Source of the DNA: Mobula hypostoma
Taxonomy: Eukaryota
Length of the DNA stretch: 64,000 nucleotides
Assembly: GCF_963921235.1 (NCBI RefSeq)
Contig: NC_086101.1
Coordinates: 31,992,001-32,056,000 of the forward strand
Direction of reading: 5' to 3'
The notes below the pieces were generated by a model. It searched no databases and was not told the origin of the DNA. It was given only the letters and a program-made list of their open reading frames with translations. Made by a program: the position numbers and the translations under genes. Shown here one piece after another: positions 1-64,000 of the stretch (positions are counted from its first letter, which is position 1; every line of letters starts with the position of its first letter).

Positions 1-1215
1 ATACTATGTATTCACCCCTCCCCGGAGATGTACAGATACTATATACTCACCCCTCCCTGGGGAATGTACAGATACTATATATTCACCCCTCCCTTGGGAA
101 TGTACAGATACTATGTATTCACCCCTTCCCGGGGATGTACAGATACTATATACTCACCCCTCCCCAGAGATGTACAGACACTATATATTCACCCCTCCCC
201 AGGGATGTGCAGATACTATATATTCACCCCTCCCTTGGGAATGTACAGATACTATGTATTCACCCCTCCCCGGAGATGTACAGATACTATATACTCACCC
301 CTCCCTGGGGAATGTACAGATACTATATATTCACCCCTCCCTTGGGAATGTACAGATACTATGTATTCACCCCTTCCCGGGGATGTACAGATACTATATA
401 CTCACCCCTCCCCAGAGATGTACAGACACTATATATTCACCCCTCCCCAGGGATGTGCAGATACTATATATTCACTCCTTCCCAGGGAATGTACAGATAC
501 TATATACTCACCCCTCCCTGGGGAATGTACAGATACCATATACTCACTCCTCCCTGGGGAATGTACAGATACTATATACTCACTCCTCCCCGGGGAATGT
601 ACAGATACTATATACTCACCCCTCCCTTGAGAATGTACAGATACTATATACTCACCCCTCCCTAGGGAATGTACAGATACTATATACTCACTCCTTCCTG
701 GGGAATGTACAGATACTATATACTCACCCCTCCCTTGGGAATGTACAGATACTATATACTCACCCCTCCCTGGGGAATGTACAGATACTATATACTCACT
801 CCTCCCAAGGGAATGTACAGATACTATATACTCACCCCTCCCTGGGGAATGTACAGATACTATATACTCACTCCTCCCAAGGGAATGTACAGATACTATA
901 TACTCGCCCTTCCCTGGGGGATGTACAGATACTATATACTCACCCCTCCCTTGAGAATGTACAGATACTATATACTCACCCCTCCCTAGGGAATGTACAG
1001 ATACTATATACTCACTCCTTCCTGGGGAATGTACAGATACTATATACTCACCCCTCCCTTGGGAATGTACAGATACTATATACTCACCCCTCCCTGGGGA
1101 ATGTACAGATACTATATACTCACTCCTCCCTGGGGAATGTACAGATACTATATACTCACTCCTCCCAAGGGAATGTACAGATACTATATACTCGCCCTTC
1201 CCTGGGGGATGTGCA
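1..1215 (+). repeat. 36-bp minisatellite (unit ~TGTACAGATACTATATACTCACCCCTCCCTGGGGAA), running off the window start
   Basis: Direct tandem periodicity. ORF 113..1258 repeats YTHPSLGNVQIL (12 aa = 36 nt). A 248-bp (7-unit) higher-order duplication is visible in the first ~480 bp (1 vs 249; 121 vs 369). Confidence 0.97.
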
Positions 1216-2342
1216 GATGCTATTAAAACGTGCCCGTGGTCCTCTGGGCCTTCGCTAAAGGAGGCTTTTGTGATACCCCCGGGGAATGGAGGAGACTGGG
1301 GACAGGATGACACGGTGCCCGGTAATGAGACAATGACACACTGGTTGCAGAATGGAGGGAAAACTGCTATAATGGGGGGAGCATGGAGACATAGCGGTAA
1401 AGGGGAGGTGACACGGTGCTTGCAGAGGAAGGGTGAACCAATTCCAGATTTTGTAGCAAGGTTTAAGCAGAAGTGGGGAGAGAGTGTTGGGACACCCTTA
1501 GAGGGGAATGGGCCCTTGGTCATCCAGACTTTGTTAAACTGCATGTGGCCGCTGCGAGCCCAAGTATATAAATTACAGAATCTACTTTGGACATATGGAT
1601 CGGGGGGGACTCTTTTCTCAGAAAACAAACGAGAGAGGGTTTAATGCCAGTAGGCCAGTACTCCCAAAGCAAAGGGTGCCCACCTCAGGGACGAGGTGGG
1701 GAAGGGGAGGGAATTCGGGGTTTCGAAGAAATCTCCCTGATTCCCAAAGCGACCAATGCTGTAGTTGTGGTGAGAAGTGACACTGGGCCCGAGATTGCCA
1801 AACTACATACCAAAATTGCGGGAAAGGGGCCAGTGGGCCTGGAACTGTCACCCCCGCCCCTTGCCGTCCCCCTCCCCAGGCTTCAGAGGATCAACAGTCG
1901 CCCACTTCCTCTTTTACTCATCAGCAATAGGGGTGCCACGGAGAACCGGTGGTGCAGGCAGCAGCCATCAGACTATCCAGAAGTATGAGAGAAGAGCCCA
2001 TGATGGTTGTAAAAACAGGAGATAGTGAGGGGTCTTGTCTGACTGATATGGAGCTACTCTGTCTTCTGTGCCCCCCCCACCCCCGCGGACGCGCAAGCGA
2101 AAGGACAGTTGATTAGCACCATCGGGATAGCCAGTGTCCCGATGACAGAAACCCTTTCGACCCCTCCCTCGCTGACAATAGATAACGTGGATGTTAGTGA
2201 TACCTGTATAATTTCTAAAGACAAGCCCCTCCCCTTGTTAGGCAGACAGACTCTATAAGTTAGCTGCGACTTTGTACTGTCGGCCTGATGGTATTTACGT
2301 GGATCTCTCGTAAATTTGCATCCCGCAAATGTTAAAGCTCAC
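1216..2342 (+). mobile_element. Endogenous retrovirus, degenerate gag C-terminal part and retropepsin protease (gamma/epsilon-like)
   Basis: Gag MHR-like CLQRKGEPIPDFVARFKQKW in ORF 1270..1644. Protease reads EEPMMVVKTGDSEGSCLTD(M)GATLSSV from ~1991, with a 1-nt deletion in the DTGA motif at 2045-2052. The second protease motif PLPLLGRQTL-KLAATLYCRPDGIYVD lies at ~2228-2305. Stops and frameshifts are present. Confidence 0.8.
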
Positions 2343-2623
2343 GGGAAGAAAAAGACCATTCAGCGGCTGGCCTGACAGTAGAGGCCATCTCCACGCTACT
2401 AGACCAACACCGCGTAGTGTTAGCGGCCGAATTTAAATTTTCGTGCAGCCTGCTGGAAACGAAACTTGATCAAATCCAACGCAAAGTGGAGGACCATGGC
2501 CATCGCTTACCCTCTCTCGAGCTTGCTATGGACGACCTGAGCCAGCGCATCAGTGAGCTGGAAAACATCTGCTCCAGCTTACTTGAAAACAATACCAAGC
2601 TAATGGCTAAAGTTACTAACTTG

Positions 2624-3261
2624 CAATGTTGGCCTTCATAACAAGGGGAGTTGAGTATAGGAGCAAAGAGGTCCTTCTGCAGTTGTACAGGGCCCTGGTG
2701 AGACCACATCTGGAGTATTGTGTACAGTTTTGGTCTCCAAATTTGAGGGAGGACATTCTTGCTACTGAGGGAGTGCAGCGTAGGTTCACTGGGTTAATTC
2801 CCGGGATGGCGGGACTGTCATATGTTGAAAGATTGGGGGGACTGGGCTTGTATACACTGGAATTTAGAAAGATGAGAGGGGATCTGACTGAAACATACAA
2901 GATTATTAAGGGATTGGACACGCTAGAGGCAGGAAACATGTTCCCGATGTTTGGGGAGTCCAGAGCCAGAGGCCACAGTTTAAGAATAAGGGGTAGACCA
3001 TTCAGAACAGAGTTGAGGAAAAACTTTTTCACACAGAGGGTTGTGGTTCTGTGGAATGCTCTGCCTCAGAAGGCAGAGGAGGCCAATTCTCTGGATGCTT
3101 TCAAGAAAGAGTTAGATGGAGCTCTTAAACATAGCGGAGTGAGGGATATGGGGATAAGGCAGGAACGGGGTACTGATTGTGGATGATCAGCCATGATCAC
3201 AGTGAATTGCGATGCTGGCTCGAAGGGCCGAATGGCCTACTCCTGCACCTATTGTCTATTG
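2624..3261 (+). mobile_element. CR1-type LINE 3' fragment inserted into L1 ORF1
   Basis: ORF 2626..3186 has LYRALVRPHLEYCVQFWSP and FFTQRVV, the CR1 ORF2 C-terminus. The 3' tail is CCTATTGTCTATTG, with TTG at both junctions. Confidence 0.93.
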
Positions 3262-3492
3262 GAGGACCGGAGCAGACGGCAGAACCTACGCATCCCTGGC
3301 CTGCCCGAATCCATTGAAGGCAGACGTCCTACTGAATTTTTTTTCCAGTCTGCTTTGCAAGATCTTTGGGAAGGAGACGCTCCCATCCCTGCCAGAGATT
3401 GATAGAGCCCACCATTCACTAGCAGCTAAACCAGCCCCAGGACAGAGATCATGCCCGGTTATTCTTCGACTTCGCCACTACCAGATTAAAGA

Positions 3493-4101
3493 CAAAATAA
3501 TCTATCTGCAGATGCTAGGATCAAAGCAATACTCACAACACGCTGGAGGAACTCAGCAGGTCGGGCAGCATCCGTGGAAACGATTAGTCGACGTTTCGGG
3601 CCGGAACCCTTAGTCAGGACTGTAGAGGGAAGGGGCAGAGGCCCTATAAAGAAGGTGGGGGGAGGGTGGGAAGGAGAAGGCTGGTAGGTTCCAGGTGAAA
3701 AACCAGTAAGGGGAAAGATAAAGGGGTGGGGGAGGGGAAAGGCAGGAAAGGTGAAGAAGGAATAGGGGAAAACACACTGGGTAGTAGAAGGAGGCGGAAC
3801 CATGAGGGAGGTGATAGGCAGCTGAGGGAGAGGGCAGAGTGACATAGGGATAGGGGAAGGGAGGGGGAGGGAATTACCGGAAGTTGGAGAATTCTATGTT
3901 CATACCAAGGGGCTGGAGACTACCTAGATGGTATATGAGGTGTTCTCCTCCAACCTGAGTTTAGCCTCATCATGGCAGTAGAGGAGGCCATGTATGGACA
4001 TATCTGAATGGGAGTGGGAAGCAGAGTTGAAGTGGGTGGCAACCGGGAGATCCTGCCTGTTGTGGCAGACGGAGCTGAGGTGCTCGACGAAGCGATTAAA
4101 G
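3493..4101 (-). mobile_element. Penelope-like element 3' fragment inserted into L1 ORF1
   Basis: The minus strand encodes the GIY-YIG C-terminus (LGSLQPLGMNIEFSNFR), also seen in the 37161..37628 copy. 13-bp TSD ACCAGATTAAAGA at 3480-3492 and 4102-4114. Confidence 0.88.
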
Positions 4102-5054
4102 ACCAGATTAAAGATCTCCTGGTTAGGGAGGCCCGGCGCAGAGGGAAGTTAGAATACCACGGCCAGCAGATTCAGGTTGTGGAGGACTACTCTCCCGAAG
4201 TTTTGAGCCTCCGAGCCCAGTACAGAGAAGTAATGACGGAGCTATACAACCGAGGATTCAGGCCTTCCCTTCTATATCCTGCACGGCTCCGCATTACACT
4301 TCCCAGCGGAGACAAGAAGTGGCTACGCTCGGTAGATGAAGCACGAAAATACATCGATAGCCTCCCCACTACACTGAATTCTTCATAAGATATTTTTATC
4401 CCATAGCCTCTGCCAGGTAACGTTAGCAGTACATGGATGGTGAGCTCTGGTCTGACTTGGCTGGGTTAGGTACTGACTACCACGATAGGTGGAATAATAT
4501 TCATTCAGTCTGCTCTCGAGAGGGAGAGTATTATTTATTTTATACTCTCGAGAATTTCCTTTTACCTTCAATCCAGTGAACTCTACAACCTTTCGTGGGA
4601 AGAGCACTGGGTAAACTCTGCTTATTTTTTTCAAATATCAGTCTATATTTCTGTTTTATGGTTCAATTTGTAGAGCCATGTTTAATAAACCTTGGGGGAA
4701 TTGTTTTATCTCTCACTAAGCACATTGTCAGTTTAGGAGTGTTGAATGTTTACTGTTTAACTAACAGTGACAGAGTTTAAGATGACGCTACCAGTGACAG
4801 GAAGTTGTACTGTTGGATGATCATTGGTCTTAAGAGCTTGCTGCTCTGCTCTCTGGCAGCTGTCTTGTTGTGGGTTGGGGGGGTGGGGGGAGGGTATTCC
4901 AATGCAGGTACTATTTTAAGAACCCTCAGAAGTCTTTGTTATACAGGATTTATTTCTGCCCTGTTTCTCTTTGTATTACACTTTTGCCTTAGAACTGATA
5001 CCCGAAAATGTGACACCAATTATGCCTATCAACCTGTATCCTTTTTAAAGGAGA

Positions 5055-8000
5055 ATGGTTGGTCCGTTAAATTTTGTGAACTGGAATGTCAAGGGGTTGA
5101 ATCACCCTGTTAAAAGAAGGAAGGCATTCTCACATCTCAAACATTTAATACAGCAATTGCATTTCTACAAGAAACACACATTCGCAGTTCTGACAATTCC
5201 CATCTTATGTCACGATGGGTGGGAAAGCAATTCCACTCCACTTTTCAGGCTAAAGCCAGGGGGAGGTCTCAATTCTCATAAATCAAAATGTCCCCTTTGA
5301 ACTCCACAACAAAATATCAGATACAAACGGCTGTTTTGTCATTGTCTCGGGGAAAATTATATAGCACACTGGTAGTGTTGGCTAACATATACGCTCCTAA
5401 CTCAGATGATGTGGACTTCTTTGAATGTTTTTTCTTTGCGCTGCCTGATTTGAGTTCATACTCTCTCATACTAGGTGGAGACTTCAACTGTTGGTTAGAT
5501 CCAGTGCTGGATCGATCATCTCCTATTCCCAGAGTACAGAGCAAATCTGCTTCATTAATTCAGTCCTTCCTCTCCAACTACGGCATCTCTGATGTATGGC
5601 GCTTTCTCCACCCAAATAAGAGAGAATATTCTTTCTTCTCACACATCCATCACACATTTTCTAGAAGTGACTACTTTCTAATTGATAACCAGATGATTCC
5701 ATGTTCCTGTGTTTATCAGAGAATAGTGATATCAGACCACACTCCGGTTGTCCTGTCTATAACTCTTCCTGGCCTTCCTCAAACAAATAAGCATTGGCGT
5801 TTTAATTCGACCTTACTGTCAGATAGTGACTTTGTAAAATTTATGGAGGACCAGATAATCTTTTTCCTTAATACTAACACGTCACCTGAAACCTCAAGCC
5901 AGGTTGCTTGGGATGCTCTGAAAGCATACCTCAGGGGTCAAGTTATTTCCTACACCGCAAATATGAAAAGAAAGAACCACAAAGAACGTCTTGACCTGGC
6001 CAATCAAATTAAAGAAATAGACCAACAATATGCTCAAACTAAAAATCCAGAGCTGTACAAAAAATGAGTGGAAATCCAAACTAAATTTGACCTTATTTCC
6101 ACTCATCCAATTGAACGCCAAATCTTGAAGAGCAAGTGCCAGTTCTATATTCATGGTGACAAATCTGGTAAATTTTTAGCCAACTAATTAAGGGGCTTCA
6201 AAGCCAAACAACACATCACAAAAATTCAAATGGAAAACGGAAGCATCACCTCGAATCACTCTGAAATCAACGACACATTCAGGAATTTTTACTCCCAACT
6301 TTACACCTCTGAATCCCCAAATGATCACATTTTGGTCGAGGATTTTTTAAATAGCTTAAATATCCCTACACTCTCTCTAGATCTCAAAATGAGACTGAAT
6401 GAGCCAACATCATTAGAGGAAATATCCTCAGCCATCTCGTTACTGCAGACTGGTAAATCTCCAGGACCCGATGGGTTCCCTGTAGAATTCTTTAAATCAT
6501 TTTCATCACTGCTCTCACCTCAACGAACCTTGGTTTTATCTGATTCATTTAAACAAGGTAAACTGCCAGCATCATTTAACGAAGCATGCATCATTCTTCT
6601 AGCGAAAAGAGGCAGAGATCCAACAGAATGCTCATCATACAGGCCAATCTCTCTGTTAAATGTCGATGTCAAAATCTTAGCTAAAGTTCTGGCCCGTAGA
6701 TTGGAGAACATCCTACCCTCTATTATTTCTGAAGACCAAAAAGGTCTTGTCAAAAACCGCCTCCCTTTTTTAACATACGCTGTCTTTTAAATATCTTATA
6801 CTCACCTTCAGTTGGGATTCCTGAATGTGTTATCTCCTTAGACACAGAGAAAGCGTTCGACCGTGTGGAATGGAATTACCTCTTTGCTGTTTAAAAAAAT
6901 TTGATTTTGGACCAAGTTTCATCACGTGGATTAAACTGTTATATTCGTGTCCCACTGCCTCTGTTTTGACCAACTCTCAGCAATCCCAACCTTTCAACCT
7001 CAAACGTGGAACCCGCCAAGGGCGCCCCTTTAAGCCCTTTACTTTTCGATCTGGCCATAGAGCCACTGTGTGGATCTGACGGGGATTTAGCGGGAGGGAG
7101 TTGAGCACAAAGTCTCCCTTTATGCTGACAATCTTTTACTTTTTATATAATGCCCAATCACCCCCTTACCCCCCATGCTCTCACTCTTTAACAAATTTAG
7201 CCAGTTTTCAGGATACAATCTTAACTTACACAAGAGCAAACTTTTTTCAATAAATGGAGAAGCACAAGCATCAGAGTTCCAGAACCTCCCTTTTAAGGCA
7301 GTGAATAACCAATTTACATACCTCGGCATCACAGTAACAAGGAAATATAAGCGTCCCTTTGGAGAAAATTTCATTAAGCTGTTAAATCATACAAAACAGA
7401 GTCTAGCACGGTGGTCACCACTGTCCATGTCCCTGATGGGCCAAATCAATGTTGTCAAAATGAACATCCTTCCTAAATTCTTGTACCTTTCTCAATCCAT
7501 ACCAACTTTCATTCCCAAAGCCTTCTTTGACTTGCTAGACTCAGTCATATCGTCCTACTTACGGAAGGGCAAGCGTCCCTGACTGTATAAAGCCCATCTT
7601 CAAAAATCTAAAAGTGTTGGGGGCACGGCTTTGCCCAATTTTCGCTTATATTACTGGGCAGCTAATATACGTTACCTCATCTTTTGGTCTCATTTCTACA
7701 ATCAATCTGACTGCCCAATATGGGTGGCAATGGAGCCCATTCTATTAAGAATTTCTCCATCTCCGCACTTCTTGGATCCGCACTCCCTTTTCTTACTCTT
7801 AAACCAATTGTTAATCCTGTTATCAGACACACCCTGAGAGTATGGGCCCAGTTCAGGAAGCATAGTGGTCTCCATGGCTTCTCTCTTTCAAGTCCTATTC
7901 TATATAATCATCTCTTCAAGCCTTCTATACATGATCCAACATTTCAAGACTGGTACAGAAAGGGCATCAGGCGCTTTAAAGATCTTTTTATAGACAACTG

Positions 8001-8830
8001 CTTTGCATCATTTGCACAACTGTCTGCAGAGTTTAACCTACCCAACACTCAGATATTTGCAAATTAGACATTTTATCAGCCCTCTGATACCAAACTTCCC
8101 TGAGGCACCCAACACAAACGTCACTGATATGTTTCTCTGCATGAATTCATTGCTCAAAGGTCTAATATTTACTATTTGCGACAAGCTAGTGGTTCTGAGG
8201 CGAGCTCCCTTGACAAAATTAAAACTGCTAGGGAGCAAGATTTAAATTTTTCACTGTCAGACGATGTATGGGATTCAGTTCTCAAGTTAGTTAACTCAAC
8301 CTCTTTATGTGCCCGCCACTGCCTGTTACAGTTCAAGGTCGTACACAGGGCCCATATGTCTAAAACTAAATTATCTCGCATTTACTCAGATGTTAATCCC
8401 TGCTGCGAAAAAATGCGAAAGGAGCAAGGCTTCCCTTATTCACATGTACTGGACGTGCCCTAGCTTGGAAAAATATTGGAAAGATGTTTTCCAAACTCTA
8501 TCCCAAATACTTAATTATAATTTGGAACCTAACCCTTTGATTGCTCTTTTGGGCACCCCCGGAGAGGGGGCACACACCTAAGTCCGACCAAACGTTGCAC
8601 ACTGTCTTTTGGCCAGGTGTGCAGTCTTGCTCAGGTGGAGGGATGCTGCTCCGCCCACCCACGCTCACTGGCTCAGGGACATCATTTCCAGTCTATACTT
8701 TGAGAAGATCCATTATTCAATTCTCAACTCGGACATAAAGTTCCAAAAGGTGTGGGGACCCTTTCTTGAATATTTTCATAATGCCAGCCAAACTAAAGGC
8801 CCATCCTTTCTTCCTTTCCTCTGCACATAA
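5055..8830 (+). pseudogene. LINE-1 ORF2p (APE endonuclease, reverse transcriptase, Cys-rich tail), multiply frameshifted
   Basis: NWNVKGLNHPVKR, ILGGDFN, SRSDYF and ISDH (APE). KSPGPDGF, YRPISLLNVDVKILAK, GTRQG and YADN at ~7121 (RT). HMYWTCP and KVWGPF (C-terminus). Confidence 0.95.
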
Positions 8831-9179
8831 CTCCCTGACTTCCAGCATTCTCCGGTAAAATTCTACGGACTCAGACGTGTAAACATACAATGTTTGTGTG
8901 TTAGGAAAATACACCTTCTCTATACCAATGCAGCTCTGTGGGGACAAAGGTTCTGTTTAAGCCTTCTTGCTAACGCAATGATGGCTTGGAGACAGGGATT
9001 GGGATTGGAAGGGGTGGGTTAGGGCAGGGAGACAACTAAAGCATGATTGTACTATGGGTGCATCTCTTTCACAGATGTGAATTGTACATTTGTTATGTAC
9101 TGCACAAACCCCCTTTGTACGATGCTTTCTTTATTTTAAAAAACCAATGAAAATATTGCTGAGAAAAAAAAAAGCTCAC

Positions 9180-9820
9180 TGGAGGAGTGAATGATTGTTG
9201 TGATACTCTGGTATCGTACTGCTGGCAACTGGATTGCAACCCTTATTCCCCCCTCGTACAATAACCATGCACAGCCCTGGGGGATTCCTCTGACTTGCAA
9301 GGACAGTATTTGCAATAGCTCCTGGAAACCGGCCGGGAAAGCAAGATGTTTCACTGCACTGCTTTGTACGGGCAGGGCGCAGATCCCACCTACGATGAGC
9401 AGGCAGCCCCCTGTGTTGGAGACACGGAGACCTTGAGAACCGGGACCCTTCTGTTCTTCAGCCCCGAAGGGCTGGGATTAGCAGTAGAACTAAACAACCA
9501 ACAGTGAGACCGATAGAAAACAGGGGCTTTCTCACAGGGAACCTGCAGACCCCCACCTCACAGTGGCTGTTAGCACTGCCCCCCCTCGCTAAACCAAAGC
9601 GCATTGGATCTATGGTGCACCATCTGTCACAAATTTCACACCCAGCTCATACAATCTCTGTTTTAATCCCAGGTGTGGCTATGCTCATCTTTGACAGGCA
9701 GACAGAAAGGATTACCGTAAAACCTTGGATGTTAAAGGCATTATTCCAGTGACAGCGCCCGCCCCACCAGGCCCCCTAGTTTATCCAAAAGCTCTTGCCG
9801 GCGTTAACACCGGGCTGTTA
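9180..9820 (+). mobile_element. Continuation of the ERV pol after the L1 insertion; 2H-phosphoesterase-like segment before the missing RT
   Basis: Resumes exactly after the L1 TSD. Encodes FHCTALY (His 9352) and, after one frameshift, PHLTVAVS (His 9554) then KPKRIGSMV. Ends in PKALAGVNTGLL, resembling the pre-RT linker. Confidence 0.65.
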
Positions 9821-10455
9821 TCCCCATCCCCTACAATCCCCACAGTTTCCCCCTCCCCCACCCACAATTCCCAGTTGTCCCATCCCCCCCTCAGTTACCC
9901 CATCCCGTCCCCCAATCCCCACAGTTAACCCATCCCATACCCCAGCATTCCCCAGTTACCCCTGTCCCCTCCACAATCCCGTTACCCCCATCCCCCCACA
10001 ATCCTGTTATCCCATCCCAATCTCCAATTACCGCCATCCCCCCAATACCCACAGTTACTCCCATCCCCCACAATCGCCAGTTACAACTGTCCCCCAATCC
10101 CCACAGTTACTCTTGTTTTCCCAATCCCCAGTTACACCCATCTCCCCAAAATCCCCAGTTACACCCGCGCCCCCCACAATCCCCAGTTTCCTCATCCCCC
10201 CCACAATCCCCACAGTTGCCCGTCCCATCCCCCCATAATCCCCAGTTACCCTTCCCCCAATCCCCACAGTTACCCCCCCAATTCTCAGCTACTCCGTCCT
10301 TCCCACAATCCCCAGTCACACCTACCCTCCACAATTGCCACAGTCACCCCTATCCCCCCCACAGTCACCCTGTTCCCCCTCCCCTCCACAATCCCTCCCA
10401 TTGCTCCCCATTACACCCATCATACCCGGTCCCTCCCATCACCCCCCCCCACGTC
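9821..10455. repeat. C-rich low-complexity degenerate repeat (CCCCACAATCCCCAGTTAC-like) in the class I intron
   Basis: Composition, and Pro-rich spurious ORFs. Confidence 0.85.
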
Positions 10456-10468
10456 GTTCACCACTCAC

Positions 10469-10729
10469 CCCCTGTCTGGTTGGTCCGGCTCATGGCGATT
10501 GGGATGTTGGCCTTGAACCACTGATCCCATTCCTGATAGATCTGTGTGTTCCGCTCCCAGTAGTCGTCTCCCTGACTCTCCGCCATCCACTGCTGACGGG
10601 GCACCGCCTTCCCCAACTCACTGTCGTAGTAAACGATTGGCTCTTCATCCACGTACCCGACTGTCATTATCTCAGGGACTCCCGACCCCGGAGTCACCCC
10701 CGTGAAGAAATAACGGAGAGAGTGAGAGC
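10469..10729 (-). CDS. MHC class I heavy chain alpha-1 exon (exon 2), classical (UAA)-like
   Basis: 261 nt, acceptor ttccAG at 10731-10730, donor GTGAGT from 10468, phase 1/1. Translation (G)SHSLRYFFTGVTPGSGVPEIMTVGYVDEEPIVYYDSELGKAVPRQQWMAESQGDDYWERNTQIYQEWDQWFKANIPIAMSRTNQTG, no stops. Y7, YVD, YW59 and R84-T-N-Q-T are present. The lineage call is inference. Confidence 0.95.
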
Positions 10730-11103
10730 CTGGAATCGGAGCGTAGAGTTAGAGAGGCTGGGAGTCCAGATTGCAAGGAGAACCCATATCTGAAATCAGC
10801 ACCCTGAGACCCAAGTCCCTGGAGTCCACCCCCATCTTCCCCTGAGAGAATCAGGGTCCCAGAACCCGAGAATCAGGACTGACCCCTCACCCCAAGGGGA
10901 ACATTCAAAGCAGAGACAGGATCTAACTGTCCGAGACATTCTCCATTGATGGTCAGGACGTCGCTCAGTCGACAGAACCAGAGGCAACAGTGGGACAGGA
11001 GGAATTTGTGGGATCACTGATGGAGGAAAGCAATGGGAAGGGTAGGCAAAGAGGGAGCAGCCATTCTACGAGATAACATTTGGCCTTTAGTGAAGGGATT
11101 GGA

Positions 11104-11350
11104 CGGTAATGTAGTGGTTAGCATAGCACTTTATAGCGTCAAGGATCTGGGTTCAATTCCAGCTAAACTCTGCAAGGAGTTTGTACATTCTGCACATGAA
11201 TGTTTGAGTTTCATCCAGGAGCTCCGGTTTCCTCCCACATGACACAGACGTACGGGTTATACGTTTGGGCATGGTATGCTACTTGCGCACAAAGGAATTT
11301 AAACTGCGCACAAAGGGTTGTCACCCTCGACCTCGTTGCCATGTTAAGTA
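11104..11350 (+). mobile_element. tRNA-derived SINE (HE1/V-SINE-like)
   Basis: A-box-like GTAGTGGTTAGC, B-box-like GGTTCAATTCC, and core GCTCCGGTTTCCTCCCACA shared with the copy at ~61.3 kb. Confidence 0.7.
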
Positions 11351-12105
11351 TATTTCACAATCATACACAATCACTTTTCCTTTTCCAGTTTCTGATGTGA
11401 ACAGTGTTGACAACCTGGTGTTTGTGACGACTTGCCCGCAGATTTCAGAACTGGCTATTGCATATGAGAAATAAAACACAATGATGTGTATTATTTTATT
11501 TCTTTTAAACAAAAAACCGAACTCAGTAATTTATTATCCTCAGAATAGCTTCAGGTTTACTTCCACTGAAAAATTCACTGTGCGCATGTTATTGTCACAG
11601 GGCAAAAACATGCCCAGCACAAGGTTTTTGAGCTCACTGGTCATTACAAATCAGAGGGGACACTGACCAGAAGCAAAGTAACACTTGCAGGCTGCCCCCA
11701 AAACATCCTCAGATTGTGTTGATCAATGAGGCAAATGACACATTTCACAGATGTTTCGATGGACTGTGATGTGACAACTGGAGCAAACACTCACCTGTTC
11801 TTTTAGGTGACTATTTTCACTCCACAGAGGGGAGACGGGGGAGCTGAGGACATTGGTCTGTCCCTCCTGCAGGAGGTGGGAGTAGAGACATTTCCACCCA
11901 CCACTAACACTACAGGACATGTGTCCAGCCACAGCTCATGGCAGAACACACAGAGCTGCTGGACTCTGGGGCAGTTTAGATGCACAGAATCCAGTAAAAG
12001 GTCCACTTAGTGATCTGGTCACATCACAGGTCCAGGAGGAGGTGGTGGGTGACACCAGCTAGGACAGTAAGGACAGGCAGGTTGTGTCTGGGACTCTCAG
12101 TGGTC

Positions 12106-15100
12106 ACTGCCCTCTCAAACACGTATACCGTATCGGACACTGCTGGGGGAAAAATCTCAAACACGTAAACCGTATCGGACACTGCTGGGGGAATAATCTC
12201 AAACACGTATACCGTATCAGACACTACTGGGGGAATAATCTCAAACACGTATACCGTATCGGACACTGCTGGGGAATAATCTCAAACACGTATACCGTAT
12301 CGGACACTGCTGTGGAATAATCTCAAACATGTATACCGTATCGGACACTACTGGGGGAATAATCTCAAACACGTATACCGTATCGGACACTGCTGGGGGA
12401 ATAATCTCAAACACTCTTACCGTATCGGACACTGCTGGGGGAATAATCTCAAACACGTATACCGTATCGGACACTGCTGGGGGAATAATCTCAAACACGT
12501 ATACCATATCGGACACTGCTGGGGGAATAATCTCAAACACGTATACCGTATCGGACACTGCTGGGGGAATAATCTCAAACACGTATACCATATCGGACAC
12601 TGCTGGGGGAATAATCTCAAACACGTATACCGTATCGGACACTGCTGGGGGAATAATCTCAAACACGTATACCGTATCGGACACTGCTGTGGAATAATCT
12701 CAAACACGTATACCGTATCGGACACTGCTGGGGGAATAATCTCAAACACGTATACCGTATCGGACACTGCTGGGGGAATAATCTCAAACACGTATACCGT
12801 ATCGGACACTGCTGTGGAATAATCTCAAACACGTATACCGTATCGGACACTGCTGGGGGAATAATCTCAAACACGTATACCGTATCGGACACTGCTGGGG
12901 GAATAATCTCAAACACGTATACCGTATCGGACACTACTGGGGGAATAATCTCAAACACGTATACCGTATCGGACACTACTGGGGGAATAATCTCAAACAC
13001 GTATACCGTATCGGACACTGCTGGGGAATAATCTCAAACACGTATACCGTATCGGACACTGCTGGGGGAATAATCTCAAACACGTATACCATATCGGACA
13101 CTGCTGGGGAATAATCTCAAACACGTATACCATATCGGACACTGCTGGGGGAATAATCTCAAACACGTATACTGTATCCGACACTGCTGGGGGAATAATC
13201 TCAAACACGTATACCGTATCGGACACTGCTGGGGGAATAATCTCAAACACGTATACCGTATCGGACACTGCTGGGGGAATAATCTCAAACACGTATACCG
13301 TATCGGACACTGCTGGGGAATAATCTCAAACACGTATACCGTATCGGACACTGCTGGGGAATAATCTCAAACACGTATACCGTATCGGACACTGCTGGGG
13401 GAATAATCTCAAACACGTATACCGTATCGGACACTGCTGGGGGAATAATCTCAAACACGTATACCGTATCGGACACTGCTGGGGGAATAATCTCAAACAC
13501 GTATACCGTATCGGACACTGCTGGGGGAATAATCTCAAACACGTATACCGTATCGGACACTGCTGGGGAATAATCTCAAACACGTATACCGTATCGGACA
13601 CTACTGGGGGAATAATCTCAAACACGTATACCGTATCGGACACTACTGGGGGAATAATCTCAAACACGGATACCGTATCGGACACTGCTGGGGAATAATC
13701 TCAAACACGTATACCGTATCGGACACTGCTGGGGAATAATCTCAAACACGTATACCGTATCGGACACTGCTGGGGAATAATCTCAAACACGTATACCGTA
13801 TCGGACACTGCTGGGGAATAATCTCAAACACGTATACCGTATCGGACACTACTGGGGGAATAATCTCAAACACGTATACCGTATCGGACACTGCTGGGGA
13901 ATAATCTCAAACACGTATACCGTATCGGACACTGCTGTGGAATAATCTCAAACACGTATACCGTATCGGACACTACTGGGGGAATAATCTCAAACACGTA
14001 TACCGTATCGGACACTGCTGGGGGAATAATCTCAAACACGTATACCGTATCGGACACTGCTGGGGAATAATCTCAAACACGTATACCGTATCGGACACTG
14101 CTGTGGAATAATCTCAAACACGTATACCGTATCGGACACTGCTGGGGGAATAATCTCAAACACGTATACCATATCAGACACTGCTGGGAGAATAATCTCA
14201 AACACGTATACCGTATCGGACACTACTGGGGGAATAATCTCAAACACGTATACCGTATCGGACACTGCTGTGGAATAATCTCAAACACGTATACCGTATC
14301 GGACACTACTGGGGGAATAATCTCAAACACGTATACCGTATCGGACACTACTGGGGGAATAATCTCAAACACGTATACCGTATCGGACACTGCTGGGGGA
14401 ATAATCTCAAACACGTATACCGTATCGGACACTGCTGGGGGAATAATCTCAAACACGTATACCGTATCGGACACTGCTGGGGAATAATCTCAAACACGTA
14501 TACCGTATCGGACACTGCTGGGGGAATAATCTCAAACACGTATACCGTATCGGACACTGCTGGGGGAATAATCTCAAACACGTATACCGTATCGGACACT
14601 ACTGGGGGAATAATCTCAAACACGTATACCGTATCGGACACTGCTGGGGGAATAATCTCAAACACGTATACCGTATCGGACACTGCTGGGGAATAATCTC
14701 AAACACGTATACCGTATCGGACACTGCTGGGGGAATAATCTCAAACACGTATACCGTATCGGACACTACTGGGGGAATAATCTCAAACACGTATACCGTA
14801 TCGGACACTACTGGGGGAATAATCTCAAACACGTATACCGTATCGGACACTGCTGGGGGAATAATCTCAAACACGTATACCGTATCGGACACTGCTGTGG
14901 AATAATCTCAAACACGTATACCGTATCGGACACTGCTGTGGAATAATCTCAAACACGTATACCGTATCGGACACTACTGGGGGAATAATCTCAAACACGT
15001 ATACCGTATCGGACACTGCTGGGGGAATAATCTCAAACACGTATACCGTATCGGACACTGCTGTGGAATAATCTCAAACACGTATACCGTATCGGACACT

Positions 15101-18100
15101 GCTGGGGGAATAATCTCAAACACGTATACCGTATCGGACACTACTGGGGGAATAATCTCAAACACGTATACCGTATCGGACACTGCTGGGGGAATAATCT
15201 CAAACACGTATACCGTATCGGACACTGCTGGGGGAATAATCTCAAACACGTATACCGTATCGGACACTGCTGGGGAATAATCTCAAACACGTATACCGTA
15301 TCGGACACTACTGGGGGAATAATCTCAAACACGTATACCGTATCGGACACTGCTGTGGGAATAATCTCAAACACGTATACCGTATCGGACACTACTGGGG
15401 GAATAATCTCAAACACGTATACCGTATCGGACACTGCTGTGGGAATAATCTCAAACACGTATACCGTATCGGACACTGCTGGGGGAATAATCTCAAACAC
15501 GTATACCGTATCGGACACTGCTGGGGGAATAATCTCAAACACGTATACCGTATCGGACACTGCTGGGGAATAATCTCAAACACGTATACCGTATCGGACA
15601 CTGCTGGGGAATAATCTCAAACACGTATACCGTATCGGACACTACTGGGGGAATAATCTCAAACACGTATACCGTATCGGACACTGCTGGGGGAATAATC
15701 TCAAACACGTATACCGTATCGGACACTGCTGGGGAATAATCTCAAACACGTATACCGTATCGGACACTACTGGGGGAATAATCTCAAACACGTATACCGT
15801 ATCGGACACTACTGGGGGAATAATCTCAAACACGTATACCGTATCGGACACTGCTGGGGAATAATCTCAAACACGTATACCGTATCGGACACTGCTGTGG
15901 AATAATCTCAAACACGTATACCGTATCGGACACTGCTGGGGGAATAATCTCAAACACGTATACCATATCGGACACTGCTGGGGGAATAATCTCAAACACG
16001 TATACCATATCGGACACTGCTGTGGAATAATCTCAAACACGTATACCGTATCGGACACTACTGGGGGAATAATCTCAAACACGTATACCGTATCGGACAC
16101 TGCTGGGGAATAATCTCAAACACGTATACCGTATCGGACACTACTGGGGGAATAATCTCAAACACGTATACCGTATCGGACACTACTGGGGGAATAATCT
16201 CAAACACGTATACCGTATCGGACACTGCTGTGGAATAATCTCAAACACGTATACCGTATCGGACACTACTGGGGGAATAATCTCAAACACGTATACCGTA
16301 TCGGACACTGCTGGGGAATAATCTCAAACACGTATACCGTATCGGACACTGCTGGGGGAATAATCTCAAACACGTATACCGTATCGGACACTGCTGTGGA
16401 ATAATCTCAAACACGTATACCGTATCGGACACTGCTGGGGGAATAATCTCAAACACGTATACCGTATCGGACACTGCTGGGGGAATAATCTCAAACACGT
16501 ATACCGTATCGGACACTGCTGGGGAATAATCTCAAACACGTATACCGTATCGGACACTGCTGTGGAATAATCTCAAACACGTATACCGTATCGGACACTA
16601 CTGGGGGAATAATCTCAAACACGTATACCGTATCGGACACTACTGGGGGAATAATCTCAAACACGGATACCGTATCGGACACTGCTGGGGAATAATCTCA
16701 AACACGTATACCGTATCGGACACTGCTGGGGGAATAATCTCAAACACGTATACCGTATCGGACACTGCTGGGGGAATAATCTCAAACACGTATACCGTAT
16801 CGGACACTGCTGTGGGAATAATCTCAAACACGTATACCGTATCGGACACTGCTGGGGGAATAATCTCAAACACGTATACCGTATCGGACACTACTGGGGG
16901 AATAATCTCAAACACGTATACCGTATCGGACACTGCTGGGGAATAATCTCAAACACGTATACCGTATCGGACACTGCTGGGGGAATAATCTCAAACACGT
17001 ATACCATATCGGACACTGCTGGGGGAATAATCTCAAACACGTATACCGTATCGGACACTGCTGGGGAATAATCTCAAACACGTATACCGTATCGGACACT
17101 GCTGGGGAATAATCTCAAACACGTATACCGTATCGGACACTGCTGTGGAATAATCTCAAACACGTATACCGTATCGGACACTACTGGGGGAATAATCTCA
17201 AACACGTATACCGTATCGGACACTGCTGGGGAATAATCTCAAACACGTATACCGTATCGGACACTGCTGTGGAATAATCTCAAACACGTATACCGTATCG
17301 GACACTGCTGGGGGAATAATCTCAAACACGTATACCATATCGGACACTGCTGGGGGAATAATCTCAAACACGTATACCGTATCGGACACTGCTGTGGAAT
17401 AATCTCAAACACGTATACCGTATCGGACACTACTGGGGGAATAATCTCAAACACGTATACCGTATCGGACACTACTGGGGGAATAATCTCAAACACGTAT
17501 ACCGTATCAGACACTGCTGTGGGAATAATCTCAAACACGTATACCGTATCGGACACTACTGGGGGAATAATCTCAAACACGTATACCGTATCGGACACTG
17601 CTGGGGAATAATCTCAAACACGTATACCGTATCGGACACTGCTGGGGAATAATCTCAAACACGTATACCGTATCGGACACTGCTGGGGAATAATCTCAAA
17701 CACGTATACCGTATCGGACACTGCTGGGGAATAATCTCAAACACGTATACCGTATCGGACACTGCTGTGGAATAATCTCAAACACGTATACCGTATCGGA
17801 CACTGCTGGGGGAATAATCTCAAACACGTATACCGTATCGGACACTGCTGGGGGAATAATCTCAAACACGTATACCGTATCGGACACTGCTGGGGAATAA
17901 TCTCAAACACGTATACCGTATCGGACACTGCTGGGGGAATAATCTCAAACACGTATACCGTATCGGACACTGCTGTGGAATAATCTCAAACACGTATACC
18001 GTATCGGACACTGCTGGGGGAATAATCTCAAACACGTATACCGTATCGGACACTGCTGGGGGAATAATCTCAAACACGTATACCGTATCGGACACTGCTG

Positions 18101-20744
18101 GGGAATAATCTCAAACACGTATACCGTATCGGACACTGCTGTGGAATAATCTCAAACACGTATACCGTATCGGACACTACTGGGGGAATAATCTCAAACA
18201 CGTATACCGTATCGGACACTACTGGGGGAATAATCTCAAACACGTATACCGTATCGGACACTGCTGGGGGAATAATCTCAAACACGTATACCGTATCGGA
18301 CACTGCTGTGGAATAATCTCAAACACGTATACCGTATCGGACACTGCTGTGGAATAATCTCAAACACGTATACCGTATCGGACACTGCTGTGGGAATAAT
18401 CTCAAACACGTATACCGTATCGGACACTGCTGTGGAATAATCTCAAACACGTATACCGTATCGGACACTACTGGGGGAATAATCTCAAACACGTATACCG
18501 TATCGGACACTGCTGGGGGAATAATCTCAAACACGTATACCGTATCGGACACTGCTGGGGGAATAATCTCAAACACGTATACCGTATCGGACACTGCTGG
18601 GGGAAAAATCTCAAACACGTATACCGTATCGGACACTGCTGTGGAATAATCTCAAACACGTATACCGTATCGGACACTACTGGGGGAATAATCTCAAACA
18701 CGTATACCGTATCGGACACTGCTGTGGAATAATCTCAAACACGTATACCGTATCGGACACTACTGGGGGAATAATCTCAAACACGTATACCGTATCGGAC
18801 ACTGCTGTGGGAATAATCTCAAACACGTATACCGTATCGGACACTGCTGGGGAATAATCTCAAACACGTATACCGTATCGGACACTGCTGGGGGAATAAT
18901 CTCAAACACGTATACCGTATCGGACACTGCTGGGGGAATAATCTCAAACACGTATACCGTATCGGACACTGCTGGGGAATAATCTCAAACACGTATACCG
19001 TATCGGACACTGCTGGGGAATAATCTCAAACACGTATACCGTATCGGACACTGCTGGGGAATAATCTCAAACACGTATACCGTATCGGACACTGCTGGGG
19101 AATAATCTCAAACACGTATACCGTATCGGACACTACTGGGGGAATAATCTCAAACACGTATACCGTATCGGACACTGCTGGGGAATAATCTCAAACACGT
19201 ATACCGTATCGGACACTGCTGGGGGAATAATCTCAAACACGTATACCGTATCGGACACTGCTGGGGGAATAATCTCAAACACGTATACCGTATCGGACAC
19301 TGCTGGGGAATAATCTCAAACACGTATACCGTATCGGACACTGCTGGGGAATAATCTCAAACACGTATACCGTATCGGACACTGCTGGGGAATAATCTCA
19401 AACACGTATACCGTATCGGACACTGCTGGGGGAATAATCTCAAACACGTATACCATATCGGACACTGCTGGGGAATAATCTCAAACACCTATACTGTATC
19501 CGACACTGCTGGGGGAATAACCTCAAACACGTATACCGTATCGGACACTGCTGGGGGAATAATCTCAAACACGTATACCGTATCGGACACTGCTGGGGAA
19601 TAATCTCAAACACGTATACCATATCGGACACTCTGGGGAATAATCTCAAACACGTATACCGTATCGGACACTGCTGGGGAATAATCTCAAACACGTATAC
19701 CATATCGGACACTGCTGTGGAATAATCTCAAACACGTATACCGTATCGGACACTGCTGGGGGAATAATCTCAAACACGTATACCGTATCGGACACTGCTG
19801 GGGGAATAATCTCAAACACGTATACCATATCGGACACTGCTGGGGGAATAATCTCAAACACCTATACTGTATCCGACACTGCTGGGGGAATAATCTCAAA
19901 CACGTATACCGTATCGGACACTGCTGGGGGAATAATCTCAAACACGTATACCGTATCGGACACTGCTGGGGAATAATCTCAAACACGTATACCATATCAG
20001 ACACTGCTGGGGAATAATCTCAAACACGTATACCGTATCGGACACTGCTGGGGGAATAATCTCAAACACGTATATCATATCAGACACCGCTGGGGAATAA
20101 TCTCAAACACGTATATCATATCAGACACTGCTGGGGAATAATCTCAAACACGTATACCGTATCGGACACTGCTGGGGAATAATCTCAAACACGTATACCG
20201 TATCGGACACTGCTGGGGAATAATCTCAAACACGTATACCGTATCGGACACTGCTGGGGGAATAATCTCAAACACGTATACTGTATCCGACACTGCTGGG
20301 GGAATAATCTCAAACACGTCTACCGTATCGGACACTGCTGGGGGAATAATCTCAAACACGTATACCGTATCGGACACTGCTGGGGAATAATCTCAAACAC
20401 GTATACCATATCGGACACTGCTGGGGAATAATCTCAAACACTCTTACTGTATCGGACACTGCTGGGGGAATAATCTCAAACATGTATACCATATCGGACA
20501 CTGCTGGGGGAATAATCTCAAACACGTATACCATATCAGACACTGCTGGGGAATAATCTCAAACACTCTTACCGTATCGGACACTGCTGGGGGAAAAATC
20601 TCAAACACGTATACCGTATCGGACACTGCTGGGGAATAATCTCAAACACATATACCATATCGGACACTGCTGGGGAATAATCTCAAACACGTATACCATA
20701 TCGGACACTGCTGGGGAATAATCTCAAACACGGATACCGTATCG
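12106..20744 (+). repeat. ~8.6-kb minisatellite, 41/42-bp unit CTCAAACACGTATACCGTATCGGACACTGCTGGG(G)GAATAAT
   Basis: About 200 contiguous units with no spacers. Variant units: CTACT, CTGTGG, CCATATC. Confidence 0.99.
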
Positions 20745-22373
20745 CAGTGGTCCCCAACCACTGGGCCGCGGACCAGTACAGGGCCGCAGAGCTACCGGGC
20801 CGCGAGGAAACGATACGAGTCAGCTGCACCTTTCCTCATTCCCTGTCACGCACTGTTGAACTTGAACATAGGGTTGCCAACTGTCCCGTATTTGTCGGGA
20901 CATCCTGTATATTGGGCTAAATTGGTTTCTCCTGTATTTCCCCTGCTAAAATAGAGCGTACCTATGAAACCTTTCGTGCCGAAATGGCGTGTAGCCAAGA
21001 AGCAATTACGATTAAGTTATATGGGAAAAGTTTTTGAGCGTTCCCAGACCCTAAAAATAACCTAACAAATCATACCAAATAACACATAAAACCGAAAATA
21101 AATAACACTAACATATAGTAAAAGCAGGAATGATATGATACATACTGTTACGTACCCCGTAACTGGGTTGCCAAACCAGCAGAAATGGATCACTAGAACT
21201 CAGAAAATTTTATTTAAGAAACAAGCAACACAGTACTCTAATAGTAAGGATACAAATGCAACAGGTTAGCAATGAATAAACACACATGTACACAGATCTA
21301 GGATAATAGGATCAATCAAGCTCTCTCGTCGTCTAGGGGTAAATGACCAGTTTCAAAGTGACGCAAAGTTCAGTTCAATTGGGTTCAGTTCAGTTCACAG
21401 TAATCACTGTTGTGCCATTGGACAAGGTGGGGGGGGGAAGAGAGCGAAGCAGAGGCGAATGAATATTCAAACGGCTTCCACACAGACCTTCCGATATGCC
21501 TCGCAGGCAGCTTTCGGGCGAGCCCTTTGTAATGTCTTCTGAGGTCACCGACTGTGACCCCTCCTTCAGATACAGTCGATCCTCTGCAGTAAACCTGGCA
21601 CCCAGGCAAGGGCGGACACACACCAGGTTCCCGCCGATCTGTACCTTTCCACCCTGTGTGTCTATGGCTTGGTTCCGCAACCAGCCTTCCAACAGACTCC
21701 CGCCGACTTGCGTGGGGGGGCACCGCTTCCAGGGTCTCGTTACCTCGGGTGTCGTGTGTGTCTGCCTTAGCGAACCTGTCCCTTTTTATCCCCCTGCTGG
21801 GATATTGCCTGTCCATCACACTTCAAACAGTTCAGGGTTCAAACGGAGCCGATCTTGACAAATACCCAGACTGATGTCTCCTTCATTAACATCTCCAAAT
21901 GCTGCTCCATTGTTTTCCTTATCTCTCTCTCTCCTGAAGACAGATGGCAGACCAACTGCTGATCACACTGGTGCCAGCACAGGACAGTTAATCTATGTGT
22001 ACTTTTGTAACCCTCCTTTGTCACAATACATAGCCTCTGTAAAGTAGAAATAATGTATGTACAGTGTAGTCAGGAAGATGAAGGCAAAACCAATTTGTGG
22101 GAGAAAAAAATTGGCACAGACGTGCACACAGGTGCCCGCGCAAGGCTTCATGTCATGGGAGTCTTTTCTCGGGCAAAGTCTCCCGGGATTTGACTGCTAC
22201 TTTAGTCCCTTATTTGGGAGTGAGAAAGTTGGCAACTCTAACTGTAAAAGACATGTTGAGGTGAGCTTAACCCTACTTGAACACCCCCCACCCCCCCACC
22301 CCAGTTGGCCGGTCCGCAAGAATATTGTCAATATTAATCCAGTCCGCAGTGCAAAAAAGGTTAGGGACCCCAG
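20745..22373 (+). mobile_element. Non-autonomous hAT (Buster/Charlie-like) element inserted in the 42-bp array
   Basis: Termini CAGTGGTCCCCAACC and TTAGGGACCCCAG. Flanks CCGTATCG / TCATATCA are consistent with a CpG-decayed 8-bp TSD. Confidence 0.8.
21146..22025. mobile_element. Solo LTR (Gypsy-like), 880 bp, nested in the hAT element
   Basis: TGTTAC...GTCACA ends; 4-bp TSD ATAC at 21142-21145 and 22026-22029. Confidence 0.8.
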
Positions 22374-22875
22374 TCATATCAGACACCGCTGGGGAAATAA
22401 TCTCAAACACGTATACCATATCGGACACTGCTGGGGAATAATCTCAAACACGTCTACCGTATCGGACACTGCTGGGGAATAATCTCAAACACGTACACCG
22501 TATCGGACACTGCTGGGGAATAATCTCAAACACGTATACCATATCAGACACTGCTGGGGAATAATCTCAAACACGTATACCATATCGGACACTGCTGGGG
22601 AATAATCTCAAACACGTATACCGTATCGGACACTGCTGGGGAATAATCTCAAACACGTATACCGTATCGGACACTGCTGGGGAATAATCTCAAACACGTA
22701 TACCATATCGGACACTGCTGGGGAATAATCTCAAACACGTATACCATATCGGACACTGCTGGGGAAATAATCTCAAACACGTATACCATATCGGACACTG
22801 CTGGGGAATAATCTCAAACACGTATACCGTATCGGACACTGCTGGGGAATAATCTCAAACACGTATACCATATTG
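22374..22875 (+). repeat. Continuation of the 41/42-bp minisatellite
   Basis: Same unit, with more CpG-to-TpG/CpA variants. Confidence 0.97.
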
Positions 22876-24122
22876 CAGCGGTCCCCAGCCACCGGGCCAC
22901 GGACCGGTACCGGGCTGCAGAGCATGTGCTGCTGGGCTGCGAGAAAACGATATGATTTGGCAAATTGAGTCAGCTGCATCTTTCCTCATTCCCTGTCACG
23001 CCCACTGTTGAACTTGAACACACGCGAGGTCATTATTGGCGCATCATCCATGTCAGCTTGGGAAGAAGATTAAATCATCGAGCTTGCAAATGACGGTGGG
23101 CTGAAAAGTATGTTTGACATAACATCTCTGCCGGCATTCTGGATCAAAGTCAAGGCTGAATATCCTGAGATAGCCACGAAAACTTGAAAACGTTGCTTCC
23201 ATTTCCAACATTTTTCTGCAAAGCGGAGTTTGCTGCTATGAATGCAACGAAAACTAAATTGCAGAATAGACTGGACATAAGGAACCCCCTTCGAGTATGG
23301 CTGTCTCCCATCACCCCTCAATAGGACCGTCTTGTTGCAGGGAAACAAGTATTCAGCCCAGGGCTCCCACTGATTCAGCGATATTGGTGTGTTGCAATGA
23401 TTTTACGTGTTCATACGGGGAAAATATGTGCTGTGTGTTTAATATCCAAACGTTACTTAAAATGTTATGATGCTATTGACCTATATAACCATATAACAAT
23501 TACAGCACGGAAACAGGCGATCTCGGCCCTTCTAGTCCGTGCCGAACACTACTCTCACCTAGTCCCACCGACCTGCACTCAGTCCATAACCCTCCATTCC
23601 TTTCCTGTGCATATATCTGTCCAAATTTTCTTTAAATGATAATATCGAACCTGCCTTTACCACTTCTACTGGAAGTTCGTTCAACACTTACTTCAAGCTC
23701 CCCTGACCTCCCCCAATAATTGACTTATCACTATATTCATGCGAGGAAAATATGCGCTGTGTGTTTAATATTAAATTCATTAGATAAACCCTTTTAGAAA
23801 CGAAATTGAGTGTCTATGCCACTTATCACCTGTATTCCAGTCGTGACTAACCCCCCTCACCCCGCCCCCCAACCGAACAGAATCGCCAAAAACGATTTGT
23901 AGAAAAACGGCAGGTACACACTTGCGGAGGTCACGCATGCATACTGTTGCCCACACAAGGCTTCATGGTCATTGCAGTCTTTCTATGGGTAAACACAACG
24001 TATTTGACTTCTACTCTTGTCCGCTGGCAACCCTACCCCACCACCCCGCCAGGTCGGCTGGTCCGCAAAAATACTGTCAATATTAAACCGGTCCATAGTG
24101 CAATAAAGGTTGGGGACCCCTG
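22876..24122 (+). mobile_element. hAT Buster/Charlie element with transposase C-terminal remnant
   Basis: TIRs CAGCGGTCCCC / GGGGACCCCTG; TSD CCATATTG / CCATATCG. 23080-23340 translates, with frameshifts, to SLPAFWIKVKAEYPEIATK..LLPFPT..KTKLQNRLDIRNPLRV, a hAT dimerization domain. Confidence 0.88.
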
Positions 24123-24195
24123 CCATATCGGACACGGCTGGGGGAATAATCTCAAACACGTATACCGTATTGGACACTGCTGGGGAATAATCTCC
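24123..24195 (+). repeat. Terminal units of the 42-bp minisatellite
   Basis: About 1.5 units follow the hAT right end. Confidence 0.9.
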
Positions 24196-24899
24196 AATAG
24201 GGAAACGGTAACAGCTGCCGAGATTGTGGTAGCACTGCTGGCTCTGACCCACAGCAGGAGAGGGAAAAGTCATGGTGAGTGTTGGTGGTGGAGGAATCGT
24301 TACAGAGGGGTAAAGACACGTGCTTCTCAAGCTGAGCCCAGGAAGGTGTGATGCCTCCCTGGTGCCAGGGTCAGGGAAGGGTCAGAGTGGTACAGAGGTT
24401 CTGAAGGGGGAGGTTGAAAAGTCAGAGGTCATGGTAGGTGTTGGTACTAAAGAAATAGGCAGAGAGGTGTGGTCCTGCAGAGAGTATTTATGGGGGTCTG
24501 GCAGAAGACAAAAAGCAGGATCTACAGTTGTAGTGAATTACTCTGTGCCAGTGAGGGTAGAAATCAGAATATGTGTGGCCGAGGAGTCAGAGAGTCACAC
24601 ATCTCAGAAACAGGCCCTTCAGCCCAACTAAAACTCCTATCCAAGTGTCCCATTCATCAGCGTTTTCCGTCTCCCTCGAAAGAAGATGATGCAAGTGAAC
24701 AACTCGACCAAGGGCGACATCCTCCAAATGGTTCGCAAAACTACTTCTTTCACATTGAATTTTTCCAATCCATGTATCTATCAAAGTGCCTTTTAAATGT
24801 TGTTAATGTACCTGCCTCAGGCACTTCACCTGGGACCACCTGCAGCAAAGATGAACCACCTACTGGGGGACGTTGCTGCCCTTTGGCATCTTCTCTTCA

Positions 24900-26400
24900 C
24901 TCCCACCTTAAACGTTTGCCCTCAGATTGTGATTACCCAACCCCAGGAAAGAGACTGTGGGCATTAACCCTCAAGATGTCACCATAATACACAGGAGCAG
25001 AACTCGGCCCAAGTCTGCTCTGCCATTTCATCACTCTTGTGAACCTCCTCTGAACCCTCTCCAATGTCAATACATCCTTTCTTAAACAAGGGGTGTAAAA
25101 CTGCTCACAGCACTCTAAATAAGGCCTCCCCTGTGATTTATAAAAGCTCAGCATTAGATTAGATTAGATTAGATTATGAGGACACTTAGTCCTCTTTTAT
25201 TGTCATTTAGTAATGCATGCATTAAGAAATGATACAATGTTTTTCCAGAATGATATCACAGAGACACATGACAAACCAAGACTGAAAAACTGACAAAAAC
25301 CCACATAATTATAACATATCGTTACAACAGTTCAAAGCAAAACCGTAATTTGATAAGAACAGACCGTGGGTACGGTAAAATCACAGAGTCTCTCGAAAGT
25401 GCCATCATCTCACGCAGACGGTAAACCTACAGCGCTACAAACTTGCCAATGCAGCATCCTGGAAGCATCCTTGCTGTTATGTTCTCGTCCTCTTGAAGTG
25501 AACGCTGACTTTGCAGTTGCCTTCCTCACCATTGACTCAACCTGCAAATTAACCTTTAGGGAATCCTGCACAAGGACTCCCAAGTCTCATTCCACCTCAG
25601 ATTTTTGAATTTTCTCTCCATTTAGAAAATAGTCAATGCTTTTATTCCTTCTACCAAAGTGTATGACCATACACTTCCCGACTCTGTATTCCATCTGTCA
25701 CTTCTTTGTCCATTCTCCTTATCTAAGTCCTTCTGCAGCCTCCCTTCTTCCTCAACATGACCGGCCCCTCCACCTATCTTCCTATCATCTGCAAACTTGA
25801 CCACAAAGCCATTAATTTCACTGACATGCAACATAACAAGAAGTGGTCCAAACACCAACTCCTACAGAACAACACTAGTCACCGGTAGCCAATAAGGAAA
25901 GGCTCCCTTTATTCCCACTCCTAGCCTCCTGCCGATCAGCCAATCCTCAATCCATGCGATATCTTGCCTGTAATACCATGGGCTCTTGTTAAACAGCCTC
26001 ATGTGAGGCACCTTATCAAAGGTCTTCTGAAAATCCATGTACACAGCATCCACCAATTATCCATCCTGTTCGTCACACACTTTGACAAGATCACCCCTCA
26101 TTCTCCTAATCTCCAATGACAAAACTCCCAAACCGCTCAGCCACTCTCCATAACAGTCCTTCCAGCCCAAGGAACACACTGATAACTCACTTTTGGTGCA
26201 TTACAACTTAGAACATAGAACATAGAACAGTACAGCATAGTACAGGCCCTTCGGCCCACAATGTTGTGCCGGCCCTCAAACCCTGCCTCCCATATAACCC
26301 CTCACCTTAAATTCCTCCATATACCTGTCTAGTAGTCTCTTAAATTTCACTGGAGTATCTGCCTCCAACAATGACTCAGGCAGTGCATTCAAACTGATGG
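24900..26400 (-). mobile_element. Patchwork of CR1 RT and 3' fragments
   Basis: Minus ORFs 24933..25154, 25622..25858 (KFADDRKIGG) and 25862..26056 (VYMDFQKTFDKVPH). Confidence 0.85.
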
Positions 26401-28353
26401 CTTCTTTCCTGAGCAGATTGGCCAAAGCAGATCACAATAATCCAAATGAAACTGCACTGATGTCCTACAAATAATAAATCAATTTTTATACTCATTGTCT
26501 TGACTGATGAAGGTGAACTTGCCAAAATCCTTCTTTGCCACCCTAACCAATTTCCCCTGGGATCAATAAAGTATGGCTATGACTATGACTACCTGTGATG
26601 CACCTTTCAGGGAATTACGTAGTTGAAGACCCTGGTACCTCTTCTCCAGTACTCCCAACCATTCACCTTGAAAGTCATACCTGGATTTGATTTCCTAAAT
26701 TGCAGAACCTCATACTTACCTGAACTAATTTACATTTCATCAACCATTTACCCTGTTGATCAAGATCCCTCTGTAACTTTTGATAATCCTCTTCACTATT
26801 TATTTAATTATTTAGAGATACTGTATAAATAGCCCTTCCCAGGGCCCGACCAATTTCTGCCTTCATTCCCATAATATCCTCGGATACTCTCATTCAGACC
26901 CATGGATTTATCCATTTTTATGCAGCTCAAGAACACCAACACCTCGTTTGTAATATTGAAATGTTTCAGGATGTCTCTGTAGTCGTTCCTGAATTCCCCA
27001 GCTTGGGCCTGACCTTCTCCCCAGTAAGTGGAGATGTGAAGTATTTATTTGAGACCGCAGGCTCCACACATATACAGCCACACTGATCCTTCAGGCACCT
27101 CTGCTCTTGATATACAGATGATTTTCAGATTATCCTTGACAGAGAAGGTAAAGAAGATCTCATTCTCCCTACAATTGGAACTGCATAAAACGGTGGCGAG
27201 TCTGCACTGAGTACTGTGAGCATTTCTGCTCAGTACGCTATAGGAGGCCAAGGGGATGACCTGATATGTAACAGGCACAGTTCGGAAGGACATCAAAATC
27301 TTTGTCCCATCATAAGGGTATTAAAACTCGGGGTCAGAGGTTAAGGTGAGAGGAAGGAGTTTCACAGGAGATCTGGTGTTTTTACACGGAGGGTGTCTGA
27401 TATCTGGAACTCACTGCCGGGGATATGGTGCAATCACATACTAACACTACATTAAAGAGACATTTGGACACTTCAATCGGAAAAACTCAGCCACGGACGG
27501 TTCCGGGACCGGATGGGAAAAGAGGAGGGTTGGGCACGAGGCTAGCAACCCGATCCAGTAAAAACACAGAGCTACGGAAACTCCAAAGGTTTCATTCCCG
27601 GGAGAGGGAGGAAGGCACAAAATGGGCTGCACCATTAAACTGGAAACTCTGAACAGCCCAGGCAGCACCATAGTTAATGTTTCAGGTCCAGAACTGGGAA
27701 AGTGAGGAAACGAGTGGGTGGTGTTAGAGTGATTTTTGGGTTTAGGACATTTACATTTAACAATTGACTTTGGCTGCCAGTCTTCACGTCTGAAAATTTA
27801 TTGTGCGTTTAATTTGGGGTGCAGCTCTGAACAGTGGATTCCGAAATGCCTGGACTCCCAGACCAGACAATGCTGCTTAATATTCATTTGGATGTCTGTG
27901 GTGAGGATGTAAATCAGGAGGTGTGGATGTTGTTATGTAGTTTCAAAGAAAGCATTGTCCAGGCTTTGTAAATATGGAGTTGTCCTTTGATGTTTGGCAC
28001 ATAAAATATCAAGCCCCATATTGGGCCAACGACTCCTTTCTATTGAAAGCATCTCCATATGATGCCTGCTGTACCTTGTTTTGTCGAATGAAGAAGCTGC
28101 TTTGTATCTACCAGTAATTTTCTCCGGTGACTTCATTCACGCAACACAGGTGGGAGGGATTGGACAATACTCTGCCTCTGATAGGGTGTTCCGCGCTGGC
28201 CAGTACATAGACCCCTCTGGTTAACAGATTAATAACCTCTCCTTCACAACGTGAAGGTGTCTCACCTCCTTCCCCTTCTGTAATACATTTAGCTTCCTTC
28301 CCACAACCCAGTACAAACTCCTCTCTGTCCTGTGTAAACGCCCCCCCCCGCCC

Positions 28354-28354
<1 letters not shown>

Positions 28355-28404
<50 letters not shown>

Positions 28405-28412
28405 ACACACAC
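28355..28412 (+). repeat. (CA)n microsatellite
   Basis: Direct observation. A second (CA)n lies at ~29084-29130. Confidence 0.98.
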
Positions 28413-29080
28413 TTACCTCACCTTAACACGTCGGGAGGAAGCAGTACTCCAGCACGGATCTACAGGACTGAATTGGCTCTTCCCTCGCCATCCTCTAAAC
28501 CCCAGTGTAACCAGTCATCTGGTGTCCCACTGTCCACTTGTCCAGTTCCTGCCCAAGTCAGTGAAGGTGTTAAAGTTAACCCATCCCTCCGCATCTTGCC
28601 TCCTGTGTGCAGTCTCTGCAGGGGCTCCCACCACACAACACCTCCAAACCGCTCTCCACTGACCTTAGGCTGGGTGGCGTGGGACCCTCACACAGTGGCG
28701 GTGCTAGCTGGTGCTATAGTACCAGCAGAAATTACAATAGCACCACCAAATTAACTGAAATTTGACATACAAATTGCAGCTGCTTTCTCTGTATAGTTTT
28801 GAATACAGCTTATTTCTCCAGTTGATCTAGTGAAACAGCGTCCTCAATTACCACAGCACCCACGCAGCAATAAAGTTATAAACTCTGTCAGATCCACTCT
28901 ACACTTCTGCTTATTCGTTTGTTGTCAATGTCTTGCCGTTGTTGTCCTCAGATCAGTTAGTTGATCTAAGATCACTTAAGGTGGTGATGTCACTCACTCT
29001 CACTCACGCGAGAGATCGATAGTATACATCCAGGCGCAGATCCATGGTCTCGCGAGACTAACGGATGCTGCCCCGCCCCC

Positions 29081-29131
<51 letters not shown>

Positions 29132-29249
29132 TGTACGTTTACAAGCTAGCGTCAGCCTGGCACGTGCATTATCTTGGCAGCGTGAAAAATGGATCTATTT
29201 TTAGTGAGAAAAGGACCTCGTCCAGAGGAATCAGTGGTGTCTCAGACTG

Positions 29250-30150
29250 AGCCTGTCTAAATTGAAAGTGACATGCAGAAAGAAGTAAGTGGGGATGAGG
29301 ATGTCTGCAGTTCATCGAAGGAGTGTGAGGGCGAAGTAGAGGAACAAGAAATAGAGCGGGATTCGGAAGAGAACGTGGATGAAGCTGCTCTTAGTGCGAG
29401 TGGCAATACTGTTAACGATATTAGCCAGCAGCCTGAGGAAGGACCCCATTGGCCAGCATTGAGAAAGTACCCTTCGCTGCTCTCAACAGTTTGGCAATCA
29501 GCAAAGGAGTTTTATTCGTGGCTGGTTTGACTAACTGGAATATTCGATCATGACAGATACTTCGTCCTGCTTCGCATGCAGGCATTTCCTGTGTGGAGGA
29601 CATGGGTTCCATTCTGAGTCTACCTTCACTGTCACTGGTTACCACAACTGGCGGAAAGCTACAGCAGCTTTCAAAACCCACCATGTAAGTGCAGCTCATA
29701 AGTTTTGCTATGGAGCCACGGGCCGAATTCAGATTGAGAAAACAAGACGGTTCAAGATGGGGAAATATGCTTGACAAAGGACATGCAAAGATTGTCCAAG
29801 AAAATCGTGAGTATATGAGAGCAGTGGCGGAGTCTCCAGCAAGGACAGACAGTGAATGACACAGTGGAATTTCTAGCTCTACTGAGACCCTACCGCGATG
29901 CATTTATAGATTTATACAAACTAACCTGCATATCACTGACTATACCTGTGACATCTGCCTCATGAAAACAGAGTTTCCCTTGTCTCAGACGCCTCAAAAA
30001 CTACCCAAGGAATAGCAGCGGCGATGCTCGGAACAGCAACTTGGCCCTGTTGGCCATAAACAGCCGGAGGACCAACACAGTTGACATCCAGAAAATCATT
30101 GGTACTTTTGCCACCAATCACAACAACAGACGGATTGTAACGCAAGCAAC
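29250..30150 (+). mobile_element. Degenerate hAT transposase N-terminal remnant (TTF-type zinc finger / ZMYM1-DUF4371-like)
   Basis: CFACRHF...FTVTGYHNWRKATAAFKTHHVSAAHK (ORF 29550..29774), then ENREYMRAVAESL. Fragmented, no introns. Confidence 0.7.
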
Positions 30151-30947
30151 AGGAATTCTGCAGATGCTGGAAATTCAAGCAACATACATCAAAGTTGCTG
30201 GTGAACGCAGCAGGCCAAGCAGCATCTATAGGAAGAGGCGCAGTCGACGTTTCAGGCCGAGACCCTTCGTCAGAACAGAGGGATTGTGCTTCTCTGAACA
30301 CATCAATGGTGAGTGCAGTTGATTTTTTTTTAATTTGGGCCAAGACTAATGCTGATTATTATTATTATTTTGTGGTGGATACCCCATAGTCCTTATGTTT
30401 CCTGCAAATCCTAAACTATTACATTTACTGCTATTAAACCTACTGGTTTTGCTTAGACTTCCAAGCGGTGATTCTGTTGATTTTTGTTTTAAATTCAGTA
30501 GCTAAATTAATTGACCATTATTGCATGGTCAGAGTATGATTTGTCCAACTCCTGGTAAAGCCTTGCATCTGTTGTTTGCCTTATTTGACTTTAATAATGG
30601 TGTAACTTTTGGCATTGTCTGTCTATGTAATGCGAATAGCAGTGGACATTGTGGGTTCGTGTTGTGTTTTTCAATTGAAAAGCACGCATTTGATGCTGAT
30701 TGCGGTATTGGTGTGTGATTCACGTTGTGCACTGTGGTTCGGATGCTCTGTTGGTTTGTTTGTTTATGCTCTGTGTAGCCCGGGTTGTCGCCAATGCTGT
30801 TGACAATGTCACAGTTCACTTCTATATTATATTTATCAATTGCTGTTGCTTGTGAATCAACAGAGGCATTTATAGTAGGCACATAATGCTTGAAACTGGC
30901 TTTTGTACGCCACGTGTCTGGCCTTGCAAATACATATTACCAGAGGG

Positions 30948-31027
30948 CAGCGGTCCCCAACCACCGGGCTGCAAAGCATGTGCTACCGGGTCGTGAGGGA
31001 ACGATATGCTTTGGTGATATCAGTCAG
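30948..31027 (+). mobile_element. Left end of a third Buster/Charlie-like hAT element, cut by the gap
   Basis: CAGCGGTCCCCAACCACCGGGC, as at 22876. Confidence 0.75.
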
Positions 31028-31227
31028 NNNNNNNNNNNNNNNNNNNNNNNNNNNNNNNNNNNNNNNNNNNNNNNNNNNNNNNNNNNNNNNNNNNNNNNNN
31101 NNNNNNNNNNNNNNNNNNNNNNNNNNNNNNNNNNNNNNNNNNNNNNNNNNNNNNNNNNNNNNNNNNNNNNNNNNNNNNNNNNNNNNNNNNNNNNNNNNNN
31201 NNNNNNNNNNNNNNNNNNNNNNNNNNN
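31028..31227. other. Assembly gap (200 N)
   Basis: Run of exactly 200 N; true size unknown. Confidence 1.
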
Positions 31228-34200
31228 GAGGGAGCTTCACTCTGTGTCTGACCCCGGGAGTGTGTGATGGGAAGGTGTGGAGGGAGCTTCACCCTGTGTC
31301 TGATCCTGGGAGTGTGTGATGGGACAGTGTGGAGGGAGCTTCACTCTGTGTCTGACCCCGGGAGTGTGTGATGGGACAGTGTGGAGGGAGCTTCACTCTG
31401 TGTCTGACCCCGGGAGTGTGTGATGGGACAGTGTGGAGGGAGCTTCACTCTGTGTCTGACCCCGGGAGTGTGTGATGGGACAGTGTGGAGGGAGCTTCAC
31501 TCTGTGTCTGACCCCGGGAGTGTGTGATGGGACAGTGTGGAGGGAGCTTCACCCTGTGTCTGACCCCGGGAGTGTGTGATGGGACAGTGTGGAGGGAGCT
31601 TCACTCTGTGTCTGACCCTGGGAGTGTGTGATGGGACAGTGTGGAGGGAGCTTCACTCTGTGTCTGACCCCGGGAGTGTGTGATGGGACAGTGTGGAGGG
31701 AGCTTCACTCTGTGTCTGACCCCGGGAGTGTGTGATGGGACAGTGTGGAGGGAGCTTCACTCTGTGTCTGACCCCGGGAGTGTGTGATGGGACGGTGTGG
31801 AGGGAGCTTCACTCTGTGTCTCACCCCAGGAGTGTGTGATGGGACAGTGTGGAGGGAGCTTCACTCTGTGTCTGACCCTGGGAGTGTGTGATGGGACAGT
31901 GTGGAGGGAGCTTCACTCTGTGTCTGATCCCGGGAGTGTGTGATGGGACTGTGTGGAGGGAGCTTCACTCTGTGTCTGACCCCGGGAGTGTGTGATGGGA
32001 CAGTGTGGAGGGAGCTTCACTCTGTGTCTGACCCCGGGAGTGTGTGATGGGACAGTGTGGAGGGAGCTTCACTCTGTGTCTGACCCCGGGAGTGTGTGAT
32101 GGGACAGTGTGGAGGGAGCTTCACTCTGTGTCTGACCCCGGGAGTGTGTGATGGGACCGTGTGGAGGGAGCTTCACTCTGTGTCTGACCCCGGGAGTGTG
32201 TGATGGGACAGTGTGGAGGGAGCTTCACTCTGTGTCTGACCCCGGGAGTGTGTGATGGGACCGTGTGGAGGGAGCTTCACTCTGTGTCTGACCCCGGGAG
32301 TGTGTGATGGGACAGTGTGGAGGGAGCTTCACTCTGTGTCTGACCCTGGGAGTGTGTGATGGGACAGTGTGGAGGGAGCTTCACTCTGTGTCTGACCCCG
32401 GGAGTGTGTGATGGGACAGTGTGGAGGGAGCTTCACTCTGTGTCTGACCCCGGGAGTGTGTGATGGGACCGTGTGGAGGGAGCTTCACTCTGTGTCTGAC
32501 CCCGGGAGTGTGTGATGGGACGGTGTGGAGGGAGCTTCACTCTGTGTCTGACCCCGGGAGTGTGTGATGGGACCGTGTGGAGGGAGCTTCACCCTGTGTC
32601 TGACCCTGGGAGTGTGTGATGGGACTGTGTGGAGGGAGCTTCACTCTGTGTCTGACCCTGGGAGTGTGTGATGGGACAGTGTGGAGGGAGCTTCACTCTG
32701 TGTCTGACCCCGGGAGTGTGTGATGGGACAGTGTGGAGGGAGCTTCACTCTGTGTCTGACCCCGGGAGTGTGTGATGGGACAGTGTGGAGGGAGCTTCAC
32801 TCTGTGTCTGACCCCGGGAGTGTGTGATGGGACAGTGTGGAGGGAGCTTCACTCTGTGTTTGACCCCGGGAGTGTGTGATGGGACAGTGTGGAGGGAGCT
32901 TCACTCTGTGTCTGACCCCGGGAGTGTGTGATGGGACAGTGTGGAGGGAGCTTCACTCTGTGTCTGACCCCGGGAGTGTGTGATGGGACGGTGTGGAGGG
33001 AGCTTCACTCTGTGTCTCACCCCGGGAGTGTGTGATGGGACAGTGTGGAGGGAGCTTCACTCTGTGTCTGACCCCGGGAGTGTGTGATGGGACCGTGTGG
33101 AGGGAGCTTCACCCTGTGTCTGACCCCGGGAGTGTGTGATGGGACAGTGTGGAGGGAGCTTCACTCTGTGTCTGACCCCGGGAGTGTGTGATGGGACAGT
33201 GTGGAGGGAGCTTCACTCTGTGTCTGACCCCGGGAGTGTGTGATGGGACAGTGTGGAGGGAGCTTCACTCTGTGTCTGACCCCGGGAGTGTGTGATGGGA
33301 CCGTGTGGAGGGAGCTTCACTCTGTGTCTGACCCCGGGAGTGTGTGATGGGACCGTGTGGAGGGAGCTTCACTCTGTGTCTGACCCCGGGAGTGTGTGAT
33401 GGGACGGTGTGGAGGGAGCTTCACTCTGTGTCTTACCCCGGGAGTGTGTGATGGGACAGTGTGGAGAGAGATTCACTCTGTGTCTGATCCTGGGAGTGTG
33501 TGATGAGACAGTGTGGAGGGAGCTTCACTCTGTGTTTTACCCCGGGAGTGTGTGATGAGACCGTGTGGAGGGAGCTTCACTCTGTGTTTTACCCCGGGAG
33601 TGTGTGATGGGACCGTGTGGAGGGAGCTTCACTCTGTGTTTTACCCCGGGAGTGTGTGATGAGACCGTGTGGAGGGAGCTTCACTCTGTGTTTTACCCCG
33701 GGAGTGTGTGATGAGACCGTGTGGAGGGAGCTTCACCCTGTGTTTTATCCCGGGAGTGTGTGATGGGACCGTGTGGAGGGAGCTTCACCCTGTGTTTTAC
33801 CCGGGAGTGTGTGATGGGACCGTGTGGAGGGAGCTTCACCCTGTGTTTTACCCCGGGAGTGTGTGATGGGACGTGTGGAGGGAGCTTCACTCTGTGTTTT
33901 ACCCCGGGAGTGTGTGATGGGACCGTGTGGAGGGAGCTTCACCTCTGTGTTTGACCCCGGGAGTGTGTGATGAGACCGTGTGGAGGGAGCTTCACTCTGT
34001 GTTTTACCCCGGGAGTGTGTGATGAGACCGTGTGGAGGGAGCTTCACTCTGTGTCTCACCCCTGGAGTGTGTGATGGGACAGTGTGGAGGGAGCTTCACT
34101 CTGTGTCTGACCCCGGGAGTGTGTGATGGGACCGTGTGGAGGGAGCTTCTCTCTGTGTCTGACCCCGGGAGTGTGTGATGGGACAGTGTGGAGGGAGCTT

Positions 34201-34720
34201 CACTCTGTGTCTGACCGCGGGAGTGTGTGATGAGACCATGTGGCGGGAGCTTCACCCTGTGTTTTACCCCGGGAGTGTGTGATGAGACAGTGTGGAGGGA
34301 GCTTCACCCTGTGTTTTACCCCGGGAGTGTGTGATGGGACCGTGTGGAGGGAGTTTCACTCTGTGTCTGACCCCGGGAGTGTGTGATGGGACCTTGTGGA
34401 GAGAGCTTCACCCTGTGTTTTACCCTGAGAGTGTGTGATGAGACCGTGTGGAGGGAGCTGCACGCTGTGTTTTACCCCGGGGAGTGTGTGGTGCGACCGT
34501 GTGGAGGGAGCTTCACTCTGTGTTTCACCCCGGGAGTGTGTGATGAGACCGTGTGGAGAGAGCTTCACCTTGTGTTTCACCCCGGGAGTGTGTGGTGCGA
34601 CCATGTGGAGGGAGCTTCACCCCGTGTTTTACCCCGGGAGTGTGTGATGAGACCGTGTGGAGGGAGCTTCACCCTGTGTTTTACCCCGGGAGTGTGTGAT
34701 GAGACCGTGTGGAGGGAGCT
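31228..34720 (+). repeat. 52-bp satellite GGAGGGAGCTTCACTCTGTGTCTGACCCCGGGAGTGTGTGATGGGACAGTGT
   Basis: Period 52 (e.g. 31321 vs 31373). Units diverge from ~33500 onward. Confidence 0.99.
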
Positions 34721-34944
34721 CCAGGGAACCAGGGAACTGTTATTGTGTTGTTCTATGTAATAGGTTGAATTTAATCTGTTCATGAATTTAGAGACAAATT
34801 AATGAAAACCTGGAGCTCGCGATGGTCTGAAATAAACTGTTTGACGAATCGGCGCCTTCTCATCAACGAGACAAAGTGTCATGTTACTCTGAGCCGGCTA
34901 TAAATTGCGAGCTCGGCAGCGTTTGATCGGAGGGAGAGCAGAAC

Positions 34945-35023
34945 CGATCCTGTACGAAAAGATCTTCCCCGACAACTGGTGACGCGACAGATACCGTGTG
35001 CTCATTGGTTGTTGGAAAGTCCG
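34945..35023 (+). promoter_or_regulatory. MHC-type S-X1-X2-Y module with adjacent kappaB-like site
   Basis: CGATCCT (34945-51), 16 nt, CCCGACAACTGGTG (34968-81) overlapping TGACGCG, 19 nt, CTCATTGG (35001), then TGGAAAGTCCG (reverse CGGACTTTCC, 9/10 to GGGACTTTCC). CpG-rich context. Confidence 0.7.
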
Positions 35024-35398
35024 CGGTTAACGGAGCGTGGTGTGACACGTCAAGCATTGCCGTTAAACACAATAGATCTATTCAAAGTGTTAACGTCAAC
35101 AAAAGGGCAAAAGTTAAATGAAGGGCGGGAGTGGCAGCTCAGGGTGCAGAGCCATCAGCAGTGATGGGGGGCGGGGGGTCGGAGACGGCATTCCCTCGCT
35201 GACCTTCGTGGATGGAGACCCTGGGCCATCCCTTTGCTGAGGTATACCACACAGCAGACGTTCTTCTTGTAATTTCAAAACTAAACTTTATTCATAATAA
35301 AATATATAAGACATAGGAGCAGAATTAGACCATTCAGCCCATCGAGTCTGCTCCACCATTCTATCAAGGCTGATCCCAGATCCCACTCAACCCCCTAC

Positions 35399-35900
35399 CA
35401 GACATCCCACCCTGCAAAAACTCATTTCAGGGAGATGGCACCATCAATTTGCGGGAGACTCCCGAAACTTCTGGGAGAGGTGGGATGTCTGCAATAGAGT
35501 AGCTCCTTAGCAGCTAGCCAGCTAGTTTAAATAACGTTAGCTATGCTAATGAACGAATGACACCTGTTAAACTCACCTCAACATGTCATTTACAGTCTTA
35601 ACCCACCATGGGCAATAGAAAAGTCACTGTTGCAAGCAGTGCAGCGAGCAACACTGTCATTATTTTTGACCCCTATTAGGCAGGGGTACACTTTAGTGTA
35701 GTCTGGGGTGACGTACGTTTTATATTTTCTTTTTTTGGAACACTCTGCCATGGCGCGCACGCTCTCTCTCTCTCTCTCTCGCGTGCTCTCGCTCTCAAAA
35801 AAATTGATTTCCGTGATATTGTATATAATTTGCAGGCATCAGGGAGCCACTCTTAATATGCGGAAGACTCCCGGAACTTCCAGGAGAGGTGGGATGTCTG
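35399..35900. mobile_element. MITE-like element inside a CR1 3' fragment
   Basis: Inverted ends CAGACATCCCACC / GGTGGGATGTCTG. The right end is also repeated internally at ~35445-35491. Confidence 0.6.
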
Positions 35901-36759
35901 CCATACACCTGCCTTCTCGCCATATCCTTTGATACCTTGACCAATCAGAAAATGCTCAACTTCCGCCTTAAATATAGGCAAGGATGGCCTCCACCACAGT
36001 CAGTGGCAGATCATTCCACAGATTTACTACTCTCTGGCTAAAAAAAAAATCCCTCCTTACCTCTGTTTTAAAAGGTTGTCCCTCAGTGTTGAGGCTGTGC
36101 CCTCTAGTTCTAAATACCTCCCCACTGTAGGAATCATCCTCTCCACATCCACCCTATCTTGTCCTTTCAATATTTGGTAGGTTTCAATGAGACCCCCCCC
36201 ACCCCGCCCCGCATTCTTCTCAATTCCAGTGAGTACAGGCCCAAAGCTGTCAAATGCTCCTCATAAGTTAACCCCTTCATTCCCAGAATCATCCTCGTGA
36301 ATCTTCTCTGGACTCTCTTCAATCATAACACATCCTTTCAGAGATATGGGGCCCAAAACTGTTGACAATACTCCAAGTGCGGCCTGACTAAAGTGTAAAC
36401 TAAGTGTAAACATTTTACATTCTACATCATGTCAATACATTCTGTAATGTTAACTTATTAGAAATACATAGCATCCTCGGCCTTCATACAACCCCAGCTC
36501 TGATACACAATTTCAGTGTTTGAGGTCAGTACAATTATAGATGAAATTTGAATTAGGAAATTTAAAATAATGAGGAAGTTAGTGATTGCTGCAAAAAGTT
36601 TATAGAATTGCATCACATAATCATTGAGTATGTGGTAAATAAAACATTGCTATTACAAATTCTGCAGTCGAGTATCCCACATTTGGGGACATCCAGCGGT
36701 CATCAGGCCCGGAGGGGAATGGGATAACATCCTCCTGAGCTTTTTCTATTTCAAAAAAA

Positions 36760-37650
36760 AACTTTATTCATAACAAAACATGCATAATAATGAGAAACTG
36801 CAGAACTTTTACATCTATAGGAAGAGGTACAGTCGACGTTTTGGGCCGAGACCCTTCGTCAGGACTAACTGAAAGAAGAAATAGTAAGAGATTTGAAAGT
36901 GGGAGGGGGAGGGGGAGATCCAAAATGATAGGAGAAGACAGGAGGGGGAGGGATGGAGTTAAGAGCTGGAAAGTTGATTGGTAAGGGATACGAGAGGATC
37001 ATGGAACGGGAGGCCTAGGGAGAAAGAAAGGGTGAGGGGGGAAGCCCAGAGGATGGGCAAGGAGTATAGTGAGAGGGACAGAGGGAGAAAAAGGAGAGAG
37101 AGAAAAAGAATGTGTGTATATAAATAAATAACGGGTGGGGTACGAAGGGGAGGTGGGGCATTAACGGAAGTTAGAGAAGTCAATGTTCATGCCATCAGGT
37201 TGGAGGCTACCCAGACGGAATATAAGGTGTTGTTCCTCCAACCTGAGTGTGGCTTCATCTTTGCAGTAGAGGAGGCCGTGGATAGACATATCAGAATGGG
37301 AATGGGACGTGGAATTAAAATGTGTGGCCACTGGGAGATCCTGCTTTCTCTGGCGGACAGAGCATCGGTGTTCAGCAAAACGATCTCTCAGTCTGCGTCG
37401 GGTCTCGCCAATATACAGAAGGCCGCATTGGGAGCACCGGACGCAGTATATCACCCCAGTCGACTCACAGGTGAAGTGTCGCCTCACCTGGAAGGACTGT
37501 CTGGGGGCCTGAATGGTGGTGAGGGAGGAAGTGTAAGGGCATGTGTAGCACTTGTTCCACTTACAAGTATAAGTGCCGGGAGGGAGATTAGTGGGAAGGG
37601 ATGGCGGGATGGGGGAACGAATGGACAAGGGAGTTGCGTAGGTTCAGGAA
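36760..37650 (-). mobile_element. Penelope-like element 3' part with intact GIY-YIG endonuclease ORF fragment
   Basis: ORF 37161..37628: HFTCESTGVIYCVRCSQCGLLYIGETRRRLRDRFAEH...EQHLIFRLGSLQPDGMN. Confidence 0.93.
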
Positions 37651-37839
37651 CAGTGAGTGAGAGGGAGAGGGAGACTGTCACACAGGAACCTACGTTCGGG
37701 AATAGTGAGGGAGAGGGAGACCGTCACACACAGACACCTTCCTTCGGCAGCAGCAAGCAAGAGGCTGGTGGACGCCGAAGAACACTCGCTCGCCCTCCGC
37801 ACCCTCCTCAGTGATTTCAATCTTCCTCAGCACTTTAAA

Positions 37840-39232
37840 AGATAGTAGAGGTAGTCCGGGTAATTATAGACCAGTGAGCCTTGCGTCTGTGGTGGGAAAG
37901 CTGTTGGAAAAGATTCTTAGAGATAGGATCTATGGGCATATAGAGAATCAAGGTCTGATCAGGGACAGTCAGCATGGCTTTGTGAAGGGCAGATCGTGTC
38001 TAACAAGCCTGATAGAGTTCTTTGAGGAGGTGACCAGGCATATAGATGAGGGTAGTGCAGTGGATGTGATCTATATGGATTTTAGTAAGGTGTTTGACAA
38101 GGTTCCACATGGTAGGCTTATTCAGAAAGTTAGAAGGCATGGGATCCAGGGAAGTTTGGCCAGGTGGATTCAGAATTGGCTTGCCTGCAGAAGGCAGAGG
38201 GTGGTGGTGGAGGGAGTACATTCAGATTGGAGGGTTGTGACTAGTGGTGTCCCACAAGGATCTGTTCTGGGACCTCTACTTTTCGTGATTTTTATTAACA
38301 ACCTGGATGTGGGGGTAGAAGGGTAGGTTGGCAAGTTTGCAGATGACACAAAGGTTGGTGGTACTGTAGATATTGTAGAGGATTGTCAAAGATTGCAGAG
38401 AGAGATTGATAGGATGCAGAAGTGGGCTGAGAAGTGGCAGATGGATTTCAACCCAGAGAAGTGTGAGGTGGTACACTTTGGAAGGACAAACTCCAAGGCA
38501 GAGTACAAAGTAAATGGCAGGATACTTGGTAGTGGGGAGGAGCCGAGGGATCTGGGGGTACATGTCCACAAATCCCTGAAAGTTGCCTGACAGGTAGATA
38601 GGGTAGTTAAGAAAGCTTATGGGGTGTTAGCTTTCATATGTCGAGGGATAGAGTTTAAGAGTCGCAAGGTAATGATGCAGCTCTATAAAACTCTGGTTAG
38701 GCCATACTTGGAGTATTGTGTCCAGTTCTGGTCGCCTCACTATAGGAAGGATGTGGAAGCATTGGAAAGTGTACAGAGGAGATTTACCAGGATGCTGCCT
38801 GGTTTAGAGAGTATGCATTATGATCAGAGATTAAGGGAGCTAGGGCTTTGCTCTTTGGAGAGGAGGATGAGAGGAGACATGATAGAAGTATACAAGATAT
38901 TAAGAGGAATTGATAGACTGGATAGCCAGCATCTCTTCCCCAGGGCACCACTGCTCAGTACAAGAGGACATGGCTTTAAGGTAAGGGGTGGGAAGTTCAA
39001 GGGGGATATTAGAGGAAGGTTTTTTACTCAGAGAGTGGTTGGTGCGTGGAATGCATTGCCTGAGTCAGTGGTGGAGGCAGATACACTAGTGAAATTTAAG
39101 AGACTACTAGACAGGTATATGGAGGAATTTAAGGTGGGGGGCTATATGGGAGGCAGGGTTTAAGGGTCAGCACTGTATTGTGGGCCGAAGGGCCTGTACT
39201 GTGCTGTACTATTCTATGTTTTATGTTCTATA
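37840..39232 (+). mobile_element. CR1 LINE 3' part (RT and tail)
   Basis: [57 protein letters not shown]; tail CTATGTT repeats. Confidence 0.95.
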
Positions 39233-41249
39233 TTCTATGTTAATCGGCGAGATCAGTGAGAAATGGATTAAATCTCGGGCTTGTGCCCGATCTCCAGGCT
39301 TCTTGGCCTCAAGCCTGCGCACCTGATGGAAACCCTGGGAGACAGCAAGCAGCAGATCGCTCAGCCAGCCTGGAATCAGACTGTAGATCTCAGGCTCCAA
39401 TAGCAGCAGAGCCATATTTGAAAGAAAAAGAAGTGAAATAAGTCGTTTTGTGAACCATCTGGCAGACGTCGGCCTTGGTCGCGTTGTTCTCAGCCACCAT
39501 CTTGTTCTGGTGGTAACAACTGGACATCTGTGGTCCTTCAGGGGCATAGAACATTGGCAGGGGGTGGGGTAACCAGGGGAAGAGCAGAGGCTTACTGGGG
39601 ACCAAAGCAGCAACCTGTGAGTGAGGCCTGAAATGCATACCTGTCACCTGTAGTCATCAGAAGGACAGTGGATCAGGAGAGTTCAGAAAAAGTGGACAGT
39701 GAAATTCCAAAACACGTTATTAAAAAGGTCAAGTTTAATTGTTATTCAACCATACTCATAAATACAGCCAAACGAAACAGTATTCCCCTGGGGCCAAGTG
39801 TAAAACACAGTAGCATCAGTTTCACAGACACTGCACATATAGCACATACCATAATGATAGCAGAAAAATGTACAGTCACAAAAATACTACGAAAAAATAA
39901 AAATATAGCCCAAGTCCCTGAGCGTCACAGCCTGTAGAATGGTGGTGCATGGATGTTATCCTGGAGCCATGTTTCTGGAAGAACGAGCTCACAGCAGTTC
40001 CTCATCTTGCACAGTGCAGCCATGGACGAATGCAATCCAGCTTGTCTTCCACTGAGCGAACACTGGAGGGCAGCACCCATGGGAGGGGCCCAACCCAGTA
40101 AGGAAAGCTGCTGCTCACAGCCAGCTCTGGTGTGCCCCTCCCCGACGGCCGCAACAGGCCACCCTGAGGCATGAGGTCATTGTCCGTGCAGCAACCGAGA
40201 CAATGCAGCCCCCCCCCACCTCACTGTCGGTCGTGGGAATGAAGCAGTGAATCGGACTCACAGTACTCTACATTTAAGAAGGAAATATTGGACGTTTCCA
40301 TTTTATAGACAAGTGGATTAAATCCCCAGGAGGTCTCAGGGATCCTGACAGAGAGCTGGACACAGGTGGTTCCAGATAGCTGGAGGACTGCAAATATGGT
40401 TTCTTTACTCAAGGGCAGCTAGGAAGGGTCAGGTAATGGGTAACTATAAACCAGCGAGCTAGTGTTAGAGTTAGCAAGATTTTAAGCAAATATTTCTGAT
40501 GGACAGGACGTGTCTTCAATTGGAAAGGTAGGGTTAAATCCTTGGATCCTTGACTTTCTGACCAACAGCACCCAATCAATAAGGATAGGCAGCCGCACCT
40601 CCACCACAATTGCCCGCCAGTGTTCGCTCAGTGGGATAGAAGCTCCTGAGGCTGGTGATGTGCTTTCAGACTTTTGTTTCCTCTGCCAGATGTGAGGTGG
40701 GGAAGAAAGAATGCCCGGGCTGGGTGGGGTGTTTGATTATATTGGCTACTGTAGTGAGACAGATAGAGCCCATGGAGGGGCCTCTCCACTACTATCCACA
40801 ACTCTGCAGTTTCTTGTGTTCACATGCAGTGCAGTTGGCATGCATTAAGCTTCCATCCAGACAGAAAGCTTTCAATGGAGCATCGATAAAAGCTGGTAAG
40901 GGTTGATGGGGACGTGCCAGATTTTCTTCAGACCTGTTACGAAGTAGGGGCATTGGTGAGCTTTCTGAAGCATGACATCAATGTGGTTGGATCAGGGCAG
41001 GCTATTGGTGATGTTCACACCCAGGAACTTGAAGCTGTCAACCATCTCAACCTCAGGACCATCGATGTGGACAGGAGCACGCGGGTTGCTCCCCTTCCCA
41101 ACGTCACTGACCAGCACTTTTGTTTTGCTGATGTTGAGGGTAATGTTGCTGTGATAATTACAGTGTCATTAAGCTCTGTATCTCCTCCTGTACTCCAGCT
41201 CGAATCCATTCTCCTGCCTTCTCCACGTAACTTTTGATGTCCGGACAAA

Positions 41250-44200
41250 TCAAGAACCTATCAGCCTTACTTTAAATATACCCAGTGACTTGCCTCCACA
41301 GCTGTTTGTCGCAACAAGTTCCACAGATTCACTACCCTCTTGATAAAAAAAAAAATCATGTGTTCTAAATGGATGTCCCTCCATTCTGAGGCTGTGTCCT
41401 CTGGTCCTAGACTACCCCACCATATGAAACATCCTCTCCACATCCCCTCTAACTTGGCCTTTCCATATTCAATAGGTTTCAAAGAGATTCCCCCCTTATT
41501 CTTCTAAACTCTAGTGCATGCAGGCCCAGAGCCAACAAATGCTCCTCATACGTCAACCCTTTCAGTTCCAGATTCATTCTCATGAACCTCCTCTGGAACC
41601 TCTCCAATGCCAGCACGTCTTTTCACAAAACTGCTCACAATACTCCAAGTGTGGTCTTATTGAATGGCAGTGCAGGCTTGATGGGCCAGACGGCCTACTC
41701 CTGCTCCTATTTCTTATGTTATCACCAATGCCTTAAAAAGCCTCAATGTTATATTTTTGCTCTTATGTTCTAGTCCTCTCAAAATGAATGCCAAAATGGA
41801 GACAATGTTTCCTTTGGTGGGGGTATCCGGAACTAGAGGGCACAGCCTCAAAACTGAGGGGCGACCATTTAGAACAGGAGGAATATTTTTAGCCAGAGTG
41901 GTGAATCTGTGGAATGCTCTGCACAGACTGCAGTGGAGGCCAAGTCCCTGGGTAAAACTGGGCTGAGAAGTGGCAGATGGAGTTCAACCCAGATAAGTGT
42001 GAAGTGGTTCATTTTGGTAAGTCAAGTATCATGGCAGAATAGAGTATTAATGGTAAGACTCTTGGCAGTGCAGAGGATCAGAGGGATCTTGGGATCTGAG
42101 TCCATAGGACACTCAAAGCTACTGCGCAGGTGGACTCTGTGATTAAGAAGGCATACAGTGTATTGGCCTTCATCAATCGTGGGATTGAGTTTAGGAGCTG
42201 AGAGGTAATGTTGCAGCTATATAGGACCCTGGTCAGACCCCACTTGGAGTACTGTGCTCAGTTCTGGTCACCTCACTACAGGAAGGATGTGGAAACCATA
42301 GAAAGGGTGCAGAGGAGATTTACAAGGATGTTGCCTGGATTGGGGAGCATGTCTTATGAGAATAGGCTGAGTGAACTCGGCCTTTTCTCCTCGGAGCGAC
42401 AGAGGATGAGAGGTGACCTGATAGAGGTGTATAAGATGATGAGAGGCATTGATCGTGTGGATAGTCAGAGGCTTTTTCCCAGGGCTGAAATGGTTGCCAC
42501 AAGAGGACACAGGTTTAAGGTGCTGGCGAGTAGGTACAGAGGAGATGTCAGGGGTAAGTTTGTTTGTTTTTTAAAAAAAAATGCAGAGTGGTGTGTGCGT
42601 GGAATGGGCTGCCGGCAACAGTATTGGAGGTAGATACGATAGGGTCTTTTAAGAGACTTTTGGATAGGTACATGGAGCTTAGAAAAATAGATGGCTATGG
42701 GTAAGCCTAGTAATTTTTAAGGTAGGGACATGTTCGGCACAACTTTGTGGGCCGAAGATCCTGTATTTTGCTGTAGGTTTTGTATGTTTCTATGTATATT
42801 TAAAGTGGGAGTTAATCGTTTCTTGATTGGTCGGGGCATCAAGGGATATGGTGAGAGGGCAGATATATGGGGATGAATGGGATCCAGGATCAGCCGTGAT
42901 GAAATGGCAGAGCGGACTCAATGGGCTGAATGGCCTAATTCTGCTCCTGTGTCTTACTAATACAAGAACGTAAGAAATAGGAGCAGGGGTAGGCCATCTA
43001 GCCCATTAAGCCTGCTCCATCATTCAATAAGATCTGGCCATAGACTCACCTCCATCTACCTGCCTTATTATTCCCCATACTAATTCCTCTACTATGCAAA
43101 AATTTATCCAGCCTTGTCTTAAATATATTTACTGAGGTAGCCTCCACAACTTCATTGGGCAGAGAATTCCACAGCTTCACCACTTTCTGGGAAAAGCAGT
43201 TCCTCCTCATCTCAATCCTAAATCTACTCCCGAATCTTGAGGCTATGTCCCCTAGTTCTGTTCTCACCTACCAGTGGAAACAACTTTCCCACATCTATCT
43301 TATCTATCCCTTTCATAATTTTATATGTTTCTATAAGATTTCCTCTCATTCTTCTGAATTCCAGCAAGTACAGTCCCAGGTGACTCAATCTCTCCTCACA
43401 GTTGAGCCCCCTCATCTCTGGAATCAACCTGGTGAACCTTCTCTGCACCGCCTCCAAAGCTAGTATATCCTTTCTAAAGTAAGGAGACCAGAACTACATG
43501 CAGTGCTCCAGGTGCAGCCTCACCAGTACCCTGTACAGTTCCAGTACAACCCTCCTGCTCTTAAATTCAATTTCTCTAGCAATGAAGGCCAACATTCCAT
43601 TTGCCTTCTTGATAGCCTGCTGCACCTGCAAACCAACCTTTAGTGATTCATGCACAAGCTCTCCCAAGTCCCTCTGCACAGCAGTATGCCGCAATCTTTT
43701 ACCATTTAAATAATTGCTCTCTCATTTTTCCTTCCGATGTGAATGACCCCCCCCCATTTACCAACATTGTGTTCCATCTGCCAGACCCTTGCCCACTCAC
43801 TTAACCTATCTATACCTCTCTGCACATTCTGTATCTTCTGTACAATTTGCTTTTCCACTCAATTTAGTGTCACCAGCAAACTTAGATACACTACACTCGG
43901 TCCCCCCTTACAGATCATTAATGTACATCATGAACAACTGTGGGCCCAGCACTGACCTCTGCAGCACACTGCTCACCACTGACCGCCAGCCAGAGAAACA
44001 CCCATGTATCCCAACACTCTGCTTCCAATCCTCTATCCATGCTAATACATCACCCCCAACTCTATGCATCCTTATCTTATGAATGTCTTTTATGTGGCAC
44101 CCTATTGAATGCCTTTTGGAAATCCAAGTAAATAATGTCCATCTGTTCCCCTCCATCCACTGCACTTGTTATATCCTCAAAGTGCTCCAGTAAGTTTGTC

Positions 44201-47097
44201 AAATAGGAGGTGAATCCACACTGGTCTGCCTGATGGATCCATTTCTTTCCAGATGCCTCGCTATTTCTTCTTTAATGATAGCTTCAACCACGGCTGTTAA
44301 ACTAACTGGCCTACAGCTACCTACCTTTTGCCTACATCCTTTTTTGAACAGTGGTGTGACATTTGCCTTCTTCCGATCTGCCGGGACCCACCCAGAGTCC
44401 AGAGAATTTTAGTAAATTATCACCAAAACCTCTACTATAACTTTGCAAATTCTCTCAGTACCCTGGGATGTACTCCATCAGGACCAGGGGACTTGTCTAT
44501 CTTCAGGCCCATAGGGTTGCTCAGCCCAACTCTTTAGTGATAGCTATTATATCAAGGTCCTCACCTCCCATTGCAGCCATATCATCTCCCTTTGACATGT
44601 TAGACGTGTCCTCCACCAGGAAGACTGACACAAAATAGTCATTCAAAGCCTCGGCCATTTCCTCATTACCCAATATCAATTCCCCCTTCTCGTCCTCCAA
44701 GGGAACTCCATTCACTTCAGCCACTCTTTTCCACTTTATATAATTATAAAAACTTTTACTATCTTTTTTAATATTTTGTGCCAGTTTATTTTCATAATCT
44801 ATCTTCCCTTTCTTTATTGCTCACTTAGTGATTCTTTGTTGCTTTTTAAAATTTTCCTAACCTTCCAGATTCCCACGAAACTTGGTGACTTTGTACGCAC
44901 GAGCTTTTAGTTTGATGCCTTCCTTTATTTTCTTAGTTATCCATGGCTGGCTCTCCCCACCCTTACTGTCCTTGCTTTTAACTGGAATATACTTTTGTTG
45001 AGCACCATGAAAAATCTCTTTGAAAATCTTCCACTGTTCCTCAACTGTCCCACCATATAGCTTGTCTTCCTAGTCTACCCTATCCAACTCCTCCTTCATC
45101 CCGTTGTAGTCTCCCTTGTTTAGGCATAATACATGTGGTCTTATGGTCTTTTTCACTTGCCTTCCTTACCAATGACTCAAGCTACACATTAACTTTTAAG
45201 GAATCCTACTCAAGGTATCCCAAGTCCATTTCCACTCTGATTCTTGAATTTTCTCCCCATTTAGAAAATAGTCTACAATTTTACTCCTTCTACCAAAATG
45301 TAGACCACACACTTCCCTGCACTATGTTCTGTCTGCCACTTCTTTACCCATTCTCCTAATCTACATACTTCTGCAGACTCTTCCTTCCCTCAACACTACC
45401 TGCCCCTCCACCTATCTTCATACTACCTGCAAACTTGGCCTGAAAGCCATCATTTCTGTTATCCAAATCATTGACATACTGTATAACGTGAAAAGGAGCA
45501 GTCCCAAGACCAACCCCTGTAGAACACCTATAGTCATCGGCAGCCAACCAGAAAAGGCACGCCTTTAATCCTTTCCCTTTAATTCTGCCAGTCAGCCAAT
45601 TTTCTAACCGGGCTTGTACCTCCCCTGCATTACCATGGGCTCTTATCTTGTTAAGCAGTCTGATGTGCGACACCTTGTCAAATCTCTTCTGAAAATCCAA
45701 GTAAGCCACATCCACTGACCCTCCCTTGTCTATCTTGTCTGTTGTTTCCTCATAGAATTACAACAGGTTTGTCAGGCAAGATTTCCCCTTAAGGAAACCA
45801 TGTTGACTTCTGCCTATTTTATCATGTTCCTCCGAATACTCCAGGATATCATCCTTGATAATGGACTCCATCATCTTTCCAATCTTCTGCCTTCCTCTTT
45901 TCTTAAACAGTGGAGAGATATTTGCAGTTTTCCAGACCTCCAGAACCATTCCAGAATCTAGAGATTCCTGAAGGATCACTACTAATGATTCCACAATCAT
46001 GAGCTACTTCTTTCAGAACCCTGGGGTGTAGTCCATCTGTTACAGGTGACCTATCTACTTTAAGACTGCTCAGCTTCTCAAGCACCTTCTCCTTAGTAAT
46101 AGCAACCACACTCACCTCTGCCCTCAGCATTCTTGGATTTTTGGCATACTGCTAGTGTTTTCCATAGTGAAAACAGACACAAAATATATCTTATGCTGAT
46201 CAGCCATTTCTTTGTTGCCCAGTACTACCTCTCCAGCATCATTATTCAGCAGTCTGATATCCACTCTCACCTCACTTTTACATTTTATATATCTGAAAAA
46301 AACTTTTGGTAATGTCTTTTATGTTATTAGCGAGCTTACCTTTATATTTAATCTCTTTCCTCCTTGTAGCTTTCTTAGCTGGCTTCTGTTGGTTTTTAAA
46401 AGCTTCCCAATCCTCCAACTTCCCAATAATATTTGCTTTATTATATACCTTCTCATTTGCCTTTATGCTGCTTTTGACTCCCCTTGTCAGACATGATTGT
46501 TCATCCTCCCTTTAGAATACTTCATCTTTGGGATATATCTACCCTGAACCTTGCAAATTGCCCCCAGAAATTCCAGCCATTGCTGTTCTACCATCATCCC
46601 TGCTTGTGTCCCCTTCCTCTCAACTTTGGCCAGCTCCTCTCTCATACCTTTGCATTTCTTTACACCACTTCATCTGAATTTAGCTTCTCTCTCAAACCAT
46701 TCCCGCACCAACAGGCACAGGAAGAGCTTCTTCCCTGAGGCTGTGACCCTGCTGAACCTCCCATCACAGCGCTAAGCAGTATTGCACCCATATTGTACTG
46801 TCTCAGTACTTCTATATTTGTGTGCTGTAGTACTTACTTTTTATTTGCAGTTATTTTGTAAACAACACTATTCTTTGCATTTCTGGTTAGTTGCTAACTG
46901 CATTTCATTGGCTTTGTATCTGTACTCAGCACAGTGACAAAGTTGAATCTAATCTAAAAATTGTAGGGTGAATTCTGTCATATTATGATCACAGCCTTCT
47001 GAGAGTTCCTTTCTCTTAAGCTTTATAATTGAATTTGGTTCATTACACAGCACCCAATTCAGGATTGTCTTTCCCATGGTGAGGTCAACCACAAGAT
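41250..47097. mobile_element. Stack of nested CR1 fragments on both strands
   Basis: ORFs 42208..42633 (+), 43224..43457, 43494..43694, 43908..44165, 45356..45715 and 45758..46000 (-) all carry CR1 RT or C-terminal motifs. Confidence 0.88.
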
Positions 47098-48703
47098 TGT
47101 CACAATAGGTTGCTGGGAACAGACCCAATTGTGAGACACAGACACTGAAGTACAAGGAACAGGACTTCACTGGAGAAGGGAAGTGACAGGATACAGGCAA
47201 GGACATGACATGGCTTCAGGAAAGAATGTGGCTGGGGTCTAGAGGCCTGAGCTTGGAGACAAGACAAGAGAAGGCTCAGATTCCAAGCCCGAGACTGGAC
47301 AAGGACCCAGAACCTGGGTCTTGCTTCGGGCTCGGACCCCAGAACCAGGCAAGGATATGACATGGCTTGATGCTCAGGGTCTTGGCACCCGAGCTTGGCT
47401 TGGGATCCTCGAGGCTGGGGGTCTTGGCACCCGAGCTTGGCTTGGGATCCTCGAGGCTGGGGGTCTTGGCACCCGAGCTTGGCTTGGGATCCTCGAGGCT
47501 CGGGGTCTTGGCACCCGAGCTTGGCTTGGGATCCTCGAGGCTCGGGGTCTTGGCACCCGAGCTTGGCTTGGGATCCTCGAGGCTCGGGGTCTTGGCACCC
47601 GAGCTTGGCTTGGGATCCTCGAGGCTCGGGGTCTTGGCACCCGAGCTTGGCTTGGGATCCTCGAGGCTCGGGGGGTCTTGGCACCCGAGCTTGGCTTGGG
47701 ATCCTCGAGGCTCGGGGTCTTGGCACCCGAGCTTGGCTTGGGATCCTCGAGGCTCGGGGTCTTGGCACCCGAGCTTGGCTTGGGATCCTCGAGGCTCGGG
47801 GTCTTGGCACCCGAGCTTGGCTTGGGATCCTCGAGGCTCGGGGTCTTGGCACCCGAGCTTGGCTTGGGATCCTCGAGGCTCGGGGTCTTGGCACCCGAGC
47901 TTGGCTTGGGATCCTCGAGGCTCGGGGTCTTGGCACCCGAGCTTGGCTTGGGATCCTCGAGGCTCGGGATTTTTGTCTTGAAACGCAGAGACTGATAACT
48001 CAGAGACTGCAGCTGAGAAACAGACTGGGAACTGAACATCAACATAGAGCCAGGACTTATCCTTCAACAAGCCAGGACTCAACTTCAACTTCATCTCCAC
48101 ACCAAGGTGGAACACATCTCTCCATCAGGTAACAGCAGAACAGCCAGACTTACCCAAGAGGCAATTACAAGACAAGGCAGTTCCCCCCACAGGGTAACTG
48201 CAAAGTGGCTTGGATTACCCCACAGAGGCAAGGACAAGAAGAGACAAACACCAAAGAACAACAGACAGTTCCATCTCTGCTCCACAGAAGCTCCAAGTCT
48301 CAGTTCACCCAGCAACCTCAGCTGGCTACAGCAACATCCAGATCCCTACATAGCTTGGAGTAGCAGGCAGCCACTCAGCTGGCCCAGGAAACAGCCAAAT
48401 CCATACCACAAAGAACACTCCAACAAGTGGTTACAAGGTTCCATGAAGCAGTGGTCCTCCAACCAGGCCTAGAGATCACAAATGGTTTCACTAGCCTTCC
48501 ATCAGCAGATTACTCCAAGAGGGACTGACAAGACAAACCAGCAGCCCACACTGAATCCCAAGGCTACTTATATTGCAAGCCCAAAGATGGGAATCAGGTG
48601 AATATGATTAACTTAAACGAGGGACAGCTGTAAGACCTGGAGTCCTGAGTCCACGGACCGGACCGTGAACCGGAATGCAGACTTCACGGACCGGACCATG
48701 ACA
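47098..48703. mobile_element. LTR-like element (1.6 kb) inserted in CR1
   Basis: TGTCAC...ATGACA ends; 5-bp TSD AAGAT at 47093-47097 and 48704-48708. Confidence 0.75.
47378..47968 (+). repeat. 42-bp minisatellite GGGGTCTTGGCACCCGAGCTTGGCTTGGGATCCTCGAGGCTC inside the LTR-like element
   Basis: About 14 near-identical units; 14-aa periodic ORFs on both strands. Confidence 0.98.
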
Positions 48704-49329
48704 AAGATGCTCTGAAAAGCCATCTTGTAGTCATTCTATAAATTCCCTCTCTTGGGGGCTAGCACCAATTTATTTTCCCAATTTATCTGCTTATTGAAAT
48801 CCGCCATTACTATTGTAACATTGCTCTTTTTTACATGCCTTTTCTATATCCCATTGTAATTTGTATCCCGCATCCTGGTTACTGTTTGGAAATCTGTGTA
48901 TGAGTCCCAACAGGGTCTTTTGAGCCTTGCTATTTCTTAACTCTACCCACAAAGTCTTTCTCAGGATTTGATCTCATTTTTTACCAACAGAACCACCCCA
49001 CTCTCTCTGCCTACCTGCCTGTCCCATGTGTATCCTTGAATGTAAAGCTGCCAACTATGATCTCTCTTCAGCCACAACTCAGTGATGCCCACAACAGTGT
49101 GCATTCAAATATAACATATTCAGTCCTGTATTCATTACCCTTTTTGATTTTGCCCACATGTTATGCTTCAACTCATCCCACTGTCTGCAATTTTGCCCTA
49201 TCACCTGCCTGTCCTGCCTCACAGTCTCACTACACATTGCATCTACTTGTATATCAACTGACCCATCCTCAGTCCTATCACTCCGGATCCCAACCCTTAC
49301 CAAATTAGTTTAAACCCTCCCCAACAGCT

Positions 49330-50420
49330 TATTTTGACTCAGCAGCAAATTAGGGTAAATAAATCCCCAGGGCCTGACAAGGTGTTTCCCCCAGACCCTG
49401 TGGGAGGCTAGTGCAAAAGCTGCTGGGCCCCTAGCAGAGATATTTAAATCATTGTTAGCAACAGGAGAGGTAGCGGAGGATTGGATGATAGCCAATGTTG
49501 TTCCACTGTTTAAGAAAGGCTGTTAAAATAAACCAGGAAATTATAGATGAGCTTGCTATCAGTAAGTGTAAAGGTATTCTAAGGGACTGGATATATGAGT
49601 ATTTGGATAGATTTGCTAGGTATGCCTGCAGATTTGCTGAGTATGTCTGGCGGAAAAAGAATTTCAGGGTTGTACGTGGTGACATATATATACTCTGATA
49701 GTAACATTTGCATTGAACTTTGGACTTTGAACATGGACTGATTAGGGGAATCAGCATGGCTTCATGTTTGGCAGGTCATGTCTAACCAATCTGATAGAGC
49801 TGATGAAGGCAGTGGTGTCTACATCAGCTTTAGCAAGGCATTTGGCAAGGTCCCCCTTGGGTGGTTGGTCAAAAAGGTTCAGTTGCTCGACATTCAAGAT
49901 GAGGTAGTAAATTGGATTACACATTGGCTTTGTGAGAGAAGCCAAAGAGTGGTAGAAGATGACTGCGAGAGATTTAGAGGAAATTGGATTAGATGTTGAT
50001 TTTGTGGGAGAAGCCAGAGAGTGGTATTAGATGGTAGCCCTTCTGACTGGAGGCCTGTGACTATTGGAGTGCCGCAGGGATCAGTGCTGGGTCCATTGTT
50101 TGTCATCTATATCAATGATCTGGTTGATAATGTGGTTAACTGGATCAACAAATTTGCAGAGTAAAGTAGAACAAAAGGATCTGGAAATACAGGTCCATAA
50201 TTCATTGAAAATGATGTCACAGGCACATAGTTAGGGTCGTAAAGAAAGCTTTTGGTACATTGGTCATAAGTTAAGGTATTGAGCACAGGAGATGGGATAT
50301 TATGTTGAAGTTGTCTAAGACATTGGTGAGGCCTAATTTGGAGTATTGTGTGCAGTTGTGGTCACCTACTACAGGACAGATATCAATAAGGAAGAAAGAG
50401 TACAGAGAAAACTTATGTCT
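49330..50420 (+). mobile_element. Degraded CR1 RT fragments
   Basis: [22 protein letters not shown]; many indels. Confidence 0.8.
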
Positions 50421-52082
50421 TATACAATTTCAACATAACATCCCAAATCCTGTATCAGAATATTGATTTATGACCCTATCTACCTGTGACGCCACTTTCA
50501 AGGAATTATGGATCTATATTCTGAGATTCCCTCTGTTCTACCACACTCCTCAGTGTCCTACTGCTCACCAAGTAAGACCTACCCTGGTTTGTCCTCCCAA
50601 AGTGCAACATCTCACAACTGTCTGCATTAAATTCCACCTGCCACTTTTCAGCTCAGTTTTCCAGCTGGTCCAGATCCCACTGCAAGCCATGATAGTCTTC
50701 CTCACTGTCCACACCTAATCTTGGTGTCATCCACAAATTTGCTGATCTAGTTTACAACATTATCATCCAGATCATTGATACAGATGACAAACAACAATGG
50801 ATGCAGCACCAACAAGTGAAAATCTGCAGCTGCTGGAAATCCGAGCAACACACACAAAATGCTGGAGGAACTCAGCAGGCCCGGCAGCACCTATGGAAAA
50901 AAGAGTACCGTCGACATTTCGGGCTGAGACCTTTCATCTTTTTTCCATAGATGCTGCCTGGCTTGTTGAGTTCTTCCAGCATCTGGTGTGTGTCGCATGG
51001 ACACAGCACCATTCTCTGTGGCACTCCACTAGGGATCACTGCTCTTCTCACTGCTATCGTCAGGAAGAAGGTACAGGAGCCTCAGGATCCACACCACCAG
51101 GTTCAGAAACAGTTACTACCCAACAAACATCAGGCTCTTGTACCAGAGGGGATAACTATACTCAACTTCACTCACCCTATGACTGAACTGTTCCCACAAC
51201 CTACAACCTGTGGACTTACTTTCAAGGACTCTTCATATCATGTTCTTAATTATTGCTTGCTTGTATACTATTATTTATTATTTCCTTTTTTCTTTCTTCT
51301 GTTGTCTTGTACATGGGTTATTTGTCTGACTTTCTGGGTGTGGTCTTTCATCAACTCCATTGTCTTGTATTGATTGTGACTGCCTGCAAGAAGATGAATC
51401 TCGGGGTTGTATATGGTGACATTTGATATTAAATCCACTTTGAAATTTGAGGATCTAGAGTTTGGTGATGGGTTTGCTTGGAATTATAGTACAGTGGATT
51501 CAGTTTAATCAGGCTATCGGATAATTCAGGGCAGCTACTTCAAAAGTTCAAAGCTCAAAGCAAACTTATTATTAAAGTATGTATATGTCACCATATACAA
51601 CCCTGAGATTCATTTTCTTGCAGGCATACTCAATAAGTCCAATAACCGTAAAAGAATCAATGGAAGGCAGCACCAACAGGGTAGCCAACCAGTGTGCAAA
51701 AGACAACAATCTGTGCAAATACAGAAAGAAAGAAAAATAATAAATAAATAAACAAGCAATAAATGTCAAGAACATGAGATGAAGACTCCTTGAAAGTGAG
51801 TCCATAGGTTGTGTGAACAGTTCATTGATGGGGCAAGTGAAGTTGAGTGAAGTTATCCCCTCTGGTTCATGAGCTGAGGGGTAACAACTGTTTCTGAACC
51901 TGGTGATGTGGATCCTGAGGCTCCTGTACCTTATTCCTGATGGCAGCCATGAGAAGAGAGAATGGCCTGGAAGGCGGGGGTCCCTGATGATGGATGCTGC
52001 TTTCCTGCAACAACACTCTGTGTAGATATGCTCATGACAGACTGGGCCGTAACCACTACCTCTTGTGGGATTTTCCATTCAA

Positions 52083-54765
52083 GGGCATTGTTGTTTCCAC
52101 AGTGAGCTGTGATGTAGCCAGTCAATGTACATTCCATCACACACCTATAGAAGTTTTTCAAAGATTTAGATGTCATGCCAAATCTTTGCAAGCTCCTAAA
52201 CATTTCATTTGGGACAACTCTCAAAGAACAAACTGAAATTGAGAAAATAGCCAGAATTCAATATACAACACACATAAAAGTTGCTGGTGAACGCAGCAGG
52301 CCAGGCAGCATCTCCAGGAAGAGGTCCAGTTGACGTTTCGGGCCAAGACCCTTCGTCAGGACTAACTGAAAGAAGAGCTAGTAAGAGATTTGAAAGTGGT
52401 GGGGGGCGGGCGGGATCCGAAGATTCAATGTGTTTATTTAGGACACAATGTCACTTACTTGGGGCAGGAGACTGTTTCCAAACAGTCTCACTAATCTCAG
52501 TCGTGTAGTCGTTAGACACTACACTGTGCTTACAGCGATCAGTTTTTAAATAGTCTCAGTTGCATATGTTTGTGTTCAAAAAGCAGTGATTTTTGTCACT
52601 GATAGCTGACAAAAAATAAGCAGTAGGAGAATTTGGAACCGTTTTGCTCACTGCAGTTTCAAGCATTCAGGCTTGGTAATGCCAGAAAAGGCTGGGAGTG
52701 AAAATGAAATGATTGCACTACTGCAACAAGTTAGGAATTACAGAAGTATGGACAATCATCTTGAATATTCAATGAAAGTGAAGATTTAGAGAATGCAATG
52801 GTCTAAAGTATTGAATGAAGACAATCCATTATCTGCACTAGATAGATAGATAAATAAATAAATAGATACTTTATTGATCCCAAAGGAAATTACAATGTCA
52901 CAGTAGCATTACAAGTGCACACATATGCAAATATTAGAAGGGAAATAAGAAAGAATTTTAAAAAGTTATTTAAAAAAAGATGTACAAGATTTACAAGTCA
53001 AAGGTTACAAGATTATCCAGATTTCCAAGTTCACACTGATCAGTTGGCACTGCAAGAATTACCATAATATTATACAGTAATGGTGCACATTCACACTGTC
53101 CAGATAAGAAGTGATGGTAGTATTGCACAGAATTGTGCAGGGTGTCCGCAATAGTGGGGTGTAGTAAACATAGATAAACAGAGCTCTGGTAAAAGAAGAT
53201 AACAACTTCCCTGGCAATAGGCTGACTCATCATAGAGCCTAATGGCCGAGGGTAAGAATTACTCTTTGGAGCGGCAGTTGTCTTAGTCTATGACTGAAAG
53301 TGCTCCTCTGTTCATCCAGGCTGGCATACAGAGGGTGAGAAACATTGTCCAGAATTACCAGAATTTTCTGGGGGTCCTTTGTTGTATCTCAGTCTCTGGT
53401 GTGTCCAGTTTGACTCCTATAACAGAGCCAGCCTCTCTAATCATTTTACTGAGCCTATTGACATCACCCCTGTTGATGCCATTACCCGAGCACACCATCA
53501 CATACAAGATACTGGTGACAACAGGCTGCTGGAACGTGTGAAGAAGAGGCCTGCATACTCCAAAGGACCTCAGTCTCCTCAGGAAGTAGAGGTGGCTCTG
53601 GCCCTTCCTGTACACAGACTCACTAGGTGCTGTGCTGATTGTGTTCATTTACAGTCTTGCCTTGTCTTGTCTTGTCCATATTGCACAGTCAAAAGACCAT
53701 GGCCGATAAATTCCTCCACTGATAGCTATTAGGAACTAGTACACAGATTGATAGTACTGTAGAGTTATTGGTAGTGTTCTAATTTGTTCTGTTTTGCATT
53801 TAAATGCACAAATTGATACTCAGTTAAATGGTAGCTTCTCTTTTTTTATGCCTTTTGACTATCTCCATGGAATGTCGGCTAATCGGACAGCTGTTTGATT
53901 GGGCCAAGATGTACTGGTCCCCACGTGTCCCAATTAACTGGAACCTACCGTATTGCAGTCAGTGAACAATAGTCTGCCGTTGGTGCTTTCTCTGTCCAGG
54001 TGCTCCAGGGATGAGTGCAGGGCTGGGGATGTGACATCTGCCAAAGACCCTTTTCGGCATGCAGCAATTACAGTGGGTCTAGTTTGTCTGGGAGGCTGGA
54101 GTTAATAAGCGCCATGAATAGCCTCTTGAAGCACTTCAGGATGGTGGAAAGCAGAGACATGTCATTACTTACATTACTTATTATTTCTTAGATACAGGAA
54201 TGTTAGTGGTCAGTCAGAGTCTGTTTCCCGGGGTGGAAGGTCAAACATTAGAAGGCACAGGTTTAAAGTGAGAGAGGCAAAGTTTAAAGGAGATTTGTGG
54301 GCCGGTTGTTTTTCCACAGAAAGTGGTGGATCCCCGAATGTGCTGCCAGAGAGGCAAATACGACAGAGGCATCGGACAGACTCGTAAACAGGCAGGGAGT
54401 GGAGGGACACGGAACATGCGGGCAGGTGGAATTAGCTGGATCCCATTATGGAGGACACAGACGTGCTGGGCCGAAGTCTCTCCTGGGGCCATTCGGGTAA
54501 TCAGCCGCTGAAAGTTGTTCCCCGTGCCTGGTTCTTGGTACTGTGTCCCCGTTTCTGGGTAGCACCCATAGGTGCTCTCCGCAGCAAACTGCAAATTCGG
54601 GATCTACCCGACAACAAGTGACGCTGAGCGCTGCCCTCGCTGATTGGCTGGAGGCAGCCGCTGTTTTTGGGGAACTATTGTCCAGTTTCAAAGCCTGGGA
54701 AACCCCCCCCCCCAACCCCTTTCCGAGACTCGGGGTGTCACCCTGCCGTACTTTTTGAGGGATTT
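52083..54765 (+). repeat. Tandem segmental duplication, unit A
   Basis: Colinear similarity with 54776-60740, e.g. GGGCATTGTTGTTTCCACAG vs GGTCATTGTTGTTTCCACAG, CAGTGATTTTTGTCACTGA, AAAAGACCATGGCCGATAAATTCC and the terminal CpG segment. Confidence 0.9.
54607..54649 (+). promoter_or_regulatory. Duplicated X1-X2-Y module (unit A copy)
   Basis: CCCGACAACAAGTG, 19 nt, CTGATTGGCT. X and Y are identical to the 60606 copy. Confidence 0.7.
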
Positions 54766-55102
54766 TCTGTTCAAGGTCATTGTTGTTTCCACAGCTGGTT
54801 GTGACGCCGCCAGTCAATATACCTTCCACCACACGTATAGAAGTTTTGTCACAGTTTTCCATGTCATACCGAAACTTCGCAAACTCTTAAACATTTCATT
54901 TGGAACAACTCTTAAAGAACAGAATTAAATTGAGAAAATAACCAGAATTCATTATGTTTATTTAGAACAGAATGCCATTTAACTGGGGCACGAGACTGTT
55001 TCCGAATCTTTTCCAACTAGCCTCAGTCGTGTGCACTGCGTGGGCGTTAGGACATTACACTCCGCTTAGCACTATCAGTTTTTAAATAGCGTCAGTTGTA
55101 CA

Positions 55103-57398
55103 CAGTACCTATAAAAAGTATTCACTGACTTGGAAGTTATCATGTTTTATTGTTTTAAAACATTGAATCACAGTGGATTTAATTTGGCTTTTTGACACTG
55201 GTTAACAGAAAAAAATATTCCTTCCTGTCAAAGCGAAAATAGATCCCTACAAAGTGATCTAAATTAATTACAAATATAAAACACAAAATAATTGATTACA
55301 TAAATATTCACCCCTTTCAAGTCAGTATTTTTTAGATGTACCTTTGTCAGCAATTACAGCCTTGAGTCTGTGTGGATAGGTCTCTGTCAGCTTCGCACAT
55401 CTGGACACTACAATTTTTTTTCCCATTCTTCTTTACAAAACTGCTCAAACTCTGTCAGATTGCGTGGGGATCGTGAGTGACAGCCCTTTTCAAGTCCAAC
55501 CACAAATGTTCAATTGGATTGAGGTCTGGACTCCGACTTGACTGCTCCAGGACATTAACTTTGTTGCTTTTAAGCCATTCCTGTGTAGCTTTGACTTTAT
55601 GCTTGGGGTCATTGTCTTGCCGGAAAACAGATCTTCTCCCAAGTCACAGTTCTCTTGCAGACTGCATCAGGTTTTCCTCCAGGATTTCCCTGTATTTTGT
55701 TGCATTCATTTTACCCTCTACCTTCACAACCCTTCCAGGGCCTGCTGCAGTGAAGCATCCCCACAGCATGATACAGCCACCACCAAGTTTCACAGTAGGG
55801 ATGGTGTGTTTTTGATGATGTGTGGTGTTTAGCTTACGCCAAATATACCTTTTAGTCTGATGGCCAAAAAGCTCAATTTTGGTTTTCATTGGACAATAGA
55901 ACCTTCTTCCAGCTGACTTCAGAGTCTCCCACATGCCTTCTGGCAAACTCTAGCCAAGATTTCAAGTAGGTTTTTTTCAACAATGGCTTTCTCTTTGCCA
56001 CTCTCCCATAAAACTGTGACTGGTGAAGTACCTAGGCAACAGTTGTCTGTGCATTCTCTTCCATCTCAGTCACTGAAGCTTGTAACTCCTCCAGGGGTGT
56101 CATAGGTCTCTTGGTGGCCTCCCTCACTAGTCCCCTTCTTGCATGGTCACTCAGTTTTTAAGGATGGCCTGCTCTGGGCAGATTTACAGCAGTGCCATAT
56201 TCTTCCCATTTCTTGATGATTGCCTTAATTGTACTCCGAGGAATATTCAGTGACTTGAACATTTCCTTGTATCCATCTCCTGACTTGTGCTTTACAATAA
56301 CATAGAAACATAGAAAATAGGTGCAGGAGTAGGCCATTCGGCCCTTCGAGCCTGCACTGCCATTTATTATGATCATGGCTGATCATCCAACTCAGAACCC
56401 CGCCCCAGCCTTCCCTCCATACCCCCTGACCCCCATAGCCACAAGGGCCATATCTAACTCCCTCTTAAATATAGCCAATGAACTGGCCTCAACAGTTTCC
56501 TGTGGCAGAGAATTCCACAGATTCACCACTCTCTGTGTGAAGAAGTTTTTCCTAATCTCGGTCCTAAAAGGCTTCCCCTCTATCCTCAAACTGTGGCCCC
56601 TCGTTCTGGACTTCCCCAACATCAGGAACAATTTTCCTGCATCTAGCCTGTCCAATCCCTTTAGGATCTTATACGTTTCAATCAGATCCCCCCTCAATCT
56701 TCTAAATTCCAACGAGTACAAGCCCAGTTCATCCAGTCTTTCTTCATATGAAAGTCCTGCCATCCCAGGAATCAATCTGGTGAACCTTCTTTGTACTCCC
56801 TCTATGGCAAGGATGTCTTTCCTCAGATTAGGGGACCAAAACTGCACACAATACTCCAGGTGTGGTCTCACCAAGGCCTTGTACAACTGCAGTAGTACCT
56901 CCCTGCTCCTGAACTCGAATCCTCTCGCTATAAATGCCAGCATACCATTCGCCTTTTTCACCGCCTGCTGTACCTGCATGCCCTTTTTCACAGAGCTGCT
57001 TGGAGTGTTCTTTTGTCTTCATGGTGTAGTTTTTGCCAGGATACTGACTCACCAGCAGTTGGACCTTCCGGATATATTTTTACTACAATCAATTGAAACT
57101 CCTTGACTGCACATAAGTGATCTCCATTTCGTTAATTATGTGATTTCTAAAACCAATTGGCTGCACCAGTGATGTGTCATTATATGAATACTTATGCAAT
57201 CAATTATTTTGTGTTTTGTACTTGTAATTAACTTAGATCACTTTGTAGAAACCTGTTTTCATCTTGACACAAAAGAATCTCTTTCTGTTGTTCATTGTCA
57301 AAAAAATTCAAAATTAAATCCTTGTGATTCAATCTTGTAAAACAATAAAACATAAAAACTTCCAGGGAGGGGGGAATGGATACTTCTTATAGGCGCTG
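55103..57398 (-). mobile_element. Degenerate Tc1/mariner transposon
   Basis: TIRs CAGTACCTATAAAAAGTATTCAC and the reverse complement CAGCGCCTATAAGAAGTATCCAT, followed by TA. Minus ORFs: SLNIPRSTIKAIIKKWEEYG (HTH) and TVKLGGGCIMLWGCF...EGKMNATKYREIL (DDE region). Confidence 0.93.
56299..56981 (-). mobile_element. CR1 3' fragment nested in the Tc1 transposase
   Basis: ORF 56392..56991 contains LVRPHLEYCVQFWSP; CATAGAAA tail. Confidence 0.92.
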
Positions 57399-58464
57399 TA
57401 TGTTTAAATAGCAGTGATTTTTGTCACTGACAGATGGCAAGAAATAAGCAGTAGGAGAATTCAGAACTGTTTTGCTCACTGCAGTTTCAAACATTCAGAA
57501 TGGAGGTGCCAGAAAAGGCCAAGGATGCAAATTAAAAGAAATTAAGAATTACAAAAGTATGGACAATCATATTGAAAGTTCAATAAAAATGAAGATTTAG
57601 AGAATGCAATGGTCTAAAGCATTGAATGAACACACTCCATTATCTGCACTAGATAGATAGATAAGACACTTTATTGATCACAAAGGAAATTACAATGTCA
57701 TAGTTGCATTACAAGTGCGCATATACAAATATTAGAAGAGAAGTAGCAAAGAATAAAAAAGTTATTTTGAGAATAAAGTGTACAAGATTTACAAGTGAAA
57801 GATTACAAGATTATCCAGATTTCCAAGTTCACACTGATCAGCTGGTAGTTCAAGAATTACCATTATATTATACAGTAATGGGTGCACATTCACACCGTCC
57901 AGATAGGAAGTGATGGTAGTATTCCACAGGGTGTTTGCAATAGCAGGATGTGGTAAACAGAACTTAAACAGAGGTTAATAACAGTCTTGCAGGAGGAGTC
58001 TTTCTTCACTTCCCCAGCTACAGGTTGACTCATTATAGATCCTCATGGTCGAGGGTAAGAATGACCTCATGTAGCAGCACAGTTGTCTTTGCCTGTTACT
58101 GAAAGTGCTCCTCTGTTCAGCCAAGGTGGCATGCAGAGGGTGAGAAACATTGTCCAGCATTGTCAGGATTTTCCATAGGGTCCTTTGTTCTACCACAGCC
58201 TCCAGAGTGTCCAGTTTGACTCCTATAACAGAGCCAGCCTGTCTAATCTGTTTATTCAGCCTGTTGGCCTCACCCGTGTTGATGCCATTAACCCAGCACA
58301 CAATGGCATACAAGATTGTATTGGTGACAACAGGCTGCTGGAACATTTGAAGGAGAGGCCTTCATACTCCGAAGGACCTCTGTCTCCTCAGGAAGTAGAG
58401 GAAGCTCTGGCCCTTCTTGTACACAGACTCACTTGGTGCTGTACTAATTTTGTTCATTTACAGC

Positions 58465-59510
58465 AATAGAACATAGAACATGGAAATCTACAGCACATTA
58501 CGGGCTCTTTGGCCCACAATGTTGTGCTGACCATGTAACCTACTCTAGAGACTGCCTAGAATTTCCCTACCACATAGCCCTCTAGTTTTCTAAACTCCAT
58601 ATATCTATCTAAGAGGCTCTTAAAAGACCCTATTGTATCCGCTTCCACCACTGCCACCGGCAGAACATTCCACGCACTCACCACTCTCTGAGTGAAAAAC
58701 TCACCCCTGATATCCCTTCTGTACCTACTTCCTAGTACCTTAAAACTATACCCCCTCATGTTAGCTATTTCAGCCCTGGGGAAAAAGCCTCTGGCTATCC
58801 ACCCGTTCAATGCCTCTCATCATCTTACACACCTCTGTCAGGTCACCTCTCATCCTCCATCGCTCCAAGGAGAAAAGGACAGGTACACTTAACCTATTCT
58901 CATAAGGTACACCCTCCAATCCAGGCAACATCCTTGTAAATCTCCTCTGCACCCTTTCTATAGTTTCCACATCCTCCGTGTAGTGAGGTGACCAGAACTG
59001 AGCACAGTACTCCAAGTGGGGTCTAACTAAGGTCTTATATAGATGTAACATTACCTCATGGCTCTTGAACTCAGTCCTGCGGTTGATGAAGGCCAACACA
59101 CCGTACGCCTTCTCAACAACACTGTCAACCTGTGCAGCAGCTTTGAGTGTCCTATTGACATGGACCTCAAGATCTCTCAGATCCTCCACACTGCCAGGAG
59201 TCTTACCATTTATATTATATTCTGTCTTCAAATTGGACCTACCAAAATAAACCACTTCACACTTATCTGGGTTGAAGTCCAGCTGTCACCTCTCAGCCCA
59301 GTTCTGCATCCTATCATCTCGCTGTAACCTCTGACAGCCCTCCACACTATCCACAACACCTCCAACCTTTGTGTCATCAGTAAACTTACTAACCCACCCT
59401 TCTACTTCCTCATCCAGGTCATTTATAAAAATCACAAAGAAGAGGGGATCCAGAGCAGATTCCTGCAGAACACCACTGGTTACTGACCTCCAAGCAGAAT
59501 ACGAACCAAT
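58465..59510 (-). mobile_element. CR1 3' fragment present only in unit B
   Basis: ORFs 58556..58810, 58770..59255 and 59286..59546. Confidence 0.9.
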
Positions 59511-60605
59511 ATGAGCCAAAAGACCATGGCCGATAAATTCCTTCATTGATAACTATTAGGCACTAGTACACAAATTGATAGTACTGTAGAGTTATTGGTA
59601 GTGTCCTAATTTGTTCTGTTTTGCATTTAAATTCACAAATTGATACTCAGTTAAATGGTAGCTTGTCTTTTTTTTATACCTTTTAACTATCTCCATGAAA
59701 TGTCGGCTAATTGGGACAGCTGTTTAATTGGGCCAAGGTGTACTGGTCCCCACGTGTCCCAATTAACTGGAACCTACCGTATAGCAGTCAGTGAACAATA
59801 GTCTGACGTTGGTGCTTTCTCTGTCCAGGTGCTCCAGGGATGAGTGCCGGGCTGGGGATGTGACATCTGCCAAAGACCCTTTTCGGCATGCAGCAATTGC
59901 AGTGGGTCGAGTTTCTCTGGGAGGCTGGAGTTAATGAACGCTTTGACATGGCTCTTGAAGCACTTCAAGATAGTGAATGTCAAAGGCACTAGCTGTAGAC
60001 TTTATTACATTACTTGTTATTTCTCAGCTACAGGGATGTTAGTGGTCTTCTTAAAACAGTCCGGGGGCCTCAGATTGAAGTAGGGAGAGGTTAGAAATAT
60101 CTGCAAATGTGCAGGTAAGGGGGTGGAGAGGTGAAGGAAATGAAGAAGTAAGGAGGTGGCGAGTGGAGCGACAGAGAGGTGAGGGAAGGAGAGGGGTCAG
60201 ACAGTCAGAGTCTGTTTCCCGGGGTGAAAGGTCAAACACTAGAGGGCACAGGTTTAAAGTGCGAGAGACAAAGTTTAAAGGAGATATGTGGGCCGGTTGT
60301 TTTTCCACAGAAAGTGATGGGTCCCCGAATGTGCTGCCAGCGAGGCAAATAGGACAGAGGCATCGGACAGACTCGTGAACAGGCAGGGAGTGGAGGGATA
60401 CGGAACGTGCAGGCAGGTGGAATTAGATGGATCCCATTATGGAGGACACAGACATGCTGGGCCGAAGTCTCTCCAGGGGTCAATCGGGTAATCGGCCGCT
60501 GATAATTGTACCCCGTGCCCGGTCCCTGGCGCCACCTACAGGTGCTCCCCGTTTTGCGTGGCACCTGCAGGTGCTCTCCGCAGCAAAGTGCAGATTCGGG
60601 ATCTA

Positions 60606-60648
60606 CCCGACAACAAGTGACGCTGGGCGCTGCCCTCGCTGATTGGCT
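60606..60648 (+). promoter_or_regulatory. X1-X2-Y module upstream of the probable PSMB9 exon 1
   Basis: CCCGACAACAAGTG (TGACGC X2), 19 nt, CTGATTGGCT; lies in a CpG island. Confidence 0.75.
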
Positions 60649-60814
60649 GGAAGCAGCCGCAGTTTTGGGGGACTCTTGTCCAGTTTCAAAGCCTGGGAAC
60701 CCCTCAACCCCTTTCCGAGACTCGGGGTGTCATCCTGCCGTCCTGCTGTGGATCGGGATCAGGGTGGGGGTGTGTGGGGCGGTGCTCTGTACCCTCCTGT
60801 CCCGTTCCGGCTGT

Positions 60815-60832
60815 ACTTTCTGTTTCACTTCT
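60815..60832 (+). promoter_or_regulatory. ISRE / IRF element ACTTTCTGTTTCACTTCT
   Basis: The reverse strand reads AGAAGTGAAACAGAAAGT (tandem GAAA cores). It contains GTTTCACTTCT like the mouse class I ISRE, ~75 bp before the ATG. Confidence 0.75.
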
Positions 60833-60908
60833 GTGCCGGACACTGCCCCAGACGGCGGACGGGAGAGAGTAGACGGCCCACGGGAGAGAGTAGACGGCCC
60901 ACAGCGAG

Positions 60909-60962
60909 ATGCAGACGACATCGGGACTCATCGGCGGTTCTACCGTGCCAGTTACCACCGGG
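60909..60962 (+). CDS. psmb9: Probable exon 1 (propeptide) of immunoproteasome subunit beta-1i/LMP2: MQTTSGLIGGSTVPVTTG
   Basis: An 18-codon exon ends in V-T-T-G followed by donor GTAGGT at 60963 (phase 0). This matches the PSMB9/PSMB6 layout, where exon 1 stops at Gly-1 before catalytic Thr1. ISRE, X-Y promoter and class I linkage favour PSMB9. Exon 2 (TTIMAVEF-like) was not found in the window, so the call is provisional. Confidence 0.6.
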
Positions 60963-61259
60963 GTAGGTGTTAGTGAGCCCCGGTGCCGCGCGGAGATCGG
61001 CGATACTGGGCGGGACCCGGTGGAGTGGGGCTGTGCTGGGGACCCGGGGGTGTATGTGAGACCTAGAGGGGTTGAAACCACGGGGGAAGCGATGTTGGGG
61101 AAGCTACCAGTGGCAGGGTCCGGCACCGAGCCGGCGGGGCGAGGTCTGCCTCCTGCTCTCGGGAGGAAAACGGGCGGTGGAAGTTCCCTGCTGTTGAGGG
61201 AAGGATTCCCATATACTGGCGGCGGTGACCTGCGGCACTGGTGCCGTCCCCCAGCGCCG

Positions 61260-61410
61260 GGGTCCCGATTCCATCCCGAGTTCGGACGCTGTCCGTCTGA
61301 AGTTTGCGCGCTCTCCCGGTGATGCGTGGATCTCACCCGGAGCTCCGGTTTCCTCCCACGTCCCGAAGACGTGCGGAATCAGTCGCTGAAAATTGCCCCG
61401 TGTTGGGGTG
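61260..61410 (+). mobile_element. HE1/V-SINE-like fragment, CpG-rich
   Basis: The GGAGCTCCGGTTTCCTCCCAC core matches the 11.2-kb copy. Confidence 0.65.
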
Positions 61411-61617
61411 AGGGGTGACATCTCGGGACTTGATGGGAGGAGAAGAAAGAAAAATCGGATTTGGAAGGCCGAGTGGCCTGCCCCAGGCGGTGTGGCGGGA
61501 ATGCAGTCTGCTCACATCTAGACCCAACATCTTACCCGGTTCGCTCCCCACGATCCCTAGCTCACATCAGCTCGATTCCCCCAAGTCTACCCGAATGGCG
61601 CATTTACCCCCACATCT

Positions 61618-62140
61618 CGGTGAGACCACAGTGTGGACAGGTCACTCTGTAGTAAGTCCAGGGTCTGAGTGAGACCACAGTGTGGACAGGTTACTCTGTA
61701 GTAAGTGTCCAGGGTCTGAGTGAGACCACAGTGAGGACAGGTCACTCTGTAGTAAGTGTCCAGGGTCTGGGTGAGACGACAGTGAGGACAGGTCACTCTG
61801 TAGTAAGTCCAGGGTCTGAGTGAGACCACAGTGTGGACAGGTCACTCTGTAGTAAGTGTCCAGGGTCTGAGTGAGACCACAGTGTGGACAGGTCACTCTG
61901 TAGTAAGTGTCCAGGGTCTGGGTGAGACCACAGTGAGGACAGGTCACTCTGTAGTAAGTCCAGGGTCTGTGTGAGACCACAGTGTGGACAGGTCACTCTG
62001 TAGTAAGTCCAGGGTCTGTGTGAGACCACAGTGTGGACAGGTCACTCTGTAGTAAGTCCAGGGTCTGAGTGAGACCACAGTGTGGACAGGTCATTCTGTA
62101 GTAAGTAGGGTCTCTGTGAGACCACAGTGTGGACAGTTTG
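61618..62140 (+). repeat. 49/51-bp minisatellite GAGACCACAGTGTGGACAGGTCACTCTGTAGTAAG(TG)TCCAGGGTCTGAGT
   Basis: About 10 tandem units. Confidence 0.96.
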
Positions 62141-62611
62141 TGATGGTTATCTGGGACTGATGTCCTAGACACCGGGGTGGTGCAGTGAAGATTCACCACA
62201 TGGGTTCACTGAATGGCTTTGTTTTTTGTGGAGATACTGGGTCCTGATATTGGGAGAAGGAATGGTGACCTAAATGAAAACTTCCAAAATTCCAGTGTGG
62301 ACAGGTATACCTGGGAGTAAGTTCCCCTCTCCCCAGTTAGAGGAGTCTGGGTTGTCTCAGAATGAGCCAAACATAACACTGAGTTAAATCGTAAACACAA
62401 ACGATTCTGCAGATGCTGGAAATCCAGAGCAACATCCACAAAAACTGGAAGAACTCAGCAGGTCAGACAGCATGTGGGCATGTGAATAAATTGTTGACAT
62501 TTCAGGCTGAGACCTTTCATCAGGACTGAATGAAGGGTTTCAGCCCGAAACGTCGACTGTTTTTCCCTCCTCATAGATGCTGCCTGACCTGCTGAGTTCC
62601 TCTGGCATTTT

Positions 62612-63530
62612 ATGTGTGTTATATTCCTCACCTCTCCCTCCACATCCTTCAACACCCTCCTCCCCATCCCAGCTCACACTCTCTGTTGTTCCTCACCTCT
62701 GCTTCCCTCCACCTGCCCCTCCCCTCACCCACCTCCGCTTCCCTCCCACCCTCATCTCACCCTCACCCTCTCCCTGCCTTCCCCCTCACCTTTCCACATG
62801 CATTCCTCCCACACCTCTCCTTCCCCTCTTTGCTTTCACCTCCTCCTCCCAAACTTTCCTGCCCCATCCCTCACTTCTCCCCACTCCTCACCACACCTTC
62901 CCCATCCTTTACCATCACTTACATTTCTCACCCCCAACCAATTTCTCCAATCTTCACCATCACCTTTGCCTCTTCTCTATCCCCCTCCTCATCCCCATTC
63001 CCATGTCCCCTTTTTCCCTTCCACTTCTCCCTCTCCCCTAAACCATACCCTCCACTATTCCCTCTCAAACTCCTCTGTCTCTCCCTACACCCTCCCCATT
63101 CACCATCGACTCCCTCCACCCCTCAGCTCACTCACTGCCACCCATCAGCTCTCCCCCAACCTTCATCTCTCCCCTACTCCAATACTCTCCCCGATCCCTT
63201 GGCTCTACCTCATCCCTCACCTCTCTTTCCTCACCCCACCTCTCCCCCACTCCTCCCTATCCACTCCGCCACTCCGTAATCTCCCCCCTGGCCTCACCTA
63301 CCCTACACCTCTCCCTCAATCCCTCACTCTCGTCTCTCCCTCCCTTGCCCCTCCCTCTCCATCTCTTCCCCCATCACCTCTCCCTGACCCATCGGCTCTC
63401 CCTCTCCCTTGTGCACCCTTCCCCCTCACCTCTCCCTTCTGCCCCATTGTCTCTCCTTCCCCTCACCTCTGTCTCACCTCCCGACCCTTCTTCCACCCCC
63501 TCACCCCTGCCTCTCCCCACCTCTGGGTGA
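62612..63530. repeat. Pyrimidine-rich low-complexity tract in the putative psmb9 intron 1
   Basis: Composition. The Pro/Ser/Leu-rich ORFs are a by-product. Confidence 0.85.
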
Positions 63531-64000
63531 GGGGTCCTGGCTTGTGCACTGAGGGTGTGGTGGTGTGGGTTCTTGGGGACTGCACTCAGAGGAGCAGGTG
63601 AGGGGCTTTGGGGTGAGGGGTTATGAGGCTCCAGTCATCACCCTGTGGCAATGGGTCCGGGGAGGTCTAGACACTGGGGTCGATGAGAAGCTTGGGGTAG
63701 TGTGGGTGTGGGAATTGGGTTGGCATGGGGGTGGAGTGTGGTGTTCGATCACAGTGAGGGAGGGGGATGGGGTGTGTGATCAGGGACAGTTTACTAATTG
63801 GAGATCTAGGTGACAGTCTGTTGTGGAGTGACCATTGGGTGTGGGGTAGGGGCAGGGTGTTCGGGTGATGGGATGGGGCTTGGGTCCAGTCTGTAATTAA
63901 TATCTAACACCAGTCCCCCCAGACCTTTACCCCTCCCCCACCCTAGTCCACACATCTCCCCGGTCGGGTGGGGGGGGGGTCACCCCTGGAGGAGTGAGCA

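What the first reader, a model, noticed from the sequence alone, without database searches (positions are those of the whole stretch)
34945..60832. Candidate multi-module SXY control region for an elasmobranch class I / immunoproteasome cluster
Three same-orientation modules share CCCGACAAC-nn-GTGACGC and an exact 19-nt X-to-Y spacer (34968, 54607, 60606). Each sits in a CpG-rich island within otherwise CpG-poor repeat DNA. Mammalian class II loci use dispersed S-Y modules as long-range enhancers. An analogous array serving class I and PSMB9 in a cartilaginous fish would be a notable ancestral regulatory system. I cannot confirm from sequence whether this has been described. It is my best candidate for a new system in this window.
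Basis: partly seen in the sequence, partly recalled or inferred. Interest (0 to 1): 0.76.

Follow-up and report, generated by a model that had tools for sequence, protein, structure and literature searches.

The report
Ray PSMB9 promoter switch plus upstream copies
Three copies of the DNA docking site that turns on MHC-pathway genes lie upstream of a devil ray's immunoproteasome gene PSMB9: one is its ordinary promoter, one is a duplication by-product, and one is a gene-less element also kept in a skate, so it is probably a real far-off switch.

Summary
CCCGACAAC-NN-GTGACGC occurs three times on the + strand, against 0.02 expected. Each copy is followed 18 nt later by ATTGG. That makes each a full X1-X2(site alpha)-Y module.

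The three copies are not equivalent:
- **C (60606)** sits 303 bp upstream of the ATG of PSMB9 exon 1, confirmed against the Mobula hypostoma protein. Its X1-X2 core and an ISRE are conserved in two skates, so C is an ordinary proximal promoter.
- **B (54607)** is the upstream copy in a 2.6-kb tandem duplication of that promoter's flank. It lacks the ISRE and the exon and shows no sign of constraint.
- **A (34968)** is unrelated in its flanks. It lies in a 545-bp unique CpG island. It is orthologous to a roughly 400-bp element 6.4 kb upstream of PSMB9 in Amblyraja radiata, in the same orientation and with no gene behind it.

So A is a conserved orphan X-Y element, probably a distal enhancer or an unannotated promoter. 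The claim of a three-module array serving class I is not supported. The window holds only a lone class I alpha1 exon, and no module accompanies it.

This scan had already noted gene-less SXY modules elsewhere in this genome's MHC. Function remains untested. I rate this a new member of a known kind.

The parts
34968..35010 (+). Module A core: X1 CCCGACAAC (34968-34976), X2/site alpha GTGACGC(G) (34979-34986), Y box CTCATTGGTT (35001-35010)
   Evidence: The orthologous core is in Amblyraja at L003:3609.
34736..35134 (+). Conserved non-coding element around module A. It lies in a unique 545-bp island (34725-35270) with CpG o/e of about 1.2-1.3.
   Evidence: blastn against L003:3367-3760 gives E 4e-18. 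In an empirical null of 1922 windows, the best unrelated score is 19 against 51 here. The element is unique within the window.
35015..35024 (+). kappaB-like GGAAAGTCCG just 3' of the Y box of module A. It is not conserved in Amblyraja.
   Evidence: alignment gap in the skate.
54607..54649 (+). Module B core (X1, X2, Y), a copy of module C
   Evidence: It differs from C at 1 of 46 positions between X1 and Y.
52117..54749 (+). Tandem-duplication unit 1, which ends 140 bp 3' of B's X1. It carries no ISRE and no exon.
54809..60741 (+). Tandem-duplication unit 2, stretched by insertions at about 55098-57401, 58463-59514 and 60047-60202. It is 82-91% identical to unit 1.
60606..60648 (+). Module C core: X1 (60606-60614), GTGACGC (60617-60623), Y box CTGATTGGCT (60639-60648). 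This is the proximal PSMB9 promoter module.
   Evidence: The X1-X2 core is conserved 16/18 in the skate PSMB9 promoters.
60815..60832 (+). ISRE-like ACTTTCTGTTTCACTTCT, about 90 bp 5' of the ATG
   Evidence: It is conserved in Amblyraja, Rhinoraja and the zebra shark.
60909..60962 (+). PSMB9 exon 1 coding part (MQTTSGLIGGSTVPVTTG), with donor G|GTAGGT
   Evidence: It is 100% identical to the N-terminus of P0175, annotated as proteasome subunit beta type-9-like of Mobula hypostoma.
10469..10729 (-). Solitary MHC class I alpha1 exon, 24 kb from module A and pointing away from it
   Evidence: nurse shark 6LUP, E 9e-32. One search shows that no alpha2 or alpha3 lies in the window.
31228..34720 (.). 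52-bp minisatellite (67 copies) abutting the N gap at 31028-31227. It bounds the island of module A on the left.

Best explanation
The three motif copies are X1-X2-Y modules. In mammals such modules are bound by RFX, CREB/ATF and NF-Y and recruit NLRC5 or CIITA. All three lie in the 26 kb upstream of the immunoproteasome gene PSMB9 of Mobula hypostoma, and they have three different statuses.

C is the proximal promoter module of PSMB9. Together with an ISRE 210 bp further down, it most likely gives constitutive, enhanceosome-type and interferon-induced transcription. This parallels the mammalian TAP1/PSMB9 promoter.

B arose when a roughly 2.6-kb piece of the PSMB9 upstream flank was duplicated in tandem. 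It is a promoter fragment without an exon. It may add binding sites or do nothing.

A is an independent, ancient, gene-less X-Y element kept at the same relative place and orientation in a skate. It is most likely a distal enhancer of PSMB9, or less likely the promoter of an unannotated non-coding transcript.

Shown here: the motifs, the duplication, the PSMB9 identity, and the conservation of A and C. Inferred: factor binding, enhancer activity and the target gene.
For: - **Motif statistics:**
- **PSMB9 identity of exon 1:**. The 18 residues match the N-terminus of P0175, and the protein continues TTIMAVEF as in the proteasome beta-1i subunit.
- **C in skates:**. The core reads CCCGGCAAC-AA-GTGACGA at the same distance from the ATG. 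An ISRE and a GGCGGTGCYCTGTACCC block are also conserved.
- **B/C duplication:**
- **A orthology:**, with the Amblyraja core CCTAGCAACAGATGACGCG-18 nt-ATTGG. It is the only unique conserved sequence in the two upstream regions apart from the proximal promoter. No gene is called between it and PSMB9 in the skate.
- **No ORF with a Pfam family and no Rfam hit near A:**
- **Literature:** an SXY module with a shared NLRC5 peak at Tap1/Psmb9 in mouse (PMC4374748); TGACGC as the core of site alpha (PMC1971071); distal W/SXY and XL enhancers in the class II region (PMC7866136).
Against: - No binding, chromatin or transcript data exist for any of the three modules.
- An S box could not be identified with confidence.
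- The skate copy of A is not CpG-rich (o/e 0.34), so its state may differ between species.
- A was not found within 10 kb upstream of PSMB9 in Rhinoraja or the zebra shark. The zebra shark also lacks a recognisable X-Y at its PSMB9 promoter.
- The skates' proximal Y box is degenerate.
- Conservation of A rests on two species only.
Confidence: 0.62

Rival explanations
1. One reading: A, B and C together form a dispersed, long-range SXY control region, like a locus control region, that coordinates class I and PSMB9.
For: All three modules are co-oriented and complete. A is conserved and gene-less. Class II loci do use distal SXY and XL elements. Earlier notes of this scan report gene-less SXY modules elsewhere in this MHC; these are unchecked leads.
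Against: B and C are one duplication, and B shows no excess conservation (my estimate is P about 0.3 if only B is free to change). C is simply a proximal promoter. The only class I sequence in the window is a lone alpha1 exon without a module.
Confidence: 0.15
2. A is a promoter rather than an enhancer. It would drive an unannotated, probably non-coding transcript, or it is the stranded promoter of a gene lost from this position.
For: A has a strong CpG island in Mobula (o/e 1.2-1.3). Its X-to-Y orientation is promoter-like.
Against: There is no conserved ATG, ORF or splice donor behind it. No gene is called there in Amblyraja. The skate copy is CpG-poor. A dead promoter would not be expected to stay alignable between rays and skates when all surrounding DNA has turned over.
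Confidence: 0.2
3. The motif copies are chance matches or are carried by a repeat family, without regulatory meaning.
For: The window is very repeat-rich. Both B and C lie about 180 bp from a LINE 3' tail.
Against: Only 0.02 matches are expected by chance. The A island and the C promoter piece have no other copy in the window or in 182 kb of other elasmobranch loci, apart from their orthologues. Both are conserved across batoid orders.
Confidence: 0.03

Closest known systems
Mammalian SXY module of MHC class I pathway promoters, including the shared Tap1/Psmb9 promoter bound by NLRC5 (Ludigs et al. 2015, PMC4374748)
   Same: Module C has an X1 box, an X2/site alpha TGACGC core and an inverted CCAAT Y box at fixed spacing. 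It lies in front of PSMB9 and is combined with an ISRE.
   Different: TAP1 is not the divergent partner here. The X-Y lies about 245 bp 5' of the likely start site and upstream of the ISRE, whereas mammalian class I promoters place the ISRE 5' of the SXY. The S box is not recognisable, and binding of NLRC5 or RFX is untested.
Distal W/SXY (S'-Y') and X-box-like (XL) enhancers of the human MHC class II region (Krawczyk 2004; Gomez 2005; reviewed in PMC7866136)
   Same: Modules A and B are complete X-Y modules kilobases from any exon, in the same orientation as the nearby gene. A is conserved, as a functional element would be.
   Different: They lie in a class I / immunoproteasome region rather than class II. 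No RFX or CIITA occupancy, looping or enhancer assay exists. B is a recent by-product of duplication.
Teleost MHC class I promoters with W/S, site alpha/X2, enhancer B and ISRE (for example salmon UBA, PMC1971071)
   Same: The same motif vocabulary occurs in a non-mammalian vertebrate, including the TGACGC core.
   Different: Those are class I heavy-chain promoters. Here the gene is PSMB9, and the class I fragment in the window has no such module.

Membership tests
MHC SXY enhanceosome module | X1 box (RFX-type site, canonical CCTAGCAAC) | tested here: met
   CCCGACAAC occurs in A, B and C. The orthologues read CCTAGCAAC (Amblyraja distal) and CCCGGCAAC (skate proximal). This is a match at sequence level only.
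MHC SXY enhanceosome module | X2 box / site alpha (CRE-like, core TGACGC) 2-3 nt after X1 | tested here: met
   GTGACGC lies 2 nt after X1 in all three copies. The core definition comes from PMC1971071.
MHC SXY enhanceosome module | Y box (inverted CCAAT) at a constrained distance from X | tested here: met
   ATTGG lies 18 nt after GTGACGC in A, B and C and 19 nt in the Amblyraja distal copy. In the skates' proximal promoter it is degenerate, with a spacer 5 nt shorter.
MHC SXY enhanceosome module | S (W) box about 15-17 bp 5' of X1, the determinant of NLRC5 versus CIITA specificity | tested here: inconclusive
   A conserved GATCT lies directly 5' of X1 in all modules, and CCTGTAC lies 12 nt 5' of X1 in A and its orthologue. 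I had no tool-given S consensus to score against.
MHC SXY enhanceosome module | Occupancy by RFX5/RFXAP/RFXANK, CREB/ATF1, NF-Y and NLRC5 or CIITA | not testable with these tools
   This needs ChIP or CUT&Tag in ray or skate tissue.
MHC SXY enhanceosome module | Position in the proximal promoter of an antigen-presentation gene | tested here: met
   This is met for C only, which lies 303 bp 5' of the PSMB9 ATG. It is not met for A (26 kb away) or B (6.3 kb away).
Distal SXY/XL enhancers (class II type) | SXY- or X-like sequence remote from promoters within the MHC | tested here: met
   No exon, Pfam-bearing ORF or Rfam family lies near A or B.
Distal SXY/XL enhancers (class II type) | Evolutionary conservation as a non-coding element | tested here: met
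   A matches Amblyraja L003:3367-3760. B could not be tested because the Mobula birostris DNA was not retrievable.
Distal SXY/XL enhancers (class II type) | Enhancer activity and long-range contact with target promoters | not testable with these tools
   This needs reporter assays and Capture-C or 4C.

The most novel reading that the evidence does not exclude
Module A is a distal enhanceosome-type enhancer of the class I antigen-processing pathway, retained since the common ancestor of rays and skates. It would be the first class I-side counterpart of the class II distal SXY enhancers. In skates it may supply the canonical Y box that the proximal PSMB9 promoter has lost.
Probability: 0.3. Interest if true: 0.6.

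Novelty: new member of a known kind. Interest (0 to 1): 0.4.

Why it matters
In mammals, NLRC5 and the RFX/NF-Y enhanceosome control class I, B2M, TAP1 and PSMB9 through promoter SXY modules. Distal SXY elements are known only on the class II side.

This window shows that a cartilaginous fish has the same X-Y plus ISRE promoter logic at PSMB9. That places this wiring in the ancestor of rays and skates; the one shark examined lacks a recognisable X-Y there. In addition, a gene-less X-Y element has been preserved upstream of PSMB9 for the whole ray-skate divergence.

This yields a short, well-defined candidate sequence. It can be used to test whether long-range enhanceosome elements also act in the class I pathway.

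Tried and rejected
- **Module at the class I alpha1 exon:** none was found, with strict or loose patterns.
- **Other class I exons or a TAP gene in the window:** tblastn with five class I proteins found only alpha1. tblastx against three PSMB9 loci found only repeat-type hits.
- **Pfam on 20 long ORFs:** only LINE endonuclease and reverse-transcriptase families scored credibly; the rest were low-complexity noise.
- **Rfam on the whole window:** no match.
- **Class I loci of little skate and bamboo shark (L001, L002):** no module in their 10 kb upstream, although the gene models there look unreliable.
- **DNA for other PSMB9 loci:** not retrievable for Mobula birostris, Hypanus sabinus, Scyliorhinus torazame, Cetorhinus and Chiloscyllium plagiosum because the files were too large. 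The closest relatives therefore could not be compared.
- **Constraint on B:** no evidence. It shows 1 difference in 46 nt against about 10% background, which is not significant once C is assumed to be constrained.
- **Pol III-type or TATA-driven RNA gene at A:** rejected, because the TATAAA at 34898 is not conserved in the skate.
- **CTCF-like site in the conserved GGCGCC block, by eye:** poor match, dropped.
Full report
**1. Observation**

The pattern CCCGACAAC-NN-GTGACGC occurs exactly three times, at 34968 (A), 54607 (B) and 60606 (C). All three are on the + strand. With up to 2 mismatches allowed there are no further matches. Shuffled sequence gives a mean of 0.02 matches. Each copy is followed by ATTGG after exactly 18 nt.

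The parts read as follows:
- An X1 box of RFX type.
- An X2/site alpha box, whose core TGACGC is the one cited for class I promoters in PMC1971071.
- An inverted-CCAAT Y box.

CpG enrichment is strong at A (o/e 1.2-1.28), moderate at C (0.63-0.78) and weak at B (0.54-0.67). The window mean is 0.49.

**2. The window**

The window is mostly repeats. It holds five tandem arrays and many LINE fragments, plus an N gap at 31028-31227 that I left alone. I found only two gene pieces.

The first is a class I alpha1 exon on the minus strand at 10469-10729. It matches nurse shark class I (6LUP) at E 9e-32. No alpha2 or alpha3 exon lies in the 10.4 kb downstream of it inside the window. No X-Y module lies at its 5' side.

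The second is an 18-codon exon at 60909-60962 (MQTTSGLIGGSTVPVTTG) with the donor G|GTAGGT. I searched with the open frame around it, restricted to its first 40 residues. This returned one protein, P0175, annotated 'proteasome subunit beta type-9-like [Mobula hypostoma]', 217 aa. P0175 begins with exactly these 18 residues and continues TTIMAVEF. The genome is therefore the lesser devil ray, and the gene behind C is PSMB9.

**3. B and C are one event**

blastn and the repeat finder show a tandem duplication.
- Unit 1 is 52117-54749.
- Unit 2 is 54809-60741, stretched by three insertions.
- Identity between the units is 82-91%.

The right-hand breakpoint lies 140 bp 3' of X1. B therefore carries the X-Y module but neither the ISRE (60815-60832) nor exon 1.

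Between X1 and Y, B and C differ at 1 of 46 positions. The local background is about 10%. If C is constrained and only B is free to drift, this is not significant; my estimate is P about 0.3. B is intact but shows no evidence of selection.

**4. C is the proximal PSMB9 promoter, conserved in skates**

I fetched PSMB9 loci of Amblyraja radiata (L003), Rhinoraja longicauda (L004) and the zebra shark Stegostoma tigrinum (L005).

Both skates have CCCGGCAAC-AA-GTGACGA about 250 bp 5' of the ATG. That is 16 of 18 positions identical to C, in flanks that are otherwise about 55-60% identical. Two further blocks are conserved: GGCGGTGCYCTGTACCC and the ISRE CTTTCGGTTTCACT. The skates' Y box is degenerate (ATTTC or ATTTGG), with a spacer 5 nt shorter.

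The zebra shark keeps the ISRE. It has no recognisable X-Y within 10 kb upstream.

In mouse, Tap1 and Psmb9 share one NLRC5 peak over an SXY module (PMC4374748). C is therefore the ray member of a known promoter type. A conserved CCAGACGG about 59 nt 5' of the ATG may be the initiator; this is inference.

**5. A is independent and conserved**

The flanks of A do not align with those of B or C; only the motif is shared. A lies in 545 bp of unique sequence (34725-35270). This island is bounded by a 52-mer minisatellite on one side and repeat debris on the other.

blastn of this island against all fetched loci gives a single hit, L003:3367-3760 in Amblyraja (E 4e-18). The hit is 6.4 kb 5' of PSMB9 and in the same orientation. 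Its core reads CCTAGCAACAGATGACGCG, then 18 nt, then ATTGG.

In an empirical null of 1922 real 500-bp windows, the best unrelated local score is 19, against 51 for this hit. tblastx shows that everything else in the two upstream regions is multi-copy repeat.

The best-kept block is CCTGTAC...GATC-X1-X2-spacer-GTGCT-ATTGG-TGTT. A second conserved block, GGCGCCTT...GAGACAAA, lies about 100 nt further 5'. The following features are not conserved:
- the kappaB-like site at 35015;
- the TATAAA at 34898;
- any ATG behind the module.

No gene is called between the element and PSMB9 in the skate. Near A there are no Pfam-bearing ORFs and no Rfam family. The skate copy is CpG-poor (o/e 0.34).

The element was not found within 10 kb 5' of PSMB9 in Rhinoraja or the zebra shark. 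The two skates' upstream regions are not collinear beyond the proximal 450 bp, so absence in Rhinoraja is uninformative.

**6. Interpretation**

- C works as the PSMB9 promoter module. The sequence and its conservation are shown; factor binding is inferred from the mammalian enhanceosome.
- B is a duplication by-product.
- A is a conserved orphan X-Y element. It resembles the distal W/SXY and XL elements of the human class II region (PMC7866136), but it lies on the class I-pathway side.

Whether A is an enhancer of PSMB9 or the promoter of an unannotated transcript cannot be settled from sequence. I favour the enhancer reading, at roughly 0.45 against 0.2. My reasons are that no exon signal is conserved behind A, and that the skate, whose proximal Y box is lost, keeps a perfect module there.

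**7. Prior knowledge**

Full-text searches found no description of an elasmobranch PSMB9 promoter or of SXY modules in cartilaginous fish. Reviews state that SXY is conserved across vertebrates.

Earlier notes of this scan report other gene-less SXY modules in this genome's MHC, near class II genes and on another class I piece. I did not test those. They show only that the scan has met this phenomenon before on other DNA.

**8. Limits**

- Conservation of A rests on two species.
- The closest relatives' DNA could not be retrieved.
- The genome-wide frequency of the module could not be measured.
- The S box is unresolved.

Noticed in passing
window 34968-34976 and 60606-60614; L003:3609 and L003:9752: In Mobula, the non-homologous modules A and C share the X1 9-mer CCCGACAAC exactly. 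Their skate orthologues differ from it and from each other (CCTAGCAAC distal, CCCGGCAAC proximal). This could reflect co-evolution with the lineage's RFX, gene conversion or chance.
   Followed up: partly
L003:9752-9795, L004:9758-9800 versus L003:3609-3652: In skates, the proximal PSMB9 module has lost a canonical Y box and 5 nt of spacer, while the distal element carries a perfect X1-X2-Y. This suggests a division of labour between the two sites.
   Followed up: partly
window 60860-60901; L003:10001-10070; L004:10001-10075: A 21-nt tandem unit straddles the PSMB9 start. In skates, each unit holds an in-frame ATG, giving MQxxxRG repeated 3-4 times at the N-terminus (proteins of 238 aa). In Mobula, two units without an ATG lie in the 5' leader.
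   Followed up: no
window 10469-10729 (-): A class I alpha1 exon begins with the classical GSHSLRYF motif. It stands alone, with no alpha2 or alpha3 in the 10.4 kb 3' of it in the window. The only candidate leader (ATG near 10938) has a poor hydrophobic core. It is either a pseudogene fragment or a gene with a very long intron running off the window.
   Followed up: partly
window 12113-20744 and 22375-22873: An 8.6-kb satellite of a 42-bp unit (about 207 copies, 96% identical), with a second short array of the same unit 1.6 kb further on.
   Followed up: no
   Followed up: no
L005:1-37251: In the zebra shark locus, PSMB9 is followed 9 kb downstream by a second proteasome gene (274 aa, probably PSMB8) in the same orientation. 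A TAP-like (ABC_membrane) gene model spans the whole locus and is probably a mis-joined model.
   Followed up: no

What the first reader, a model, noticed from the sequence alone, without database searches (positions are those of the whole stretch)
34945..35023. Orphan S-X1-X2-Y plus kappaB module with mammalian-style spacing
Seen: S-like CGATCCT, 16 nt, CTTCCCCGACAACTGGTGACGCG, 19 nt, CTCATTGG, then a 9/10 kappaB match. Known: HLA-DRA has GGACCCT-16 nt-CCTAGCAACAGATG-20 nt-CTGATTGG, and class I promoters have TGACGCG and CATTGG. These bind RFX, CREB/ATF and NF-Y and recruit CIITA/NLRC5 in a spacing-dependent way. Its flanks are unrelated to the 54.6/60.6-kb copies, yet CCCGACAAC, GTGACGC and the 19-nt spacer are shared, which argues for selection. 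No coding exon was found next to it. It may be a distal enhancer, the promoter of a lost gene, or the remote class I promoter.
Basis: partly seen in the sequence, partly recalled or inferred. Interest (0 to 1): 0.75.

Follow-up and report, generated by a model that had tools for sequence, protein, structure and literature searches.

The report
Gene-less MHC X-Y switch in ray
A short docking site of the kind that switches on MHC genes really sits alone between a ray's class I gene and a probable PSMB9 gene. It looks like a kept regulatory element, but no gene lies next to it and its activity is untested.

Summary
The X1-X2-Y core is real. CCCGACAAC, then 3 nt, TGACGCG, 14 nt and CTCATTGG lie at 34968-35008. 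This repeats, without a gap, the boxes and spacing of the modules at 54.6 and 60.6 kb. Identity is 23/24 in the boxes, 2/17 in the spacers and 28% in the flanks. A relaxed composite pattern is expected 0.01 times per window.

The module lies in a 540-bp single-copy island between a 52-bp satellite and a very high-copy transposon. It is not a dispersed repeat. The island is not CpG-depleted (o/e 0.98, background 0.35) and holds four CRE half-sites and two GC boxes. Contigs from two other species carry it at about 95% identity.

The S box (5/7) and the kappaB match are not above chance. The quoted 16/19-nt gaps hold only for a 14-nt X box. I found no exon, RNA family or RNA contig. The nearest coding exons are a class I alpha1 exon 24 kb to the left and a putative PSMB9 exon 1 26 kb to the right.

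Best reading: an intergenic enhancer, or stranded promoter, of the RFX/CREB/NF-Y enhanceosome type. Activity and target are untested. The scan noted a similar orphan module elsewhere in this genome (s1-141975).

The parts
34721..35262 (.). Single-copy island that is not CpG-depleted. It holds the module and lies between the 52-bp satellite (31228-34720) and transposon sequence (from about 35262, very high copy from about 35306).
   Evidence: One contig at depth 7.5 in the source run, against 1e5-1e6 from 35267 on. CpG o/e 0.98 with 31 CpG; only 1 of 901 non-satellite windows reaches this. No other similarity within the window.
34945..34951 (+). S-like heptamer CGATCCT, 16 nt before X1. Unproven.
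   Evidence: 5/7 to the HLA-DRA S box as I recall it. Chance of this at a fixed place is 0.013. No counterpart at the same place in the 54.6/60.6-kb modules.
34968..34976 (+). X1-like box CCCGACAAC (putative RFX site; the core GACAAC has A where RGYAAC has G).
   Evidence: Identical 9/9 to 54607-54615 and 60606-60614.
34980..34986 (+). X2 box TGACGCG, a CRE-like half-site 3 nt after X1.
   Evidence: GTGACGC is identical in all three modules. The X1-X2 gap of 3 nt equals that of HLA-DRA (my recall of that promoter).
35001..35008 (+). Y box CTCATTGG, an inverted CCAAT. The reverse strand reads AACCAATGA, which fits RRCCAATSR.
   Evidence: 7/8 to CTGATTGG of the other modules, at the same distance from X2 (14 nt).
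35014..35023 (+). kappaB-like decamer GGAAAGTCCG (reverse strand CGGACTTTCC), 5 nt after Y. Not above chance.
   Evidence: 9/10 to GGGRNNYYCC. There are 54 matches of that looseness in the window against 100 expected. The 9-mer core is expected 0.68 times.
34899..34905 (+). TATA-like TATAAAT, 40 nt upstream of the S-like box. On the - strand it lies downstream of kappaB-CCAAT-CRE.
   Evidence: Sequence. Significance not tested.
34842..35098 (.). Cluster of four CRE half-sites (TGACG or CGTCA at 34842, 34980, 35048, 35094), X2 included.
   Evidence: 4 observed against 0.31 expected from the non-satellite rest of the window; Poisson p = 3e-4.
35123..35174 (+). Two GC boxes (GGGCGG at 35123 and 35169), downstream of the module.
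   Evidence: Sequence. Significance not tested.
35212..35241 (+). Only exon-like feature: ATG plus 9 codons ending at AG|GTATAC. No support as a real exon.
   Evidence: Sequence. No Pfam hit. No gene on record for the island ORFs that were looked up. No RNA contig holds the island.
60606..60646 (+). Comparator: the X1-X2-Y module about 260 bp upstream of a putative PSMB9 first exon (60909-60962, MQTTSGLIGGSTVPVTTG, then GT).
Evidence: No exon 2 lies inside the window.
54607..54647 (+). Comparator: a young duplicate of the 60.6-kb module (upstream region 91.4% identical). It lacks the exon.
10461..10748 (-). Context: MHC class I alpha1 exon, the nearest coding exon on the left, transcribed away from the island.
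   Evidence: Pfam MHC_I, E = 5.6e-20. Sequence.

Best explanation
The stretch is a genuine cis-regulatory module of the MHC enhanceosome type, made of X1, X2 and Y boxes. It lies in a small, single-copy island that has kept its CpGs. The island sits about midway in the roughly 50-kb spacer, full of satellites and transposons, between a class I gene (- strand) and a probable PSMB9 gene (+ strand). It shares only its three boxes and their exact register with the module in front of the PSMB9 exon. It is therefore an old relative (or a convergent twin) of that promoter module whose boxes were kept while everything else was replaced. Proposed mechanism, inferred and not shown: an RFX-type complex binds X1, a CREB/ATF factor binds X2, and NF-Y binds Y. 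They bind cooperatively because the boxes keep the fixed spacing. The platform then recruits an NLRC5- or CIITA-like co-activator and acts at a distance on neighbouring antigen-presentation genes. This would be like the distal S'-Y' enhancers and X-box-like sequences of the mammalian class II region. Its origin is most likely the promoter of a gene that is no longer there.
For: The exact box and spacing match to the 54.6/60.6-kb modules is confined to the boxes: 23/24 in boxes, 2/17 in spacers (Fisher p = 3e-8), 28% in 400 nt of flanks. A relaxed X1-X2-Y pattern gives 3 observed against 0.01 expected. The island is single-copy, not a repeat. Its CpG o/e is 0.98, against a window median of 0.35; only 1 of 901 non-satellite windows reaches that value (the putative PSMB9 exon-1 CpG island comes next, at up to 0.95). 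The boxes themselves keep four CpGs. CRE half-sites are enriched (4 against 0.31, p = 3e-4) and two GC boxes follow. The satellite-island-transposon arrangement is shared with organism B, and the module-centred 224 nt is about 95% identical in organism C, a species that lacks the expansion of the adjacent SINE. Published background: S-X of 16 bp and X-Y of 20-22 bp are typical of NLRC5-occupied modules, spacing is critical, and Tap1/Psmb9 share one NLRC5 peak (PMC4374748). Intergenic RFX/CIITA-bound enhancers are known near class II genes (PMC2278383, references 36 and 37).
Against: No transcription-factor binding, chromatin or reporter data exist. None of the three same-species runs guessed to be RNA holds any word of the island. 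X1 has A at the conserved G of RGYAAC. The S box, which decides NLRC5 specificity in mouse, is not demonstrable. Between organisms A and B the island as a whole is more diverged (29/611 differences plus 18 gap letters) than the neighbouring unique piece (5/356; Fisher p = 0.006), so there is no island-wide constraint. Where the differences fall relative to the boxes could not be read. Intact boxes and retained CpGs would also be seen for some time after loss of function.
Confidence: 0.5

Rival explanations
1. Dead relic. The island is the stranded promoter of a gene that was lost, or was separated from it by satellite growth and transposon insertions. It has no present function, and the boxes are intact only because too little time has passed.
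For: No exon or gene remnant within 24 kb on either side. A transposon starts about 250 bp after the Y box, which is where the 60.6-kb module has its exon. No RNA contig holds the island.
Against: The flanks and spacers have diverged to random identity while 23/24 box positions are kept. That implies long selection on the boxes after the split from the PSMB9-type module. The CpGs, including four inside the boxes, have not decayed in a genome with CpG o/e of 0.35. The arrangement predates the split from organism B.
Confidence: 0.28
2. Live promoter of an unannotated transcript. The island drives a non-coding RNA or a gene with very short exons. It could run rightwards (S-X-Y, then GC boxes, ATG at 35212, donor at 35242) or leftwards (on the - strand the order is kappaB, CCAAT, CRE, TATA at 34899-34905).
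For: CpG-island-like composition, CRE cluster, GC boxes, a TATA-like box, and one ATG-plus-donor feature.
Against: None of three same-species runs guessed to be RNA holds any word of the island. No Rfam family matches. No Pfam hit and no gene on record for the island ORFs. The ORFs are short and low in complexity. The flanks are a satellite and transposons.
Confidence: 0.12
3. Remote upstream promoter or dedicated enhancer of the class I gene whose alpha1 exon lies at 10461-10748 on the - strand.
For: That gene has no recognisable canonical S-X-Y in the 130 bp before its putative leader ATG, and a tRNA-like SINE lies just upstream. Read on the - strand, the island has kappaB upstream and TATA downstream and points towards the class I gene. 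TGACGCG and CATTGG are the class I forms of X2 and Y (my recall of HLA-B).
Against: It is 24 kb away, behind a 3.5-kb and an 8.6-kb satellite array and an assembly gap. The S-to-Y direction points the other way. The X1 box is the PSMB9-module form. The class I gene has its own leader exon in the right splice phase. Only leader and alpha1 were found in the window, so it may be a fragment.
Confidence: 0.06
4. Chance cluster of common motifs (CRE half-site, CCAAT, an A/C-rich 9-mer) in a CpG-rich patch, unrelated to the enhanceosome.
For: CRE half-sites and CCAAT boxes are common in CpG-rich promoters. S and kappaB are at chance level. The X1 core is non-canonical.
Against: The exact composite shared with the 60.6-kb module is expected 4e-9 times in this window and 2e-4 times in 6e9 positions. 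The relaxed version is expected 0.01 times per window.
Confidence: 0.04

Closest known systems
Distal S'-Y' enhancers and X-box-like (XL) sequences of the mammalian MHC class II region (Krawczyk et al. 2004; Gomez et al. 2005; cited in PMC2278383)
   Same: An X-Y type module inside the MHC, away from any promoter. The mammalian ones bind RFX and CIITA and act at a distance. Like them, this one is intergenic, single-copy, and shares its box grammar with nearby promoters.
   Different: This one lies in a class I / PSMB9 context in a cartilaginous fish. Its X2 and Y are of the class I form. No binding or looping data exist. The S box is unproven. The X1 core is GACAAC.
NLRC5-type SXY module of MHC class I, B2m and Tap1/Psmb9 promoters (Ludigs et al. 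2015, PMC4374748)
   Same: An X box followed by a CRE-like X2 and an inverted CCAAT at fixed spacing (S-X 16 bp, X-Y about 20 bp). Association with a PSMB9-type promoter module. A rare composite whose spacing matters.
   Different: It is not within a few hundred bp of a start site. The S box, the determinant of NLRC5 specificity in mouse, cannot be recognised. X-Y is 19 nt by the 14-mer convention. Nothing is known here of ray NLRC5 or RFX5.
HLA-DRA proximal S-X-Y promoter
   Same: The same order and nearly the same spacing: X1 core, 3 nt, X2; X-Y 19 against 20 nt; S-X 16 nt (comparison from my recall of the DRA sequence).
   Different: 9/14 identity in the X box. A different X2 orientation and sequence. 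There is no class II gene and no gene at all behind it.
The in-window modules at 54607-54647 and 60606-60646 (in front of the putative PSMB9 exon 1, plus its young duplicate)
   Same: Identical X1 9-mer, identical GTGACGC, Y 7/8, the same gap-free register, and a kappaB-like site downstream of Y in all three.
   Different: No similarity outside the boxes. The orphan has TGACGCG and CTCATTGG in place of TGACGCT and CTGATTGG. Its kappaB-like site lies 5 nt after Y rather than about 50 nt. It has no ISRE and no exon behind it.

Membership tests
MHC S-X1-X2-Y enhanceosome module | X1 box with an RFX half-site (RGYAAC) preceded by a C-rich stretch | tested here: inconclusive
   CCCGACAAC has GACAAC, 5/6 to RGYAAC with A at the conserved G. 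The same variant stands in front of the putative PSMB9 exon, so it may be the local form of the box.
MHC S-X1-X2-Y enhanceosome module | X2 box: a CRE-like TGACG half-site 2-3 nt after X1 | tested here: met
   TGACGCG at 34980-34986, 3 nt after the AAC of X1.
MHC S-X1-X2-Y enhanceosome module | Y box: an inverted CCAAT with NF-Y flanks, about 18-22 nt after the X box | tested here: met
   CTCATTGG at 35001-35008. The reverse strand reads AACCAATGA. It lies 19 nt after the 14-mer X box and 14 nt after X2, the same register as the 60.6-kb module. Published range 20-22 bp.
MHC S-X1-X2-Y enhanceosome module | S box 15-17 nt upstream of X1 | tested here: inconclusive
   CGATCCT lies at the right distance (16 nt) but is only 5/7 to the DRA S box (p = 0.013 at a fixed place). 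It has no counterpart in the sister modules.
MHC S-X1-X2-Y enhanceosome module | Lies within a few hundred bp upstream of the start site of an antigen-presentation gene | tested here: not met
   No exon or Pfam-recognisable remnant within 24 kb on either side. Hence it is filed as an orphan or distal module, not a promoter module.
MHC S-X1-X2-Y enhanceosome module | Occupied by RFX5/RFXAP/RFXANK, CREB/ATF and NF-Y; recruits CIITA or NLRC5 | not testable with these tools
   Needs ChIP or CUT&Tag, EMSA and reporter assays.
Distal S'-Y' / XL intergenic MHC enhancers | An X-Y type module inside the MHC but outside promoters, single-copy | tested here: met
   Intergenic position and single-copy depth.
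Distal S'-Y' / XL intergenic MHC enhancers | Enhancer activity and long-range contact with MHC promoters | not testable with these tools
   Needs a reporter assay, 3C/Hi-C, or deletion.
Dispersed repeat / transposon-borne motif | Many copies in the genome at 80% identity or more | tested here: not met
   One contig at depth 7.5 for 34731-35266, against summed depth of 1e5-1e6 from 35267 on, in the source run and in organism B. No other copy in the window.
CpG-island-like promoter or enhancer | CpG o/e of 0.6 or more over at least 200 bp in a CpG-depleted genome | tested here: met
   o/e 0.98 over 536 bp (peak 1.36), against a median of 0.35. G+C is only 49-54%, below the classical 55%.
CpG-island-like promoter or enhancer | A transcription start site or transcript | tested here: not met
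   No RNA-run contig holds the island. Weak test: three small runs whose RNA status is only guessed and whose tissue is unknown.

The most novel reading that the evidence does not exclude
The island is the remnant of an ancestral shared control region between a divergently transcribed class I gene and PSMB9, comparable to the mammalian TAP1/PSMB9 bidirectional promoter. It still works as a locus-control-like enhanceosome site. That would show two things for a cartilaginous fish: that the X1-3 nt-X2-14 nt-Y grammar was already fixed, and that gene-less modules already served as distal enhancers. Both would then date to the origin of the jawed-vertebrate MHC.
Probability: 0.15. Interest if true: 0.7.

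Novelty: new member of a known kind. Interest (0 to 1): 0.45.

Why it matters
How MHC class I pathway genes are co-regulated outside mammals is poorly known. In salmon the enhanceosome even seems dispensable for interferon induction (PMC7573153). My literature searches found no paper describing SXY modules in cartilaginous fish. This is a single-copy, CpG-preserved X1-X2-Y module that shares only its boxes with the module in front of a probable PSMB9 gene. It gives a concrete, testable site for two questions. Was enhanceosome control with mammalian spacing already present in the oldest living jawed-vertebrate lineage? Did orphan modules act as distal enhancers there? If it is only a relic, it still records promoter turnover in a ray MHC that is being remodelled by satellites and transposons.

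Tried and rejected
1. Dispersed repeat: rejected by depth.

2. Homology of the island to anything else in the window: only the 18-nt box match was found.

3. A hidden gene.
- Pfam scans covered all + strand ORFs of 40 aa or more from 35.1 to 54.5 kb, and all - strand ORFs from 20.75 to 31.0 kb. They gave only reverse transcriptase and one marginal zinc-finger hit.
- Regex searches for proteasome, class I alpha2/alpha3 and ABC motifs found nothing.

4. Exact look-up of two island ORFs in the gene-position collection: not on record. I therefore did not spend a homology search on them.

5. Structured RNA: no Rfam match.

6. RNA evidence: none of the listed runs holds the island.

7. Base-level footprint in organisms B and C: not obtainable. 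The list of differing letters was filled by transposon positions, and the read laying cap is one call.

8. My own first reading of run X9 as possible RNA or an open-chromatin library (note). I withdrew it (note). The run looks like a low-coverage shotgun assembly with a mean contig of about 260 nt.

9. Verifying the PSMB9 label: not possible, because no second exon lies before 64000.

10. Search of earlier findings by sequence: blank, which means nothing.

11. The N run 31028-31227 was left untouched.

Full report
**Setting.** Earlier notes call this genome a ray, and one follow-up calls it a devil ray. I did not verify the species.

Map of the window:
- A 36-bp satellite at 1-1223.
- An MHC class I alpha1 exon on the - strand at 10461-10748 (Pfam MHC_I, E = 5.6e-20). 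A plausible leader exon lies about 190 bp upstream in the right splice phase.
- A 42-bp satellite at 12113-20744.
- An N run at 31028-31227, left untouched.
- A 52-bp satellite at 31228-34720.
- The island that holds the finding.
- Transposon sequence, including a LINE reverse transcriptase.
- Two X-Y modules at 54607 and 60606.
It ends in TTG followed by GT, as PSMB9 propeptide exons do. No second exon lies inside the window, so I could not confirm the label.

**The observation.** All the quoted strings are present. The spacings as literally written do not fit the strings as literally written. The gaps around the quoted 23-mer are 12 and 14 nt. The figures 16 and 19 are right once the X box is taken as the 14-mer 34968-34981, the counterpart of the HLA-DRA X box.

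With that convention:
- S-X is 16 nt.
- The X1 core to X2 gap is 3 nt.
- X-Y is 19 nt.

Published values for NLRC5-occupied modules are 16 and 20-22 bp (PMC4374748). From my recall of the sequence, DRA has 16, 3 and 20.

**Is it more than chance?** Yes for X1-X2-Y, no for S and kappaB.
- CCCGACAAC-N3-TGACGC occurs exactly three times in the window, all on the + strand.
- A deliberately relaxed pattern (RRYAAC, 2-5 nt, TGACG, 10-20 nt, ATTGG) gives the same three sites against 0.01 expected in Markov-1 simulations.
- The exact composite shared with the 60.6-kb module is expected 2e-4 times in 6e9 positions.
- The S-like heptamer is 5/7 to the DRA S box (p = 0.013 at a fixed place). It has no counterpart in the sister modules.
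- The kappaB-like decamer belongs to a class with 54 matches in the window against 100 expected.
- In mammalian class I promoters the kappaB site lies upstream of SXY, not after Y.
- The sister modules also carry a kappaB-like site after Y (GGGAAACCCC at 54697 in the 54.6-kb copy, and the corresponding GGGAACCCCT, 9/10, in the 60.6-kb copy). That is a hint and no more.

**Relation to the other modules.** In a gap-free register the orphan and the 60.6-kb module agree at 23 of 24 box positions. They agree at 2 of 17 spacer positions (Fisher p = 3e-8) and at 28% of 400 flanking positions, which is random. blastn of the island against the rest of the window finds nothing but that 18-nt stretch.

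The 54.6- and 60.6-kb copies are a young tandem duplicate, 91.4% identical over 444 aligned nt. So the orphan is not a recent copy. Either it is an old relative whose boxes alone were kept, or it arose independently under the same binding constraints. Identity at all nine X1 positions, including the non-consensus ones, favours common descent. This last step is inference.

**Not a repeat.** I laid Logan contigs of four runs on 34731-36730 at 80% likeness.
- In the source sample a single contig covers 34731-35333 with no differences, at depth 7.5.
- From 35267 on, the summed depth is 1e5-1e6, which marks a very abundant SINE or transposon.
- Organism B has one contig covering 34731-35341. It runs out of the satellite on one side and into the transposon on the other, so the arrangement predates the split of A and B.
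- Organism C has a 224-nt contig equal to 34843-35066, with 10 differences and 2 gaps. In that run the SINE is about 500-fold less abundant relative to the island than in A or B. C therefore seems to lie outside the clade in which the SINE expanded.

**Limits of the cross-species evidence.**
- The table of differing letters was filled by transposon positions, so I cannot say whether substitutions avoid the boxes.
- Between A and B the island as a whole is more diverged (29 differences plus 18 gap letters in 611 nt) than the neighbouring unique piece 36375-36730 (5 in 356; p = 0.006).
- There is thus no island-wide constraint. CpG richness, the adjacent satellite and MHC haplotype diversity are possible causes.

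**Independent signs of a regulatory element.**
- The window is strongly CpG-depleted (median o/e 0.35-0.39). The island has o/e 0.98 (31 CpG in 536 bp, peak 1.36 at 34801-35100).
- Among 901 non-satellite windows of the same size only one reaches that value. The next-highest windows belong to the CpG island at the putative PSMB9 exon 1.
- Four of the retained CpGs lie inside S, X1 and X2.
- TGACG/CGTCA half-sites occur four times in the island against 0.31 expected (p = 3e-4).
- Two GGGCGG boxes follow at 35123 and 35169.
- Retained CpGs in a methylated vertebrate genome usually mean germline hypomethylation, as at promoters and bound enhancers. That is an inference from general knowledge, not a measurement.

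**No gene.**
- Every + strand ORF of 40 aa or more between 35.1 and 54.5 kb, and every - strand ORF between 20.75 and 31.0 kb, was scanned against Pfam. Only reverse transcriptase and one marginal zinc-finger hit appeared.
- The island's own ORFs are short and of low complexity. The two that were looked up are on record nowhere.
- Rfam finds nothing.
- No run holding the island is on record as RNA. Three same-species runs guessed to be RNA hold none of its words. This is a weak test.
- The only exon-like feature is ATG 35212 plus nine codons and a GT at 35242. It has no support.
- In the 60.6-kb promoter the exon starts about 260 bp after the Y box. In the orphan, transposon sequence starts about 250 bp after Y.

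**Best explanation (confidence 0.5).** The stretch is a real X1-X2-Y module of the enhanceosome type, kept by selection on its boxes. It lies alone about midway between a class I gene transcribed leftwards and a probable PSMB9 gene transcribed rightwards. It most likely began as the promoter of a gene that is gone, and it works, or worked until recently, as an intergenic enhancer.

The proposed mechanism is cooperative assembly of RFX, CREB/ATF and NF-Y, followed by recruitment of an NLRC5- or CIITA-like co-activator. The closest precedents are the distal S'-Y' enhancers and the X-box-like sequences of the mammalian class II region.

- Shown: the sequence, its non-randomness, its copy number, its composition, its presence in two other species, and the absence of a recognisable gene.
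- Inferred: binding, activity and target.

**Rivals.**
- A functionless relic (0.28).
- A live promoter of an unannotated transcript on either strand (0.12). On the - strand the order is kappaB, CCAAT, CRE, TATA.
- A remote promoter or dedicated enhancer of the class I gene (0.06). That gene has no canonical SXY before its leader, and a tRNA-like SINE lies just upstream. But it lies 24 kb away behind two satellites and a gap, and the S-to-Y direction points away from it.
- Chance (0.04).

**Verdict.** The finding is real and moderately interesting. It is a new member of a known kind: an orphan or distal MHC X-Y module, here in a cartilaginous fish. The S and kappaB parts and any claim of activity remain unproven. 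The scan had already noted a comparable gene-less SXY module on another piece of this genome (s1-141975), so this is not unique within the genome.

Noticed in passing
window 10461-10748 (- strand), leader about 10889-10937: An intact MHC class I alpha1 exon (GSHSLRYF...) with a possible leader exon (MSRTVRSCLCFECSPW) in the right splice phase. No alpha2 or alpha3 exon was found in the window, and LINE sequence fills 2.6-8.6 kb. It may be a fragment or a gene with very long introns. A tRNA-like SINE lies about 200 bp upstream, and no canonical SXY stands before the leader.
   Followed up: partly
window 31228-34720, 12113-20744, 22375-22873, 1-1223: Three large satellite arrays (52-bp, 42-bp and 36-bp units at 90-96% matches) occupy about 13 kb of the window, about 12 kb of it in the class I-PSMB9 spacer. 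The 52-bp array abuts the N run 31028-31227. The 42-bp array is CpG-rich (o/e 1.29), which suggests recent amplification.
   Followed up: partly
window 54300-54760 versus 60300-60760: The region upstream of the putative PSMB9 exon is tandemly duplicated (91.4% identity over 444 nt). The upstream copy keeps the X1-X2-Y module and an exact kappaB consensus (GGGAAACCCC at 54697) but loses similarity before the ISRE and the exon. It is thus a second, young orphan module.
   Followed up: partly
window 35267-36400: An extremely abundant SINE or transposon (summed contig depth 1e5-1e6 in two species). It carries a nested insertion of about 509 bp (35392-35900) that many genomic copies lack, as shown by joints. 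The family is about 500-fold rarer in organism C.
   Followed up: no
window 35262-35305 and 36740-36780: A near-duplicate of about 30 nt (ATTTCAAAA..ACTTTATTCATAA.AAAA) brackets the SINE block. The second copy continues into a dispersed element that recurs at about 30.1, 36.8 and 52.3 kb. It may be a long target-site duplication, or two starts of the same element.
   Followed up: no
window 60812-60836: An ISRE-like ACTTTCTGTTTCACTTC lies about 75 bp before the ATG of the putative PSMB9 exon 1. The orphan island has no comparable ISRE.
   Followed up: no
window 34731-35341 versus 36375-36730 (organism B contigs): The divergence between species A and B is about three times higher in the island (4.7% plus indels) than in the unique piece 1.1 kb away (1.4%). 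Possible causes are CpG decay in one lineage or old MHC haplotype lineages.
   Followed up: partly
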